Source: Nitrospinales bacterium (GTDB taxonomy: Bacteria > Nitrospinota > Nitrospinia > Nitrospinales > VA-1). From it: 64,000 nt of DNA. The number at the start of each line of letters is the position of its first letter. The first letter of the stretch is position 1. The notes under the pieces were generated by a model that did no database searches, was not told the origin of the DNA, and saw only the letters and a program-made list of their open reading frames with translations. The position numbers and the translations under genes were made by a program. Of this stretch, positions 1 through 64,000 are shown one piece after another. The stretch covers positions 2,400,001 to 2,464,000 of the forward strand of contig OZ253496.1 in the NCBI GenBank assembly GCA_965262115.1, written 5' to 3'.

Positions 1-626
1 TCGTAAATTGGAATCCCTGCCTCAATCCGAAGAACTTCGCGGACGATTTCGCACACTTTTATTGGGGGTGGGTCGTTTCGCAAAATAAGCTCGATCAATT
101 TTTCTTTCAATTCATTTGGCAAGCAAAGAATTTGTCCTTCTTCACCCGTCAGGCTTTTCATGATGAGGTCCACCCGATGCCCACGGAGAGTCAGTTGAGT
201 GGTGTCATTAGGTTTGTCGGGCAGGTTTTGGCCTGAGAAAATCTTTTCCAGAATGAGAGAGCTTTTGGGGCCTTGCAGTGCCAGCAGTTGGCAGTTTAAA
301 ACTGTGAACTCAACCTCCTCGCGAAAGTGGAAACTTTCCAAATGGCTCAGCAATATCTCTTTGAGTGAAGCCTCCACCAGGATATAGGCCTCATGTTCGG
401 CTATTCGATGAATAGAGAAGTTTGCAATCAGCCGGGCCTGTCGATCGGTGACGGCACTGTTCTGGCCTTGTCCTGGCTGGATTTGCAATACGTCATTAGT
501 GGTCTGGGTCTGCAGAAAAGAGAAGGTCTCTTTACCCTTGGCCGAGATAACGGCCCAGTTTTCAAGCAGGAAATAACCACAATGGTTGCGGACTTGATCG
601 ACTTCAGTCTGAAATGTGTGTTTCAT
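1..626 (-). CDS. YgfZ/GcvT-family folate-binding (aminomethyltransferase-like) protein, runs off the window start
   Basis: Not in the ORF track; hand translation from ATG at 626 gives MKHTFQTEVDQVRNHCGYFLLENWAVISAKGKETFSFLQTQTTNDV...LLALQGPKS...REVLRIEAGIPIY, with GcvT/YgfZ-type motifs. Lies next to an IscA-type gene. Confidence 0.8.
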   Translation of the reverse strand, partial: MKHTFQTEVDQVRNHCGYFLLENWAVISAKGKETFSFLQTQTTNDVLQIQPGQGQNSAVTDRQARLIANFSIHRIAEHEAYILVEASLKEILLSHLESFHFREEVEFTVLNCQLLALQGPKSSLILEKIFSGQNLPDKPNDTTQLTLRGHRVDLIMKSLTGEEGQILCLPNELKEKLIELILRNDPPPIKVCEIVREVLRIEAGIPIY

Positions 627-644
627 GGGCTAAAATAAACGCAC

Positions 645-690
645 CACTAGCCGTGGAGGCAGATAACAAAAAGTTGTTAGAAGGAAGTTT
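645..690 (+). repeat. Truncated copy of the CTAG-associated intergenic repeat family
   Basis: CACTAGCCGTGGAGGC is identical to 10981-10996. Confidence 0.6.
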
Positions 691-695
691 ATTGT

Positions 696-775
696 GCTCC
701 CTCTTTCTCAAAGCACCCGTGCCGGGCACGAGGGCTAAGGTTAAATATCACGAGGGGCTGGGGTGATTTACATCC
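696..775 (+). repeat. REP-like hairpin repeat, copy 1, interrupted by a 38-bp micro-element (714-751)
   Basis: TGCTCCCTCTTTCTCAAAG-[insert]-AGGGGCTGGGGTGATTTACAT; near-identical flanks at 1181-1260. Confidence 0.8.
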
Positions 776-815
776 AGTAATAACCCGTTGCTCTGAACGG
801 GGAACATTTGTTTTG

Positions 816-1157
816 TCAGGTGATGGAGAAGGACTCCCCGCATCCGCAGGTTGAGGTTGCGTTTGGATTTACAAAAACAAATCCTTTTCCCTGCAAGCCG
901 TCCTGAAAATCCAATTGCATGCCTTTCAAGTAAATCATGCTTTTGGCATCCATGTAGACGTTAAAGCCTTCATGCGGGATCACCGTGTCACCATTCTCCT
1001 GCGGCGTGAACTGGAGGTCGTAAGACAGGCCGGAACATCCGCCTCCTTTAACTCCCAGGCGTAGTCCGATATCGGGATTGCTTTCTGCATTGACAAGCTT
1101 TATGACCTCTTCGCTGGCTTTAGGGGTAATTTTTACAAAATCGATGTCGACTGCCAT
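816..1157 (-). CDS. iscA: Fe-S cluster assembly A-type carrier (IscA/ErpA/HesB family)
   Basis: GGGCSGLSY and TCGCGESF motifs. Confidence 0.93.
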   Translation of the reverse strand: MAVDIDFVKITPKASEEVIKLVNAESNPDIGLRLGVKGGGCSGLSYDLQFTPQENGDTVIPHEGFNVYMDAKSMIYLKGMQLDFQDGLQGKGFVFVNPNATSTCGCGESFSIT

Positions 1158-1180
1158 GAACGCCTCCAGTGGTTATGTTT

Positions 1181-1260
1181 TGCTCCCTCTTTCTCAAAGT
1201 ACCCCTTCGGGGCATGAAAGTTAATGAGGGGATATCACAAGGGCCGGGGTGATTTACATT
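1181..1260 (+). repeat. REP-like hairpin repeat, copy 2, interrupted by a 39-bp micro-element (1200-1238)
   Basis: Direct repeat of 696-775 with an insert at the same position. Confidence 0.8.
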
Positions 1261-1762
1261 CAGAAGAAATTATAACTCTTCCTATTAGATAGCATATGGG
1301 TGCTTAAAGATTCATTAATTATACCCAATTTTAGCGTTTTCCGTCAAATTAAGCGCACTCGGCGTGCGGCCAACGGGTAATAGCCTTCATGGGCGGACAA
1401 AGTGTTGTCTTGGCTTATATTTCGTTGGCAAACACATCAGGTATTTTGATGATTTTTTGATATGGGTGACATTGGGACTTTTATCATTATTAATGCTGTA
1501 TGTTTCGATAATTTGGATTGCAAAAGGATTTACAAAGGAGCAATAATCTGGCTGATTTTGAGGGACTACTAGAACTAAGCCTTACGATACATTGGTGGAA
1601 TATATTTTATTTCTTCTGAATGTAAATCATCAATACTTGAGTTCAAGTTGTAAGTGCAACTTTTAGTAAAGTTTTCTTTTTGAAGAATAGCTCAAATTCA
1701 CCAAATCGTTTCAAAAGCCCACCCATTTCCAGTATGTGTTAGTCGATGGGTATGGGCAATCT

Positions 1763-2173
1763 TTATAGAACCTCCTTCAAGGCGGTTTGAAAAAACTTTG
1801 AACGGTTTAACCCCATGCTTTTTGCTCTCTGGTCCGCGACCTTCAGGAGGTTTTTGGGGATAGTGATATCAACGTGGACGGACTTGTCGGATTCCATCGA
1901 CATCTTCACAGCAAAAACATCGGGTTCAATCAGGGCGACCGATTCACCGGGCTCGGTTTTTTTCATGATCTTTTTGACCGGGCTTGGTCTGGGAATTTTC
2001 TCTCCATCCGTCAGCATTCCATATAAGTGGAGAGACAGGCACTCCTTAGCCATTTTAATGGCGTCTTCATAGTTATCCCCCATACTTACGGCTCCTGGCA
2101 GGTCCGGGAAGGATACTCCATACCCTTTTTTAGCGGGTTCCAGAATGGCGGGAAAGGCTCCGGGATTTTTCAT
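1763..2173 (-). CDS. hicB: HicB-family antitoxin with C-terminal ribbon-helix-helix
   Basis: GYGVSFPDLPGAVSMGDNYEDAIKMAKECL motif; directly downstream of hicA. Confidence 0.9.
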   Translation of the reverse strand: MKNPGAFPAILEPAKKGYGVSFPDLPGAVSMGDNYEDAIKMAKECLSLHLYGMLTDGEKIPRPSPVKKIMKKTEPGESVALIEPDVFAVKMSMESDKSVHVDITIPKNLLKVADQRAKSMGLNRSKFFQTALKEVL

Positions 2174-2174
2174 G

Positions 2175-2375
2175 CTAAAACTCCTTTATTCCTGATTGCT
2201 TCATAATAGATTTAATCATTTTTTTGGAGAACGAGTCTTTTGGGTGCGGTACGGTGACTTTTCCGGGTTTGACAGAATGTTTGAACTGAAGATGGCTCCC
2301 TGCGGAAGTCACTTTATACCAACCGTCTTTTTTAAGGGCTCTGATGATTTGCTTTGAACTCAGGCTCCAGTTCAT
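2175..2375 (-). CDS. hicA: HicA-family toxin (mRNA interferase)
   Basis: LKKDGW...GSHLQFKH..KPGKVTVPHPK signature. Confidence 0.9.
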   Translation of the reverse strand: MNWSLSSKQIIRALKKDGWYKVTSAGSHLQFKHSVKPGKVTVPHPKDSFSKKMIKSIMKQSGIKEF

Positions 2376-2641
2376 ACAGACTAATATACATTGATAAGGC
2401 GGCGAGTCAATAGGAGCTGACCGGAGAGTATGGCGATATGCTACTCTGGAAAATATGCGGTGCGATTATAAACAGTGTCTTTCGAGTAACCGCTTACTTT
2501 ACAGTGGGATATTTCTTACCTGATCTACTGCCCTTATAGTATTATAGAGTGAAAAAAGCTTGAAAGCATAAATCTTTTTGGCCAAAATAGAATCAAATAC
2601 TGCATAGGTCATTTCAACCCCTGATGGAGATAGATATAAGG

Positions 2642-2872
2642 ATGATCAGTATTCCGGATTTGATTGGTTTGGTTAAAACAGCGGTTCCTGACGCAGAAGT
2701 GAATGCTTTGGATAAAACGGGGATGAAAGATCATTTTATCATTCATGTCACCTCAAATGCTTTTGAAGGAGTGGCAATTATGGATCGGCACCGTATGGTT
2801 ATGGAAGCTTTGGATCCGGCTATGAAGGATGGACGGATTCACGCGGCGGAAGTCAAGACCGCAACACCTTGA
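2642..2872 (+). CDS. bolA: BolA/IbaG family protein
   Basis: DHFIIHVTSNAFEG...RHRMV...IHA motif; paired with grxD. Confidence 0.88.
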   Translation: MISIPDLIGLVKTAVPDAEVNALDKTGMKDHFIIHVTSNAFEGVAIMDRHRMVMEALDPAMKDGRIHAAEVKTATP

Positions 2873-2944
2873 ACTGACCACAGTGCTCCCCTTGAGTTTT
2901 TATAAATTTTTGTAAGTGTTGATATTTTTTTAAAGGAGTGTGTA

Positions 2945-3265
2945 ATGTCTGGTATTGAAGATCAAATTAAAGAAGAAATTGCGGCTAATAAAATCCTGAT
3001 TTACGGGAAGGGTACTAAAGCAGCACCGCAATGCGGATTCACAGTAGAGACCATCCAGTTTTTCAATAAATATGGGTACCCCTTTGAAGTCATCAATTGT
3101 CTCGAAGATATGACAAAGCGTGAAGCCTTGAACAAGATGACCAACTGGCCGACACTTCCCAAAGTTTTTATTGATGGCAAGTTTTACGGCGATACGGATA
3201 TTCTCGATGAGATGGAAGCCAAGGGTGAGGTGGAGCCTCTGATTAAAGCCGCATTTGGTGAGTGA
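2945..3265 (+). CDS. grxD: Monothiol glutaredoxin (Grx4/GrxD), CGFT variant
   Basis: KGT..APQCGFT, NWPTLPKVFIDGKFYG. Confidence 0.88.
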   Translation: MSGIEDQIKEEIAANKILIYGKGTKAAPQCGFTVETIQFFNKYGYPFEVINCLEDMTKREALNKMTNWPTLPKVFIDGKFYGDTDILDEMEAKGEVEPLIKAAFGE

Positions 3266-3414
3266 TATCCCATTTAGGGGTGATGGGCTTGCGGGAATTA
3301 TATCCCTCAAGCCCTGTTCTTTTTTGGGAGGCCTTTTTTTGCAAAGGTCTCGCATTTTTTGGTCCTGTTGTATGACAGGACCCTTTGCTAATAATCAATA
3401 AAGAGGTGTTTTCT

Positions 3415-3936
3415 ATGCCTGATGAGTTAGAGGTTGGGGACCGCGCGCCTAATTTTGAATTGCCCGCTTGCTATGGTTATAAAGCAGGCGCGTCAAGTCC
3501 ATCTGCTGAAGAAAAGGTGGTGGTCGGCCTGAAGGATTTTCAGGATAAAAAATGGGTGGTGCTGGCTTTTTACAGGCTGGATAGCAGTCCTGAAGATACC
3601 CGCCTGATGGTAGGGTTCAATGAATGGAACCGAAAATTCAAAACCCGTGAAGTAGAAGTTGTGGGCTGCAGTTGGAATGGTGTTAACGCTCATCAGCAGT
3701 TTATCGAAGTGTTCCAGTTCGGGTTCACCTTATTGGCGGATGAACACAAAAAAACTACGGAACTTTATGGGGTGATCAAAGAAGAAGAAGATCTGGGCCA
3801 GATGGTCAAATACATTGAACGTACTACTTTCGTGATCGATAAAACAGGAATGATCCGGGCGATTTGGCGAAACATTGAAGACCTCCGCGAACACCCAGCC
3901 GCAGTCTGGGATTTCATCCAAAAAGAAAAGCGCTAG
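3415..3936 (+). CDS. Peroxiredoxin (Bcp/PrxQ-like) homolog lacking the peroxidatic Cys
   Basis: VGDRAPNFEL, WVVLAFYRLDSSPEDT, LLADE, ERTTFVIDKTG match the AhpC/TSA fold; PxxxTxxC is not intact. Confidence 0.8.
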   Translation: MPDELEVGDRAPNFELPACYGYKAGASSPSAEEKVVVGLKDFQDKKWVVLAFYRLDSSPEDTRLMVGFNEWNRKFKTREVEVVGCSWNGVNAHQQFIEVFQFGFTLLADEHKKTTELYGVIKEEEDLGQMVKYIERTTFVIDKTGMIRAIWRNIEDLREHPAAVWDFIQKEKR

Positions 3937-4021
3937 CGACCGGCCAAGCGGCCGGAGGCAATCGGGCAAAGGCTTATTGAACCGCCAAAACTCTTTGCTC
4001 GCCAGCAAAAGTCAGTGCTAG
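3933..4021 (+). repeat. CTAG-bounded intergenic repeat between convergent genes
   Basis: About 78% identical by eye over 65 nt to 10991-11055; both CTAGs contain the flanking stop codons. Confidence 0.7.
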
Positions 4022-4743
4022 TTGGCCCCGCGCCTAGCGGTAGTTATGATGGTTTCCCGAATGGATTCCAAAACAGCCTCATTTTCTTTTTTATCGGCGC
4101 TTGGTTCGACGGGAGGGGAAATAATGACCCGGATGGGACCCGGGGTGATGCTGGCACTGCCTTTTTTGATGATATCCCCACTCCCGATAATGGTGATCGG
4201 TACCATAGGGCTTTTGGACCGGCTAGCTATCAGATTGCTGCCCTTCTTAAACGGACCTATTTCTCCATCCTCAGAGCGTGTGCCTTCCGGGAAAATAATT
4301 AATGAACATCCTTCCCTGATTTTTTCCAGTGTCTTGTTAAAAGCTTCATAAGCCTTCTTGCGATCACCCCTGTCTACCTGGATGTAACCCGATGCTGACA
4401 TCGACCAACCCATAAGAGGAATTTTGAACAGGCTAGATTTGGCGACCCATCTTATTTGTACGGGAAGATATCCAGACAACGCGAAAATATCAAAATAGCC
4501 CTGGTGGTTGGAAACGAAAATTTGCGGTCGATCGGTGAGAATATTTTCCTGTCCGCTTATTTCAACCTTAACTCCGTTCAGTTTGCAAAGAAGCCGACAC
4601 CAGAGTCGGGATATCGTGTGGGAGAGGTTGCCGCTTTTGTCAAAAATTCCTGCGACAATCGCCAGAATCCCAAGAATTATGGATAGAAAAGAAATGAGCA
4701 TCCAAAACCTTGCTGTATGATAAATTAAAACGAGTTTGCTCAA
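4018..4743 (-). CDS. plsC: 1-acyl-sn-glycerol-3-phosphate acyltransferase
   Basis: NHQGYFD and IFPEGTRS motifs. Confidence 0.9.
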   Translation of the reverse strand: MSKLVLIYHTARFWMLISFLSIILGILAIVAGIFDKSGNLSHTISRLWCRLLCKLNGVKVEISGQENILTDRPQIFVSNHQGYFDIFALSGYLPVQIRWVAKSSLFKIPLMGWSMSASGYIQVDRGDRKKAYEAFNKTLEKIREGCSLIIFPEGTRSEDGEIGPFKKGSNLIASRSKSPMVPITIIGSGDIIKKGSASITPGPIRVIISPPVEPSADKKENEAVLESIRETIITTARRGAN

Positions 4744-4775
4744 CTTGGATTCCGTCTGAAATCGGCTTGAAAAAA

Positions 4776-5579
4776 ATGGCAGGAAATCGGAAAAGGTTCG
4801 GTATTTGCTTTCAAATCGGGCTGATTTTAATATTGCTGGTTGTGAGTATTCAGAATTCCGCTGCCTGGGGACCTCAGGGCCATCGGGTTATTGGTTTTAT
4901 TGCCGAGAGCCATTTACAACCGGAGGCTAAAGAATTAATCCTCGAAAAGTTTAACATAAACAGCTTGGCAGATGTTGCGACCTGGGCGGACAGGACCCGG
5001 AAAAAGCGAAAAGAAGAAAACCCCTGGCATTACACCAATATTGAAGAAGGGCAGGGGACTTATAAAGCTGAAAGGGATTGCCCAAGCGGAGCCTGTGTTA
5101 CCGAGAAAATTCATGAATTCTCAGGTGTTTTAGGAAACCGTTCAGCTTCTTTACCGCAAAGAAAAGCCGCGCTGAAATATCTGGTACATTTTGTTGGAGA
5201 TGTGCATCAACCCCTTCACCTGGGTAACAAAAAAGATCGGGGCGGGGGCACTCTCCGCTTTCCTTATAAAGGAAAAGTGGCCAGCCTGCATTATTTATGG
5301 GATGGAGGGCTGATAGAGTGGCCTGGATCTCTGTTACAATACGCGTCCCACTTGAATAATAGGGTGTCTGAGGACGAAGTTTTGATGTGGAACCAGTCAT
5401 CGGTTTCTGATTGGGCCAACGAATCCAGAAGCCTGGCTTTGAAAGTCGCCTACAATATTGAAGAGGAAGGCCTGACCAAACCTTATATTGAAAAAGGCCG
5501 GGAGGTTATTAACCTCCGGCTAACGCAGGCAGGTGTTCGGCTTGCGCACTTGTTGAATACAATATTAACGATTTTGTAA
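4776..5579 (+). CDS. S1/P1 family secreted nuclease
   Basis: Signal peptide followed by WGPQGH; WADR; HFVGDVHQPLH; LHYLWD. Confidence 0.9.
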   Translation: MAGNRKRFGICFQIGLILILLVVSIQNSAAWGPQGHRVIGFIAESHLQPEAKELILEKFNINSLADVATWADRTRKKRKEENPWHYTNIEEGQGTYKAERDCPSGACVTEKIHEFSGVLGNRSASLPQRKAALKYLVHFVGDVHQPLHLGNKKDRGGGTLRFPYKGKVASLHYLWDGGLIEWPGSLLQYASHLNNRVSEDEVLMWNQSSVSDWANESRSLALKVAYNIEEEGLTKPYIEKGREVINLRLTQAGVRLAHLLNTILTIL

Positions 5580-5580
5580 T

Positions 5581-5595
5581 GGGGGGGGGGGGGGG
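5581..5595 (+). repeat. G15 homopolymer tract
   Basis: 15 consecutive G ending 3 nt before the TTG start at 5599. Confidence 0.85.
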
Positions 5596-5598
5596 ACC

Positions 5599-6318
5599 TT
5601 GGCAGAAAACAATCCGATTTATTTCAAGCAGCTATTATCGGGGATTGATTTGGGGACCCAGGATCCCTCGGCACGTTCGATGGCCAACTTTTTATACTTG
5701 ATTGGAGACCAGGAAACTCGCGAATGCGTTGTGGTCGACCCCGCATGGGATATCGATGGAATTCTTAAGGTAGTTGAAGAGGATGGCATGAAGCTGACCG
5801 GTGCCCTAGTGACCCATTACCATCCCGACCATGTGGGAGGAGAAATTTTTGGCATTGAAATTACCGGACTGGCGGAGTTGATGGAAAAACATCCCGTACC
5901 GGTTTATGTGAACAAGCATGAGGCGGAAGGGCTGAAGAAGGTTACGGGAATATCGATGTCCGACATGACACAGGTGGATGGGGAGGATAAGCTTAAAGTG
6001 GGTTCAGTGGAGATCAGTTTTTTGCACACCCCGGGGCATACGCCCGGATCCCAGTGTTTCCGGGTCGCCGATAGTCTTGTTGCTGGCGACACGCTTTTTT
6101 TGCAGGGCTGTGGTCGGGTGGATCTGCCCGGAGGAAACAGTGAAGAATTATTCCACACCCTCACCCGTCGTTTGTCTAAAATTGAAGATCATATCATGTT
6201 GTATCCGGGACATAACTATGGAGGCAGTCCTTCTGGCGAGATGGGGGATGTGCGCCAGTCCAACTCCTACCTTCAAATTCAACGCCTGGAAGATTGGTTG
6301 GCGGTCATGGGCAGGTAA
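5599..6318 (+). CDS. MBL-fold metallo-hydrolase (glyoxalase II-like)
   Basis: THYHPDH, HTPGHTPGS, GDTLF...GCGR, YPGHNY. Confidence 0.88.
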   Translation: MAENNPIYFKQLLSGIDLGTQDPSARSMANFLYLIGDQETRECVVVDPAWDIDGILKVVEEDGMKLTGALVTHYHPDHVGGEIFGIEITGLAELMEKHPVPVYVNKHEAEGLKKVTGISMSDMTQVDGEDKLKVGSVEISFLHTPGHTPGSQCFRVADSLVAGDTLFLQGCGRVDLPGGNSEELFHTLTRRLSKIEDHIMLYPGHNYGGSPSGEMGDVRQSNSYLQIQRLEDWLAVMGR

Positions 6319-6425
6319 TACAAAAAGCTCGGGAGCCTGTTTTTTGCCTGTTGCCGGTTCCTATGGGAGCCGGGAAACTGGTTTTTCAGGCCTGTTGTGA
6401 AATGGTATTTTTTACTCTACTAAAG

Positions 6426-6633
6426 GAGACCTTCGCATAAGTCGAAAAACCTGAAAAGCGAGATGCTTCGAGATACCCCTACGGGGCATGAAGTTTAATG
6501 AAGAGGATATCACATACCCCTACGGGGCAAGAATTCAAAGGTCAAATATCACTAGCTCAGCATGACAATACTGGGCCATTTTGTCATTCTGAGGAACAAG
6601 GTGACGAAGAATCTCGGGTTATGCAAGGCTCTC
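6426..6633 (+). mobile_element. MITE, copy 1 (128-bp core plus two micro-element inserts)
   Basis: Terminal inverted repeats GAGACCTTCGCATAA / TTATGCAAGGCTCTC; flanks CTACTAAAG / CCACTAAAG (9-bp TSD, 1 mismatch); core differs from the 42629-42874 copy at 5 positions. Confidence 0.88.
6474..6553 (+). repeat. Two tandem micro-elements (6474-6513, 6515-6552)
   Basis: TACCCCTACGGGGCA...ATATCAC twice, each followed by one extra base. Confidence 0.9.
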
Positions 6634-6708
6634 CCACTAAAGGGGTTGCAACTTCCCTGTAAATAAATTAAATTTAGCCTGCTTAACCTTTATGACCAAG
6701 GAGGTCAG

Positions 6709-7380
6709 ATGAGATCCATCCTGTCAATGTTTTCGAAGTCGCCGTTTAAGCCTTTGGCAAGCCATATGGATAAAGTTCGTGCTTGTGTGGAGCAAATCAA
6801 GCCCTTGTTTGAGGCACTGGAAAACAAGGACTACGATTCGGTGCAAAAAGTTTCTGAATTGATCGTGAAGCTGGAGCATGAGGCGGACATGATCAAGGAC
6901 GATATTCGCACTCATATGCGGCAAAGCATGTTCCTGCCGGTTGATAAAAAAGATTTCATGCATATTCTTTCGGCGCAGGATGATATTGCCGATGCCATAG
7001 AAGATTTGGCCGTTTTACTGCGAATCAAAAACCTGGATACCCCGGTTGAAATCAAGCTCCTTTTAAAGGATTTGGTGAGCCATATTGTCAATACTGCACA
7101 TATGGGTTGTGATCTGATTTCCGAGTTGGAAGCTTTGCTGGAGGCTTCTTTCGGTGGTGCTGAAGCGGAAAAAGTGGAAAAGGCTACCCAGGAACTCGGC
7201 ACTGCCGAATGGGAAGCCGACCGCAAGCAGTTTCTACTGGCGAAAAAGTTGTTTGCATTGGGCAATGATTTAGGTCCGGCAGACTTGTTGTTATGGAATG
7301 AAGTGATCAAAAAGCTTGGTGCTGTTGCAGACAAGACGGAACAAATCGGTAAAACTCTTAGGATATTCCTTTCTCAATAA
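6709..7380 (+). CDS. DUF47 / PhoU-like phosphate transport regulator (TIGR00153-like)
   Basis: SPFKPL..HM, LEHEADMIK, QDDIADAIED; upstream of a PiT gene. Confidence 0.85.
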   Translation: MRSILSMFSKSPFKPLASHMDKVRACVEQIKPLFEALENKDYDSVQKVSELIVKLEHEADMIKDDIRTHMRQSMFLPVDKKDFMHILSAQDDIADAIEDLAVLLRIKNLDTPVEIKLLLKDLVSHIVNTAHMGCDLISELEALLEASFGGAEAEKVEKATQELGTAEWEADRKQFLLAKKLFALGNDLGPADLLLWNEVIKKLGAVADKTEQIGKTLRIFLSQ

Positions 7381-7426
7381 TTTAATTTCCCTTTAACTTG
7401 TTTTCAATCTCGGCAAGGAGCCTGGT

Positions 7427-8677
7427 TTGGATTTAGACACCTTCCTGCTTTCATTCGCGGTGATCGCCTGTATCTATATGGCCTGTAATATTGGGGCCAA
7501 CGATGTTGCCAACGCGATGGGTACCAGCGTAGGCTCCAAAGCGTTGACCTTTAAACAGGCGATCATGATTGCTGCCGTCGCTGAATTTATCGGAGCTTTT
7601 TTTGTTGGAGGCCATGTTTCCGATACCATTCGCAAGGGGATGCTCGATCCAACCATGTTTGAGGCGGTTCCTTATCATTTAGTTTATGGAATGATTTCTG
7701 CTTTGCTTGCGGCGGCGCTCTGGTTGCATATTGCCAGTTATCTTGGGTGGCCGGTTTCTACAACCCATTCCATTGTGGGAGGCGTTGTGGGATTTGGCGT
7801 CATCGCCGGAGGTATGGATGTCATAAACTGGGGGAAAGTCGGCCAGGTGGTTTTGAGCTGGGTGGTGTCACCGCTTATGGGTGGGTTGGTTGCTTTTATG
7901 GTGTTTAAGTTTATCAATAGAACCGTTTTCAGCAAGCGAACTCCACTGGTCTATGCCAAAGACCTGCTTCCTTATATGGTGTTTTTTGTATTTGTGATCC
8001 TTTCCAACGCCATGTTTTATAAGGGACTGAAAAATCTTCACCTGGATCTTTCCTTTGGTCAGGCTCTGATTATTTCTCTTATCGTGGGGACCCTGGCTTT
8101 TACCGTTACAAAATTTTTGGCGCAAAAAATTCCTTACAACGCTTCCTGGGATCTGCAGAAACAATTCCATGAAACAGAAAAAGTATTTAAATACCTGCAG
8201 ATTTTAACCGCGTTTTATGTGGCTTTTGCTCATGGCTCCAACGATGTAGCTAATGCCGTCGGACCCTTGGCGGCTGTGGTGGCGATTCTCAAAGATGGAC
8301 AGGTGCATATGAAGGTTGTCATGCCGACCTGGATATTGGCGATGGGCGGAGGATTCATCGTTTTTGGGTTATTGATTTGGGGTGCCAAGGTTATGGCCAC
8401 CATTGGAGAAAAAATTACGGAGCTCACTCCCTCGAGGGGATTTGCCGCGACGTTTGGCGCTGCAACAGTGGTATTGATCTGTTCCAAAATGGGACTGCCT
8501 ATTTCAACCACGCATACCTTGGTGGGATCAGTGATTGGAGTGGGGCTGGCCAGGGGCTTGCCAACTCTGAACTTGGATATTATTAAAATGATCGCGATTT
8601 CCTGGATCTCGACCATTCCGTTTACGTCCATAATCTCGATGCTGTGTTACAAAATATTCTTGGTCTTTTTGCCCTAG
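7427..8677 (+). CDS. pit: Inorganic phosphate transporter, PiT family
   Basis: GANDVANAMGTSVGS, PVSTTH, HGSNDVANAVGP. Confidence 0.93.
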   Translation: MDLDTFLLSFAVIACIYMACNIGANDVANAMGTSVGSKALTFKQAIMIAAVAEFIGAFFVGGHVSDTIRKGMLDPTMFEAVPYHLVYGMISALLAAALWLHIASYLGWPVSTTHSIVGGVVGFGVIAGGMDVINWGKVGQVVLSWVVSPLMGGLVAFMVFKFINRTVFSKRTPLVYAKDLLPYMVFFVFVILSNAMFYKGLKNLHLDLSFGQALIISLIVGTLAFTVTKFLAQKIPYNASWDLQKQFHETEKVFKYLQILTAFYVAFAHGSNDVANAVGPLAAVVAILKDGQVHMKVVMPTWILAMGGGFIVFGLLIWGAKVMATIGEKITELTPSRGFAATFGAATVVLICSKMGLPISTTHTLVGSVIGVGLARGLPTLNLDIIKMIAISWISTIPFTSIISMLCYKIFLVFLP

Positions 8678-8708
8678 CGCGATTTAGTTACCCAAAGGAG
8701 ATAAAAAC

Positions 8709-8745
8709 AAAACCCCCCTGGCCTCTCGGCCAGGGGGGTTTTTTT
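8709..8745. terminator. Bidirectional rho-independent terminator
   Basis: AAAACCCCCCTGGCC-TCTC-GGCCAGGGGGGTTTTTTT between convergent genes. Confidence 0.88.
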
Positions 8746-8767
8746 ATAGGATATGAATAATCCCGAG

Positions 8768-8992
8768 TCAGTTGTAATTTTGTTTTTGCAGGTATTCTGG
8801 CAGAGCCCACTCCAGCTTATCTAAATCTGTATTATAGTGAGCTAAAGCCCCGCAGAAGGAGCAATACTCGATCCCAACTTCGTAGTCCAGGGTGACAGCG
8901 TTGGCCCTGTGCTCACAAAACTTCTTTTTTACTGCCGGGTATCCGCCGTCATTATCTTCAAACCATCCTTTAGAAATTGTTAAGTCTTCCAT
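8768..8992 (-). CDS. Small hypothetical protein, possible Zn-binding (CEH...CSFC)
   Basis: ATG preceded by AGGAG; followed by a terminator. Confidence 0.6.
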   Translation of the reverse strand: MEDLTISKGWFEDNDGGYPAVKKKFCEHRANAVTLDYEVGIEYCSFCGALAHYNTDLDKLEWALPEYLQKQNYN

Positions 8993-9219
8993 TACATCTC
9001 CTTGTTCATGCTAGTTCAAAGATCACTGTCACTCTTAACTTTGATAGTGTCCCCTATGTTAAGACACAATTCAAGCTTTAATTAATCTCTTGTAAAATTT
9101 TATGGACTCGTTTATTGATGCTTTTTGGTTGATAGGGGATGGTGGAGTATGGTTTTTGCGGGGAGTGTTCGAAGGGCCGGTTTGTTAAACGGTTTGAAGG
9201 GAAATCTGGCTGACTTCTT

Positions 9220-9650
9220 CTAATTGAGCCTCTGCTCGCTCAATAATTTGTTCAAGATACAAGTCTTCGGATAACTGAACCGCCTCCCAGGCACTTTTTG
9301 TAAGAATATATTTTTCCGGTTCGCTATCAGAACCAAAAATAATCTTATGGCTGATGGTATCTGCCAGATGAATGGTGGCGGCTTCAAGGGGAAAATTTTG
9401 AGCCGATGAAGGAAAGTGATGATGGGCAACGGCTTCCTGTAAATTTTCAGGGAGATGCCAGGCTCTGAGGAGAGCCCCGCCGACACCACCATGATCAAAA
9501 CCAAAGTATTTGGCTTTATGCCAACGGTCGCCGCTTTTTCAGCAAAGTCATATACAATCTTGAGTTGATCGGGAACTTTTAAGCACATCACCAAACGGCC
9601 GATATCGTGTAGGAGTCCTGCTACAAATAATCTTTCCCCATAGAACAAAT
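9220..9650 (-). pseudogene. 5'-truncated, frameshifted HDOD/HD-domain remnant
   Basis: ERLFVAGLLHDIGRL in one frame and FGFDHGGVGGALLRAWHLPENLQEAVAHHH in another; no convincing start. Confidence 0.75.
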
Positions 9651-10003
9651 AAAGGAGGTATTTATAAATATCCCAGCCCGGATAAATGTGTTTTTATTTG
9701 TTCTCCCCGATTCTGATTCTAGCCTAAAAGGTAAATCTGTTCCCCTTGTCAATTGTGCCAATCATGTAAATTTTTAAAAGTGTTAGGGATATTGAAGCAG
9801 GGAAGTGCGGAAAATCATTGATACTTTGTCAATTATCCCTGTTCATGCAAGTCTTTGGGTTTGGGATATTTGCACTCATTTATTGCAAAAATTTACTTAT
9901 TGTCCCCATCTTTGAGGACCATAAAGCTTCTCCCCTGTTTAAGGGGGTATTCTTTTCTCTGATGATTTTTGCGGTGGAGAATCGAGTGACTTATAATCAT
10001 GTC

Positions 10004-10171
10004 ATGTTCTTCACGGATCAAAATAAAGTATTGAGAATTTTTCTTTATCTCCTTTTATTTTTGATCAGTTTTCTGGTTTTTGATTCTATAACGGTGGTGG
10101 CAACGGTTATTTTTGCGGTGGGAGCTCTGGACTATTTTTTGTTCAAAGCCTATCAGAAAGAGAGTCGTTGA
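10004..10171 (+). CDS. Small two-TM hypothetical protein
   Basis: Hydrophobic 55-aa ORF just upstream of the DUF2797 gene. Confidence 0.5.
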   Translation: MFFTDQNKVLRIFLYLLLFLISFLVFDSITVVATVIFAVGALDYFLFKAYQKESR

Positions 10172-10188
10172 TTCATGGAGATTTTTTG

Positions 10189-10986
10189 ATGAAAGTTTTG
10201 GGTCAGCTCCGCAAAATGAGCGTGGAAGCTCAGAATCCGATTGCTTATTTTTTAAGCCTGGATAAAAAGCCCCATCCCTTGAATCCACATATTGGCAAGA
10301 CTGTGGATTTAAAATGGTCGGGCACCATAACCTGCATCGAATGCGGTCGGAAGACCCGTAAATCTTATGACCAGGGCTATTGTTTTGTCTGTTCCCGGGA
10401 CCTTCCTGAAAATGCCATGTGTTCGGTTCGACCGGAACTTTGCCAACATGAAAAAGGCAACGAGGCCGATCGTGAGTTTTGGCGCACCTATTGCAATATC
10501 GATCACTTTGTTTATCTTTCATTGACCAGCGGGGTGAAGGTCGGCATCACACGGCACTATAATATTCCAGACCGCTGGATCGATCAGGGAGCGGTAAAAG
10601 GATTGATCATCGCCAAGGTTCCTGAAAGGGTTCTGTGCGGCCAGATTGAAGTGGCCCTGGCCAAACATTTTGCCGACAAAACCAATTGGCGCAAAATGTT
10701 GAAAGGGGAGGTGGGAGAGGTTGACCTGCTGGCATTCCGTGACGAGGCGCACCAGCTTTTTCCGCAAGCATTAAAAGGGTATGCTGTGACGGATGTGCAG
10801 GTTGAAGAGTTGATTTATCCGGTTGAATCGGTTCCTGAAAAAATCTCCAGCCATAATCTCGATAAAATCCCTGAATTCACGGATCGATTGACAGGCATCA
10901 AAGGCCAGTACCTGATTTTTGAACACAGGGTGATCAACATGCGAAAATATGCGGGTTACCATGTGGAGTTCGATTTTCACCACTAG
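10189..10986 (+). CDS. DUF2797 family protein
   Basis: CIECGRKTRKSYDQGYCFVC, HFVYL, KVGITR, RWIDQGA, DKTNWRKMLK, GIKGQYL. Confidence 0.85.
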   Translation: MKVLGQLRKMSVEAQNPIAYFLSLDKKPHPLNPHIGKTVDLKWSGTITCIECGRKTRKSYDQGYCFVCSRDLPENAMCSVRPELCQHEKGNEADREFWRTYCNIDHFVYLSLTSGVKVGITRHYNIPDRWIDQGAVKGLIIAKVPERVLCGQIEVALAKHFADKTNWRKMLKGEVGEVDLLAFRDEAHQLFPQALKGYAVTDVQVEELIYPVESVPEKISSHNLDKIPEFTDRLTGIKGQYLIFEHRVINMRKYAGYHVEFDFHH

Positions 10987-11075
10987 CCGTGGAGGCGACT
11001 GGGCAAGGGCTCTTTGAGCCGAGAAGACTCTTTGCTCGCCAGAGAAAGCGATTGCATGCTGGGCCCCACGCAAGT
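10981..11075 (+). repeat. CTAG-associated intergenic repeat
   Basis: Shared core GGAGGC..GGGCAA..TTGAGCCG...CTCTTTGCTCGCCAG..AAAG..TTGC; its CTAG supplies the DUF2797 stop codon. Confidence 0.7.
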
Positions 11076-11076
11076 G

Positions 11077-11108
11077 AAAAAAAGCCGCGCTAAAAAAGCG
11101 CGGCTTTT
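11077..11108. terminator. Rho-independent terminator
   Basis: AAAAGCCGCGCT-AAAAA-AGCGCGGCTTTT. Confidence 0.8.
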
Positions 11109-11132
11109 CATTAAATTTATAAGTGTGATAAG

Positions 11133-12047
11133 TCAGGCTATCTGAGTGACAACTTTTCCGATAAATGCAGGGGCTTCCTTTTCTCCCTGATCCGGATTGG
11201 GGATCAACTGAGCCACTTTAATGTCTTTGGCGAGGCCGAGTTTTTCCAGTACACAAAGAGCCCACCAGGTCATGTCAATTTCCCAGGGCCGTAAACCATG
11301 CCGGGCAGATTTAGGAAATGCGTGGTGATTATTGTGCCAGCCTTCCCCCCAAGCCAAAAGCCCGACCCACCAGCAATTGGTGGAAAGATCGTCTTTGAGC
11401 GGAAAGGTCACATAGCCAAAATAATGTGCTGCGCTGTTCACCAGCCAGGTGGAATGGTAGGTCACCACTAACCGGACGAAGACTCCCCAAATGACCCAAG
11501 GCAACCCGCCGATGGCGAGCAACATAAAACCGAAGGCAAATTGAACTAAAATAAAATATTTGTCGAGAAATTTATAAAACTTGTCTTCACAAAAATCCTT
11601 TGTGTAGTCTTGAAGCACCTGTTCGTCATCAAACTTGGAATGGGTATGAAACATCCAGTTAAGATGTGCCCACCAGAAACCTTTTTTGACGCTGTGCGGG
11701 TCTTCCGGCGTGTCTGAACCGGCGTGGTGCATGCGGTGTTGCCCGACCCATTTGATGGGGCCGTTCTGGCAGGCCAGTGTCCCAAACAAAACGAGAATGT
11801 TTGCCACCCACTTGGGCGCGGTAAACCCCCGATGCGTGAGATAGCGATGGTAACCCAGGCAGATGCCCAGTGAAGCGGTGACCCAGTATAGAAAAAACAT
11901 CACTGCTACCGCGCTCCAGGAAAACGCAAACGGAAAAAAAGCGAGCAACGCCATGCCATGCACAACGGCGAGCACGGTCGTGGAGATCGGGTTAAATTTG
12001 AGTTGGTGTTTCTCAGCAGAATCACTGGTCATGGAAAGGCTCCCCAT
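11133..12047 (-). CDS. Delta-9 acyl-lipid/acyl-CoA desaturase (DesC-like)
   Basis: His boxes HRYLTH, HRMHH, HNNHH; GEGWHNNHHAFP. Confidence 0.92.
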   Translation of the reverse strand: MGSLSMTSDSAEKHQLKFNPISTTVLAVVHGMALLAFFPFAFSWSAVAVMFFLYWVTASLGICLGYHRYLTHRGFTAPKWVANILVLFGTLACQNGPIKWVGQHRMHHAGSDTPEDPHSVKKGFWWAHLNWMFHTHSKFDDEQVLQDYTKDFCEDKFYKFLDKYFILVQFAFGFMLLAIGGLPWVIWGVFVRLVVTYHSTWLVNSAAHYFGYVTFPLKDDLSTNCWWVGLLAWGEGWHNNHHAFPKSARHGLRPWEIDMTWWALCVLEKLGLAKDIKVAQLIPNPDQGEKEAPAFIGKVVTQIA

Positions 12048-12118
12048 TTAAAGGCTCTTACACAGCTTCATGATATCTTGACCCGGCAAAACTCTTTGTA
12101 AAAGTTATGTAATATCCT

Positions 12119-12228
12119 GCTAGCGCAGGGCCAATGAGCAATCGCTTTATCTGGCGGGCAAGCAGTATCGGCAGCTTAATTAAGTCTTTGCCAGTTACCA
12201 CCGGGCGTTGCTCGGTCGGCGTGGCCAG
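12119..12228 (-). repeat. CTAG-associated intergenic repeat, inverted copy
   Basis: Reverse complement contains CTTGCCCGCCAGATAAAGCGATTGC, matching 11030-11055. Confidence 0.65.
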
Positions 12229-12288
12229 CTGATCTTATCTCTATTGGGCCCCGAGTACCATTGTCAGCGGTAAAAAGATATTGCTCGT

Positions 12289-12332
12289 TCCCTGCGAAGG
12301 CACTCCGTCCCTGCGAAGGCACTCCGTATAAT
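12289..12332 (+). promoter_or_regulatory. Perfect 19-bp tandem duplication abutting a TATAAT box
   Basis: TCCCTGCGAAGGCACTCCG x2 (12289-12326), then TATAAT (12327-12332), upstream of the kinase gene. Confidence 0.6.
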
Positions 12333-12419
12333 AAGCTTTCAATTTAGGTCTGGAGCTTGGTAAAGTGGCAGAAATTAGAGGGTTGTGGGAAATGCAGGGT
12401 TATCGGAACTGGAAGGTGA

Positions 12420-13382
12420 GTGGCAATGGGTAAATTACGGGCTTTGTTCCATCCCATTATGGTCTTTATCGGGGTTCAGATTGCCTGGATCGTGCTCATG
12501 GCGGTCTGGATCAACTGGTACCTGGAAAATAACCTGGCGATCAAGGAGTTTGCCCAGGAAATCCGCCCGGATTTGTTCACTGCCGAAATTCAGTGGCTGA
12601 TTTTGTTTGAAGGCTGTTTCCTGATGCTCCTGATTCTCGCGGGGGTCTATGTGATCTTTGTTTACTGGAACAAGCAGAACCGTTTGAACCAGATGCAAAG
12701 CAATTTTGTCGCCAGTGTTTCGCATGAGCTGAAATCTCCCCTCGCTTCCATTCAACTCTACCTTGAGACTCTGAAGTACCAGGATGTCTCGAAGGAGGAA
12801 GAAAAAGATTTTGTCGAAACCATGTTGTCGGACACTCAACGCCTTTCCGGCTTGATCGATAACATCTTGCAATCGAGTAAGGCCGATCCCAAGAGCATGG
12901 CCTTGCAGTTCCAGCCTGTGAACCTGGGTGAGTTCCTTGAGGAAGTGGTTCAGGGTCACAAACGCCAGTTGGAGGAAAAAAATTGTCTGGTCGATTTAAA
13001 ACTGGAAGCTTCTCCCACGCTGAACCTGGACCAAAAGGCCCTGCGTATGGTTTTCAATAACCTTATCAGCAATGCTATCCGGTACTCTCCTGTGGGTTGT
13101 CCGCTGAATATCCATCTCCACAGAACCGGCAAATACTGGGAAGTGGATTTTGCGGATCAGGGATTCGGGTTTGACAAAAAAGACATGAAAAAGATTTTCA
13201 GAAAATTTTATCGGGTGCAGAATACAGACACGCAGAATATTGAAGGGGCCGGGTTGGGCCTGTTCATTTCCAGTGAAATTGTTAAAAACCATAAAGGCCG
13301 GTTAAAAGTTTCCAGTCCGGGCAGGGGAAAAGGTTCAATATTTTCCGTCTTGCTTCCGGCCAGCCGGGAAGTTGAGGCTTGA
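12420..13382 (+). CDS. Membrane sensor histidine kinase (HisKA + HATPase)
   Basis: Two TM segments, FVASVSHELKSPL, NLISNAIRY, DQGFG, GAGLGL. Confidence 0.93.
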   Translation: MAMGKLRALFHPIMVFIGVQIAWIVLMAVWINWYLENNLAIKEFAQEIRPDLFTAEIQWLILFEGCFLMLLILAGVYVIFVYWNKQNRLNQMQSNFVASVSHELKSPLASIQLYLETLKYQDVSKEEEKDFVETMLSDTQRLSGLIDNILQSSKADPKSMALQFQPVNLGEFLEEVVQGHKRQLEEKNCLVDLKLEASPTLNLDQKALRMVFNNLISNAIRYSPVGCPLNIHLHRTGKYWEVDFADQGFGFDKKDMKKIFRKFYRVQNTDTQNIEGAGLGLFISSEIVKNHKGRLKVSSPGRGKGSIFSVLLPASREVEA

Positions 13383-13520
13383 ACCGGCTAGCCGCCGGGG
13401 GCGATTAGCGATAGCTTTAGTTGGCTGGCAAAGAGTTGTCGCGGCTAATGAATTGTTACCATTAAAGAAAAACCGAATAAATAGAGACTTCCTTTGAAGT
13501 GGTTATGAAGATTTGGATGA

Positions 13521-14237
13521 GTGATGGATAATAGCGGAAAAAAAATTCTAGTTGTCGAAGATGAAGCTCATCTTGCCAAGGTACTGCAGTTCAATCTGGA
13601 GCGAGAGGGTTATCGGGTCACTCTCGTCGATAGCGGTCAGTCAGCGGTGGAGGTTCTGGGGAAAGAGGATTTTGATCTGATGATCCTCGATATTATGCTC
13701 CCGAAGTTGAGCGGACTGGAAGTGGCCAGGCGGATTCGTAGTACTGACATGCGCTTCCCGATTTTGATGCTGTCTGCCAAGTCCGCCGACGAAGACCGGG
13801 AACTGGGGCTCGCCGCCGGAGCCGATGATTATCTGGCTAAACCGTTCCACCTGCCGGAACTCCTGCTCAGGGTCAAAGGAATCCTGCGCCGCTGGGAATG
13901 GTACAAGGAACCGGTGCACGATCAGGAGATTTTTCAGTTTGGCGACAGTTGGATCAACTTTGCCAGCGGCAAAGCCAAAGGGTGTTCCGGGGAATTCTAC
14001 CTGACAGCGAAAGAAGCGTTGCTAATGAAACTGCTGGTGTCGCAAAAAGGAAATATCGTGACCCGTGAGGAATTGCTGGAAAAAGTCTGGGGTTATGACC
14101 CGCAGACCGAAACCCGCACGGTGGATAATTTTGTGGCTCGCCTGCGCAAATATTTTGAGAAGAAACCCCAGTCCCCCAAACACATCATCACCCACCGCGA
14201 AAAAGGCTACGAGTTTAAGTCTGACCCAAAGAAATAA
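13521..14237 (+). CDS. OmpR/PhoB family response regulator
   Basis: ILVVEDE, LDIMLP, GADDYLAKPF, winged helix ETRTVDNFVARLRK. Confidence 0.93.
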   Translation: MMDNSGKKILVVEDEAHLAKVLQFNLEREGYRVTLVDSGQSAVEVLGKEDFDLMILDIMLPKLSGLEVARRIRSTDMRFPILMLSAKSADEDRELGLAAGADDYLAKPFHLPELLLRVKGILRRWEWYKEPVHDQEIFQFGDSWINFASGKAKGCSGEFYLTAKEALLMKLLVSQKGNIVTREELLEKVWGYDPQTETRTVDNFVARLRKYFEKKPQSPKHIITHREKGYEFKSDPKK

Positions 14238-14243
14238 AAAGTT

Positions 14244-14942
14244 TTAGATTAGCTTTTCTTTTAAGCTCTGTTCAAACCGTCCTAAGTTTTGTTTGATCCC
14301 CTCACTGGAAACACCATGAATATAAGGGCAGGTGCCGAGAATCGGTGCATCTGAAAATTTTTCAATCAGAGAACCCTGCTCGGCTTCAATGGCATCCAAC
14401 GCACCTTCTTCCGCCGGGTTGAGGATCACACCTTTGACTTTCAGTCCATGCTGTCGGGCGGCGTTGATGGTCAAAAGGGTATGATTCAAAGTGCCTGTCT
14501 GAATGCGGCTGACAATGATGAGGGGAAGGTTCATTTGCAAAGCCAGATCGGCCACATGATAACGCTGGGTGATCGGGACCATGAGGCCGCCGATGCCCTC
14601 CACCAGCATCGTGGAGTGTTTGGACTGAAGTGCGTGAAACTTCTCCAGTATTTTTTCAGGGTCGATCTCTTTTCCTTCGATTCTGGCGGCTTGATAGGGA
14701 GAGGCCGGGATTTTTAACCGGTAGGGGCAGATATCTTCCAGTGCGTCCGGGGTTCCTGAAACTTCCATCAGAAACCTGGCATCGGAATTGGCGGAAGAAC
14801 TGCATTCAGGGTCCACGCCGGTCTCAATCGGCTTCATCACCCCGACATCTTCACCCTGGTTTTTGAACAGGGTGGCCAGACAGGCGGTGACCACAGTCTT
14901 GCCCATACCAGTATCGGTTCCTGTAATAAAATAGCCTTTCAT
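14244..14942 (-). CDS. bioD: Dethiobiotin synthase
   Basis: FITGTDTGMGKT, KPIETG, VEGIGGL, GTLNHT. Confidence 0.93.
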   Translation of the reverse strand: MKGYFITGTDTGMGKTVVTACLATLFKNQGEDVGVMKPIETGVDPECSSSANSDARFLMEVSGTPDALEDICPYRLKIPASPYQAARIEGKEIDPEKILEKFHALQSKHSTMLVEGIGGLMVPITQRYHVADLALQMNLPLIIVSRIQTGTLNHTLLTINAARQHGLKVKGVILNPAEEGALDAIEAEQGSLIEKFSDAPILGTCPYIHGVSSEGIKQNLGRFEQSLKEKLI

Positions 14943-15140
14943 GTTTGTCCCGGAGTTTATTCTCAACCTGCAAATCTGATATAATTAATAGCGGCTTCCC
15001 GGTGAGGAGGCAAGTTATTAATGAAAGGGCCTTGGGGAATTGTCTGTGGCCATGAGCACGCTCTTAAATCGAGGCGTGCGAATTGCCAGGATGGATTGAT
15101 CGAATTACGTAGGTGCCTTGAACTTATTTCGAGTTAGGTG

Positions 15141-15429
15141 ATGGGATCAAAAAAGCTTGAAGTTATTTGACCCTTGTGAAGCCAAACTTCAGGTGGACAA
15201 AAAAACTGGTGAAGTGATCTGGGAAGAAAGAAAGCCCAAGCCGGTGGTTTCTCTCACCGATATGGTGAAGGGTCTGGAAAACCAGAAAAAAGAACAGCAG
15301 AACATGTTTAAGAAAAACAGTGAGAACCAGAAGGAACGGGGTCGGGTTCTCGATGAAATTTTTAAAGAATCGCAAAAGCATGTCGATAAATCCGGCGAAA
15401 GACCTCTGCGCGATTTCGATCTGGATTAG
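15141..15429 (+). CDS. Small hypothetical protein with apparently damaged 5' end
   Basis: ATG 15141 reads MGSKKLEVI-stop; the adjacent frame continues PCEAKLQVDKKTGEV...RDFDLD. Confidence 0.5.
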
Positions 15430-15450
15430 TTCAGCATGACAACGAAAACC

Positions 15451-15620
15451 CATCATCGCGACCCTCTGGAAGGAGCGTGGCGATCCAGGTTTCTTGGGCC
15501 ATAAAAAATCCAACCCTCCCTTAATCCCTCCCTATGAAGGGAGGGAAGATATAAATTTTTCAGAGGCCCGTGAGCAAAGCGAGCGTTGGCCTCCCATTGC
15601 CCCCGGCGGCTCGCCGGTTA
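15451..15620. repeat. Cluster of repeat remnants
   Basis: Half palindromic repeat (GGAGCGTGGCGATCCAG, shared with 49784-49800); hairpin bounded by GGGCC.../...GAGGCCC (15496-15569); inverted end of the CTAG family matching 13383-13405. Confidence 0.55.
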
Positions 15621-16382
15621 GAGGGCGATCCGCATTCCATCCAGAGCCAGTTCTACTCCCTCAGGAAGGTCCCGGGATACTTTTTCGTGGTCGTAGTGAT
15701 GGTTGATGTGGGTCAGGATGGTTCTTTCCGGTTTAAGGTCTTTGACGGCTTCCAGAGCCTGGCTGAGGTTGAAATGGGTCGGGTGCGGTTTGAATCCGAG
15801 AGCATTCAGGATCAGAATCTTCAATCCTTTTAACTTTTCCCGCGTGCTGTCTGGGATGCCGCTACAGTCAGTGATGTAGGCGCAGTCCTTAAAGCGGAAC
15901 CCATTGATGATCAGCTTGCCGTGCTGAATGTCGAGAGGAGTGACGGGGATGCCGCCGAAGCTATAGGTTTTATCTTCCAACAGTGTAGGGATCAATTGCG
16001 GAATGCCGCCCCCGATTTGCTCGGTCTCTCCAAAAATATAGCTGAAATTTTTATTCAGGTGGTGCAATGTTTGTGTGTTGCCATAAACGGGAAATGCGGT
16101 TTTGTTGAAGAAGTTGAAGCTGCGGAGTTCATCGATTCCGTGAACATGGTCGGCGTGGTGATGGGTGTAAATAACAGTATTTATTTCCCGGATTCCGTAG
16201 AGCAGGCACTGTTGCCTGAGATCGGTAGTGGTATCGACTAGAATGGTATGGCCGTTTTGCCGCACCAGAATCGACGAGCGCAAGCGCTTGTTCCTCGGGT
16301 CCTTTGACAGGCAGACCTCGCAGTCGCAACACAGGGAAGGAACCCCCGTCGAGGTCCCGGTTCCTAAAAAAAGTATTTCCAT
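15618..16382 (-). CDS. MBL-fold metallo-hydrolase, PhnP/YycJ-like
   Basis: LGTGTSTGVP..CDCEVC, THHHADHVHG, LTHINH. Confidence 0.88.
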   Translation of the reverse strand: MEILFLGTGTSTGVPSLCCDCEVCLSKDPRNKRLRSSILVRQNGHTILVDTTTDLRQQCLLYGIREINTVIYTHHHADHVHGIDELRSFNFFNKTAFPVYGNTQTLHHLNKNFSYIFGETEQIGGGIPQLIPTLLEDKTYSFGGIPVTPLDIQHGKLIINGFRFKDCAYITDCSGIPDSTREKLKGLKILILNALGFKPHPTHFNLSQALEAVKDLKPERTILTHINHHYDHEKVSRDLPEGVELALDGMRIAL

Positions 16383-16391
16383 AAAAATATT

Positions 16392-16491
16392 CCAGCCAGC
16401 GTGACGCTGGACTCATTAGCAATGTCTTTACTGTGTGAACAAGCGTTATCTTGGCCCAAAGAGTCGCTGCTAGTTGCCGCCACGGCTAGTG
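16392..16491 (-). repeat. CTAG-associated intergenic repeat, inverted copy
   Basis: Reverse complement begins CACTAGCCGTGGCGGCAACT and contains ACTCTTTGGGCCAAGA. Confidence 0.65.
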
Positions 16492-16679
16492 GGTGGAGTG
16501 AGGCACCTAAAGTATTGTAAGCAGGGTGTTCCGGTGTGTCAAGGCAGAGAGGGGGATGAGGGGGATTAAAACCACCCTACAGGCTCGATAAAAGTTGTTG
16601 ATGGCAATTGAATGACCTGTGGAGATTATGATAGAGTAACCCGTCCATTAAACACTGATTCTATTTAGAGGAGCTATAT

Positions 16680-17267
16680 ATGTCAGCATTAGTTGCTAAA
16701 CCTGCCCCGGCTTTCACTGCTCAGGCTGTGATGCCTGATGGCAGTTTTAAGGAAATCAAACTTTCCGACTATAAGGGGAAATATGTCATTCTGTTTTTCT
16801 ATCCGTTGGACTTCACCTTTGTTTGCCCGACCGAGATCATCGCTTTCAGCACCAGTATGGATGAGTTCAAGAAACGCAATACCGAAGTGCTGGGGGTTTC
16901 CATCGACAGCCATTTCTCGCATTTGGCCTGGAGAAATACCGATCGTAAAAAGGGCGGACTCGGTGATATCGCTTATCCACTCGTTGCCGATGTGAACAAG
17001 AAAATCACCTACGATTACGGGGTCATGCATGAGGCGGGGATCGCTTTCCGTGGACTGTTCCTGATCGACAAGGAAGGTGTAGTTCAGCATCAGCTCATCA
17101 ACAATCTGCCTTTGGGAAGAAATATAGACGAAGCTTTGAGGATGGTCGATGCTTTGCAGTTCCACGAGAACAATGGCGAAGTGTGCCCGGCGAACTGGAA
17201 AGAAGGCGATGATGGTATGAAGCCGGATCCTAAAGGATCGCAAGATTATTTCGGCAAACATAACTAA
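16680..17267 (+). CDS. ahpC: 2-Cys peroxiredoxin AhpC/Prx1
   Basis: [13 protein letters not shown] and GEVCPANW. Confidence 0.95.
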
Positions 17268-17359
17268 ACACTAGCCGCCGGGCAACGCCTGGAGGAAATT
17301 GAGTAATGGCTTGTGAAGCTGAGACAGCTTTTTTCTCTAAATAAAGTGCCGTAAAATTT

Positions 17360-17392
17360 AGGGGCGTTTCCAATAGGAAACGCCCTTTTTTC
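17360..17392 (+). terminator. Rho-independent terminator after ahpC
   Basis: GGGGCGTTTCC-AATA-GGAAACGCCC-TTTTTT. Confidence 0.75.
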
Positions 17393-17427
17393 CGAAATAT
17401 GCTTAAAACTGATTGGACTCGCCCTTT

Positions 17428-18177
17428 ATGATCGTGCTTTGTAATGATGATGGATTTAACGCCGATGGCTTGAGAACTCTGTACCGGGAACTCAGCCAGG
17501 AGGATGATGTGATCATTGTTGCTCCAGAAACGGAGCAAAGCGCCATGGGCCACGCCATCACCCTGACCCAGCCGCTCAAGGTGCGGAAGGTGGAGGAGGA
17601 AGGTCGGCTCATCGGTTACGCTGTCAATGGAACCCCGGCGGACTGCGTCAAGCTGGCCATCGTCGTGTTGCTGGATGAACCGCCCCGGATAGTGGTTTCG
17701 GGGATCAATCTTGGCGGGAATCTTGGCATTTGTACGCTTTATTCTGGAACCGTTTCCGCCGCGACCGAAGCGATGATTATGGGGGTTCCCAGTATCGCAG
17801 TTTCTTTGGATACCTATGAGAAGCCGGATTTTAATCCCGCCGCAAAGTTCACCCGCAAGTTGATCAAAAAAGTCTTGGAAAAAGGATTGCCCGAGGGCGT
17901 TGTCCTGAACGTCAATATTCCTCCTGTCCCTGAATATGAAATTGCCGGGGTGGCCATCACCCGTCAAGGCAAGTCACGGGTGGTTGAGTCGTTTGATCAA
18001 CGGGTGGACCCGAGAAACAATACCTATTATTGGATGGCGGGTGAGATGCGGTTCGATGAAGTCGAAGAAGGGGCCGACTGCGTGATGGTGGGCAAAAACT
18101 ATATTTCGGTGACGCCGATCCATTTCGACCTCACCCATCACCCATCCATCGATGTGATCAAAGACTGGGATCTTTGA
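17428..18177 (+). CDS. surE: 5'/3'-nucleotidase SurE
   Basis: NDDG, EQSA, GTPADCV, SGINLGGNLG, YSGTVSAA. Confidence 0.95.
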   Translation: MIVLCNDDGFNADGLRTLYRELSQEDDVIIVAPETEQSAMGHAITLTQPLKVRKVEEEGRLIGYAVNGTPADCVKLAIVVLLDEPPRIVVSGINLGGNLGICTLYSGTVSAATEAMIMGVPSIAVSLDTYEKPDFNPAAKFTRKLIKKVLEKGLPEGVVLNVNIPPVPEYEIAGVAITRQGKSRVVESFDQRVDPRNNTYYWMAGEMRFDEVEEGADCVMVGKNYISVTPIHFDLTHHPSIDVIKDWDL

Positions 18178-18189
18178 TATTAGAGAAAT

Positions 18190-18232
18190 AAAAAAAACGG
18201 GATGGGCATAAAGCCCGTCCCGTTTTTATTTT
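18190..18232. terminator. Bidirectional terminator between surE and pnp
   Basis: AAAAACGGGATGGGC-ATAAA-GCCCGTCCCGTTTTT. Confidence 0.85.
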
Positions 18233-18243
18233 AAGCGATTGAA

Positions 18244-20337
18244 TCAGGTTGTAGGAACTGCTTCGCGCAGGGCTTCCTTACGGCTGAGTTTGACCTTGCC
18301 TTGTTGGTCCACATCAATGACCTTGACTCTGATTTCGTCACCTTCCTGAATCTCGTCACTGACATTTTTGATGCGGCGGTCACACACTTGCGAGATATGT
18401 ACCAGGCCATCGGTGCCGGGGAAGATTTCCACGAAGGCTCCGAAGTCGACGATCTTTTTGACCTTGCCGAGATAGATTTTCCCGACCTCGACTTCCTGGA
18501 CCAGGTTTTCCACATACTCGATGGCCTTCCTGGCAGCTGCCTCATCGGCGGAGGCTATTGAAACCACCCCGTCATCGTTGATGTCTATGGTGACACCGGT
18601 TTTATCAATGATATCGCGTATGACTTTGCCGCCCGGTCCAATAACGTCGCGAATTTTATCTTTCGGAACCATAATCTGGACGATTCTCGGAGCGTATTTG
18701 GACAGTTCATCTCTTGGGCTTTGCAGAGCTTTATCCATTTCACCGAGGATATGCATTCTCCCGGTTTTTGCTTGCTCGAGGGCTTTGCCCATGAGCTCAC
18801 GGTCCAGGCCTGCAATTTTGATGTCCATTTGCAGGGCGGTGATGCCGTTGCGGGTTCCCGCCACTTTAAAGTCCATGTCACCGAGATGATCTTCGGAGCC
18901 GAGAATGTCGGAAAGAATCGCCACCCGGTCGCCATCCTTAATCAGTCCCATAGCGATGCCTGCAACAGGAGCTTTGATGGGAACACCTGCATCCATCATT
19001 GAGAGCGAACCGCCGCACACTGAAGCCATGGAGGAGGAACCGTTGGACTCAAGAATTTCGGAAACTATCCGGATGGTGTAAGGGAATTTTTCCCTACTCG
19101 GCAGGATGGGGATGAGAGCTCGTTCGGCGAGCATGCCGTGGCCTATCTCGCGCCGTCCTGGGCCGCCAATAAACTTGACCTCACCGGTACAGAATGCCGG
19201 GAAATTGTAGTGCAGGAGAAAAGACTTGGTGCCCTTAAATTCCAAACTGTCCATCCGTTGTTCATCCACCGAAGTCCCCATGGTGGCGGTGACAAGAGCC
19301 TGGGTTTCGCCACGGGTGAAAACAGCGGAACCGTGCACGCGCGGCAAGTAACCGACCATGATGCTGATAGGGCGGACATCGACCAGGCCTCTACCATCTA
19401 CCCGATACTGTTTGTCGAGAACAAGGTTGCGCACAACGTCTTTTTCCAGGTCATGGAAAATATCTTTAACCTCACCTTTTCTCTCTTCCTGCTCTTCAGG
19501 GCTTAATGCTTCGGTGAGTTCGTCTTTGATTTTCTTGATGGCATCGCTGCGCTCATGTTTTCCAGCGATTTGCATCGCATCATTCAGACTGGACGCAGCC
19601 TGTGTGTGAATTTTGCTTTTCAGTGCTTCATCCACTTTTGGCGCTTCTACCACAAGTTTTTCCTTGCCGAGCAGTTCGCGGAGCTTGATCTGAATTTCGA
19701 TCACTTTTTTAATTCTTTCGTGACCGAACTCAAGAACCGTCATCATATCTTCTTCGCTCACTTCTTTGGCGCCGGCTTCAACCATTACGATTCCGTCGGA
19801 TGTTCCCGCCATTATCAGGTTCAGGTCACTGTTCGCCGTGTCGTCGTAAGTGGGATTGAAAATCAGCTTGCCCTCCACCCGGGAAATGCGAGCCCCGGCA
19901 ACGGGGGTCTCAAACGGAATGTCAGAGATCATCAACGCGGCGGAAGCACCGGTGATGGCATTGACATCCGGGGGATTGACCTGGTCATGCGAGACAACCA
20001 GTCCGACAACCTGAGTTTCGTTTTTGAATGCTTTTGGGAACAACGGCCTGATAGGCCTGTCGATCAACCGGCAGATCAGGGTTTCGATTTCTCCGGGGCG
20101 GGCTTCCCGCTTAAAAAAACTGCCAGGAATTTTTCCGGCAGCATAGGTTTTTTCCCGATAGTCTACAGTCAGGGGAAAGAAATCGATTCCTTCCCGAGGC
20201 TCTTTAGCCATGGTGGCGGTCACCAGCACCATGGTGTCACCTTGCCGGACAACGACTGCGCCACCGGCTTGCCGGGCTAGATCGCCGGCTTCCAATGAAA
20301 TTACTTTTCCATCTATGTCTACTTCAACTTTTTCCAT
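18244..20337 (-). CDS. pnp: Polyribonucleotide nucleotidyltransferase
   Basis: DFFPLTVDYRE, RREIGHG, SNGSSSMASVC, KH and S1 domains. Confidence 0.97.
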   Translation of the reverse strand: MEKVEVDIDGKVISLEAGDLARQAGGAVVVRQGDTMVLVTATMAKEPREGIDFFPLTVDYREKTYAAGKIPGSFFKREARPGEIETLICRLIDRPIRPLFPKAFKNETQVVGLVVSHDQVNPPDVNAITGASAALMISDIPFETPVAGARISRVEGKLIFNPTYDDTANSDLNLIMAGTSDGIVMVEAGAKEVSEEDMMTVLEFGHERIKKVIEIQIKLRELLGKEKLVVEAPKVDEALKSKIHTQAASSLNDAMQIAGKHERSDAIKKIKDELTEALSPEEQEERKGEVKDIFHDLEKDVVRNLVLDKQYRVDGRGLVDVRPISIMVGYLPRVHGSAVFTRGETQALVTATMGTSVDEQRMDSLEFKGTKSFLLHYNFPAFCTGEVKFIGGPGRREIGHGMLAERALIPILPSREKFPYTIRIVSEILESNGSSSMASVCGGSLSMMDAGVPIKAPVAGIAMGLIKDGDRVAILSDILGSEDHLGDMDFKVAGTRNGITALQMDIKIAGLDRELMGKALEQAKTGRMHILGEMDKALQSPRDELSKYAPRIVQIMVPKDKIRDVIGPGGKVIRDIIDKTGVTIDINDDGVVSIASADEAAARKAIEYVENLVQEVEVGKIYLGKVKKIVDFGAFVEIFPGTDGLVHISQVCDRRIKNVSDEIQEGDEIRVKVIDVDQQGKVKLSRKEALREAVPTT

Positions 20338-20391
20338 TAATATATCTCCAGTATCTTTTTGTCCTGAGAATTCAGGATAGGTTGGGCGCGA

Positions 20392-20661
20392 TTATCTGCG
20401 TATGCCGAGCTTTGAAATGATGCTCTGGTAACGACCAATATCTTCTTTTTTGAGGTGATCCAATAATTTTCGTCTCTGGCTCACCAGCTTGAGTAATCCG
20501 CGCCGTGAATGGTTGTCTTTGGAATGCGTCTTGAAATGTTCCGTCAAATAGGTAACGCGTTTTGTCAGCAGTGCGATCTGCACTTCTGAAGACCCCGTGT
20601 CTTTTTCATGAAGCTTGTAATCAGTAATAACCGTGGTTTTTTGTTCTGCACTCATTGTCAT
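20392..20661 (-). CDS. rpsO: 30S ribosomal protein S15
   Basis: [25 protein letters not shown]. Confidence 0.97.
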
Positions 20662-20792
20662 GATTTTTTCTCCAACTCGTTAAATGCGGGAAACCGATTG
20701 GAAAATGTTTTCGTAGAGACACACCATAATTTTATGCGGTGTCCCTGCGAAAACATTCCAACCTTCCTCCGTCAAATTCCAAATGTTTAGTA

Positions 20793-21734
20793 CTAAATTA
20801 AAACACGTTTTAATTTAAACGCGATATCTTCTGGTGCCAGCCGACTAAACCGGTCCTGATCGACAAGGGGCTCAACGATGGCGAGTACCTTGTCACTGCC
20901 ATTGCAAACCCGCAACATCATCCCTGGTTTGAATTCCCCCGGATAAGCTTTCAGGGAAAATTTAGGCAGGGCATTGCCGTTGGAAATAGGCTCTATGAAA
21001 TCGTCATTGACACGGACCTCAGGAAGAAATTCCAAAGCTTTTTCCACAGGAAAAAGCACTCCGGCCAGGGTTCCGTTGTTGTTTGCGGTTTCCAATGCTT
21101 CGGGAGTGATTGAACAGTTCTGGGCAAACACTCCCACCCGTTTCCGAATCAAGCCGGACATATGCGCACCGCAACCCAAACTTTGCCCAATATCATGGCA
21201 CAGGGTGCGGATGTAAGTTCCCGCAGAACAATGCACTTCAAATTCTACCCGATTTCCATCCATATTAACAAAATCAATGGAATAAAAATGGACTGAGACG
21301 GGCTTCCTTTCGATAGTAATACCATTTCTGGCTAATTTGTAAAGAGGAATTCCCTTGCTTTTCTTTGCCGAGTACATGGGAGGTACCTGTTTTTGCTCCC
21401 CTCGAAAGCTCATGAGCAGGTTCCGGACCTGGGCCTCGGTGACCTTGGAGGGGTCTCCCCCAAAAATAGTCTTGCCGGTAGAGTCCTGAGTGTCCGTGGC
21501 CACTCCCAGGGTCATAGTGCATTGATAATGCTTTGATAAAGGGCTCAGAAACTGAATAATCCGGGTCGATTGGTTCAGGCAGATGGGCAAAATACCCTCC
21601 GCCATGGGGTCCAGGGTGCCTATATGTCCCGCTTTTTTGACGTCCAGAATCCTCTTTACTGCATGGACCATGGAAAACGAAGTAGGGCCAGACGGTTTAT
21701 AGAGGTTGACCACCTGATTCAGAGTGCAGTCCAT
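20793..21734 (-). CDS. truB: tRNA pseudouridine(55) synthase
   Basis: KAGHIGTLDPMAEG, QVPPMYSA, CSAGTYIRTL; start position uncertain. Confidence 0.93.
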   Translation of the reverse strand: MDCTLNQVVNLYKPSGPTSFSMVHAVKRILDVKKAGHIGTLDPMAEGILPICLNQSTRIIQFLSPLSKHYQCTMTLGVATDTQDSTGKTIFGGDPSKVTEAQVRNLLMSFRGEQKQVPPMYSAKKSKGIPLYKLARNGITIERKPVSVHFYSIDFVNMDGNRVEFEVHCSAGTYIRTLCHDIGQSLGCGAHMSGLIRKRVGVFAQNCSITPEALETANNNGTLAGVLFPVEKALEFLPEVRVNDDFIEPISNGNALPKFSLKAYPGEFKPGMMLRVCNGSDKVLAIVEPLVDQDRFSRLAPEDIAFKLKRVLI

Positions 21735-22059
21735 TGAGTATCCTTGATATCTTTTCAACATGATCGGCATTGTCATCCCGCCGAAATTCCAGTTCAGGAA
21801 GATACCTTAAATAAAGGTTCTTGCCCAACGCATTACGGATGAAGCCTTTTGCATTTATCAGTCCATCCAGGGCATCCATTTTTTCTTGTTCAGAGCCCAT
21901 CACACTGACAAATATTTTAGCGTGTTTGAGATTGTCAGAAACTTCCACCTTGGTGAGGGTGGTAAAGCCTATCCGAGGATCTTTCAATTCATTCTGGACC
22001 AGCTTTGATATTTCTTCAAGTAGTAGTTCCTGAATTCTCTGAGAACGCTTGAATCGCAT
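21697..22059 (-). CDS. rbfA: Ribosome-binding factor A
   Basis: LKDPRIG, LRYLPELEF; conserved operon position. Confidence 0.92.
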   Translation of the reverse strand: MRFKRSQRIQELLLEEISKLVQNELKDPRIGFTTLTKVEVSDNLKHAKIFVSVMGSEQEKMDALDGLINAKGFIRNALGKNLYLRYLPELEFRRDDNADHVEKISRILNGLHSESGGQPL

Positions 22060-22075
22060 GAAAACACCTGCTGTT

Positions 22076-22381
22076 TTAAAAGTTTCCGGGGCCAAGATGC
22101 ATGGTTTCTGTTTTACAATCGGTGATCTCGGCCAGATTAATTCGGTCTACGGCGTCGACGACCTTGGTCAACAACCACCCATCCATGTATGGGCGGTCAG
22201 ACCCCACAGCGGCGATTCCAATGTGGAGACTTTGCCAATTGTCCTGATCCCCAACTTCCGCGACCGACACATTAAAGTTATTCTTGAGCCGGTCTTTAAT
22301 GGATCTGACGACCTGGCGCTTACCCTTTAAAGATCGGTTTCCGTGCAAATAAAACTTTATGGAGCAACAACCGATAACCAT
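22076..22381 (-). CDS. DUF503 (YlxP) family protein
   Basis: SLKGKRQVVRSIKDRLKNNFNVSVAEV; lies between infB and rbfA. Confidence 0.88.
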   Translation of the reverse strand: MVIGCCSIKFYLHGNRSLKGKRQVVRSIKDRLKNNFNVSVAEVGDQDNWQSLHIGIAAVGSDRPYMDGWLLTKVVDAVDRINLAEITDCKTETMHLGPGNF

Positions 22382-22404
22382 TTTTTTTTGCGGAAAACCG
22401 CATA

Positions 22405-24723
22405 TCAGTTTGTGATCTCTTCCAGCACAAACGGCTCGACCACATCGCCCTGTTTCACATCTTGGAACTTTTCGATAGAAAGACCGCAATCATAACCTGC
22501 GGCGACTTCTTTTACATCGTCCTTAAACCTTCTGATGGATGCGATCTTGCCCTGGTAGATCACCACATTGTCTCGAATCAGGCGGGCTTCCATATTGCGC
22601 TCTACTTTTCCTGACAGCACATGGCATCCGGCAATGGTGCCGACTTTGGGAATGGTGAACACCTCGCGGATTTCGGCCTTGCCGATAATTCGTTCCTTGT
22701 ATTTTGGTGCTAGCATTCCCTCCAAGGCCAGTTTCATATCATTGATGGCATCGTAAATAATGCTGTAGAGGCGAATATCTACCTGATCCCGGGTGGCCAG
22801 TTTCGTGGCCTGGTCTGTGGGACGTACGTTGAATCCGATAATGATAGCGTTGGACGCGCTGGCCAGCAGAACATCCGACTCGGTGATGCCACCGACGGCA
22901 TCATGAATGCATTTGATGCGGACCTCTTTGTCGCCGAGATTGCCGAAGGCCTCCTGGACCGCATGAATCGAGCCCTGGACGTCTGCCTTGATGATCAGAT
23001 TAAGTTCTTTAATCTGGCCTTCAACAATCTGCTGGTGCAGGTCGTCCATGGTGATGCGTGTGGATTTAGCCAGTTGGATTTCCCGCTGTTCCTGTAGTCT
23101 CAGGTTGCTGAGTTGCCGGGCCTTTTTTTCGTCCCGAACCACCATGAAGTGGTCGCCGGGCTGCGGAACATCCGGTAAACCCACGACTTCTACAGGAGTG
23201 GAAGGAATGGCTTTTTTAATTTTTTTACCCTTGTCGTCGATCAGCGCCCGGACCTTGCCGAAATAGCAACCAACGATGAAAGGTTCTCCAACTTTCAAGG
23301 TGCCGCTTTCAACAACCAGGGTGGCGATGGGTCCGCGTCCTTTATCCAGTTTGGACTCGATCACCACACCTCTACCGCGGAGTGTCGGATTGGCTTTCAG
23401 TTCCATGACTTCCGCTTGCAGGAGCAGATTTTCAAGCAGGTGGTCAATTCCAGTTCCGTTTAAGGCCGAGACTTCGACATAGATGGTTTGTCCACCCCAG
23501 TCCTCAGGCAGAAGGCCCAGGTCGGCCAATTGCTTTTTGACCTCTTCGGGTTTAGCGTCCGGTTTGTCAATTTTGTTGATGGCCACAAGAATCGGAACTC
23601 CCGCCGCCTCGGCATGGTGAATCGCTTCTTTGGTTTGCGGTTTGATTCCGTCATCAGCGGCCACAACCAGAACGACAATGTCTGTCACCTGTGCACCCCG
23701 GGCTCTCATGGCTGTGAAGGCTTCGTGTCCCGGTGTGTCGAGGAAAGTGATAGTCGATCCCTTGATGTGGGCCTGATAGGCGCCAATATGCTGGGTGATT
23801 CCACCTGCTTCCAGTTTGGTCACTTCGGTTTTACGGATGGCATCAAGAAGGGAGGTCTTACCGTGATCGACATGTCCCATGATGGTTACAATCGGAGCTC
23901 GGGTGACATGGTCTTTGCTGTTGTCCTCTTCTTCTTCCGAGAAATCCAGCTCAGATTTTTCAATATGGAGCTCAACCTCGAACCCGAGTTTATCGGCCAC
24001 CTTGCTGGCAAGATCAAAGTTCAGAGTCTGGTTGATATTGGCCAGGACTCCGAAAATCATTAATTCCTTGATGATTTCATTCGGGGTGCATTTCATTTTT
24101 TCTGCCAGTTCGCGTACCGGTATGTTCTCGCCAATTTGAACGACCTCGAAACCTTCTTCTGGAACAACAGGTTCTGGAGGGGGTTTGGGAGCAACAGGTG
24201 GTGCGGTCACTTCAGCGGGTTTTTCTTTCGCTGCCGGGGCTGGTTTTTCTTTTGCTACTGGGGCTGGTTTTTTCTCGACGGGTTTTGGTTTGTCTTCTTT
24301 TTTGACAATTTTAAGGCCGAGTTTTTTCCCTACTTTACTTTCCCGTGTTTCCTTGGTTTTTTCCGCAGTTTTAGCCTTTGCTGTGGTTTTGGCCTTGGTT
24401 TTAGCCTTTAGGGTCTTTTCGTCCTTGTTGCCTGATTTCTTCGCGGCCTTTTTTGCGGCGGTAGATTTAGCCTGGGTTTTTGCGGTTGTAACTTTTACCT
24501 TGGAGGGGACCTTAATTTTAATTTTTGCCTTGGCTTTTTTCACCACCTTTTTGGTGGTGGCGGGTTCAGGCGCAAAGAGATCACGGATGTATTGCGTGGC
24601 TTCTTCATCAATGGAACTCATATGATTTTTTACAGCTACGCTATGTTTTTGCAGGGCCTCAATGATCTGATCATTCTGGATATTGAGTTCCAAGGCCAGC
24701 TTGTTGATGCGAATCTTAGCCAA
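22405..24723 (-). CDS. infB: Translation initiation factor IF-2
   Basis: [27 protein letters not shown] start with GGAGG RBS; Lys/Ala/Pro-rich N-terminal linker. Confidence 0.97.
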
Positions 24724-24834
24724 ATTTCCTCCTGTTAGACAACACTGCAATTTTCTTAAGACCCGGAGTCGACAAACGGTTCACAGGTTTGGGTAAAATT
24801 TTTCCGTCTTGAAAGAATGAGACGGATTTGAGCT

Positions 24835-26432
24835 TTAAACATTTTCAAGATTCTCCAGACGTCGCTTGACCTGTGCCAGAATGGACTTGCCCATCTCCTC
24901 ATCAATACTTTCCATGGCCATTAACTCCTCCAGTGGAGTGATAGAAAGCTCGGCGATTGTTTCAAATCCGTTATTGCCCAGAGTTTGTAGAACCTCAGGA
25001 GTCAGTCCTGTTAATTCCTGTATGATGACTTCTTCCTCCTCCTCCTCTGCTACGGAGATTTCTTCTTCCTGAACTGGTGTCTCAGGTTCGGGATTTTCTG
25101 TAGCTGCTGGTTCTTCAGCCTCAGGGGCTTTCTTTTTGGCTGCTTTCTGCTCCAGTTTTAACTGCTTCATATATTCTTCAGATAACCGGAACAGGGCTTC
25201 GGCTTTCTTGGGGCCAATGCCTGGCAACCGGGTCAAGCCTTTCACTCCCCGCTTCAGCACCTCTTCGTAGGTAACAAGGTCACCATTGAAGAGGATGGTC
25301 ATCACCTTTTCACCCAAACCTTTGGCGTTTTTCACGTCATCGAGAAAGTCCACCGTGGAGATCTTGGAGGGAGCCAAAAATGGGTGCTGCACACCCAGGT
25401 CCATCGCTTCGGAAGGGCCTTTAATATCCACTTTCCAGCGGACCAGTTTGGCGGCCAGCCGCACGTTCTGGCCTTTTTTTCCTATAGCCAGCGACATCTG
25501 GTCTTCGGCTACGATGATCGTCATTTGTTTTTCATCGGGGTTCATGATGATTCTTGAAACCTTGGCCGGACTCAACGCGTTTTTGATATAGGTTTCCGGG
25601 TCTTCAGAGAATTCAACGATATCTATTTTTTCGCCACGCAGTTCCTGCACGATAGATTGAACTCTCATTCCACGCATTCCGACACAAGCGCCCACTGCGT
25701 CGATTTCCCGGTCGTTGGTTCGCACTGAAATTTTGGTGCGACCGTTGGGCTCGCGAACCACTCCCATGATTTCAACCATTCCCTCGCTGATTTCCGGAAC
25801 TTCCATCTCGAACAAACTCTTGATCAATCCAATATGGGTGCGGGAAAGAATGACCAAAGCGTTCTTAGGCGTTTTCCGGACATCCAGGACATATGCTCGT
25901 ATCCGTTCTCCACGATTGAACTTTCACGGAAAACCTGTTCCCGTCTAGGCAGAATGCCTTCGGCTTTTCCCAGATCAACGATAAGGTCGCCATGTTCCAT
26001 TCTTTGAACCATGCCGTTGATCAACTCACCCTTTTTCTCGATGTATTCAGCGTAGATCAGATCAATTTCCGCTTCGCGTACTTTTTGTACGATCACCTGC
26101 TTGGCGAGTTGAGCGGCAATGCGTCCGTAATTTTCCAGAACCTGCTGAACCAGAACCTGTTCGCCGACATGGACATCGTCAGCAAGCGCCGAAGCGTCCT
26201 TCAGGCTGATTTGCTCCTCTGGCAGATCAACTTCTTCAACCACTGTTTTTTCCAGGTAAACTTCGACTTCCCCAGTGGATTCGTTGAATTCAGTCTGCAA
26301 CTCCTTGATCGACGGGTACCTTTTTCGTGCGGCAACTTCGACCGCAGCCTTCAATGCATCAATCAGGATTTCTTTATCGATACCCTTATCGCGACTGAGT
26401 TGCTCCAGAATACTGAGTATTTCCATGCTCAT
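24835..26432 (-). CDS. nusA: Transcription factor NusA, split by a 1-nt frameshift near 25920 (probably a sequencing error)
   Basis: N-part GRIAAQLAKQVIVQKVREAE; C-part FEMEVPEI, GACVGMRG, GKKGQNVRLA. One extra T restores ESFNRGERIRAY. Confidence 0.9.
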
Positions 26433-26441
26433 GTGCTTGAC

Positions 26442-26903
26442 CTAAATTTCAATGACTAAACTTGCTTTGCCAACCTGGCGCAACGGAATTTCAAAAAGCT
26501 TTCCGTCTACTTCCATAAATACGGTTTGATCCTTAAAATCTGAAAGGATGCCGGTAAATTTTCTTCTGTTGTCAATCGGGGAAAGGCTGTGCAGGCGGAT
26601 TTGCCTTCCCTTGAATTTTAAAAAATCTTTTTCCCGTTTCAGAACCCGATCCAGTCCCGGGGATGAGACTTCCAGGCTATAGGGGGTGGTGATGGTTTCC
26701 TCGACTGCAATGAGATCGCCGGTCAGGTGGCTGATTTTCTGGCAGTCCCCAACCGTGATTCCCCCTTCCTTGTCGATAAATATCCTTAGAACCCAGCTCT
26801 TGCCCTCTTTTTTATATTCAACATCTACCAGTTCCAATCCCTCTGTTATAAGGACCGGTTCGATTAAATCCGTAATCGCTTGCGAAACGGGGACTTTTGC
26901 CAT
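26442..26903 (-). CDS. rimP: Ribosome maturation factor RimP
   Basis: LRIFIDKEGGIT..DC, YSLEVSSPGLDR. Confidence 0.95.
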   Translation of the reverse strand: MAKVPVSQAITDLIEPVLITEGLELVDVEYKKEGKSWVLRIFIDKEGGITVGDCQKISHLTGDLIAVEETITTPYSLEVSSPGLDRVLKREKDFLKFKGRQIRLHSLSPIDNRRKFTGILSDFKDQTVFMEVDGKLFEIPLRQVGKASLVIEI

Positions 26904-26993
26904 TTAAACCTCTGCCGCCGAGTGGATCCTGTGACTTTTGCCTTCTATATGAAACAGGTGAACCCAGGCCGCTAAAATGGCCTAAAAAAAAAT

Positions 26994-27017
26994 AAAAAAA
27001 GCGGGCTCAAAGCCCAC
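26994..27017 (-). promoter_or_regulatory. rimP-leader-like hairpin / attenuator
   Basis: Minus strand GTGGGCTTTGAGCCCGC-TTTTTTT about 90 nt upstream of rimP, where such a leader is commonly found. Confidence 0.6.
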
Positions 27018-27108
27018 GATGCAGGACCCTAGATGTCATGGGGATTGTACAAGAACTTAATGTCTGATTTCAAGGGAAAACTGGGGAACTCGGGGGCCGA
27101 CCGGTTTT

Positions 27109-28818
27109 TTATAAGTCTTTTAAAATATTAGGGATATCCTCAATGACTTGGGGGTAGGGGCGAAGATCAGACTCATTGGTTTTGCGGATTTTGATCTCAA
27201 CTTGTCCGGCAGAAAGGTTTTTGGGCCCCACAATGATTTGCAGGGGAATTCCCATCAGGTCAGCATCCTTCAATTTGACCCCCAGCCGATCTGATCGGTC
27301 ATCGAGCAGGGTTTCCAGTCCGGTTTCCTGGAGCCGGTTATAAATAGTATCGCAGGCAGTTTTTAATTCATCATTGGAATAGTTAACCGGGATGATAATG
27401 ACTTGAAAAGGAGCCAGGTTCCGAGGCCAGACAATTCCTCTGTCATCATGATTTTGTTCAATGGCGGCGGCGGCGGTGCGCCCGACTCCGATTCCATAAC
27501 AGCCCATGACCATTGCATTTTCCTTGCCTTGCTGGTCCAGATAAACCGCTTTCATTGCCGAGGAATATTTGGTGCCAAGAATGAAAATATGTCCGACTTC
27601 GATTCCGCGTTTGACCTGGTATTTTCCGTCCTCGCAATGCGGGCAGGGGTCGTTGGCCTTGACGGTTCTGAGATCGCCAAATTGTTCGATTGTCAAGTCC
27701 CGCTTGACTTGAACGCCGGTAAAGTGAGCGGAGGGTTTGTTGGCGCCGGTGACAAAATCATGCAGGGCGGAAATTTCGTAGTCCGCATAAACCGGAAGAT
27801 CGAGTTCCACGGGGCCGACATATCCGCAATGCAGTTCGGGATGTTTGGCGATGGCTTCCTCTCCTGCTGGTTGCAACCATTCGCAACCGATCAGGTTTTT
27901 CATTTTAACGGGACTGATTTCATGGTCACCGCGAACCAGTCCTGCTACCAGTCCGTTCTCATTTTCAAGAAGAATGGTTTTTACGATTTGCCGGGCAGGC
28001 AGGTTGAGAAACGCCGCTACGTCCTCCACTGATTTTTTTCCGGGCGTCTCCACTTCTTTTAGTTCCTGTGGTTCGGCAGGAGGTGTGGAGGGGGAAGGTG
28101 GTTTCGATTTCGCAAGCTCCAGGTTCGAGGCCTGACCGCACGACTCGCAAAAACCTATTTCATCTTCTCCCGAATCGGCGAGCACCGCGAACTCATGCGA
28201 AAAGCTGCCCCCGATGGTTCCTGAGTCGGCCTGAACCTGCTTGAAGTCCAAGCCGCACCTATTGAAAATATTGGTGTAGGCCTGCGCCATCTGGTTGTAA
28301 GTATGCTGGGTGTCCTTTTCGTCAGCGTGAAAACTGTAGGCGTCTTTCATCATGAATTCCCGTCCACGCATGATGCCAAACCGAGGGCGGACTTCGTCGC
28401 GAAACTTGGTCTGAATCTGATACAGCAAAATGGGTAGCTGGCGATAGGACCTGACTTCCTTTCTCACGATATCGGTGATGACCTCCTCATGAGTGGGGCC
28501 GTAGCAGAATTCCCGGTTATGCCGGTCCTTCATCCGCAATAATTCTTTGCCATAAAAATCCCAGCGCTTGCTTTCTGCCCACAATTCGGCAGGTTGAATG
28601 CTTGGAAGAAAAACTTCCTGTCCGTCGATTTTATTCATCTCTTCGCGGATGATTTGTTCCACCTTCCTTAAGACCCGAAGTCCCAATGGCAGGATGGAGT
28701 AAATTCCCGAGGCAAGCTGTCGGATCATCCCTGCGCGTACCATGAGCTTGTGGCTGATGACTTCTGCATCAGCAGGAGATTCTTTTAGTGTTGGAATGAA
28801 AAGCTTTGAAAAATGCAT
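27109..28818 (-). CDS. proS: Proline--tRNA ligase
   Basis: GPTHEE, QTKFRDEVRPRFG, GIEVGHIF.LGTKYS, MGCYGIG. Confidence 0.97.
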   Translation of the reverse strand: MHFSKLFIPTLKESPADAEVISHKLMVRAGMIRQLASGIYSILPLGLRVLRKVEQIIREEMNKIDGQEVFLPSIQPAELWAESKRWDFYGKELLRMKDRHNREFCYGPTHEEVITDIVRKEVRSYRQLPILLYQIQTKFRDEVRPRFGIMRGREFMMKDAYSFHADEKDTQHTYNQMAQAYTNIFNRCGLDFKQVQADSGTIGGSFSHEFAVLADSGEDEIGFCESCGQASNLELAKSKPPSPSTPPAEPQELKEVETPGKKSVEDVAAFLNLPARQIVKTILLENENGLVAGLVRGDHEISPVKMKNLIGCEWLQPAGEEAIAKHPELHCGYVGPVELDLPVYADYEISALHDFVTGANKPSAHFTGVQVKRDLTIEQFGDLRTVKANDPCPHCEDGKYQVKRGIEVGHIFILGTKYSSAMKAVYLDQQGKENAMVMGCYGIGVGRTAAAAIEQNHDDRGIVWPRNLAPFQVIIIPVNYSNDELKTACDTIYNRLQETGLETLLDDRSDRLGVKLKDADLMGIPLQIIVGPKNLSAGQVEIKIRKTNESDLRPYPQVIEDIPNILKDL

Positions 28819-28863
28819 ACGCAGTATCCCGATGGTTAATGCAGATAAAGAGGAAGGATGATT

Positions 28864-30597
28864 TTATGCTCTAAAGGATTTTTGAGCAAGGGCAATATGA
28901 TCCGCATTATGGATTTCCAGCCAGCCTTTGTGGATCTCCATATAGTGGACGGCGAAACCCCGATCAATCATTTCCTGAATGAGGTCGGTGAAATTCAGTT
29001 TGGAGATATCCTCTGATTCCTGAAAGCGGCCGGTAAAATTTTTGAGCACATCGTTATAGGTTTCGAGAAACTGCTCGGCGCCGGTTTTGCTGAATCGGGC
29101 AAGACCTATGAACTCGTGGGTCGCGGTTTCCGGGTTTATTTTGTTGCCAATCTTTGCCACTGTATTTTCGCTGGTGAAACGGATTTCCCGACGCGTTGGC
29201 TTGTAGTGGTTCTTGGTGATAATGAAGTCGAGAATGTTTCCCTCTTCCGGCTGGTGATACTGGGTTGAATTGTCGGCGACGAGAACAATATCTTCCTTGC
29301 ACTCTGTCAGCTTGCTGAGAATCTGGTCCTCCATGAGGATGTCGGAATACAGCATGATGAATCCATTGGCCATTTTTTCCTTCGCAACCACCAGTGAGTT
29401 GAGCATGGACCCTTTCTGGTAGTCGGGGTTCTCTAGAATATTGATGCCCTCTGCATACAGGTTGTCCTTGCCATACCCTGCGATGAGTGTAATATCTGCA
29501 AGATTGGCGTTGCTCAGGGCTTGAATCTGATGGTCGAGAAGGGTCTTGCCGCAAATTTCGAGCATGGCCTTGGGCTTACCGTTCAAAACTTCCTTGAAAA
29601 CATGATCCTCCCCGGCGGCAGGAATGATCACCGGAATATTAGTGGTCTGTTCATCCTGCTGGTCTTTTTCCTTAACATCCAGAAACCCGACGGTTTTAAA
29701 AATTTCCCGGACGGGTGTGCATAAAGGATTGGCCTCCAGAGATCTCTGGTTGCGAAGTAGAGTCTTTGCAGTTTCCGTCATCGCCTGGTAGGCGCTGCGC
29801 AAAAGGTGATTGGCATAAATAACGATGCTGAATCCAGCGGCGCTCAGTTTGTCCTCGGTGATTCGGTTATAAGTGGTGGGCACGCACACCAGCGGTTTGT
29901 TCAATTTTAGATTTTTTAAAATAACCTGGTACTTTTTGGCAAACTCCAGGATTTCATCCGGGCTTTTGGACTTGGAGTGGATCATGATTCCATCGACCCC
30001 GGCTTCCAGGTATTTTGTGGCCCTGTTGAGTGCGTCTTCCATGGGTTTTCCGGATATGAGGCTTTCAATCCGGGCGATAATCATAAACTCACTGCTTTTC
30101 TGAACACTTTTTCCCCGCCGGATTTTCTGGGCGAAGACTTCCGGTTCTTGCAGGTTTTGCTGGACTCCAGCCTCCAGGCTATTGCGCTTGGGAAAAACCT
30201 TATCTTCTATAATCACCGCAGACACACCTGCCCGCTCAAGTTTGGAGACGGTGTATTCGAAGGTGTTCGCGTCCCCTCCCGTATCGCCGTCAACGATCAT
30301 GGGTTTATCGGTCACAGCGAGAATTTCGTTGATGGTGTGTAGTCTGGAGTCAAAGGTGACGACCTCGATATCGGGGTGGCCTTTCGAGGCCGAGTCGGTG
30401 AGACTGCTTTCCCAGATGGCATCGAATTGGCGGACAACGGTTTGTCCATCCGAATCTCCAGTCACTTCAACCGAATTGGCGATGATGCCGCTCAACCCAT
30501 TATGAGCTTCAAGCACCCGCACTGTTTTTCCTTCTTCCAGCAGGGCCTTGAGTTTTCCCCGGCGATGTTCGGGAAGAATAGTGTTAAGAAGGGTCAT
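28864..30597 (-). CDS. pepM: Phosphoenolpyruvate mutase fused to a C-terminal nucleotidyltransferase domain
   Basis: EAHNGLSG, DGDTGG, EDKVFPKRNS (PepM EDKx5NS motif); C-terminal IPAAG...KPKAML...YSDI...WLEI. Confidence 0.9.
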   Translation of the reverse strand: MTLLNTILPEHRRGKLKALLEEGKTVRVLEAHNGLSGIIANSVEVTGDSDGQTVVRQFDAIWESSLTDSASKGHPDIEVVTFDSRLHTINEILAVTDKPMIVDGDTGGDANTFEYTVSKLERAGVSAVIIEDKVFPKRNSLEAGVQQNLQEPEVFAQKIRRGKSVQKSSEFMIIARIESLISGKPMEDALNRATKYLEAGVDGIMIHSKSKSPDEILEFAKKYQVILKNLKLNKPLVCVPTTYNRITEDKLSAAGFSIVIYANHLLRSAYQAMTETAKTLLRNQRSLEANPLCTPVREIFKTVGFLDVKEKDQQDEQTTNIPVIIPAAGEDHVFKEVLNGKPKAMLEICGKTLLDHQIQALSNANLADITLIAGYGKDNLYAEGINILENPDYQKGSMLNSLVVAKEKMANGFIMLYSDILMEDQILSKLTECKEDIVLVADNSTQYHQPEEGNILDFIITKNHYKPTRREIRFTSENTVAKIGNKINPETATHEFIGLARFSKTGAEQFLETYNDVLKNFTGRFQESEDISKLNFTDLIQEMIDRGFAVHYMEIHKGWLEIHNADHIALAQKSFRA

Positions 30598-30878
30598 GAC
30601 TGGGCTCCAGCGATTTTATCGGCCTCAATTTTTTCTCGTATCCAGTCAGCCACATAGATATTGTCGAGATCAAATTTTTTCAGCGTGTTTAAAATAACGA
30701 TCACGTGTTCTTCGTCCGGAAGATTTTTGTCCAGAATAATGAGGTCCTCGCCTTTGAGTTTGCAGTAGCCGCCTTGTATGGCAAACTCCTGATCGTTGAG
30801 GTTGGAGATTTCAATTTTTATGGATAATTTTTCTGCGGCTTCCTTGAGGTCCTCAATCCGGCTCTCAATGTTTTGCAT
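30594..30878 (-). CDS. Hypothetical protein
   Basis: GGYCKLKGEDLIILDK; overlaps the pepM start by 4 nt. Confidence 0.75.
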   Translation of the reverse strand: MQNIESRIEDLKEAAEKLSIKIEISNLNDQEFAIQGGYCKLKGEDLIILDKNLPDEEHVIVILNTLKKFDLDNIYVADWIREKIEADKIAGAQS

Positions 30879-30892
30879 AGTAGAAGATGTTT

Positions 30893-32278
30893 TCAGGTAA
30901 TGATTCGCATAATATCATTATAAAACGCGAACACCATGAGGCTGAGCAACATGAATATCCCAACTTGCTGTGCCCGTTCCCGGTTCCTTTCACTGACAGG
31001 TTTGCCCTTGAGAATCTCTATCAGGAAAAAGAAAATATGGCCGCCATCCAGAACCGGAATCGGCAACAGGTTGAGCAGCCCCAGGTTGATGCTCAAAAGC
31101 GCGGTCAACCGAACCAGCTCATTAAGGCCTTGTTCGGTATATTCCCCGTAAATTTGAAAAATCAGGATGGGGCCGCCGATGGAGTCTGCGGGGATGGAGC
31201 CTACAATCATTTTTTTGATGCTGACAGCGATCAGATAAATCAGCCGCCTTGTTTCATCAATGGCTCTTTTAAGAGCTCCGAAAACGCCGTATTTTTCCGT
31301 TGCCATTTCTCCGGCCATGCCGATGCCGAGCAGACCCACTTCTGCACTTTTGCCTTCAAGGTCTTTGACAACCTTAGGCTCGGGTGTCAGTGTGGTTACG
31401 ATTTCTGTTCCGTTTCTGAGGACTCTGAAGGTCAGTTCTTGGCCGGGCTTGTCGACGGCCGCTGTCTTCAGGTCTCCCCAGCCAAAAATAATAGTATTGT
31501 CCACCGAAACCAGAATGTCGCCTTCTTGAATTCCAGCCCGGTCAGCCGGGGAGCCTTCTTTAACATAAAAAACATTTCGTACCAGTGGTGTGATTCCGAT
31601 CAGCCCAACGTTTTCTTTGTCACCAAAAAGATCGCTGATTTCCTCGGAGATGGGGGTGATGGGGACATGGGCGATGCTTCCGGAGCTTCTTTCCACCTGG
31701 AAATCCAAGGAGCGGCCTGGAGACTTATGCACGATTTTTTGCAGTTGTTCCCAATAAAGTATTTTTTCATCGCCAATGGCTAAAATGCGGTCGCCGGTTT
31801 GAAGCCCCGCAACCAGTGCCGGAGACTCATCCTTAACCGTGCCAACAACAGGAGCCAATGCAGGAACCCCTACCAGATAGACGCAATAATAAATGGCAAT
31901 GGCAAAAAGGATATTGAAGAGCGGACCCGCGAAGGCAATGGCCAGCCGGTCCAGAACCGGAGCTGCCGCAAAGGACCCCTGTTCGTCTGTGGTTTCTTCT
32001 CCGACTTCTTCCCCTTTCATTTTTACGTAGCCGCCAAGGGGAATCCAGGCGAGGAGGTATTCGGTGCCTCCGCGTGTGAAGCTCACAATTTTAGGCCCAA
32101 AACCGAGGGAAAACTTTTCCACCACGACGCCCACCTTCCGGGCAACGAGAAAATGCCCAAGTTCATGGACGAAGATGAGAGCGGCCAGGCCACCCAGAAA
32201 AGCCAGCATTTTGATCCCGAAACTGAGGATTGCATCTAAAGAAAATATTGAAAGTTCAAACATGAGATTTAATCCCAC
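30893..32278 (-). CDS. rseP: RIP metalloprotease RseP (two PDZ domains)
   Basis: HELGH, PLGGYVKM, AGPLFN, NLLPIPVLDGG. Confidence 0.95.
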   Translation of the reverse strand: MGLNLMFELSIFSLDAILSFGIKMLAFLGGLAALIFVHELGHFLVARKVGVVVEKFSLGFGPKIVSFTRGGTEYLLAWIPLGGYVKMKGEEVGEETTDEQGSFAAAPVLDRLAIAFAGPLFNILFAIAIYYCVYLVGVPALAPVVGTVKDESPALVAGLQTGDRILAIGDEKILYWEQLQKIVHKSPGRSLDFQVERSSGSIAHVPITPISEEISDLFGDKENVGLIGITPLVRNVFYVKEGSPADRAGIQEGDILVSVDNTIIFGWGDLKTAAVDKPGQELTFRVLRNGTEIVTTLTPEPKVVKDLEGKSAEVGLLGIGMAGEMATEKYGVFGALKRAIDETRRLIYLIAVSIKKMIVGSIPADSIGGPILIFQIYGEYTEQGLNELVRLTALLSINLGLLNLLPIPVLDGGHIFFFLIEILKGKPVSERNRERAQQVGIFMLLSLMVFAFYNDIMRIIT

Positions 32279-32363
32279 CAGTGGGTTTTATTCCCCGTGG
32301 CTTGCCACGGCTTTTAAAATAACTCTTCATTTAGGATACCCCGTCTGCTTGCAACGGGGTCGT

Positions 32364-33044
32364 TCATTGAGTTTGTGTGTAATCCAAAATCTCCACGCCG
32401 GGTGGAGTCTTGAGTTGGAATTGTTCCTCCGGGATTTCCCGGTTAACCCGAATACGGGTGAAGCGAATTTCTGTTTTGTTTCCTAATTTATCATACACGG
32501 TCGATCCGGTGATTTGGAAGTTTTTCTTATCAGCTTGAAGGACCAGTCTTGCCAGACCCTGCTCCTCGTTTTTTGGGACAAGGGTGACAATAATATTCTG
32601 GTTTTCCTCATTCACACTTTCAACAATAAAGGTCTGGGTCAGCTTTCCTTTTCCTGCCAGAAAAAGCGCCGGTGTGTTGGAAGAGTAGATGCTTTCAACC
32701 GGTACCTTGGTGGCTTGCTCCTCGTCAGGGACATAAAGCCAAAGGGTTTTCTCATTGCTGATTAGAATTTGTGTATCCGGAGCCCCATAGACCCATCTCA
32801 TCTTTCCGGGTTTCTTGATTTGCACCTTGCCTTTGAGGCTTTGGGTCTGGTCCATCATTTTGATGTAAGACTTCTGGGTGAAGTCGGCCTCAAAGGTTAA
32901 AACCTTTTCATACTGGTTTTGAATGGCATCCAGCGCTTTCTGTTCGGAGGTCTCCGCAAAGATGATTCCCGGTATTGTCAGGACGGTGATTAAAGCTAAA
33001 AGTTTTTGCAGGAGGTTCAAGGAAGTTTTCTCTCTATTTGTCAT
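32364..33044 (-). CDS. lolA: Outer-membrane lipoprotein carrier LolA family
   Basis: Signal peptide, FEADFTQ, KKPGKMRW, LWLY.P..EQ. Confidence 0.85.
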   Translation of the reverse strand: MTNREKTSLNLLQKLLALITVLTIPGIIFAETSEQKALDAIQNQYEKVLTFEADFTQKSYIKMMDQTQSLKGKVQIKKPGKMRWVYGAPDTQILISNEKTLWLYVPDEEQATKVPVESIYSSNTPALFLAGKGKLTQTFIVESVNEENQNIIVTLVPKNEEQGLARLVLQADKKNFQITGSTVYDKLGNKTEIRFTRIRVNREIPEEQFQLKTPPGVEILDYTQTQ

Positions 33045-33651
33045 GCAGGACCCTTCGGCCCGAAAGGGCCAGCCTGCCTTCAAGGATCAGTCGAATGGCT
33101 TCGGGGTAAATGATGTGTTCCTGTTCAAGAATCCTTTCAGAAAGGGAAGCCTCATCGTCATCATCAAAAATGGGAACCACCGCTTGCGAAATGATAGGGC
33201 CGCCATCCACTTCCTCGTTGACATAATGCACCGTGCATCCTGAAAACCGGGCGCCATGCTCCAAGACTCGTTTTTGCACGTTTAATCCGGGAAACGCTGG
33301 AAGCAACGAAGGGTGAATATTGATGATTCGACCTGAAAAAGTTTCGATAAAATGTTTGCCCAGAACCCGCATGTAGCCAGCGAGACAAATTAAATTAACG
33401 GATTTGGATTGGATTTGTTCTACCAGGCCCTGTTCGTAGCTGTTTCGGTCCGGAAAAGATTTAGGGTCCAGAAAAAGTCCGTCAAGACCATGCTTGCGTG
33501 CCCGTTCAAGAGCGTAGGTATCTTTCACATTACTAATCACTATGGCAATTTCGGCCTGCAGGATATTTTTTTCAATACTGTCGATGATGGCCTGCAGGTT
33601 AGAACCTCGTCCTGAAACCAAAACGGCGAGATTAAATTTGTCGGGTGCCAT
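33034..33651 (-). CDS. purN: Phosphoribosylglycinamide formyltransferase
   Basis: SGRGSNLQA, LAGYMR, NIHPSLLP, VDGGPII. Confidence 0.96.
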   Translation of the reverse strand: MAPDKFNLAVLVSGRGSNLQAIIDSIEKNILQAEIAIVISNVKDTYALERARKHGLDGLFLDPKSFPDRNSYEQGLVEQIQSKSVNLICLAGYMRVLGKHFIETFSGRIINIHPSLLPAFPGLNVQKRVLEHGARFSGCTVHYVNEEVDGGPIISQAVVPIFDDDDEASLSERILEQEHIIYPEAIRLILEGRLALSGRRVLHDK

Positions 33652-33836
33652 TTAAAGGGATTGTAAAGGTTTGTTGGGGACGGGTGCTAATACCCTTGAT
33701 CTTATCATTAAATGGTGTTTTTAATCAATTGCTCAGACGGCTTTCCTTCAGGCATGGAGTAGTTCGGCAGCTTAAACTGGCGGGAGCCAAAGAATAAAGG
33801 AGGTTCGGCGAAAAAGTTTGCCCTCCGGCGGCGGAG

Positions 33837-36044
33837 TCAGTTTTTCTGAAGCAGGTTTTCCTGGATGTTTTGAAGAAGGCCTATATTCTGGGTGTGTCCT
33901 GATCTGTAGGCTTTGACGTGCCCCCGTATGGGTTTTCCCAGCAAATAAAAATCCCCGAGTATATCCAGAATTTTATGCCGGGGGAACTCATCTTTAAAGC
34001 GGAGTTTGGTGTTCAAGACTTTTTTGTCGCCAAGCAATATAAAGTTGTCAAGCTTGCCTCCAGACGCATAACCCATTTTGGTCAATTGCGCCACCTCTTC
34101 CATGAAACCGAAGGTTCTTGCCGGGGCAATTTCCTTTTTAAAACTTTCACCTCCTTTGAACTCATAAGTGTAGTCCTGAATGCCAATCGGTTCTGGATAT
34201 TCCATGTGGTAACTGACGCTAAAGCTATCGCTGGGTTCGATGGAAATATACGGCTCACCTTGCTCCTTGTTGCCAAAAGTGTAGTTTTTATCGATCACGA
34301 TTTCTTCATAAAAATCATCTTGGTCTTCGAACTCTCCATCCTCTATCAGGTCACAAAAATCTTTTGCGGAACCATCCATCACCGGTGCTTCATCGCCGAT
34401 TTTAATGAGCAGGTTGGTGATCCTGTACATGTGAAGAGCCGCCATAATATGTTCAATGGTTCCGACCGAGACCCTGTCTTTACGTAAGCGGGTGGCATAA
34501 TCTGTGGACTGGACATTTTCCAGCCGGGCGGAAATAGTTTTGCCGGTGGAAATATCCCCAAATATGATTCCGCTTCCCGGAGGCATGGGTTGCAGAATCA
34601 ATCCTGTTTTGATACCCGAATGCAAACCGCTTCCGCACAACACCACACTGCGCTTGAGGGTGCGCTGTTGGTGGCGGTATCCATTATTGATTTCTTCTGG
34701 GTCTGGTATTTCAATGGAGTGGAGCGCAATTTTTTCTTTAAGTTGTTTTTTTTCTGTGTTCAGAGATTTGCAGGTTTTTTCGATGTCCCAGTTGTTGCGC
34801 TTAAGGTGGTGAATGATGAAATGCTTTTCCCAAATCAGTTCTGCTTCCTGAAGAGACCCGGCCTGATCAATATCGTTGATTTCTATTTTGGGTTGCCAGA
34901 TTTCCGAAGGCAGACCCTGGGCGGTTATTTTTTTCTGGTTAGCGCCGGTAAGAATCAATTTATTCAGCACAGATTTCAACTCTTTCACATTTTCGGGCCA
35001 AGTATAACGGCATAGAGCGGCCAGGGCGTCTTCACCTATTTCGGGGACGGACGTGTTCGGTGTTTGCCGGATTTCATCCAGATAATCTTTTGCCATAGCG
35101 GGGATACTCACGGCATAGTTGCGCAAAGGCGGAACAAATAAAGTGGAGTCTTTGAACGCGTCCAGTAATGCAGGATGAAACTGGCCTTTTGCGGACAGGG
35201 CTGCCAAATCTTGAGCGGATGACGCAAAAATCCGGATGGGTATCAATCCTAAATGGGAGTCAGCCGATTGCGAACCGTTAGAATGCAGGGCTTCCGCGAG
35301 TTTTTCCTGCAGGCCTTTGCTCAATGATTCAATATTGCTGAGATAGATTACTTTTTCCTCGCCAGCCTGGTTGGAAGCACGGGTATTTTTTCGGGGTCGC
35401 TTAAAAAGTTGGGAGTGAATGGCCCGTGCCTGGCGAAACGAGCAATTTATTTTAACGAAGGAACGGTCGCTTTTACTGCTCTGCCCATGGATGGCATGGG
35501 CGATGAACTCTTTACCGGTTCCATTTTCGCCACGCACTAAAACCGGTTTCATATGCCGCGAAAACTCTTTCACCGCCTTTTTCACTTCCACCATGGATTC
35601 AAAACAAAGAGGGAGTTCCCCCCTGTAGGAAGGCGTCAGTTTTTCCTCAGCCTTGAATTTAGAGCGTTTGTTGCCCAACACTTCTGCAATCGATTGGGTG
35701 ATCCGGTCCAGGGAAAAAGGTTTTTCTATAAAGTCCTGAGCCCCCAGTTTGGTTGCCTTGACCGCCGTGTCAATGGTTCCGTGGCCGGACATAATCAAGA
35801 CTTCAATTTCAGGATTATAAGATTTTACCGTTTTTAAAACCTCAATTCCGTCCATTCCCGGTAGCCAGATATCCAGTAAAACCAGGTCGGGGGGGTCTTT
35901 TTGGATAATTTCCAATGCTTCAAGGCCATCCCCTGTCTCAGCGACTTCATAACCTTCATCAGCGAGTATTCCAGTCAAGGAACTGACAATATTTTTTTCG
36001 TCATCGACGATGAGAATACGTGCTTTAGGCAAAAGGGTCACCAT
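33837..36044 (-). CDS. lpxC: Fusion: NtrC/NtrX-type receiver + degenerate sigma-54 AAA+ domain + UDP-3-O-acyl-GlcNAc deacetylase
   Basis: ILIVDDE/LLDIWLP/FIEKPF receiver; GENGTGKE; WPENVKEL; then QRTLKRSV..GSGLHSG, TIEHIMAAL, PVMDGSA, APARTFGF, HKILDILGD, GHTQN. Confidence 0.9.
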   Translation of the reverse strand: MVTLLPKARILIVDDEKNIVSSLTGILADEGYEVAETGDGLEALEIIQKDPPDLVLLDIWLPGMDGIEVLKTVKSYNPEIEVLIMSGHGTIDTAVKATKLGAQDFIEKPFSLDRITQSIAEVLGNKRSKFKAEEKLTPSYRGELPLCFESMVEVKKAVKEFSRHMKPVLVRGENGTGKEFIAHAIHGQSSKSDRSFVKINCSFRQARAIHSQLFKRPRKNTRASNQAGEEKVIYLSNIESLSKGLQEKLAEALHSNGSQSADSHLGLIPIRIFASSAQDLAALSAKGQFHPALLDAFKDSTLFVPPLRNYAVSIPAMAKDYLDEIRQTPNTSVPEIGEDALAALCRYTWPENVKELKSVLNKLILTGANQKKITAQGLPSEIWQPKIEINDIDQAGSLQEAELIWEKHFIIHHLKRNNWDIEKTCKSLNTEKKQLKEKIALHSIEIPDPEEINNGYRHQQRTLKRSVVLCGSGLHSGIKTGLILQPMPPGSGIIFGDISTGKTISARLENVQSTDYATRLRKDRVSVGTIEHIMAALHMYRITNLLIKIGDEAPVMDGSAKDFCDLIEDGEFEDQDDFYEEIVIDKNYTFGNKEQGEPYISIEPSDSFSVSYHMEYPEPIGIQDYTYEFKGGESFKKEIAPARTFGFMEEVAQLTKMGYASGGKLDNFILLGDKKVLNTKLRFKDEFPRHKILDILGDFYLLGKPIRGHVKAYRSGHTQNIGLLQNIQENLLQKN

Positions 36045-36058
36045 TCGTGATGCAGGTC

Positions 36059-36703
36059 TCAGGTCGCGGGTGTGGCAATGCCTGGCCGTGAATATTCGAG
36101 GTAATAAATTTTATGACCCGCATTGATAAAGTTTTTTTCATATTTGGTTTTGGGCAAGTCTGCGCGGCTCTCAAGAAAGCCTGACCCCGGGCCCTGATTT
36201 TGAAACTGGGGTTCAGAGTTAAAGGTTTCCAGCATTTCAATGGCGTAGGGTTCGCTATCGGTCGCCAGGTAAACTTGCCCCTCGGGAGCTAATTTTTGCC
36301 CAATTAGTTTAACAAAATCGGGCTTGATCAACCTTCTTTTAATATGCCTTTTTTTTGGCCAGGGGTCGGGGAAGTTGATATACGCGGTTTCCAACTCCCC
36401 ATTCTTGAACAAGTGAGGAATTTTAAAACGCACATCTCCATAGGCTACCCGGATATTTTCCAACTGCAGTTTTTTTATCCGCGTCATTAATTTCCGAATT
36501 CCTTTATGGTAGAAATCCATGCCGATGAAATTGGTCCGGGGTTCCTGGGCGGCCATTTCAATAAGGAAATTTCCCATTCCAAAGCCGATCTCCAGTTTTA
36601 GTGGTTGACAGTTCCCGAATTGGGCTTGCCAATTGGGCCACTCCTCAATATCAAGGAAATAAGAATCTTCTTCTTTAATTTTAGCAAAAGATATAAGGGC
36701 CAT
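36059..36703 (-). CDS. trmB: tRNA (guanine-N7)-methyltransferase
   Basis: LEIGFGMG, NFPDPWPKKRH, ATD, TKYE. Confidence 0.94.
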   Translation of the reverse strand: MALISFAKIKEEDSYFLDIEEWPNWQAQFGNCQPLKLEIGFGMGNFLIEMAAQEPRTNFIGMDFYHKGIRKLMTRIKKLQLENIRVAYGDVRFKIPHLFKNGELETAYINFPDPWPKKRHIKRRLIKPDFVKLIGQKLAPEGQVYLATDSEPYAIEMLETFNSEPQFQNQGPGSGFLESRADLPKTKYEKNFINAGHKIYYLEYSRPGIATPAT

Positions 36704-37194
36704 TAAGTAGATGAAGAGTCGCCAGGGTTGTCATGAATGGTGATCACTTCTAATACTTCAAATTCCATTTTACCGTCAGGCAGTGAAACGCTGATTTCAT
36801 CGCCTTCCTGTTTACCGACCATGGCTCTCCCCACTGGTGAGGCTGTGGAAATTTTCCCCTCATCAGGGTTGACTTCCTCCGGGAAAACCAAATGGTACTG
36901 GGTCTCTTTACCGCTATCCATATCTTTCAATTTCAAAGTGCTTCCAAGGCCGGAACGGTCTTTCGGAATCTGGTTGACGTTGATGGCCATGATGTCACTG
37001 ATGCGTTTTTGTAAAAGGGAAATGCGGGATTCCAAAAACATCTGTCGTTCCTTCGCCGCTTTAAATTCCGCATTTTCGCTCAGGTCTCCGTGTTCCCGAG
37101 CTGTTAAAATGGCTTTGGGAATGTCCACCTGAAGTTCTCTTTGTGATTCTTCTAAATCCTTGTCCAACTTGTCCAAAATGGGAAGCCGCTTCAT
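36703..37194 (-). CDS. greA: Transcription elongation factor GreA
   Basis: AREHGDLSENAEF, ISTASPVGRA. Confidence 0.92.
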   Translation of the reverse strand: MKRLPILDKLDKDLEESQRELQVDIPKAILTAREHGDLSENAEFKAAKERQMFLESRISLLQKRISDIMAINVNQIPKDRSGLGSTLKLKDMDSGKETQYHLVFPEEVNPDEGKISTASPVGRAMVGKQEGDEISVSLPDGKMEFEVLEVITIHDNPGDSSST

Positions 37195-37823
37195 GGCGAA
37201 TTCATCTCCCTGATTTAAAAAAATGGTTAAATTCGGTTTATGGTCTGGGCAAATGGAGGATGATGTCCATCGACCTGCATTTTTAAGAGCTAAAACCAGA
37301 AGTCATGCATGGCCAGGGTTGGCTTATCTGTAAATCGGGGAAACCAGTTGAGAATTTCCAAAGGGTTTAAATGTTATGCCTTACACGTTCTCTGGTGCGC
37401 CATTGTAGGGGGTGAGTCACTTCCGGGTCAACAAAAATTTGCGACACATAAGTCCCGGCTGGGTCAAACTCCAGATGCCGCAAGAAGGCTATAAAGGCTT
37501 GAAGAATAAGGAATAAGTGGATAACGCTTGACATTGGTCAAATCAGGCAATTTAGCGTTGCGGGCCTAGTGTGACGAGGGTTCCAAAAACAACGGGGTAA
37601 TGTTAGATAAGCAACTATTTACATTTCTTTTGGGAATGTTATATTAAGGCTAAACTTAAGGCTCTCAAAAAACTAATTATTGGGTTGATACTTAATTTTA
37701 TGGACATTTTCCGTCAGACGGAAAAATGTCTCAAACTCGCCGCTCCCAGGAACGATCTGAAAATGTCCCTGTCCTACGAAGGCTTTTCGCCAGACCTCCT
37801 TAAAGACGGGTCACCAAACCGGC

Positions 37824-40800
37824 ATGGCGGATCCTGAAAAGTTCCGGTTTTCCATTGACCGGGGTGGAACGTTTACGGATATTTACGCCGAAACTCCTAA
37901 AGGCCCGAGAGTACTCAAACTCCTTTCAGAAAATCCGGACCATTATTCCGATGCGCCGCTTGAAGGCATTCAAAGAATCCTGCGTGAAGTGAAGGGAACC
38001 GGAGAGATCGACCGCGGTTGCATTGAGTGGGTTCGTATGGGGACCACTATTGCCACCAATGCGCTTCTGGAAAGGAAGGGCGCCCGTACCGCCCTCATCA
38101 TCACAAAGGGATTTGGCGATTTACTGCGCATCGGAAAACAAAACCGGTCGCATATTTTTGATCTGAAAATCACTAAGACCCAGCCGCTTTATGAAACGGT
38201 GGTGGAAATTGATGAGCGTGTCCACCCGGTTCAACAGCCTGCGAACTCTCAACAATCCGGGGTGGAAATATTGCGATCCCCGAATCGAGAAACTGTACGC
38301 CGACAACTTCAGGGCTTGCGCCAGCAGGGCATTGAAAGCCTTGCCATTGCCCTCATGCATGCTTGTATTTCCCCAGATCACGAACAATGGGTTGCTGAAG
38401 AAGCTGTAAAAATCGGGTTTCAAAATATTTCCCTTTCCAGCGCGGTCATGCCCAGGTCCAGGCTGGTGGACCGGGGCCACACCACCTGCCTCGATGCTTC
38501 CCTGAACCCGCATATCCAAAATTATTTGAAAAAATTTCGTGCCGGACTGGGTGAATGCGACCTGTTCCTTCTGCAATCAGATGGGGGACTTGTGGATGCC
38601 GACTCTTTTACCGGGAGCCGCGCCATTCTTTCCGGTCCGGCGGGCGGAGTGGTTGGCTATGCCCGGACAACGAAAAATGTGCCGGTGATCGGGTTTGATA
38701 TGGGCGGCACCTCCACCGATGTGTCCCGGTTTGACGGCAACTATGAATGGCAGTTTGAAAGCGAGGCGCAAGGCATTCCCAACCTTGTCCCTCAATTAAA
38801 CATCCATACCGTGGCGGCGGGAGGTGGCTCCAGATTGCTGTTTGAAAACGGCATGTTTCAGGTCGGCCCGTCGTCTTCGGGGTCTTGGCCCGGTCCCGCC
38901 TGTTATAGAAATGGAGGTCCGCTCTCTCTGACCGATGCCAACCTGGTTTTAGGAAGGCTCGTGCCAGAACATTTTCCCAGTGTGTTTGGAAAAAATGAAG
39001 ACCAGCCTTTATCGATCCCTGCGTCCAGAAAAGTTTTTGAGGAATTAATGGAGCGCATTCATTTCTTAACTGGCAAGAAACGATCAATGGAAGAAGCCGC
39101 CTATGGCTTTATAGAAGTTGCCAACGAAAACATGGCCCGGGCCATTCATGAAATCACTGTCTCACGGGGACACGATGTCCGCGATCATGTCCTATCTTGC
39201 TTTGGAGGAGCCGGAGGCCAGCATGCCTGCGCCATTGCCCGGACTCTCGGCATCTCCCGGATTTTCATCAGCCGTTTTGCCGGGGTACTCTCGGCTTATG
39301 GAATGGGACTGGCCGATGTCACCGTTGATAAAGAGGAACCGGTAATCCACGAAACCCAGGCCGGGTTGGAGCAAAAGCTCCAGGCTCTGGCAGATAAAGC
39401 GGTCGCCGAGCTCAAGCAGAAAGGGAGTTTTTCCATCAACGTCCAACGCTATTTGAACATGCGTTATGAAGGTTCTGATACGACCTTGATGGTGAGGGAG
39501 TCGAACGAGGAAAACTTTGCCGAATCGTTCAGCAAAATGCACCAGCAGGAGTTTGGTTTTAATCCATCGAATCGCAAAATCCGGGTGGAGGCGATCCGGG
39601 TCCGGGTGGAGGGGGAATCTCCGCCACCTGTCCAAACGCCACTTGCCAGAAAACCGGGCCGGCTGAATCCCATCATGCAAAAGGACTGCTACTTCGCCGA
39701 TGGCTGGCAGGAGACCCCCGTCCACGCTTTGGATTCGATCGGTGCGGGTCAATCGCTGGAAGGTCCGGCGATTCTCATTCAAGACACTTCAACCATTCTG
39801 ATAGAGCCTTCCTGTAAAGCTACCGTTACCAATTATGGCGATGTCGAAATAGAAGTGCAATTTCAGTCGGCACGTACGGTTGGGACGGAACTCGATGCGG
39901 TGCAATTGTCGCTGTTTGGGTCGCGGTTCATGTCCATTGCCGAGCAAATGGGCCGTGTCCTGCAGCGCACCGCTGTTTCCACAAACATTAAAGAACGATT
40001 GGATTTCTCCTGCGCCATCTTCGGTCCGGAGGGAGACCTTGTGGCCAACGCCCCGCACCAGCCGGTTCATCTTGGTTCGATGGGTGAAGCGGTTCGACAT
40101 CAGATCAGGTTAAACGGTCCTCCGATTACCGAGGGCGAAGTCTGGGTCACCAACCATCCTGCGACAGGAGGAAGCCACCTGCCGGATATCACGGTCATCA
40201 CTCCGGTTGTGAAAGAGGGAAAGCTGATCTTTTTTGTCGCCAGCCGTGGCCACCACGCCGATATCGGTGGCAGTACTCCCGGCTCCATGCCGCCATTTTC
40301 GAGGTCGCTGGATGAGGAGGGTGCCAGCATTAAAAGCTTCAAGCTGGTGGCGAACGGAGAGTTCCAGGAAAAAGGAATCACCGAGATATTGACCAGGGCG
40401 GGAACCCGGGCTCTGGCCGATAACCTGTCGGATCTGAAAGCACAGGTGTCCGCCAACCGACAAGGCATCACCCTTTTGAACGAATTGGTGCAAACACATT
40501 CACTAAAAGTAGTGCAGGCTTATATGGAGCACCTGCGCGACAACGCCGGGCAATCGGTGCGCGCTCTTTTAAAAAAGCTCGCCGGAAAAAACGAAAAACA
40601 CGTTCGCCTGCAGGCGGAAGATTTTATGGATGAAGGAAGCCGCATTGCTTTAACCATTAACATTGACACCGTTGTCGGGTCGGCGTGCTTTGATTTTACC
40701 GGTACTTCAAAAGAACTGCCGAATAATTTAAACACCCCGCGCGCGGTGACGCTGTCCGCCATTCTCTATTGCCTGCGTTGCCTGATCGACAGCGACATTC

Positions 40801-41432
40801 CTTTAAACCAGGGTTGTCTCGAACCCATTGAAGTGTTGATTCCATCGGATTCTCTGTTGGCGCCTTCCGACAAAGCGGCGGTGGCGGCGGGTAATGTATT
40901 AACATCCCAACGTATTACTGATGTCATTTTTAAAGCCTTCAAGGCTTGCGCCGCTTCACAAGGGTGCATGAATAACCTCACCTTTGGCAACGACCAGTTC
41001 GCCTACTACGAAACCATAGCAGGCGGCGCGGGTGCGGGACCGGGCTGGCACGGGCAGTCTGCCGTGCACACGCATATGACCAATACCCGCATCACCGATC
41101 CGGAAGTGCTGGAACAACGTTACCCAGTTCTCCTGCGCGAGTTTTCCATCCGCAAAGGCTCGGGAGGACGAGGAAAGTTCAACGGCGGTGATGGAGTGAT
41201 CCGCGAAATCGAGTTTCTCGTTCCACTGAAAGTGGCTGTGCTCTCAGAGCGCAGGGTCTACGCTCCCTATGGACTGGACGGTGGAGAACCTGGAGCAAAG
41301 GGCAAAAACCTGCTGATCAAAAAGGATGGTTCCATCCACAATGTAGGGGGCAAATGCCAACTCGATGTCCAACCCGGTGACCGATTGCGCATCCTCACCC
41401 CTGGCGGCGGTGCTTGGCGCACGGCCGGCTAG
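37824..41432 (+). CDS. ATP-dependent 5-oxoprolinase / fused hydantoinase A+B
   Basis: [56 protein letters not shown]. Confidence 0.92.
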
Positions 41433-41436
41433 CTCT

Positions 41437-42153
41437 TTACTTTTTGTTCTTCTGTTTCCAAAGGATGAGCCAGTGTTGCAGGAGTTTGATCGGTTGTGTG
41501 CCGCGAAATTTTCGGCGTTTGATTTTCGGGGTCTGGTCGTGTTGTAATTTTGCAATGACTGTGGCGCCGACCGCTTCTTCCAGCACCACACCGCGTTGAG
41601 CGTGTTCGAGTTTTTTTGATTCGCAGACGCCGCGAAACGCCACCACCATGCGGCAGTCCAGAGGTCGGTCTTCATACACTTCGCAGGCACCTTCTTCACT
41701 GAGAAACGGGCAGGGTTGATTGATGACCAGTCTATGCCAGTCCACCTGATCGATATTTTTCCCGGATTTAAGAACTTCGTCCACTTTGTTGATGGTTCGC
41801 TGCGAACGTTCGAGCACGGCGTTGAGGTCAACCCCGTTTTCCTCGGCGTTTTTCAGGATGCCGTCCCATTCCAACTGGGTGCAGGAAACTCCGGTATGAC
41901 AACAGTGGGAACATCCGCGATGACATTGCAGGGGTGGCACGCCTTCGTTGAAAACTTTTTTCAGGTGTTGCCAGAACACCCGAAGCGGCGATATTTTTTC
42001 GTCGTGGGCTTTCCCTTCAGAAAACTCAACCAGGTAATCGTAAGCTTCCTGGATCTGATGTTCGGAAAACTTATGCTTTAAGAAACCGCTCAGTTCATCG
42101 GTATTGGTCATACCGTAGATGAACATTCCATTTTTATCAGTTTGGAGAGACAC
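41437..42153 (-). CDS. YkgJ-family cysteine-cluster protein
   Basis: CHRGCSHCC, CPFL...C.VYEDRPLDCR. Confidence 0.82.
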   Translation of the reverse strand: MSLQTDKNGMFIYGMTNTDELSGFLKHKFSEHQIQEAYDYLVEFSEGKAHDEKISPLRVFWQHLKKVFNEGVPPLQCHRGCSHCCHTGVSCTQLEWDGILKNAEENGVDLNAVLERSQRTINKVDEVLKSGKNIDQVDWHRLVINQPCPFLSEEGACEVYEDRPLDCRMVVAFRGVCESKKLEHAQRGVVLEEAVGATVIAKLQHDQTPKIKRRKFRGTQPIKLLQHWLILWKQKNKK

Positions 42154-42155
42154 AG

Positions 42156-42551
42156 CTAAAGAGGGGGTTTATTTTTTGCTACAAACTTCATCTGCAGTTC
42201 ATAGATGAGTTGTTCCAGCAGTTTGCCTTCTTCTTCGTTAAGGTTGCCCTGGGTTTTCTCTTTCAGCATGATCAGCATGTCAATAGTTTGCTGCACGGCG
42301 GGCAGGTTGGTTTCGGTTTTCCCGGTTTCAGGGTCAGCGATGTCGCCGAGGTGATAAAAGGCCGATGAAGTCAGTGACATGATAAAAGTGGAAAAATCGA
42401 TCTTGAAGGGTTGCTGAGCTTGCCCCTGCGAAGGCTGGCCTTGCTGGGCCTCTGTCTTGGAATCCTGATCTAGCGCTTCGTCTTCGGAAAGTTGTGAAGA
42501 ACGGCTGTCTTTGAATACGAATCCTTCTCCTTCAATTTCTTCATCACTCAT
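42156..42551 (-). CDS. DUF1844 family protein
   Basis: IDFSTFIMSL...HLG...TIDML.ML.EKT.GNL. Confidence 0.85.
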   Translation of the reverse strand: MSDEEIEGEGFVFKDSRSSQLSEDEALDQDSKTEAQQGQPSQGQAQQPFKIDFSTFIMSLTSSAFYHLGDIADPETGKTETNLPAVQQTIDMLIMLKEKTQGNLNEEEGKLLEQLIYELQMKFVAKNKPPL

Positions 42552-42628
42552 GGCACACCTTCAAATTTGAGATTAGCTTCCAATAACCGGTAATTTTATT
42601 AGCTGTCTTCTTCTTCGCCCATCAGCAG

Positions 42629-42874
42629 GAGAGCTTTGCATAACCCGAGATTACCCCATCTACCCGTTCCGGGCATGAATTTAGCGGAGGGGATATCACA
42701 GGCTCATGAAGGTTAAGGAAGAATATCACGTCTTCGTCGCCTTGTTCCTCAGAATGACAAAATGGCCCAGTATTGTCATGCTGAGCTAGTGATATTTAAC
42801 CATTGCTTTCTTGCCCCGGAGGGGTATGTCGAAGCATCTCGCTTTTCTGGTTTTTCGACTTATGCAAAGGTCTC
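42629..42874 (-). mobile_element. MITE, copy 2 (128-bp core plus three micro-elements, two of them nested)
   Basis: TIRs GAGAGCTTTGCATAA / TTATGCAAAGGTCTC; perfect 9-bp TSD CATCAGCAG at 42620-42628 and 42875-42883. Confidence 0.92.
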
Positions 42875-43075
42875 CATCAGCAGGGGAACCGGGAAACCCA
42901 ATACGATCATGATCAATCCCAGCATGAGGGCGAGATAGCCTTTTCCCTCTATAAACTCCATATAGGTTTTTCCTGCCAGCGGCCATTGCAGGACGACCCC
43001 CACCACAACAAATACTGCACCCAGCACGAAAAGAAGTTTTTTCATCCAATTGGCATTTTGCTCATGGGTGTTCAA
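42860..43075 (-). CDS. Small two-TM membrane protein whose C-terminus is altered by the MITE
   Basis: Hydrophobic ORF ending LLM-ETFA inside the TIR; the apparent original tail GEEEDS-stop lies at 42598-42619. Confidence 0.75.
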   Translation of the reverse strand: MNTHEQNANWMKKLLFVLGAVFVVVGVVLQWPLAGKTYMEFIEGKGYLALMLGLIMIVLGFPVPLLMETFA

Positions 43076-43207
43076 TTTTCACCGGAGTGTGGGATTCTTC
43101 TTGTTGATTAACGGGCGGAGCATAACCCTTTCGGATGGTAGCAAAAGGCCCATTTTATGTCAAAATATTAGTCGCCTGTTGTTGTACCGTTCTGCTAAGA
43201 TTGACTC

Positions 43208-44065
43208 ATGAAACCTTATGTGTTGTTATTTATAGGTTTGCTGTTGGTCGGGTGTTCTCCCAGCCGCATGGCGCTTGAGGCCACATTGCCCCTTGTAGAG
43301 AGCCAGATTCTGGCCATGCAGGAGGAAAGGGACCCGGAACTTGCCGAACAGGCCATCCCGGCTAACTTGAAAATCCTCGAAGGACTCCTCAAACAGGACC
43401 CCGATAATACCTGGATACTGGAAAACCTCGCTGAAGGTTTTTGCGGTTACGCCTTCAGCTTTTTGGAAGATACAGAACCGGCACGCGCCTCTTCCTTATA
43501 TGAAAGGGGTAAGGATTATGCCCTGCGCGCGACTATTCTGAGGACAGGAAGGGAAAAATGGCAAGGCCTTTCTTTGGATGAGTGGTCCCGCGCGCTTAAT
43601 GAAGTGGATGTTTCACATCAGTCGGCTTTGTTCTGGATGGGACAATGCTGGGGAAGCTGGTTGATGCAGAATTTGGACTCGGTCGAGGCTTTTGCCGACA
43701 TTCCCCGTTTGGAAAACCTGATGGTGAAAGTCCATGATTTGGACCCCGCTTTTCATCACGCCGGACCACATTTGTTTCTCGGTGCTTTTTATGGTGGGCG
43801 GAGTAAAATGCTCGGTGGCAATCCAGAGAAATCCCGTCACCATTTTGAAAAGGCGCTGGAGTTAACCAACGACAAATATTTACTGGTGCGTTTGTTTTTT
43901 GCCAAAACCTATGCGGTGCAGAATCAGGATCGGAAATTGTTTGAATCGCAATTGCAGGCTGTTTTGCAGGCTCCCGTCGATCTTTTTCCCGAGCAGCGTC
44001 TCGCCAATCAAGTGGCCCGCCAAAAGGCCACTAAACTCTTAGGGCAAATTGATGAACTATTTTAA
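43208..44065 (+). CDS. TRAP transporter TatT-component family lipoprotein
   Basis: Lipobox LLVGC, DPELAEQAIPA.LK..EGLL, GGNPEKSR.HFEKA; upstream of a DctP gene. Confidence 0.8.
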   Translation: MKPYVLLFIGLLLVGCSPSRMALEATLPLVESQILAMQEERDPELAEQAIPANLKILEGLLKQDPDNTWILENLAEGFCGYAFSFLEDTEPARASSLYERGKDYALRATILRTGREKWQGLSLDEWSRALNEVDVSHQSALFWMGQCWGSWLMQNLDSVEAFADIPRLENLMVKVHDLDPAFHHAGPHLFLGAFYGGRSKMLGGNPEKSRHHFEKALELTNDKYLLVRLFFAKTYAVQNQDRKLFESQLQAVLQAPVDLFPEQRLANQVARQKATKLLGQIDELF

Positions 44066-45275
44066 GAGGGTCTTTATATATTCGGTGACTTTCTCTAAGG
44101 CAACTCGCAGGCCCTTATTTTATAAGGGCTGCTTACCACAGGGGTCAATAGCAAGGGCGAATAGAGTCGAGATAACCCACTGGTCGCCAGCAGAGTTATT
44201 GCCCGTTGCCTCCCCTGCAAGGGGCTCATGGCCAGAAGCAATTTTTAGAGGTGCCCTTAACTCCACCACCTGCGCCCTGATTGTGCTGTTGTTGACCGTT
44301 GCCGGGGCGAGCCCGGCCGAAGCCGATAAAAAACATATCATCAAGTTTGCCACGCTGGCTCCCGAAGGCTCTTCGTGGATGAAGTCCATGCGCAGGCTTT
44401 CTGACAAAATCAAAAAAGCCACCGACGGCAATGTGGCGTTTCGGTTCTATCCCGGCGGTGTGTCTGGCGATGAAAAGGACGTGATTCGTAAAATGAGGAT
44501 AGGTCAGTTGCACGGTGCTGGCTTTACCGGAGTAGGGCTTGGAGAGATTTTGCCGGAGGTGAGGGTTCTCGATCTTCCTTTCCTGTTCGATAACGATGAA
44601 GAAATCCAGTACGTATACAGCAAAATGAATGCCTACTTTAAAGGTCGGTATGAAGAGAAGGGCTATGTGTTGTTGGGTTGGGTCCCGGTAGGGTGGGTGC
44701 ATTTTTTTTCCCAGAAACCCATTCGTTCGGTGGATGATCTGCGTCAATCCAAACCCTGGATGTGGGAGGGCGATCCGCTGGTGGAACAGGCTTATAGAGG
44801 ACTGGGCGTCCAACCGATTCCCCTTTCCATCACGGATGTCATGCTCTCTTTGCAAACGGGCATGGTGAATACAGTTTATTCGTCAACGCAAGGGGCTTTG
44901 GCTTTGCAATGGTTCACCAAAGTGAAGTATGTTACGCGATTGAAGATGGGCTACGCGACCGGCGGAGTTTTGATCTCTAAAAAGAAATTCGATAAGCTAC
45001 CCAGGCCTTATCAGGAAGCGGTGAAAAAAATCGGTGCCGAGTGCCTGCAGGAACTGGTCGAACTCATCCAGAAGGACAACCTGAAAGCACACAAGGTTCT
45101 AGAGAAGAACGATGTGAAATGGGTGGCGCTTCCCGATGAAAAGGAAATGGGCCGGTTTCAGGAAGCAGGGGTTGCGGCACGAAAAAACCTGGCGGGAAAA
45201 TATTTCCCCTCCAAACTCCTCGATGAGGTTCTCGGCCACCTCAAAGATTTCCGGGCAACGCCCGGTGGTAAATAG
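44052..45275 (+). CDS. dctP: TRAP substrate-binding protein DctP/TatP with a 65-aa in-frame insertion at its N-terminus
   Basis: IKFATLAPEGSSW, FYPGGVSGDE, MRIGQLHG, LDLPFLF, LQTGMV. Confidence 0.88.
   Translation: MNYFKRVFIYSVTFSKATRRPLFYKGCLPQGSIARANRVEITHWSPAELLPVASPARGSWPEAIFRGALNSTTCALIVLLLTVAGASPAEADKKHIIKFATLAPEGSSWMKSMRRLSDKIKKATDGNVAFRFYPGGVSGDEKDVIRKMRIGQLHGAGFTGVGLGEILPEVRVLDLPFLFDNDEEIQYVYSKMNAYFKGRYEEKGYVLLGWVPVGWVHFFSQKPIRSVDDLRQSKPWMWEGDPLVEQAYRGLGVQPIPLSITDVMLSLQTGMVNTVYSSTQGALALQWFTKVKYVTRLKMGYATGGVLISKKKFDKLPRPYQEAVKKIGAECLQELVELIQKDNLKAHKVLEKNDVKWVALPDEKEMGRFQEAGVAARKNLAGKYFPSKLLDEVLGHLKDFRATPGGK
44066..44256. mobile_element. Putative 191-bp MITE flanked by TTAA duplications
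   Basis: TTAA at 44062-44065 and 44257-44260; weak TIR (10/17); internal hairpin; removal restores a normal signal peptide. Confidence 0.65.
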
Positions 45276-45393
45276 CCATCACGTTCTCTTGCGAATGGTG
45301 GTTATCTGGGTTTAAGAGGAGCTTGGTTGAACCGAGACAGCTTTTAGCTAGCCAGTGAAACATTGCTAGTTACCCGCCGAAGTACTTGGCTAG
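45272..45393 (+). repeat. Divergent CTAG-associated repeat
   Basis: GGTTGAACCGAGACAGCTTTT...GCCAGTGAAACATTGCT resembles 17315-17333 and the 16392-16491 copy; ends in the CTAG that holds the PPIase stop codon. Confidence 0.5.
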
Positions 45394-46415
45394 CGGAAGA
45401 AGGTTTCGATTTTTGCCTGTTTTCTCAGGTCTTCGATATAGACTTCCACCAGTTTTTTGGCTTCTTCCATGAACAGATATTTTTGGATGGTTTTTTCCAT
45501 TTCATCGAAAGGTGCCTGTTCAGAGGGGTATTTTTCAATGAGCTTGATGACGTGGAACCCGAACTGGGTTTCTACTTTTCCACTGATTTCACCAGGATTT
45601 AATTTTGAGACGGCTTCGTCAAAAGACGGATCAAAAATCCCTTTATAAATAACGTCCAGATCTCCCCCGCTTTCCCGGCTGGCTTCGTCGTCCGATTTTT
45701 TCTTTGCCAGTTCCTCAAAGTCCGCGCCTTCTTTAAGCTCTTTATGAATTTCGTCTATCCTTGCTTCCGCCTTTCGGGTCAGTTCTTGCTTTTTATTTTG
45801 CAGTTCCGCGACAGGGGTGGACTTCAATAGTTCTGGAGGGAAGATCGCAGCAAGAATGTGGTGAGCGCGATAAGATTCGGGGCGGTGGAATTTTTGCTTG
45901 TTGTCTTCATAGTATTTTTTAACGTCCGCGTCTGCAATGGTGATCTTGCCTTTGATTTGCTCGTTCAATAACTTCCGGGCATTGATATCCACGGTCATGG
46001 AATGTTTGAGATCCTCCAGAATGATGTTTCTTGCGCCCAGGGCTTTTTCAAATTCTTCATCGCTGGCATAAGGTTCGCGAAGGGCTGCCATCTCTTTTTC
46101 GATCAGGTCGGAGTCCACTTCCAGATTCTTTTTTTTGCCCTGTTGGTGGACCAGTTCCCGCACCACTTCTTTTTCTATCAGGTCTTTCACGATACTGGTT
46201 TTTTCGCGGGGGGTCAGCGGCCGTTTGACGTTTTTCAAAATTTGATTCAACCGGAACTCAATATATTTTGATTGGATTTCCACTGCATTGACCTTTGCCA
46301 CTATTTTGGGAATATTCAGCCTTTGTGGAGAAGATTGTGCGAACGCTTTTTCTGCCATCGGAAAAATAAAAGTGAATAGGGATAAGACAACTAAAAGGTA
46401 GAATCTGTTTTTCAT
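45390..46415 (-). CDS. Parvulin-type peptidyl-prolyl isomerase (SurA/PrsA-like)
   Basis: Signal peptide, RAHHIL, FEELAKKKSDD, GGDL, VETQFGFHVIK. Confidence 0.9.
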   Translation of the reverse strand: MKNRFYLLVVLSLFTFIFPMAEKAFAQSSPQRLNIPKIVAKVNAVEIQSKYIEFRLNQILKNVKRPLTPREKTSIVKDLIEKEVVRELVHQQGKKKNLEVDSDLIEKEMAALREPYASDEEFEKALGARNIILEDLKHSMTVDINARKLLNEQIKGKITIADADVKKYYEDNKQKFHRPESYRAHHILAAIFPPELLKSTPVAELQNKKQELTRKAEARIDEIHKELKEGADFEELAKKKSDDEASRESGGDLDVIYKGIFDPSFDEAVSKLNPGEISGKVETQFGFHVIKLIEKYPSEQAPFDEMEKTIQKYLFMEEAKKLVEVYIEDLRKQAKIETFFR

Positions 46416-46449
46416 GGTTTCGTCAAAGGGTAAAAGGTGTAATTGGAAC

Positions 46450-46606
46450 AGGGCAATAGCTGGTTGAGTTGCTAAAATTACTGGCTTGCCAGAGAAAGTG
46501 AGTGCTCAGTTTACCCCTACGGGGCATGAAATTAATGATGGAGATATCACAGCCTCCGCGTGTGAAATTCTTACTTAATTTTTATACCCCGTAGGGGTAG
46601 TAGTGG
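46450..46606. repeat. CTAG-family repeat carrying two convergent micro-elements (46512-46550 +, 46562-46599 -)
   Basis: Removing both inserts gives AGTTGCCTCCGCGGTAGTG, matching the family end AGT(T/C)GCC(G/T)CCACGGCTAGTG. Confidence 0.8.
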
Positions 46607-46706
46607 GCCGGGGATTGAGAGGAGAATAACACTCATGAAATCATGTTGCAATACCTGTCCCTTAAATTGACGGATCGGTGAGGCTGTGGGAAAATCGCCC
46701 CTTCTT

Positions 46707-49337
46707 ATGACGACGCACCCTGCATTCAGAGTTTCATGGATTGCCTATGCCTGCCTTTTTGCTTCGGGGGCTGCCAGCCTGGTTTATGAGTTGATATGGT
46801 TTCGGCATTTGACTCTGGTTTTCGGTGCCAGTTTGTATGCGCTGAGTGCGGTGTTGTGCGCGTTCATGATGGGGCTTGCTGGCGGAGCCTGGGCCATGGG
46901 CCAGGTGCTGACTCGTGCCGACATGGAACCGGGAAAACTGATCCGCATTTATGGACTGCTCGAAGGCTTGATCGGACTTTATGCCCTGTGTTTTCCTTTT
47001 GGACTGGAGCTTCTGGAAAAACTGTATCCCTTGATTTTGCCCGCAAGCGGACAGGTCGGCTTGACCGTGCACCTGCTTGAGTTTTTTGTAAGCACGCTCC
47101 TGATGTTTCCCGCAACTTTATTGATGGGGGCCACCTTGCCGCTGGTAGGGTGCTGGGCTACCGGCAATCAGACCGAGAAGGTTTTTACTCAGGTTTCCTT
47201 ATTATATGGGGTCAATACCTTCGGCGCGGTTTTTGGTTGTTTGTTCACCCAGTTTTTTGCCATTCGACTCTGGGGGGTCCAGGGGGCGACAGTATTCGCA
47301 ATAGGTCTCAATGCGGTGGTTTTTATATTGTGTTATGGCAGGCCACGGATTTTTTATTCTGTGGAATCCAGCCAGACTGAAATCAAAAAACATAAAAAGA
47401 AAAAGGAGTCGGATACGGAAGTCTCGCCTGCCATTGGCATTCTGGTTTTTATCATGTTTGCCTATTCCGGGCTGGCTTCCTTATCTAGTGAGATTTTATG
47501 GACGCGGATCCTTGTTTTTCTGATGGGCAGTACTCTGTATTCGTTCGCGCTCATTCTGGCCACATTTTTGCTGGGAATCGCGTTGGGGAGTCTGACCGCC
47601 AACAAACTTTTGGGGAGGTCGCACCGGGTACTAAAGTTTATTGGCATAGAGATTGCGATTGGTGTTTTTTGCATCGCCATTCTTCCTGTGCTGGCAAATC
47701 TGACGGAATGGACCTCGCTAGCGGATCGCCATTTTTATAGTCTGGATAGCTCTCCCGAGAAAATCATTTTGATCCGATCCTTATTTGCCTTTGCGCTGAT
47801 GTTCCTTCCCACTTTTGGATTTGGCCTGCTTTTTCCTTTAGCCAACCATATTCATTCTTATCGATTCGAAGGGGTTGGGAGAATTCTCGGAAACACCTAT
47901 TCCATCAATACGGTGGGCGCGGTATTGGGAACCATCCTGACACCCTTTGTGTTTATACCGTTCTGGGGAATCCGTTTGTCGCTGTATGGAATTTATGCGG
48001 TATTGATCCTGTTCGGGGTTTACGTCCTGGTAAGAGTTCGCGAGTTCAGGCCAGCGTCTACGGTGATGACGTTGGCTGCGGTGTTTTTTTTCCTGGTACT
48101 GGGAAAAGGGTATTGGGTGCCGAACATAGAGACCCAAAAAGCCGGACAGGGCAACTTTGCCCGTCTGGAAATCAATGTTCCTGCGGACCGGATAAGCCTG
48201 CTGGATTACAAAGAGGGCGAATATTCCACCATCAGCGTTGTGGAGGATAAAGAAAGCCGGGCGCGCACGATTTATCTCGATGGATTCAGCACCGCCACAG
48301 TGTCCAGTTCGTTTTCCGGCAGCACTTATATGCAGGCCATGGGGTTTGTGCCGATGGCGTTACACCCCTCGCCGAAACGCGTTCTGGTGATTGGGTTTGG
48401 TACCGGCAACACCATGGGAACGGCGTCCCTGTTTCCGGGTGCGGAGGTGCATGGCATCGAAATTGATAAAAATGTCCTGGAGTTTTCCAAATGGTTTTCC
48501 CAGTGGAATCACGATGTCTTAAATCGGGCCAATACGAAAATGTATATTCAGGATGGCAGAACCTTTTTGAAATGGTCGAAGTCCGCTTACGATGTCATCA
48601 TTATGGAACCCATGTCTCCGTTGCAGGCCGGAGTGGTGAATCTTTATTCCAAAGAATTTTATGAGTTGGCTTTAAGTCGTTTAAAGGAAGACGGCTTGCT
48701 GGTGCAATGGTTGCCCTTGCATTTGGTAGGTCCGGAAGATGCCCGATCCATCACCCATACGTTTCGTGAAGTCTTCCCGGAGTTTTCGGTGTGGAACAGT
48801 TTTCTCACGCGGATTGTTATGCTGGTAGGAAGTCGCAACCCGGTAGCACTGGATAAAAATCATTTCGAAACGCTCATGGGCAATGCGAAAATAAAAGAGA
48901 TCGCCGAGGAAATGAAGGTGAACTCTTTTCTGGATTTTGCGGATTTTTATATTGCCGATGGAAAACGCCTCTCTCCCTTTCTGGAAGGAGCGGGTGAGAT
49001 CACCGATGACTCGCCCCTGCTGGAGTTTTCTTCTGTTTCGCTCCTGCCTCCGTTACAATGGGAGACCGATCAAAGTTTTTTGAACCTCCTGCGTTATCGG
49101 CTGGATCAGGTGCCCGAAGTCAAAGGAATGCCGGTTGGGGAGCAGGAGATTTTTAAACAGGAATATGCTATTCGAACGGCGCAGAGATTCGGCCTGTTTG
49201 CGCGTCGTTATCATGGGCCGGGAGAAAACCTTTTTGCCTCTGGGAATTATTTTGCCGGACTGGAAGCACTGAGGAATTATTTTGAATCGCAACAAACTCG
49301 GCAAGTTCATTTGCGCGATGCGAAGTGGAAGGACTGA
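46707..49337 (+). CDS. Fused multi-TM (MFS-like) / spermidine synthase-like protein
   Basis: SGAASLVYELIW, YGVNTFGAVFG, VLVIGFGTG, EID, DGR, YDVII, NLYSKEFY, ITDD.P. Confidence 0.85.
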   Translation: MTTHPAFRVSWIAYACLFASGAASLVYELIWFRHLTLVFGASLYALSAVLCAFMMGLAGGAWAMGQVLTRADMEPGKLIRIYGLLEGLIGLYALCFPFGLELLEKLYPLILPASGQVGLTVHLLEFFVSTLLMFPATLLMGATLPLVGCWATGNQTEKVFTQVSLLYGVNTFGAVFGCLFTQFFAIRLWGVQGATVFAIGLNAVVFILCYGRPRIFYSVESSQTEIKKHKKKKESDTEVSPAIGILVFIMFAYSGLASLSSEILWTRILVFLMGSTLYSFALILATFLLGIALGSLTANKLLGRSHRVLKFIGIEIAIGVFCIAILPVLANLTEWTSLADRHFYSLDSSPEKIILIRSLFAFALMFLPTFGFGLLFPLANHIHSYRFEGVGRILGNTYSINTVGAVLGTILTPFVFIPFWGIRLSLYGIYAVLILFGVYVLVRVREFRPASTVMTLAAVFFFLVLGKGYWVPNIETQKAGQGNFARLEINVPADRISLLDYKEGEYSTISVVEDKESRARTIYLDGFSTATVSSSFSGSTYMQAMGFVPMALHPSPKRVLVIGFGTGNTMGTASLFPGAEVHGIEIDKNVLEFSKWFSQWNHDVLNRANTKMYIQDGRTFLKWSKSAYDVIIMEPMSPLQAGVVNLYSKEFYELALSRLKEDGLLVQWLPLHLVGPEDARSITHTFREVFPEFSVWNSFLTRIVMLVGSRNPVALDKNHFETLMGNAKIKEIAEEMKVNSFLDFADFYIADGKRLSPFLEGAGEITDDSPLLEFSSVSLLPPLQWETDQSFLNLLRYRLDQVPEVKGMPVGEQEIFKQEYAIRTAQRFGLFARRYHGPGENLFASGNYFAGLEALRNYFESQQTRQVHLRDAKWKD

Positions 49338-49345
49338 GGTGAAGC

Positions 49346-49714
49346 ATGAAATTTAACCATTACGATAAATTATTGATCGTCCTGTTGGTTTTTTTTAACG
49401 CCGGTCTTTTTTATTATTTCGGCAGCGGATTCAACCGTGGCGACTGGGTTGTTATTGAAGTGGACGCAAAAAGGGTGGCTCGTTTTCCGCTCATGACAGA
49501 CCATGTTGCTCATGTGCAAGGTCCTTTAGGAACCACAGAGGTGGAAATCAAAAAGGGCAGGGCGAGAATCGTCCGCTCCCCCTGCAAACTCAAGGTCTGC
49601 ATCAAGTCGGGTTACATTCAGTATGCCGACCGTCTCTCAGCCTGCCTGCCAAACAAGGTGGTGGTGAGGATTGAAGGGGAATCCCAACGCGGCCTCGACG
49701 CGGTTGTGGGATGA
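49346..49714 (+). CDS. NusG domain II-containing (DUF1312) membrane-anchored protein
   Basis: SPCKLKVCIKSG...CLPNKVVVRI. Confidence 0.85.
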   Translation: MKFNHYDKLLIVLLVFFNAGLFYYFGSGFNRGDWVVIEVDAKRVARFPLMTDHVAHVQGPLGTTEVEIKKGRARIVRSPCKLKVCIKSGYIQYADRLSACLPNKVVVRIEGESQRGLDAVVG

Positions 49715-49744
49715 ATTTTTCAACGTAGCTTTTAGAAATCGGAT

Positions 49745-51880
49745 ATGAAAAATCAATCTATTCGTCATCGCGAGCGACGGAAAGGAGCGTGGCGATCCAG
49801 TCTTTCTGGGTTGTTTCGTCGCAGTTGGCTCCTCGCAATGACGAATGTGCTGTTGATGATTACGAATCCAGTTGCAGCCTGGTCTTTTTCCCCGATCCAC
49901 CACCAGTTACAAATTGAACTGGAACCCTCAACCCACTTTGCCAGAGTCGAAGACATGGTTCATTTTAAAAATTCGCAGGGGAATTGTGGGCCTTTTTACC
50001 TTCATGCTGACCTGAAACTGAACCCGGTTCCGGTGGGCTGGCAGGTGGAAACCTCGTCAGGACTCCTTAAGATAGAGTTTATCAGGAGCAGTTCCACAAC
50101 CTGCCCTGAAACAGTGACGTTGAATTATTTCGGTATTCTTCACGACCCTTCTCTGGATCCTGATGACCCCACAGATTCCAGTGGCTTCTTTTTTTCCGGC
50201 GAGAGTTATTTTTATCCGCAGTCCAAGGAAAATCTCGTCACATTTGAAATACGGGTTTCCCTTCCCGAGCCATGGCAAGCAGTGAGTCAGGGGAAACGCC
50301 TCGGCGATCAGCTTTCCGGAAAAAGGCGGATTGTGTCCTGGAAGTCTTCCAACCCTTCGGAAGAAATTTATTTGATTGGCAACAAGTTCCATATTTATGA
50401 AGCGGAGCATAATGGACTCAATCTGTATGCATATTTATTGCGAAAGGAAGATGAATTGGCGGATCGTTACCTTGAAACCGCTAAAGGCTACATCGATTTT
50501 TATTCCAAACTGATCGGACCGTACCCGTATGAAAAGTTTGCCCTGGTGGAAAACTCCCTACAGACCGGCTATGGCATGCCTTCTTTCACCTTGATGGGAT
50601 CGAGGATCATCCGCTTCCCGTTTATTCTGCACAGTTCTTATCCGCACGAAATTCTGCATAACTGGTGGGGCAACGGCGTATTTCCTGAACTTAAGCAGGG
50701 CAACTGGTCGGAGGGGTTGACCGCTTATCTCGCCGATCATCTTCTTCTGGAGTTGAAAGGAAAGGGTGTCCAATACCGGTTTCAGGAAATGATAAAATTC
50801 CTGAACTATGTCAATGAAGAGAATGATTTTCCCCTGAGTGAATTTGGCTATCGGGACAGCATGGCTTCCCAAGCTATTGGCTATGCCAAGCTTCTGATGG
50901 TGTTTCATATGTTGCGCACAGAAATTGGTGATGAAAATTTTTTAAAAGGTTTCCAGAAATTTTATGTTACCTACAAGTATCGCCATGCGGGTTATGAGGA
51001 AATGCGTAAAAATTTTGAGGAGGTGTCAGGCCAAAGCTTGAATGGATTCTTTGAGCAATGGGTTCATCGAAAAGGAGCGCCGGCAATTAGCTTGCAGCAG
51101 GCGTCCTATGTTTCCGATAAGGGTCGGCATGATCTTAAATTGACGGTGGAGCAATCCAATCCGGCTTTTAAGCTGAAACTTCCCGTGGCCATCTGGACCA
51201 GTGGCGCAGAAGTTGCCGAGATTCATTACGTAGAACTTGTCGCAGACAAGCAGGGTTTTGATTTCCAGTTATCGGAAGAGCCGGTTGCGGTTCGGTTGGA
51301 CCCTTATAACGATGTGTTTCGTCGGCTGGGGGCTGAGGAAGCCCCTGCCAGCCTTGGGCAGACTTACGGAGCCCAAACCGTGACGGCACTCCTGCCGGAA
51401 AAGCCCGGTTATCAAAAGTTTGCGCAGTCGGTCGTAAAACGGATTTTCACCGGTGATGAAAACGCCCCTGAAGGCAGTTTATGGGTTTTCGGGCGGGATC
51501 ACCCAATGAGAAAAGCATTCGTCGAACAACTGAAGAAGTCCGGTGTTGTAGTGACTGAAATGGGAATTCAAATTCATGACAAGTCCTATCCATGGGACGA
51601 CCACAGCTTTGTCTTCACTTTACCCAGAACAGATCAGAAAAAAGTAACGATGACCTGGGTTATTGCCGATAATGCTAAAAGCATTCCCGGCTTGATTCGC
51701 AAATTGCCGCATTACGGTAAATACGGATATCTGGTGTTTGAGGGATCGGCGCCTGACAACCGCGATAAAGGCATTTGGCGTTCCAATCCGGTCGGGCTGC
51801 AAAAAGTTTTTAAGGACGGGCAAGCGCGTCTTTTGCCAGAGCAAAAGGCTTTAGTTAAATTCAAACCATTCCCAAAATAG
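49745..51880 (+). CDS. M1-family zinc aminopeptidase
   Basis: GYGMPS, HEILHNWWGN...NWSEGLTAY; start position uncertain. Confidence 0.87.
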   Translation: MKNQSIRHRERRKGAWRSSLSGLFRRSWLLAMTNVLLMITNPVAAWSFSPIHHQLQIELEPSTHFARVEDMVHFKNSQGNCGPFYLHADLKLNPVPVGWQVETSSGLLKIEFIRSSSTTCPETVTLNYFGILHDPSLDPDDPTDSSGFFFSGESYFYPQSKENLVTFEIRVSLPEPWQAVSQGKRLGDQLSGKRRIVSWKSSNPSEEIYLIGNKFHIYEAEHNGLNLYAYLLRKEDELADRYLETAKGYIDFYSKLIGPYPYEKFALVENSLQTGYGMPSFTLMGSRIIRFPFILHSSYPHEILHNWWGNGVFPELKQGNWSEGLTAYLADHLLLELKGKGVQYRFQEMIKFLNYVNEENDFPLSEFGYRDSMASQAIGYAKLLMVFHMLRTEIGDENFLKGFQKFYVTYKYRHAGYEEMRKNFEEVSGQSLNGFFEQWVHRKGAPAISLQQASYVSDKGRHDLKLTVEQSNPAFKLKLPVAIWTSGAEVAEIHYVELVADKQGFDFQLSEEPVAVRLDPYNDVFRRLGAEEAPASLGQTYGAQTVTALLPEKPGYQKFAQSVVKRIFTGDENAPEGSLWVFGRDHPMRKAFVEQLKKSGVVVTEMGIQIHDKSYPWDDHSFVFTLPRTDQKKVTMTWVIADNAKSIPGLIRKLPHYGKYGYLVFEGSAPDNRDKGIWRSNPVGLQKVFKDGQARLLPEQKALVKFKPFPK
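49760..49846. repeat. 87-bp palindromic repeat in frame in the peptidase N-terminus
   Basis: Ends ATTCGTCATCGCGAG / CTCGCAATGACGAAT (14/15 inverted); partial copy at 15451-15490. Confidence 0.75.
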
Positions 51881-51941
51881 TAAGCCCACCCTATAGTAAA
51901 GACTATAATGGAGGAGTGCAAATTTTAAACAGGAGGGTATC

Positions 51942-52247
51942 ATGGCGAGATTAACTCGATTTAGTATATTTGCAATATTGTTGTTTTGTTTTCTTTCTGG
52001 AGGCATTGCCACAGCGGGAGATGCGGTTTCATTTTCCGGGGTCGTCAAAAAAGTGATTGCGGATAAAAACAAGGTGGGGATTAAAGACCCTGAAACTAAA
52101 AAACTGTTCACCGTGATCGTGAACGAAGAAACAAAACCGGATGGTCTTAAAACTTTAGCCAGCTTGAAAAAGAAAGATAAGGTCGAAGGCAAATATACCG
52201 TGACCGATGCCGGACTCTATATTGCTCTGGAACTGGTGAAAAAATAG
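51942..52247 (+). CDS. Small secreted hypothetical protein
   Basis: AGGAGG RBS, signal peptide, Lys-rich beta-type domain. Confidence 0.75.
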   Translation: MARLTRFSIFAILLFCFLSGGIATAGDAVSFSGVVKKVIADKNKVGIKDPETKKLFTVIVNEETKPDGLKTLASLKKKDKVEGKYTVTDAGLYIALELVKK

Positions 52248-52249
52248 GT

Positions 52250-53869
52250 TTAATCATCTTCATAGGCGGGGAGTGTTGTGAGGCGGGTGTCTTCCACCGC
52301 CGCTCCAACCGTGAAATGGTACAAGCTCTGATAGCTTCGGTCTTTTATGCCGAAGACATCATGCACCGGGTCATCGAAGAAGCACCCGATTCCCGTGCTG
52401 CGGATGCCGCTGACCTCTGCCTGCAGATACAGCATCTGCCCGATGGCCCCACACTCCCAATAAAGACGAGGATACATCCAGGGGCCATAATTCAAGGATG
52501 CGTTTTCAAAAGCGCTGATCATACCCAGGCTGAAACAATCTGCGCCGGCGATTTCCTGTCCACACGAAACGGAAGTGGCCATGCCGCAAAAATCACCTTC
52601 CTGCAATAAAAATAAATCCAGGGTTTCGGGGCAATCCTTGGGCTTGGCCCAGGCGAAATCTTTTTTCAACCTGGTTTTTAAGTCACTCAGATGATTTTTA
52701 TTGCGCACTAAAAAATATAAGCCTTCTGAAAGACCATCCACCCTATGGATAAAAAGCCCTAAATGAATTTGTGGGTCCCATGGAAAGGTTTGAAAAGGGA
52801 GAGGGCAGGCTTCTGGAATTGTTTTTGCCATAAATTGATAAAATGTTTCACTTGAAATCCGAGTCTTTCCATCCATGGCAACGGCACTTCTACGCTGATG
52901 AATGGCTTTCCTTATGGGAAAGGAATCTTCCTGCAAAAGGTTTGGCAGTGTTTTTTGTTTGAAATCAGCATTTGGGAAGTCCTCTGTGTAAGGTTTTTGA
53001 GTTGTTTGTGAGACTTCTGTTATGCCGTACCAATCCATATGGTCGTTGCTCAAAATATTTGGGTTTCCCAACCATTGCAATTTAGAAAAGCCAGCGACAA
53101 AATTCCTGTTTTTTATATTCTTTGCACTTTCTTGAGGAGTGACAACGATCAGACAATTTTGAACTTCAATCTCATCTTCATTCTTTTTGTGTAATCCCAA
53201 AACAACTTCCATCTCTTCACCGCCAAGATGGTCCATCAATTGAGTTCGCCAACCCAAAACTGCGCCCGCTATGTTTATTGCGGCCAGGGCGTGACCCATA
53301 TCGTGATGGCAGTATCTAAAAACCCTTAGACCGTATTTCCATGCCTCTCTCCAATAAATAGAACTTAGACCAATGAATAAGGTGTTTTCAGGAAAACCTT
53401 CTGACATTTGTTTCCAGGTTTGATTTGAAAAGATGGCTCGAATTTCCAATCCGTGAGTTCTGGGACAGTAATGGGAAACGGATGGAGATCTGTTGACCCC
53501 CTCTATGGGGCCGCAGATTAAATAACCTTCTGTCGGATGCAGGTTTCCGCTTGAAGGGTTAACCCGAAGAGCCCACTTTGATCCCTGAAAACTCTTCCAT
53601 GCTGAAATTGCGAGGCTATCAAAGAACAACTGGGAAAGGGTTGCAAAGCTTAAGGGAAGAGCCGGAATTTTTTTTGGCTGTAAAGCTTCGTAGAAAAGAG
53701 GTCCTTCATTCAGAGAGGCTTTTTTTAATTTGATTATTTCTGTGCCGGTATAACGGCGGAAGGGGTCGGGCTGGTTTTCCCAATCCATATAACCAGGGCC
53801 GGGAGCCGACCCGTGATAACCGTGCTTGGAGTATTGGTGGTACTGCTTGGTTTCATCCCAGTCTGACAT
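52250..53869 (-). CDS. SagB/ThcOx-type double nitroreductase-domain protein
   Basis: LRVNPSSGNLHPTE, WREAWKYG, RRSAV, GIGCFFDD. Confidence 0.85.
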   Translation of the reverse strand: MSDWDETKQYHQYSKHGYHGSAPGPGYMDWENQPDPFRRYTGTEIIKLKKASLNEGPLFYEALQPKKIPALPLSFATLSQLFFDSLAISAWKSFQGSKWALRVNPSSGNLHPTEGYLICGPIEGVNRSPSVSHYCPRTHGLEIRAIFSNQTWKQMSEGFPENTLFIGLSSIYWREAWKYGLRVFRYCHHDMGHALAAINIAGAVLGWRTQLMDHLGGEEMEVVLGLHKKNEDEIEVQNCLIVVTPQESAKNIKNRNFVAGFSKLQWLGNPNILSNDHMDWYGITEVSQTTQKPYTEDFPNADFKQKTLPNLLQEDSFPIRKAIHQRRSAVAMDGKTRISSETFYQFMAKTIPEACPLPFQTFPWDPQIHLGLFIHRVDGLSEGLYFLVRNKNHLSDLKTRLKKDFAWAKPKDCPETLDLFLLQEGDFCGMATSVSCGQEIAGADCFSLGMISAFENASLNYGPWMYPRLYWECGAIGQMLYLQAEVSGIRSTGIGCFFDDPVHDVFGIKDRSYQSLYHFTVGAAVEDTRLTTLPAYEDD

Positions 53870-54038
53870 AATTTAGTAACAAAATGGATTGATGAGGGGG
53901 AGAGAACTCTTGGTCAGAGGACTTTCGGTCAGAAAATCAGTTCTTTCCCAATTATAGCGGGGAAGTCGATAACCATTAGAAGAGAAAAGGGGATTCAGGG
54001 GTGGAAACTTTTTGTGTTTCCAGAAATATGGGTTGGAG

Positions 54039-55614
54039 TCAACGCAATCGGTGTAAGACAGCCATTACATCCTGGAACCTGGGGAGGGCCAGGAGGCCAT
54101 TGTTAAAAGGCGCGACTGATTCCAGTTCTCCATTTTCAATCTTTTCGAGAATGTCTTTTATCGCATCCTTGTTTGACACACGGGGATCAGTCTGCTGTAG
54201 GTCTTTAAGTTGTTTCAGAATCCAGCCGCAGAGTTCCAGTTGTCCCGATTCGACAAGGTGTTCGACATAGCGCACGTCGATCTCGGTGCGTCCCAGAATA
54301 AGTGCGTTCAACCCTTGAGTTTGAATCACACAGGGTTTTTTGCCTCGGCTAAAATCCAATGCAGATAAATTGCGGCTTCTCATTGGCACTTTGGGAAGCG
54401 GCGCGCTGGTTTCGGTTTTGCGACTGCCGGGGTTGTCCCGGACAATCTGTTTTGCTTTTGCCGTTACCAGTCGGGGGTGAAATGAATCCATGGCGATGAC
54501 CTGATCGACCGTATCAAAATAATCCCCGCTTCCCCCCATCACCAGAAGGGTGCTGACTCCGAAATCCTTATGCAACTCTTCAATCCGATCAACCAGTGGC
54601 GTGATCGGTTCCTGATCGGAGGCGATCAGAGCCTGCATTCTGGCATCACGGATCATAAAGTTGGTGGCGCAGGTGTCTTCATCCATAAGCAGAAGGGAAG
54701 AGCCGGACTCAACGGCTTCGAGAATATTCACCGCTTGCGAGGTGGAGCCGCTGGCCGAGACGGTGGAAAAGTTTTCCGTCGATGAGATGAGTGGCAGGTT
54801 GCCCATGAATCCGGAGACGTTGATAGGCTGGACAGAGCGACCGTCTTCTGCGCGGATTTTTACCGCCGTGGGTTGGGTGGCGATGCGTTCGCGTCCGTCT
54901 CCTGTCACATGCGGGTAGACCGCATCCTGAATGGCTTTCAGTAAAGTGCTTTTGCCGTGGAATCCGCCTCCCACGATCAGGGTGATTCCCAGCGGAATAG
55001 GCATGCCGCGCACTTTTCCACCATGTGGCAGTTGCACTTCGGCGCTGAGTTCTTCCGGTGCTGATAAAACCACTCCGCCAGTTTTCAAAGGCAGGTCGCT
55101 GATTCCTGAGGCGCGGGGAAGAAGCGGTCCGTCTGCCACAAAACTGGCCCAGTGGTTTTGGTACAACAACTGGCTCAACGTGGAATAGTCTTCCAGGGTT
55201 TCGAGGGCTTGTTGAACTTTGTTCAGATCGAGGGATTTCGCCAGCAGGCATTCTTCCCAGACCGGAGGCAGGACTTCGGAAAAAAGTTTGACACATTCTT
55301 TGGCCAGCACCCTGCGGCCGTCTCCAGGGAACCCGGCACTGCTGGACACGGCGGTCCACCTCTCTTAAGAGATAGTCTTCGAGAGCCAGTTTTCTTAAAG
55401 GGTTTTTAGTGCGCGCTTTTACAAACCCGGCGGAAGGAAGCTCGATCTTTATGGATAACCGCGAAGGTGCGGCAAAAGGATCGCCCTGCACATGTTCAAA
55501 GGTGAGTTGAAACAAGCCAAAGGCGAAGCTTTTGCCCTGCAGGTTTTTATAGGCTTTGTAACCTTTGCCATCCAGAGATGTGATCTGGTTTATGAGTTCT
55601 TTTGGATCAGGCAT
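54039..55614 (-). pseudogene. ABC-class ATPase-domain protein, frameshifted near 55345
   Basis: N-part DGKGYKAYK...HVQGDPFAAPS and C-part LIVGGGFHGKST, LLMDEDTCATNFM are in different frames. Confidence 0.75.
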
Positions 55615-56514
55615 GGTTGGGTATAGTGTCCTGCAAAACCTTGAGACGAAACTCCTACGGGAAGATAATTGCGGGCAATGTTGATGATATGGTCTCGGTA
55701 TGGAAGGCGGACCGAATCTTCCCGGATCTGGCTCATGGCAAATGGGAGACGAGTTTTCAAAGTCCGCGAACCTTCGGCGGTTCCATCGCCTTCAATAAAA
55801 TGATCGATGATGACTGCGGAAGCTCCGGCATTTTTCAGGCGTTCAAAAAAACGCTGTGGATTTTCCAACGGATATAAGGGCGATAGGCAGGCCACGGTTT
55901 TGAGTCCTTGGACTGATAGTTGTTCCAATGCGGAAATCCGTCGCTCAATGCTACAGGGGGGAGGCGGCAGCCCGGGCAGCCGGTTTCTGTCCCCTTCTAT
56001 AGAAATGTGGATTCTGAGCGAGCAGAGTCGGGAGAGTTTCAGCAGGAGTTCTTGATCGTCCAGAATGCTTGCACTGTGGGTTTGCAGGATCAATGTGTCT
56101 GGCTGGCAGGTCGTCATGGCCTGAAGGACAGCACGGGTCACCCGGTATTTTTTTTTCAACAGGTTGCCAGGGGTCGGTGGCACTGGACATAAAAATGGTG
56201 AAAGGAATGGAACGTTGATGGGCCCAGTTTTTTTCTCTTTGCACCGATTGCGTATACAATTCACTAGCGTTGATTTTAACATCGATAAATTTCCCCCACT
56301 CGCGGCCTCGTGTCACCCAATGATTGAAACGGACATAGCAACCTTCACCGCAGGAGGAAAGGCCGTAGCCGCAGCCGCTATACGGATTCAGCGAGTGTGA
56401 GCAGACTCCCTTAAGATAGCCGCTGGCACGGGTCAACAGGGTTTTGCTTTGTATCAAGTTAATCTCTTTACTCAAAGGAAGGTTGGAGTATGTTTGTGAG
56501 TCAGGGGGTTTCAT
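55590..56514 (-). CDS. Radical SAM protein (SPL-like), frameshifted at an A9 run (56148-56156)
   Basis: LNPYSGCGYGLSSCGEGCYV, SSATDPWQPVEK; A8 would restore EKKYRVTR. Confidence 0.75.
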
Positions 56515-56523
56515 TCCACCTAA

Positions 56524-56552
56524 TTGACACTGGGAAAACCAAAAGCTACTAT
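56524..56552 (+). promoter_or_regulatory. Sigma-70-like promoter
   Basis: TTGACA-17 bp-TACTAT. Confidence 0.6.
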
Positions 56553-56565
56553 CATCAGAACCCAA

Positions 56566-57089
56566 ATGGTTTTTATAGTCATTGCGAAAATTTTTAAAGG
56601 GTTCTCTAATAATTCCTGGGGCTTTATAAGCCGCCATTCCTTAACCATTTTATCATTTTTTCCCAAACTGCGGTATTCTCTCTGATTGCCCCCTGTTGGT
56701 GGAGGCAAAAACCAGGCCTTTTACTGGGGTTCAAGGAGTTTGGCTGTTGTTGATATGGCATCACGCTGGAAGCAGCCAAAGTTGCTAACGCGACTACGGA
56801 CAAATTCGGCTACACCGACAATGATCGTGGCGGCGCTAATTTGAGCCTGTGGAAGTCTTCCAACTTCACGACGATTCCTATAACTTTAGGACCGAACGAC
56901 AATAATGCCAGTCTAAACGGTACCGATGGTGGAAGAACTGGTCTGCCCAAAAGAGGCGGAATGGGTAAACACAAAGTAACCCTCATTTCTCAGTCTAATT
57001 TCAGCCGGGGTGACTCTATTGGCGATATCAGCAGATTGGTTAAAATCACCAATACCGGTACGACCGCTGTTACGGTTACCTGCAACTAA
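56566..57089 (+). pseudogene. Degraded gene for a probable secreted protein
   Basis: Open 111-codon frame 56754-57089 with no clear start; stops upstream; lies between a promoter and a terminator. Confidence 0.5.
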
Positions 57090-57137
57090 GGTTTGTTTTA
57101 GTAAGGGCTTAATCAGCGAGTTTTGTTCTTACCCTGG

Positions 57138-57176
57138 AAAACAGCCGACCTCTCCCAAGGTCGGCTGTTTTTTTTT
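57138..57176 (+). terminator. Rho-independent terminator
   Basis: AAAACAGCCGACCT-CTCCCA-AGGTCGGCTGTTTTTTTT. Confidence 0.88.
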
Positions 57177-57324
57177 AAGTGAGTTTAAGGTTCCTGCCTG
57201 TTCCTCAATTGAGCGATTCATCGTGCCTTGATGATTGCGCTTAATTTTTTCCAGCTAATTTGTTACCCTTAGCCGTTTCTTACACCCTCAGATAATAGAA
57301 GGTCTTTTTTGTAGAGAGAAAAAA

Positions 57325-58728
57325 ATGAGTGAACCCATCAAAGTTCGTTTTGCGCCCAGCCCAACCGGGTTTTTGCATATCGGTGGGGTGAGGACGGCCC
57401 TGTTCAACTGGTTGTTCGTCCGCCATCATGGCGGGAAGTTCGTTTTACGCATTGAAGATACGGACCATGAGCGCTCGACGGAAGAATCGATCACTGAAAT
57501 TCTCGAATCCATGCGATGGCTGGGGTTGGACTGGGACGAAGGTCCGTACCGGCAAACCGAGCGGAAGGAACTTTATTCCGCAAAGGTCGACCAGCTTTTC
57601 AAGGAAGGTAAAGCCTACCGTTGCACTTGCACGCCGAAGGAGTTAGACCAGAAACGTAGTGAGGCTCAGAAAAAAGGACTCAAACCCAAATATGATGGAA
57701 CCTGCCGGGAACGGACTGACCAGCCAGAAGGGGCACCATCCGTGATCCGGTTCAAGGCGCCTCTTGAGGGTTCGGTGGTGGTGGAAGATATGTTGCGCGG
57801 TAAGGTGGTGTTTGACATTGCCGAACTGGATGACCTGATTTTGCAGAGGACCGATGGTTCTCCCACCTACAACTTTGTCGTCGTGGTCGATGATGCCGAC
57901 ATGGGCATCACCCATGTGGTACGTGGAGACGACCATCTTTCCAATACGCCACGGCAATGTTTGTTGTATGACGCCTTGGGCTTTCCTCGGCCCCGGTTCG
58001 CCCATATTTCCATGATTCTGGGACAGGACAAGGCTCGCCTGAGTAAGCGTCATGGAGCGACTTCGGCGCTGGCGTACCGGGATATGGGTTACCTTCCTGC
58101 TACGATCATCAATTATCTGGCCAGGCTGGGTTGGTCGCATGGCGATCAGGAAATCTTTTCGCGGGAAGAAATGATCCAGCATTTTTCCTTCGACTCGGTG
58201 CATACCTCGGCAGCGGTGTTTGATCCTGACAAGCTGTCCTGGCTGAATGAACATTATATAAAGACCACCCCGCCGGAAGAACTGGCCCGGCATTTGGAGC
58301 CGTTTCTTATCCGTTCTGGAATCCTTGAAGAAGGTCACGGTCTGGACTTTGCGGAAATCGCCAGGGTTATCCCGTCCTTGAACCAGCGCGCCAAAACTCT
58401 TGTGGAGATGGCAGACAAGTCGGCATTCTATTTTAAAAAGGAAGTCGAGTTTGATGAAAAAGCGAAGGCCAAATTTCTGACCCTTGAAGCAAGACCGTTA
58501 CTGGAAAAAGCCATTGCCGGACTTTCCCAACTGGAACACTTTTCTGCAGAAGAGATTGAAGCGTTGTTCAAGAAAGTTGTGGAAGAAGAGGGGACGAAGC
58601 TCGGCAAGCTGGCGCAACCGGTGCGTGTGGCCCTCACCGGTACTACCGTGAGCCCCGGAATTTATGACGTCATCCTGCTTCTGGGAAAGGAAGAAACTCT
58701 AAAGCGATTAAACCAGGCCCTTCCATAA
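57325..58728 (+). CDS. gltX: Glutamate--tRNA ligase
   Basis: RFAPSPTGFLHIGG, LRIEDTD, LSKRHGA. Confidence 0.97.
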   Translation: MSEPIKVRFAPSPTGFLHIGGVRTALFNWLFVRHHGGKFVLRIEDTDHERSTEESITEILESMRWLGLDWDEGPYRQTERKELYSAKVDQLFKEGKAYRCTCTPKELDQKRSEAQKKGLKPKYDGTCRERTDQPEGAPSVIRFKAPLEGSVVVEDMLRGKVVFDIAELDDLILQRTDGSPTYNFVVVVDDADMGITHVVRGDDHLSNTPRQCLLYDALGFPRPRFAHISMILGQDKARLSKRHGATSALAYRDMGYLPATIINYLARLGWSHGDQEIFSREEMIQHFSFDSVHTSAAVFDPDKLSWLNEHYIKTTPPEELARHLEPFLIRSGILEEGHGLDFAEIARVIPSLNQRAKTLVEMADKSAFYFKKEVEFDEKAKAKFLTLEARPLLEKAIAGLSQLEHFSAEEIEALFKKVVEEEGTKLGKLAQPVRVALTGTTVSPGIYDVILLLGKEETLKRLNQALP

Positions 58729-58761
58729 GAAATCCGAATTCTGCCTGCCTGGTCGAAAAAC

Positions 58762-60732
58762 TTATTTGTTTATAATTTCCCCGATATCGCGGACCTTTAC
58801 TTTTTCCTCAAGACCTTTGGCTTTCACCGCGTCTTCCAGCATCAATACACAGTAGGGGCAGGACACGGCGATGGTGTCAGGATTGGTGACCATCAACTCA
58901 TCCAGTCTATGATGGCTCATTCGGGTGCCGATATTTTCCTCAAGCAGGAACCGGGCACCACCGGCCCCACAGCAGGTGCCGGTTTCACGGCTTTGCTCCA
59001 CTTCCTGAACTTTTGTTACTTCTGCGGCAAGCACTTTGCGAGGTGCATCGTACACCCCATTGTGCCGACCCAGGTAGCAGGAGTCATGCACCACCACATT
59101 GGTGTCGGTTTTTTCTCCGAGTGATAATTTCCCTTCGGCGATCAAGGTTTCCAGCAATTCAGAATGGTGGATCACTTCCAGATAAACTCCGAATTCGGGA
59201 TACTCGTTTTTCAGTGAGTTGAGACAATGGGGACAGTGGGTGATGACTTTCAGCACATTATTTTGCTGGAAGGTCTCAGCATTTTGTCTGGCCAGCATGT
59301 CGAATAAATATTCGTTGCCGGCCCTGCGAGCCGGGTCACCGGTACAACCTTCACCGTTGCCGAGAATGGAAAAGCTGACTCTCGCTTGTTTCAGAGCCTT
59401 GACCACGGCCTCAGAAATTTTTTTGCCACGCGTATCGAAAGATCCGTTGCACCCGACGAAATACAAATATTCAGTGGGGTGGGTCTTGTCCCAGATGGGG
59501 ATGTTCAAAGCTTTGGCCCAGTCGGCGCGTGAGTTTTTAGGGAATCCCCAAGGATTGGACTGGGTTTCCAATGATTTGAAAGCGGACTCCAACTCTTTCG
59601 GGTAGCGGTCTTCGGTCAGTACCAGTCCGCGTCTTAGGTCGATCACTTTGTCGACGTATTCAATCATCACCGGGCAGGCGGATTCGCAGGCTCCGCAAGT
59701 GGTGCAGGCCCAGAGGGTTTCATCTTCGATCACACCGCCCAGCAAGGGAATATCGGAAACGGAGTGTCCATTAAGATGGTCTCTCAAATCCACCGTGAGT
59801 TGTTGCGGCGAGAGAGGTTTGCCGGTCGCCAGTGCCGGGCAGACCCGGTCGCACCGACCGCATTGGGTGCAGGTATGCAGATCCAGCATTTGCTTCCAGG
59901 TGAAACTTTCAACCTCTGTAATGCCAAAGGTTTCTTTTTCTTCATCTTCAAAGTCGAGGCGATGCAGGGTGCTTCCGGGATTCAAGTTGGACAGGAAAAC
60001 ATTTGGGATGGCTGTCACGATGTGAAAGTGCTTGCTGCGTGGAAGAAGTGTCAGGAAATAGAGGATGGCAGAAATATGAGCCCAGTAAGCCAGGCTGTGC
60101 AGGTGCCCCACCAAATCTTTTCCCAACGTGCTGACAAGAGGAGCGAAAAGGGCGGCCAACGGGCCGGATTTTTCAATATCTGGATTGAGAGCTAGAAAAG
60201 CAGCATCGAACAAAACGTCGCTGGCCACGATGATGAGTATCAGGTCGAGAATAATCAGGCCTTCGGTGGAGAGGGTGAGACGGCTGGGTTTAATCACCAG
60301 CCTGCGATACAGAGCATAGAGAACGGCGAGGGTGACCAGAAAGACCACGCCATCCTTAATCCATAAATATGGCAGGATCAGGGGGGCGGTGGCGGAGAAA
60401 TGAGACTCAATATTTGGCAAAAGGCCGATGAAAAAGAATTCCCCGGCACGTACGAGAAGGATCAGGAATCCCCAGAAAATCACGGCATGCATCCAGCCTG
60501 ATTTAGGTTCCTTAAGGAGTCGGGTTTGTCCAAAGCCGATGCTAAGAGTCGTGAAAATTCGTTTCAAGGGCTGGTCGGTGCGGTTTTCTTTCCCGACTTT
60601 TAGCAGGAGGCGCAGTTTTGGCCACGCGCTCAAGGTGAAGGCGGTCAGTGATATCAGGATGAGAAAAACCAGAATCCAGGGTTGCAGGCTGGGGGGAACC
60701 CATTCGAACGCACGGTTAATATGTTGATCCAT
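58762..60732 (-). CDS. Membrane Fe-S oxidoreductase (FadF/HdrD-like, CCG domains)
   Basis: TM N-terminus, CTQCGRCDRVCP, CTTCGACESACP, CTGD, HDSCYLGR, CCGAGG. Confidence 0.88.
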   Translation of the reverse strand: MDQHINRAFEWVPPSLQPWILVFLILISLTAFTLSAWPKLRLLLKVGKENRTDQPLKRIFTTLSIGFGQTRLLKEPKSGWMHAVIFWGFLILLVRAGEFFFIGLLPNIESHFSATAPLILPYLWIKDGVVFLVTLAVLYALYRRLVIKPSRLTLSTEGLIILDLILIIVASDVLFDAAFLALNPDIEKSGPLAALFAPLVSTLGKDLVGHLHSLAYWAHISAILYFLTLLPRSKHFHIVTAIPNVFLSNLNPGSTLHRLDFEDEEKETFGITEVESFTWKQMLDLHTCTQCGRCDRVCPALATGKPLSPQQLTVDLRDHLNGHSVSDIPLLGGVIEDETLWACTTCGACESACPVMIEYVDKVIDLRRGLVLTEDRYPKELESAFKSLETQSNPWGFPKNSRADWAKALNIPIWDKTHPTEYLYFVGCNGSFDTRGKKISEAVVKALKQARVSFSILGNGEGCTGDPARRAGNEYLFDMLARQNAETFQQNNVLKVITHCPHCLNSLKNEYPEFGVYLEVIHHSELLETLIAEGKLSLGEKTDTNVVVHDSCYLGRHNGVYDAPRKVLAAEVTKVQEVEQSRETGTCCGAGGARFLLEENIGTRMSHHRLDELMVTNPDTIAVSCPYCVLMLEDAVKAKGLEEKVKVRDIGEIINK

Positions 60733-60933
60733 AAGCGATGTCGTGAAAGCGGTTGATATCCTTTGAGTTGACCGTCACCGGATTCTGGTCAGAATGTTAG
60801 ATTATTGTTTTTATTCGCGGATTGCTATTTTATTCGTAGCCTGGGTAATATATAATTATAAAGTTAAAGATTATCCCTCATTTCAATCTGGTTTTGGAGG
60901 TTTTTGATCTTGCTAAAAGTTATTGGAATTCAG

Positions 60934-61785
60934 ATGCGGATTCTGCCAATTTTGGTGTATTTAGGGGTGGTGTTCCCGATCACTGTGCTTGCTGTTCCTT
61001 TGCAGGATGAATTTGACAGGAATCAGGCCGGGAACCGTCCCGGGGTCTTCCCTAAATGGCAAGGGACACCTCCGGTGAATCAGGATCTTCAACCCAACCT
61101 GACAAATGAGATCAACGAGCCGCATCCTTTACCGTCTCGTGTTAACCGTGATATTTACACTCAGTTGCTGAGAGTTGAGCCGGTAGACCAGGTGCAAAGC
61201 AAGGTGTTCAATTCGGGCCGGTTTGACCGCCTCCAAAGGATCGGAGTTTTAGGCTTTGAAAACAAAACGTTTGCACCTTTTGAAGACCGGTCTGCCGGGG
61301 ATGTCGTATCTCGACAGGCGTACCAGGAATTGAAAAGCAACAAGAGTTACTCCCGTATCATCCCTTCGCAGTTGATGGAGGATGTGCGGCTTAAAATTGT
61401 CAAATCCCCCGGCTCTGTTGTGGAGCAAAATTTGTCGAAGAGTGAGGAAACTGCGCCGCTGGTTTCCGGGGACAGGCTTGACGCGGTGATGATCGGAGCG
61501 GTCTCAAAATATACCGACAGGTATGTAGACCGGTATGGAAAAATTCAGAAAAGTATAGCCAGCGGTTTGGAGTTCACGGCATTTTTAGTAGACCCTCGGA
61601 CCCGGGAAGTCATATGGGGTGCCCGTTTTGTGGGACGGCAAAGGCCGGGAGTTCAGAACCTTGGCCAACATAAGGGACGCTGGTTGAGTAAAGAGGACTT
61701 CACCCGCTCTGCTATGAAATTTGTATTAAAAGAATTTATAAACCGGGTTGATGAACAACCACATAACGAAAACCTGGGACAATGA
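60934..61785 (+). CDS. Secreted hypothetical protein
   Basis: Signal-like N-terminus; overlaps the next gene by 4 nt. Confidence 0.7.
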   Translation: MRILPILVYLGVVFPITVLAVPLQDEFDRNQAGNRPGVFPKWQGTPPVNQDLQPNLTNEINEPHPLPSRVNRDIYTQLLRVEPVDQVQSKVFNSGRFDRLQRIGVLGFENKTFAPFEDRSAGDVVSRQAYQELKSNKSYSRIIPSQLMEDVRLKIVKSPGSVVEQNLSKSEETAPLVSGDRLDAVMIGAVSKYTDRYVDRYGKIQKSIASGLEFTAFLVDPRTREVIWGARFVGRQRPGVQNLGQHKGRWLSKEDFTRSAMKFVLKEFINRVDEQPHNENLGQ

Positions 61786-62570
61786 GTGAATCTTTCGATG
61801 GAACGCCCGTTCAGGAAATAGACAAGAAAAGGAAGCTTTGGCGCAATCTTTTTTTGCTTAACCTCTGCGTTTCCCTGCTTTTGGTCGGTATTTTCTGGTT
61901 ACCTTCAAAGCTGGATCAGGTGGCCAGTTTTCTCAATTCCCCCAGCGTTAACGTGCCTGGAGAAGGCAAAATGGCCGAGAAGCCTGTGGTGGAAGAGGAG
62001 GCGCCCGCACCAAAGGCACCCAGCAACATGTTGACAACCCTGGTGACCACCGTGAACGCTTCCTCAGAAAAAGAGTATGTGTATTTTGATTTTTCCAGCG
62101 GGAAGCCGGTTCGCATTCTGGACGCCTCATCTCTGGAATGGGATCTGGCATTTAGAAGGGGTAAGGTGATATCCAATGGCGGCGCTTCCAGCAAGTTGGG
62201 AAATGCCGGTCTCATTGATCTGGGTGTGGTCGAGTTTGACACGGTGACGGAAGTGCCCATGGATAATTATTCCGTGGATGTAGCCGCCAAAACTGAAACG
62301 GAAAACCCGGTCCTCTTAAAATGGTACAATTATAATTATTTTACCCACAAGTTGACTGCCAAGAAGAATAGTTATGCAGTGCGAACCGCGAATGGTAAAT
62401 ATGCCAAATTTCAGTTTCTGAGTTTCTATTGCGACAACAAGGAGGCGGGATGTATAAAAATTCGCTATGTGTATCAGGATAGCGGGTCCAATAGCTTTTT
62501 GAAAACAGGCGGCGCTTTCACGACAACCTCGACGGCTTCCTCCTCGACGGAGACCACGAACCCATCTTGA
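61782..62570 (+). CDS. HmuY-family protein with N-terminal membrane anchor
   Basis: YVYFDFSSG, WDLAFRR, WYNYNY.TH.L, YAVRTANGKYAKFQFLSFY. Confidence 0.78.
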   Translation: MSESFDGTPVQEIDKKRKLWRNLFLLNLCVSLLLVGIFWLPSKLDQVASFLNSPSVNVPGEGKMAEKPVVEEEAPAPKAPSNMLTTLVTTVNASSEKEYVYFDFSSGKPVRILDASSLEWDLAFRRGKVISNGGASSKLGNAGLIDLGVVEFDTVTEVPMDNYSVDVAAKTETENPVLLKWYNYNYFTHKLTAKKNSYAVRTANGKYAKFQFLSFYCDNKEAGCIKIRYVYQDSGSNSFLKTGGAFTTTSTASSSTETTNPS

Positions 62571-62721
62571 TATTTGAAAGAAAATTGCTGAAGTTACAAA
62601 GACCGTTCTTCCCAAGACCGGTCTTTTCTGTTAAAAATGTACTTCAGCTCACTATTCCGGGATAGAAGAAACTAGTGACCATCATTAATTTTGATCAAAA
62701 TTTGGATTTGGAGAAAAACGA

Positions 62722-63306
62722 ATGCCGACTTTAAAAGGTTTATTGTTCAACCAATATGCTGCTGAGGGGCTCACTGCACTGGTTGAAGAAATGCAGTCCA
62801 GTTATACCGCGAAAAAAGGGCGCCGATTTAACCATAATAATGTTACCTACGAAATCAGCCGTCCTACCCTGAAAGGCAACGCTATTGAATTTGAGATCAG
62901 CTCAAAAATCCCGGAGGATGAACTCAAAACGTCTAAAGATATGCAGTCTTATTTCCAGCAAATGAAAAAAATTCTGGAGAAGGGCAAGAACAAGCCTGAG
63001 TCGATTGAGATGGAAAATATAGTTTGGGACTCAAAAAAAGAAACGGAAAAAAAACGCGACTATGTAAAGCTTCAATACCGGTATCCCCTGGATGACTTGT
63101 TTGACAATAAGGTGGTGGCCAAACGGCACGAGAAAGTGATGAGTGGCCAGGCCGACCCCTCTGTGCCGGATTCTCCCAGTGCTTTCACCAAGGCGGGGCG
63201 GGTTGTGCTAGGTGTTGTTCGGGAAACCATGCAGCAGCTAGGTAAGGAAAGTTTGACCGAGTTAATGGATGTTAACAAAAAGGTCAAAGTCTCGCTGAAA
63301 GGCTAA
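62722..63306 (+). CDS. Hypothetical protein
   Basis: GGAG RBS; 194-aa charged ORF. Confidence 0.72.
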   Translation: MPTLKGLLFNQYAAEGLTALVEEMQSSYTAKKGRRFNHNNVTYEISRPTLKGNAIEFEISSKIPEDELKTSKDMQSYFQQMKKILEKGKNKPESIEMENIVWDSKKETEKKRDYVKLQYRYPLDDLFDNKVVAKRHEKVMSGQADPSVPDSPSAFTKAGRVVLGVVRETMQQLGKESLTELMDVNKKVKVSLKG

Positions 63307-63311
63307 GTCTG

Positions 63312-63491
63312 ATGGGTTCCGTAAAGTATTATCTGGGCAGGGCCTTGCAATTGATAGGTCTTGCCACCATCTCGGCAGTGGTGCTCATGTTTTTTACCCA
63401 GATGAGTATGGAGCCCCTGTTGATCTGGTCGTTGATCGGTGCGTCCGAGTTTTATGGCGGAACCTGGTTACTGGGCAAGGAGGAAAGGTGA
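63312..63491 (+). CDS. Small two-TM protein (59 aa, below the ORF-track cutoff)
   Basis: MGSVKYYLGRALQLIGLATISAVVLMFFTQMSMEPLLIWSLIGASEFYGGTWLLGKEER-stop, starting 5 nt after the upstream stop. Confidence 0.65.
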   Translation: MGSVKYYLGRALQLIGLATISAVVLMFFTQMSMEPLLIWSLIGASEFYGGTWLLGKEER

Positions 63492-63549
63492 TCTGCCCTT
63501 TCCCGCCTGACAGCATATTATTTTTTTCCTTAAGCAATAAAAATTGCCC

Positions 63550-64000
63550 GTGAAAACCCTTCTTGAACAACCTGGTTTTTTGGCCCCATCGGGAACGATC
63601 GGGGCTGATTTCAGCTACCTGCTGGCGCTTGTTTTTACCATTCTATTTCTTGTGGCCTGGGGATTTGCTAAAAAGGCCCAGGGAACCCGGCATCATAAAC
63701 TGGTCCTGGTCTCCATGGGGACGATGATGGTTTATTTCGTTGCCTACTATTACGCCCGAAGTCTGGGGGTTCTGTCCTTTGAAGGCCGGGAAGGCTTTGG
63801 TGGTCCCGATGAGATTTACAAGAACGTTTTTGTACCGGTATTGACCATCCATCTCATTCTGGTTACTTTGGGGATGATTCTTGCCTTTTACATGATTCCA
63901 CAGGGATTCCGTGCCAGCGACAGGACCGGCGGGGAATACCGCTTGAAATCCGAGCAACTGAAGATGAAACCTCGGACATTCAAGATAATCATGTTCACCA
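63550..64000 (+). CDS. DUF420-like membrane protein, runs off the window end
   Basis: GTG start; PGFLAPSGTIGADFSYLLA...RHHKLV...LTIHLIL. Confidence 0.65.
   Translation, partial: MKTLLEQPGFLAPSGTIGADFSYLLALVFTILFLVAWGFAKKAQGTRHHKLVLVSMGTMMVYFVAYYYARSLGVLSFEGREGFGGPDEIYKNVFVPVLTIHLILVTLGMILAFYMIPQGFRASDRTGGEYRLKSEQLKMKPRTFKIIMFT

What the first reader, a model, noticed from the sequence alone, without database searches (positions are those of the whole stretch)
714..46599. A ~39-bp micro-element found only inside other repeats, adding one variable base and no target duplication
Seen: nine copies at 714-751, 1200-1238, 6474-6513, 6515-6552, 42652-42729 (outer), 42661-42699 (inner), 42789-42826(-), 46512-46550 and 46562-46599(-). 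Consensus is (T)ACCCC-N3-GGGGCA(T/A)GAA...(T)AA...ATATCAC. Every copy lies within another repeat (REP-like hairpin, MITE, CTAG-family repeat, or itself). Removing each unit plus exactly one 3' base (G, A or T) restores the host: both MITE copies collapse to exactly 128 bp, and the CCCTCTTT/AAAGAGGG stem re-forms. The 5' hairpin shows a compensatory change (CCCC-TTC-GGGG versus CCCG-TTC-CGGG and CCCG-TGC-CGGG). Insertion sites share no sequence (CAAAG, CGACA, GAGAT, CCATC, CAGTT). Inference: a minimal non-autonomous mobile unit that targets hairpin or single-stranded DNA and is mobilised in trans. A hairpin, a ...TCAC end and no TSD recall HUH/Y1 (IS200/IS605, RAYT) chemistry; the variable extra base could instead indicate non-templated addition. 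I do not recognise it as a described family.
Basis: partly seen in the sequence, partly recalled or inferred. Interest (0 to 1): 0.9.

Follow-up and report, generated by a model that had tools for sequence, protein, structure and literature searches.

The report
Tiny DNA element whose ends pair
A 39-41-base DNA piece sits in hundreds of places in marine Nitrospina-type bacteria, mostly inside other repeats and with no target duplication; its last base is nearly always the complement of one internal base, which suggests it likely moves as a tiny self-closed single-stranded circle, by an enzyme that was not found.

Summary
Real. All nine copies exist. The genome holds 239 parsed units at 186 sites, and the family occurs in 20 of 22 congeners. 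A close strain lacks copy 1200-1239 exactly, extra base included.

The extra base is not random. It complements unit position 16 in 184 of 206 copies here and 126 of 146 metagenome copies; across all data all four pairings occur. In mixed tandems it matches its own unit (14 of 14), never the neighbour. Joining head to tail extends a GNA-triloop hairpin across the junction, so the mobile form is likely a 39-41-nt self-closed ssDNA circle. The terminal base may be copied from position 16.

No Y1/RAYT, intact RT or integron integrase was found, and there is no fixed target, so it fails PATE, REP, MITE and attC membership. It resembles Nostoc SDRs (recalled) and 52-bp terminal-only PATEs. An IS110 (26 ends) inserts into the unit's loop, and its predicted bridge RNA matches that site; it is a parasite, not the mover.

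The parts
714..752 (+). Micro-unit, 39 nt (first base C variant; position 16 C, last base G) in a CCCTCTTT...AAAG|AGGGG stem repeat
   Evidence: orthologous sites without the unit in G013, G006, G020
1200..1239 (+). Micro-unit, 40 nt (T/A) in the same kind of stem repeat
   Evidence: exact 40-nt skip in run X5 contig
6474..6514 (+). Micro-unit, 41 nt (T/A), head-to-tail with the next unit
6515..6553 (+). Micro-unit, 39 nt (A/T), in the loop of a GTCA-type palindrome inside a MITE
6425..6634 (.). Host MITE 1 (terminal inverted repeats, 130 nt after removing units); absent at the orthologous site in G013, G019 and run X5
42652..42730 (+). Outer micro-unit, 39 nt once the inner one is removed (T/G mismatch; 3' arm altered to GGCT)
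42661..42700 (+). Inner micro-unit, 40 nt (T/A), inserted at the loop/arm boundary of the outer unit
42788..42826 (-). Micro-unit, 39 nt (A/T), at CGACA|AGCTC in the same MITE
42628..42875 (.). Host MITE 2 (130 nt after removing units); absent in three other runs with an 11-base ambiguous overlap, i.e. the host has a TSD-like repeat and the unit has none
46512..46551 (+). Micro-unit, 40 nt (T/A); host context has no other match in the genome; shared with G013
46561..46599 (-). Micro-unit, 39 nt (T/A), slightly decayed; shared with G013
699..770 (.). Host stem repeat of the 714 unit (type that flanks DUF559 genes in this genome is similar in style)
1185..1256 (.). Host stem repeat of the 1200 unit

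Best explanation
This is a 39-41-nt non-autonomous mobile unit with exact ends that likely moves as a self-closed single-stranded DNA circle whose head and tail are predicted to join inside one hairpin stem, and it inserts without target duplication, mostly into other palindromic repeats. Shown: the copy number, the exact ends, the empty sites, the absence of TSDs, and pairing of the last base (Y) with position 16 (X) of the same unit. It reads X-GTGATAT-(variable pyrimidine-rich spacer)-TTC-X'-TG-CCCC-GNA-GGGG-TA. Folded, the terminal A pairs with T, and the 5' X and G pair with X' and C, so both ends meet at a nick in a continuous 8-bp stem with a GNA triloop and a G.T wobble. One cleavage/strand exchange there would release or integrate the circle. 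Inferred with less weight (about 0.4): Y is re-copied from X by one-base fill-in at each round. The enzyme acts in trans and was not identified; the small GIY-YIG nuclease flanked by the main host repeat is the only tested candidate present in the seven unit-richest genomes.
For: X:Y Watson-Crick in 184 of 206, 175 of 192 in other genomes, 126 of 146 in metagenome loci fetched afterwards, and 471 of 528 overall with TA 253, CG 171, AT 41, GC 6. On a 77-sequence alignment the 16:39 pair has 27 double changes, 0 of 500 shuffles reach the covariation score, and slid partners score about 0. In 14 of 14 distinct mixed-X tandem pairs Y pairs with its own X, 0 of 14 with the next unit's. Seven identical spacers carry two Watson-Crick X:Y states and six carry both stem states; among close pairs that differ at X, 113 of 143 also differ at Y. 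Loop is TNC in 511 of 528 with A.C at 2:14 in 523, which reads GNA and G.T on the other strand. Circular folding gives P(X:Y)>0.5 in 75% of 139 units on that strand against 60%. Exact empty site; in-silico removal of the 41-nt unit returns an IS3 to a short OrfA plus -1 OrfB. Flank duplication of 3 or more bases in 3 of 224 events.
Against: No circle was observed: only contigs were available. No mobilising gene was found. Predicted circular folding energies are near zero (mean -0.33 kcal/mol), so the closing 2 bp would need a protein. Copies are not independent: many ride amplified MITEs and IS3, and the A/T class comes mostly from one host site. 57 of 528 are mismatched, T-G commonest (31), which is a wobble on the forward strand and not on the proposed one. 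Several pairs were fixed by my search patterns, so their invariance says nothing. No replichore or transcription bias. The GIY-YIG is missing from two 22-match genomes, present in unit-free ones, and is a hydrolytic nuclease, not a known strand-transfer enzyme (own knowledge).
Confidence: 0.55

Rival explanations
1. It is a minimal PATE/REP-like substrate of an HUH (Y1) transposase that is diverged beyond detection or visits only transiently; X acts as a guide base selecting the cleavage site.
For: No TIR, no TSD, one subterminal hairpin with a conserved irregularity, long leader and short tail, as in 52-bp terminal-only PATEs (PMC3119063 passages). Guide changes retarget cleavage in a TnpA-REP (PMC8266576 passages). 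The target has a weak G at -5 on the GNA strand, like the unit's own end. A RAYT exists in family member G031.
Against: No Y1/RAYT in G000, G013, G007; best tblastn E 0.57 with four relative Y1 proteins. None of 8 Y1 loci inspected has a unit head nearby. No fixed 4-6 nt target, no lagging-strand bias. The pairing fits simple stem extension, not the cross pairing of a 5' tetranucleotide guide.
Confidence: 0.2
2. The unit rarely moves on its own; a few old insertions were multiplied by host MITE/IS transposition, gene conversion and template switching between repeats.
For: Composite MITEs and all 17 IS3 copies carry units. Chimeric units with mismatched left and right hosts and T-G mismatches exist. 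Two window copies are shared with G013.
Against: Exact presence/absence inside an otherwise shared host. 70 junction clusters in one set and 19 more in an independent set. Identical units in unrelated junctions, 18 spacers at one junction. Passive copying does not explain the X:Y coupling.
Confidence: 0.13
3. It spreads through an RNA copy and reverse transcription, with a base added at the end.
For: No TSD, intergenic location, and the forward strand could form a UNCG-like loop in some copies (sequence).
Against: The added base is not random. The perfectly covarying 6:10 pair enforces a triloop and breaks UNCG in 134 copies. No orientation bias to transcription (41 vs 37). The only RT match is broken.
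Confidence: 0.07
4. The IS110 recombinase found inside many units mobilises them.
For: 26 IS110 ends in G000, nearly all inside unit loops; IS110 systems can mobilise small modules (PMC12288879 abstract).
Against: IS110 joins at a shared CT core in the loop, not at the unit ends, and its predicted guides match the loop and its own ends. No Transposase_20 match in G007 (81 units) and only broken copies in G013 and G019.
Confidence: 0.03

Closest known systems
Small dispersed repeats (SDR1-8) of Nostoc, Elhai et al. 2008, PMC2527708 (not held; known from recall and from citing passages in PMC13756078 and PMC3116915)
   Same: Very small structured repeats that insert into other repeats, with no known mobiliser (recalled; SDR5 is 21 nt with unknown function per PMC13756078).
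   Different: This unit is 39-41 nt, in Nitrospinaceae, with a split stem closed by its two ends. Whether SDRs share that could not be checked; sequence kinship was not tested.
Terminal-only 52-bp PATEs and SMR-A repeats of Haloquadratum (PMC3119063, passages)
   Same: No TSD, gene-free; a 52-bp PATE has one palindrome and may be mobile; SMR-A elements insert into palindromes of other elements by an unknown route.
   Different: PATEs derive from IS605 ends and use a 4-6 bp target; SMR-A are about 110 bp with TIRs. This unit has no TIR, no fixed target and no related IS605 found.
REP/BIME with TnpA-REP (RAYT) (PMC3333891, PMC8266576, passages)
   Same: ssDNA hairpin with required irregularity, proposed circular excision products, insertion near existing repeats.
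   Different: No GTAG tag, no C|T cut site, no RAYT gene, fixed ends; occurs singly and inside other repeats.
Integron cassettes and attC sites (PMC2727003, passages)
   Same: Works like it: one folded strand, crossover inside the stem, ends of one unit complementary to each other, circular intermediate.
   Different: No GTT/AAC boxes, 39-41 nt with no gene, targets are not att sites, no intact IntI found.
IS621 bridge-RNA IS110 (PMC11208160, passages)
   Same: Applies to the passenger IS110 only: CT core, left-end non-coding region with target and donor guides, targets a palindromic repeat.
   Different: Its target is this micro-unit's loop.

Membership tests
IS200/IS605-derived PATE | No TIR, no TSD, near-terminal palindrome | tested here: met
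   definition
IS200/IS605-derived PATE | Fixed 4-6 nt target word beside the insertion | tested here: not met
   only a weak degenerate preference
IS200/IS605-derived PATE | TnpA-Y1 or related IS605 element available | tested here: not met
   none in G000, G013, G007; inspected Y1 loci lack units
IS200/IS605-derived PATE | Lagging-strand orientation bias | tested here: not met
   both strands about equal in both replichores
IS200/IS605-derived PATE | Match to an ISfinder entry | not testable with these tools
   ISfinder is not among the tools
REP / RAYT | GTAG tetranucleotide at the hairpin foot and C|T cleavage | tested here: not met
   unit profile, junction table
REP / RAYT | RAYT gene flanked by the repeat | tested here: not met
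MITE | Terminal inverted repeats and TSD | tested here: not met
   ends TACCC / ATCAC-Y are not inverted repeats; 3-base duplication in 3 of 224
Integron cassette (attC) | Own ends complementary, forming a stem in the circle | tested here: met
   (by covariation; circle itself not seen)
Integron cassette (attC) | GTT/AAC R boxes, 57-142 nt site, IntI | tested here: not met
   profile; tyrosine recombinases are two Xer-like proteins, one truncated protein below the IntI cut-off and a fragment
SDR (Nostoc) | 21-27 nt size and shared secondary structure (recalled) | not testable with these tools
   paper not held; size differs by recall
SMR-A (Haloquadratum) | About 110 bp with TIRs | tested here: not met
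   39-41 nt, no TIR
Rfam RNA family | Match at gathering score | tested here: not met
   0 matches in the window
Bridge-RNA IS110 (passenger element) | CT core and guides matching target and donor in the left-end non-coding region | tested here: met
   24 of 26 left ends follow CCCCT; 25 of 26 right ends run into T-N-CGGGGC; guide-like words and a two-loop fold; RNA expression not tested

The most novel reading that the evidence does not exclude
A distinct transposition chemistry: 39-41-nt ssDNA dumbbell circles closed across their own hairpin, with the terminal base templated afresh each cycle, are integrated almost sequence-independently into hairpin repeats by a non-Y1, non-DDE, non-IntI enzyme. 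The same route would explain the orphan micro-elements of cyanobacteria and other phyla.
Probability: 0.33. Interest if true: 0.88.

Novelty: new variant of a known kind. Interest (0 to 1): 0.7.

Why it matters
How very small repeats without terminal repeats or a transposase spread is a long-standing open question. This family gives a concrete, testable intermediate: a defined junction, a defined strand and one base pair that can be swapped. If the circle and its enzyme are confirmed, it would be among the smallest transposition substrates known and a scarless, nearly target-free way of inserting DNA. It is also abundant enough that an IS110 has a guide matching it.

Tried and rejected
Enzyme searches in G000. 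Y1_Tnp and RAYT: none. RT: broken pieces only. A truncated XerA-like protein: not found in G013 or G007, present in unit-free genomes. DUF559: not found in G007, common in unit-free families. HUH-motif scan of 90-260 aa ORFs: none; five genes have units on both sides, none looks like a mobility gene by eye. No recurrent mobility ORF among genome and metagenome loci. No long element with both ends other than IS110-interrupted units. I did not scan the whole proteome against family libraries.

Rejected ideas. 'The target has a G.A hairpin on the same strand as the unit' holds in some hosts but not overall, 19 vs 18. 'Y is copied from the host flank': Y equals the left flank base in 32 of 224, 45.8 expected. 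One-base footprints: 0 against 25, 4 and 10 empty sites, 1 against 89, and 7 against 122 for the shortest pattern, which may be chance. The -3 W part of the target motif failed out of sample, 7 of 19. Replichore and transcription bias: none.

Dead ends. No RNA holder listed and no raw reads offered, so circle junctions could not be sought. No empty IS3 in G000 and no match in five relatives. Viral contigs: 11 matches, 3 of which (two contigs) look like true units. Look-ups of earlier findings by sequence and by junction words were blank. Paper searches showed no description of this family in their listings; subscription papers are mostly not covered.
Full report
Observation. All nine copies are at the stated places. 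Iterative excision recovers them with the extra base as part of each unit. The genome (2.68 Mb, one contig) has 206 complete units by a strict scan against 0-1 in shuffles, and 239 units at 186 sites after nested excision. A looser scan of what remained gave 77 further candidate 3' halves, most of them decayed copies. The pattern occurs in 20 of 22 congeners and 26 of 36 family members, and in 0 of 24 genomes of three other families searched; counts reach 336. No Rfam match.

Mobility. A 19-kb contig of a related strain skips exactly window 1200-1239 with no ambiguous base. The site of the 714 copy is unit-free in G013, G006 and G020; G013 has a MITE with a 9-bp duplication there instead. Removing the 41-nt unit from the genome's IS3 returns a 98-aa OrfA and a -1 OrfB. 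The host MITEs come and go as wholes with TSD-like overlaps, whereas the unit shows a 3-base flank duplication in 3 of 224 events. 167 of 186 sites lie in sequence repeated elsewhere against 48-54 of 186 random intergenic sites; the two 46.5-kb window sites are among the exceptions. Many copies are passengers of amplified hosts, so copy number overstates events. There are still 70 junction clusters in one set (45-70 by threshold) and 19 new ones in an independent set.

The extra base. Y is the complement of position 16 (X) in 184 of 206, 175 of 192 in other genomes, 126 of 146 in metagenome loci fetched later and 471 of 528 overall, in all four Watson-Crick forms. After the trivial stem pair it is the strongest covariation in the unit. 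On 77 metagenome 39-mers the pair has 27 double changes, no shuffle of 500 reaches the score, and slid controls are near zero; that control ignores relatedness. In tandems whose neighbours differ at X, Y matches its own unit in 14 of 14 distinct pairs and the next unit in none; several of these pairs are variants of one arrangement. Y is not taken from the flank. The coupling survives on identical spacers (7 spacers with two Watson-Crick states) and near-identical ones, while head and spacer appear to reshuffle. That is easier to explain if Y is re-copied from X than by repeated double mutation; this step is inference. Of the 57 mismatches, several in G000 are chimeric or converted copies.

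Structure. Joining tail to head extends the hairpin: C-G, Y-X, T-A, A.C, then four G-C pairs around TNC. On the other strand this is a GNA triloop with a G.T wobble, a stable DNA mini-hairpin motif (own knowledge). Circular DNA folding favours that strand modestly (75% vs 60% of 139 units with P>0.5), with energies near zero. I infer a single-stranded DNA unit whose ends meet at a nick six bases 3' of the loop. Against this strand choice, T-G mismatches outnumber C-A 31 to 9.

Targets. Junction classes include GTCA-type palindromes (named CGTC repeats from recall), CCCTCTTT/AAAGAGGG stems, a CCACGCC-AGTGG family, the unit itself, and IS3. Small GIY-YIG genes are flanked by the first type and DUF559 genes by stems of similar style to the second. 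A weak forward motif WWN|NSYNC was derived post hoc. On 19 new clusters +5 C held (11, 4.2 expected), four or five matches occurred in 8 against 14.5% for shifted cuts, and -3 W failed. There is no replichore or transcription bias. A general same-strand G.A-hairpin rule failed.

Enzyme. None was found. Y1_Tnp and RAYT are undetected in G000 and Y1_Tnp in G013 and G007; eight Y1 loci inspected have no units. RT is broken. No intact IntI. DUF559 and a truncated XerA-like protein miss unit-rich genomes. The small GIY-YIG is in the seven richest genomes but not in two with 22 matches, and is in unit-free ones, so it is a weak lead only.

IS110 passenger. An IS110 with a 316-aa transposase sits in the unit's loop: 24 of 26 left ends follow CCCCT and 25 of 26 right ends run into T-N-CGGGGC. 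Its left non-coding region folds into two internal loops holding words that match the unit's arms and the element's own junction, as described for IS621 (PMC11208160, passages). Broken relatives in G013 and G019 also abut units. It is not found in G007, so it exploits the unit and does not move it.

Comparison. The element fails defining tests for PATE, REP, MITE, SMR-A and attC membership, though it works most like an attC cassette without a gene or a terminal-only PATE. What I saw of each paper: passages of PMC3119063, PMC8266576, PMC3333891, PMC2727003, PMC3116915, PMC13756078; abstracts of PMC12288879 and PMC6006769; Elhai 2008 not held, recalled only. No supplements were read; the PATE end tables of PMC3119063 could bear on the comparison. 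Five paper searches listed no description of this family.

Verdict. A real mobile micro-element family, already noted four times by this scan in this genome with analogues in other phyla. The addition here is the end-to-internal base pair, which replaces 'non-templated base' with a specific, testable closed intermediate. New variant of a known kind; interest 0.7; mechanism confidence 0.55.

Noticed in passing
G000 C1, e.g. 1744395-1745613 and about 25 other copies (loci L211, L219-L238): IS110 element inserted at a CT core in the micro-unit's loop, with a predicted bridge RNA whose guide words match the unit; one copy has a second left end inserted in its own non-coding region (near 2144612-2144781).
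   Followed up: yes
G000 C1, e.g. 1391696-1392998: All 17 IS3 left junctions carry a unit in the OrfA/OrfB frameshift region, 10 of them with IS110 inside; the IS3 apparently multiplied after the insertion, or was spread by recombination.
   Followed up: partly
G000 C1 2164564-2165397 (L239): XerA/IntI-like tyrosine recombinase that ends before the usual catalytic tyrosine region, with 81-98% identical full-length matches in relatives and matches in 31 of 61 genomes: possibly a conserved catalytically dead protein.
   Followed up: partly
window 6425-6634 and 42628-42875: 130-nt MITE with TIRs and TSD-like overlaps that carries two GTCA-type palindromes and often units; absent at orthologous sites in close strains. 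Its transposase was not sought.
   Followed up: partly
G000 C1 377385, 660936, 735444, 1034378, 1582297, 1589978, 2140509: Seven DUF559 nuclease genes, each flanked by C-rich/G-rich stem repeats in a REP-cassette-like layout; small GIY-YIG genes at 2573218 and 2378957 are flanked by GTCATT-type palindromes.
   Followed up: partly
G000 C1 1145130, 1427517, 1439019, 1854846: Units whose left and right flanks belong to different host repeats, suggesting deletions or rearrangements by recombination between units.
   Followed up: no
G000 C1 814839-815070: Array of five near-identical head-to-tail units nested in another unit; a near-identical spacer type is also tandem in G010 and G031.
   Followed up: partly
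L074, L080, L081 (viral contigs): True-looking units on two viral contigs, a possible route of spread.
   Followed up: no
L024 (G031): RAYT-like Y1 gene flanked by GTAG REPs unrelated to the unit.
   Followed up: partly
G000 C1 3260-28241: Several kilobase-scale tandem arrays with periods of about 16-73 nt near the contig start.
   Followed up: no

Follow-up and report, generated by a model that had tools for sequence, protein, structure and literature searches.

LpxC, the deacetylase of lipid A synthesis, is encoded in a Nitrospinales bacterium as the C-terminal part of an NtrX-like response regulator. The gene lies in a stretch of 64,000 nucleotides (hereafter, the window), and the fusion that it represents is real, ancient and widespread. 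What stays constant in the fusion is the pairing of receiver and enzyme, and the receiver evolves as slowly as LpxC. Taken with a retained NtrY kinase, these features suggest that the deacetylase is probably switched directly by phosphorylation of a receiver predicted to dock on it.

The Fusion Gene and Its Integrity

The gene occupies positions 33837..36044 of the minus strand, and as judged by its translation and by Pfam it encodes a receiver, a dead AAA+ domain, a lid, a decayed helix-turn-helix (HTH) and LpxC within 735 residues. No internal stop was found, so that the single uninterrupted reading frame described in the initial annotation is borne out. Nor does a stop and restart separate the domains in relatives or in independent data. 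Specifically, in each of the best 120 homologues a single chain contains both receiver and LpxC, and a contig of another study that covers 33751-35393, and thereby crosses the HTH-LpxC junction, differs at 90 letters without any indel in the reading frame. Assembly error and read-through are ruled out by these two observations. Note that one of the four sequencing runs compared carries the identical stretch in one contig, and is possibly the source. A conserved Met restart before LpxC was also rejected, because a Met is located within 8 residues of the LpxC start in 10/286 fusions versus 36/46 stand-alone genes, as counted for Met with GTG and TTG starts outside the count. In a search for the sigma54 promoter pattern, 5 sites matched where 4.5 were expected, and no match was near the fusion gene.

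The fused LpxC is the sole copy in this genome, which is a single contig of 93.9% completeness. A second, stand-alone lpxC was found neither here nor in the fusion genomes of other phyla, where the fusion was the only LpxC in 5/5.

Distribution and Descent of the Fusion

Within the phylum Nitrospinota, 108 of 120 genomes gave an LpxC match, one apiece, and the stand-alone form was never shown. The matches lay in open frames of at least 460 aa in 104/108, and the remaining four frames continue past the ends of their contigs; fusions were called here by domain content for the 20 loci fetched and by frame length for the remainder. A scan of species genomes, covering 80 of 601 matching stretches, gave 28 fusions and 52 stand-alone LpxCs. 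Among these listed matches, 27/28 fusions were in one frame, and one (L093:3005-5670) was broken within the AAA+ part into two frames that overlap, by a frameshift or an assembly error. The scan fusions belonged to Thermoanaerobaculia, Holophagales, Terriglobia, Syntrophobacteraceae, Desulfomonile, Binatia, Myxococcia, Thermodesulfovibrionia and Nitrospinota, and the fusion phyla besides Nitrospinota include Acidobacteriota, Desulfobacterota, Binatota, Myxococcota and Nitrospirota. A further clade consists, by name, of Desulfofustis, Desulforhopalus and Desulfopila. In addition, the Hydrogenedentota locus L129:3416-5888 holds two tandem LpxC genes with open frames of 467 and 329 aa.

Shorter architectures were also observed. 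A profile search over 50%-identity representatives found many additional fusions, among them receiver-LpxC forms of 419-483 aa, for which Desulfopila sp. IMCC35008 and Desulforhopalus sp. 52FAK are, by name, cultured carriers, and a short form exists even in the window's own family (G040). The 302 unique fusions collected, a sample biased by the queries used and from which 7 fragments lacking a complete receiver had been removed, comprise 131 of the receiver-AAA-HTH-LpxC form, 31 without the HTH, 5 without the AAA+ and 135 without both, the last having only a 24-67 residue spacer between the receiver and LpxC.

We then placed the fused enzymes in a quick maximum-likelihood tree built from 103 LpxC domains, where all 82 fused rows formed one clade (SH-aLRT 100) against 17 stand-alone LpxCs, the outgroup being a small sample. 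Four rows labelled as unfused fell inside this clade: P0173 begins within a receiver, P0271 is a 250-aa member of a fusion's cluster, and P0170 and P0209 look truncated. On this tree the AAA+ changed at least 9 times and the HTH at least 15 times, and several groups contain both long and short forms. In a tree of the regulator parts, 20 fused regulators grouped as a single clade (support 100) within the NtrX-like proteins. Since the long form descends from a receiver-AAA-HTH regulator, the changes in AAA+ and HTH are read as losses. We infer that an ntrX-like gene and lpxC fused once, in the distant past, and that transcriptional control of lpxC would thereby have become control at the enzyme.

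Substitution rates were compared across 94 pairs (dS of 0.1-1.2) drawn from 19 genes of the genus. Mean dN was 0.043 for the receiver and 0.045 for LpxC, and 0.131, 0.105 and 0.104 for the AAA+, lid and HTH, respectively. A class-wide alignment of 23 sequences contained zero invariant columns between residues 112 and 459.

The Receiver and Its Likely Kinase

The NtrX-like receiver comprises residues 10-119 (35688..36017, minus strand; Pfam PF00072, 114 bits). Its translation contains DDE14-16 with D14 and D15, the phospho-acceptor D58 within the LLDIW motif (codon 35871-35873, minus strand), S86 and KP108-109, all of which had been recognised in the initial annotation, and the acidic pair, phospho-Asp, Ser/Thr and Lys of a phosphorylatable receiver are therefore all present in the sequence. 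Conservation in the fusions was 300/302 for D58, 300/302 for K108 and 302/302 for Ser or Thr at position 86. In P0142 and P0140, which belong to one small clade, Asn or Ser replaces Asp58, and these proteins are possible natural phosphorylation-independent forms. The receiver in genome G108 (L066:7651-8985) is short of three helix 1 residues, which could be an assembly error.

In the window, greA and a TrmB-like methyltransferase gene matching PF02390 are located upstream of the fusion (36059..37194, minus strand), and genes for a purN-like formyltransferase, lolA and an RseP-like M50/PDZ protease are located downstream (30893..33651, minus strand); the downstream genes, assigned by Pfam, are conserved neighbours in the relatives' loci. 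The absence of an adjacent kinase, remarked on earlier, was confirmed, and the likely cognate ntrY was identified by synteny with relatives about 220 kb away, outside the window (G000:C1:2654688-2657051, minus strand). This kinase has an NtrY_N-HAMP-PAS-HisKA-HATPase architecture with an HEIKN motif, and a DUF4390 gene lies upstream of it (G000:C1:2658314-2659006, minus strand). Inspection of the neighbourhood revealed no regulator beside ntrY in the window's genome. Elsewhere in the same genome, C1:613626 scored 379.7 on the NtrX model, higher than the fusion, but it scored better on AtoC/NtrC and fell outside the NtrX-like/fused group in the regulator tree, and it was rejected as an NtrX.

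Of the 20 loci fetched, 6/7 from deep families have the gene order DUF4390-ntrY-fusion, and in the 13 from the window's order the upstream place of DUF4390-ntrY is taken by the TrmB-like gene and greA. Among the scan matches listed, ntrY was directly upstream in 11/28 fusion loci. An NtrY-like kinase was present in 105/120 genomes of the phylum and in 55/57 of the good ones, and it was kept in all 20/20 tabulated same-contig cases in the window's order even though it is at least 90 kb from the fusion. In the genomes of other phyla without an adjacent kinase, NtrY was found in 4/5, and the remaining 1/5 gave no match with the query used. The DUF4390 gene upstream of the fusion's likely kinase resembles the arrangement of the PlrP-PlrS-PlrR subset of NtrY/NtrX in Bordetella, where the NtrY homologue is reported to have its phosphatase activity held back by a DUF4390 protein (PMC13001219).

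Several further features of these loci were recorded. The NtrY homologues of two Acidobacteriota loci (L172:1465-3306 and L173:1432-3273; Thermoanaerobaculia, Holophagales) have frames of 613 aa compared with 740-790 elsewhere; they are still behind DUF4390, and a domain may be missing. The NtrY match G005:C155:1386-2528 has two in-frame TGA stops, for which an assembly error could again be responsible. The window also encodes, at 28864-30597 (minus strand), a 577-aa fusion of PEP mutase (PF13714) and NTP-transferase (PF12804); it is conserved behind the rseP-like gene in several relatives and suggests phosphonate synthesis. A 94-aa ORF without a Pfam match (30594-30878, minus strand) overlaps the start of the PEP mutase gene. 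A DUF1844 protein (42156-42551, minus strand) adjoins a CxxCxxCC zinc/iron-chelating protein (41437-42153, minus strand), and both are near the fusion in L062 as well.

These data bear on whether the receiver signals at all. It might be a fixed structural partner that stabilises or serves as a dimer module, or it might drain phosphate from NtrY as a sink, with LpxC constitutive; docking by itself requires no phosphorylation, and the phospho-Asp is lost in 2/302 members. Judging from Asp-less receivers in general, however, a receiver with a purely structural role should lose the residues of the phosphorylation pocket, and the pocket is nearly invariant here. The kinase, moreover, has been kept after its separation from the fusion, and we regard a fixed or sink role as unlikely. 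NtrY presumably phosphorylates the receiver of the fusion.

The LpxC Domain and Its Surface Patch

The deacetylase domain extends over residues 460-728, for which Pfam gives bounds of 33861..34667 on the minus strand, slightly inside the interval of about 34675-33837 proposed initially. It passes both LpxC family models (PF03331, 273 bits with a cut-off of 27; TIGR00325, 233.7 with a cut-off of 187.25), and the translation contains EH531-532, HKILD690-694 and GH716-717, in agreement with the earlier reading that the Zn and catalytic motifs are retained. We take the EH, HKxxD and C-terminal His to be the Zn ligands and catalytic residues of LpxC. E531, H532, H690, K691, D694 and H717 align with P. 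aeruginosa LpxC; the first five are each present in 302/302 fusions, and the catalytic set including H717 in 301-302/302. The fold was confirmed by Foldseek, with a target TM of up to 0.87, and of 0.96 for a short relative. Because the genome has no other LpxC, the fusion protein is likely to be an active deacetylase.

Comparison of 82 fused with 51 stand-alone LpxCs revealed a surface patch, V468/T480/G481/I483/L546/K548, common to the fused enzymes (G481, 99% vs. 0%; K548, 99% vs. 0%; V468, 85% vs. 4%). In the divergent Desulfocapsaceae-type set, V468, T480, G481 and I483 were each found in 120/121 members and K548 in 121/121, the patch overall in 118-121/121. P. aeruginosa LpxC has Arg, Tyr, Thr, Tyr and Glu at five of the patch sites, and Val at that of T480. 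Since the sites alternate with conserved hydrophobic residues, they would face outwards on the first beta-sheet and lie away from the catalytic residues. This surface is presumably where the receiver would dock, and a clade-specific patch can alternatively reflect shared ancestry or a homodimer surface. Desulfocapsaceae-type fusions (P0159, P0487, P0528 and relatives) also have GLLSG for GLHSG, and their last catalytic His stands in SH rather than GH; they carry an insertion close to LpxC insert I as well, with the surface patch still present; the signature residues H538 and C564 are lost in this set.

We modelled the 431-aa short form P0276 with AlphaFold2 using 134 sequences, which gave a pLDDT of 89 and a pTM of 0.86 with a low-confidence linker, in a prediction run with no control. 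LpxC alone covers a TM of only about 0.61 of this model, and the gap from the pTM suggests that the receiver position is confidently predicted for this short relative. The full-length model of the window protein, made from the 23-sequence alignment, had a pTM of 0.44 and no confident domain arrangement. Mean-field DCA on 302 sequences (Neff 75) gave no clear signal of receiver-LpxC covariation.

The receiver could also set the location or lifetime of LpxC rather than its rate, with NtrY tethering the enzyme to the inner membrane or with phospho-state-dependent exposure to a protease. The receiver and NtrY are both conserved, as such a role would require, and a median of 45 residues follows HKxLD in fused LpxCs versus 63 in stand-alone ones, hence there is little room for a C-terminal E. 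coli-type degron. Searches gave no YejM-family match, and the sole LapB zinc-ribbon match was a RadA-like protein, a label read from its domains; an FtsH-type M41 peptidase is present. Localisation of LpxC to the membrane by Ght in Neisseria is described in a 2025 review (PMC12444477). However, simple tethering needs neither a fusion-specific patch nor a rigid predicted arrangement of receiver and LpxC, and we consider control of location or lifetime rather unlikely, in favour of direct control of the activity.

The Degenerate AAA+, Lid and HTH Domains

Between the receiver and LpxC, a sigma54-activator-type AAA+ domain was recognised weakly (residues 150-294; 35163..35597, minus strand; Sigma54_activat, 67.5 bits), followed by an AAA+ lid with an altered sensor II (residues 314-385; 34890..35105, minus strand; PF25601). 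The translation agrees with the first description of this region, in that Walker A (GENGTGKE) is present, YLSNI occupies the Walker B site and GAFTGA is absent; the arginine finger is lost as well. Across the 162 AAA+-bearing fusions, Walker A was found in 148, GAFTGA in 0, Walker B DE in 1, the arginine finger in 0 and sensor II in 10, and the corresponding numbers for 91 stand-alone relatives were 77, 38, 74, 66 and 67. The protein thus lacks the marks of a sigma54 enhancer-binding protein, namely GAFTGA together with Walker B DE, arginine finger and sensor II, and the loss of these motifs makes ATP hydrolysis and sigma54 activation very unlikely; nucleotide binding by the AAA+ of the fusions is possible, as judged from the sequences.

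A Fis-like HTH that the initial annotation had overlooked was detected at about residues 398-445 (34710..34853, minus strand) by a local profile, and it aligns to Brucella NtrX; Pfam HTH_8 matches the region in 2/5 of the relative fusions scanned. The fusions retain its core residues, with Phe replaced by an invariant Trp405. The recognition residues E-R-S..H-R, conserved at 71-91% in 34 stand-alone NtrX-like proteins, are at 30% or less in 20 fused representatives. We read the kept core with Trp405 as pointing to a role in packing or dimerisation.

Among known proteins, Brucella abortus NtrX (PDB 5m7n/5m7o/5m7p) was the best match in both structure and sequence, over fusion residues 8-439. 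The receiver-AAA+-HTH architecture is that of NtrX, with a degenerate HTH, and NtrY is paired with the fusion by synteny in relatives and unlinked here. Unlike NtrX, the fusion no longer has Walker B, an arginine finger or the residues that recognise DNA, and its output is an enzyme; NF051870 is its best-scoring NCBIfam family, though at 250.6 bits versus a cut-off of 600. The statement in the initial annotation that NtrX-type regulators lack GAFTGA holds for Brucella NtrX and fails as a general rule, since the motif is kept in 38 of the 91 stand-alone relatives. According to PMC6158489, Brucella NtrX and VpsR are both transcriptional regulators in spite of lacking GAFTGA, and in VpsR Walker B is altered as well.

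This precedent, together with the retention of the HTH core and Walker A in the long forms under purifying selection and the lack of another regulator beside ntrY in this genome, is what speaks for a bifunctional "trigger enzyme", whose NtrX part would bind DNA and regulate envelope genes while LpxC substrate or product feeds back. Feedback of the enzyme on transcription had also been offered in the initial annotation, and it fared poorly: the DNA-contacting residues are not conserved in the fusions, an HTH is undetected in 166/302 of them and was gained or lost repeatedly on the tree, and there is no HTH in P0039, a close relative with 76% identity across the protein. We regard a trigger enzyme as very improbable, and prefer that the AAA+ and HTH now serve, presumably, only as a spacer or dimer scaffold for the switch. 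Their dN/dS of about 0.11-0.16, including the lid, means that purifying selection persists, and this constraint with the Walker A count indicates that these domains do something, which the explanation we prefer covers only loosely.

Discussion

We propose that NtrY, a membrane kinase, would phosphorylate or dephosphorylate Asp58, that the DUF4390 protein would tune NtrY, and that the receiver, docked on the fusion-specific LpxC surface, would raise or lower deacetylase activity. Such a direct switch is probable in our judgement, and is favoured by the conserved phosphorylation pocket, the slow receiver dN, the retained NtrY, the surface patch, the docking model and the precedent of LpxC-binding partners. 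As to direction, we lean slightly towards phosphorylation activating LpxC. The initial suggestion that a regulator had been repurposed to control the enzyme has indirect support in this form, in that the receiver occurs in every architecture, is constrained like LpxC and is predicted to dock, and NtrY is kept.

Response regulators with enzymatic outputs include CheB, PleD/WspR and RpfG, and the fusion is like them in joining a receiver and a catalytic domain in one chain. Unlike theirs, its output is not a signalling enzyme but a committed, normally essential biosynthetic step.

According to the literature cited here, LpxC is controlled by LapB/FtsH and MurA (PMC11046580, PMC9995270) and by transcription (PMC12444477), and its activity is altered by the bound proteins MurA and LapB (PMC12444477, PMC11046580, PMC9995270). 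The fusion shares catalytic residues and fold with the LpxC under LapB-FtsH-YejM in E. coli and MurA in P. aeruginosa, and these systems are a precedent for control by a bound protein. In contrast to them, the fusion would carry its regulator in the same chain in an apparently phosphorylatable form, and it has a shorter C-terminus and the surface patch.

Two-component systems have been tied to lpxC before. In Rhodobacter sphaeroides, as reported in PMC7240162, NtrYX affects the lpxC transcript and the LPS level, and loss of NtrYX raised lpxC 8.8-fold, apparently indirectly. In Desulfovibrio, lpxC is given as the single target of the regulator DVU2934/Dde_3003, whose kinase is DVU2931/Dde_3000 (PMC3333781, PMC4045070), and loss of the kinase raises lpxC (the same sources and PMC4641369). 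The likeness drawn here between the fusion and DVU2934 is one of function; DVU2934 is, unlike the fusion, a separate sigma54 activator with GAFTGA that acts on the lpxC promoter, as described in PMC4641369.

In the literature searched, with supplements, older response-regulator surveys and subscription journals outside its scope, we found no description of a receiver-LpxC fusion and no response regulator with an LpxC output, and the fusion is apparently undescribed. In the 2025 review (PMC12444477), "fused" and "response regulator" have 0 occurrences, and section 10 places two-component control of LpxC only at transcription, within broad regulons.

The balance of lipid A outside Proteobacteria is largely an open question. 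If the proposed switch is true, it would be one more way in which LpxC is controlled, alongside proteolysis, the binding of partners and transcription, and would provide a new allosteric site or regulatory surface on LpxC, an antibiotic target. NtrY, whose signal is debated, would gain a single direct output in envelope synthesis. The receiver-LpxC form allows direct phospho-control to be tested on a single soluble protein for which an assay is established, and the natural deletion series would show a transcription factor becoming an enzyme switch.
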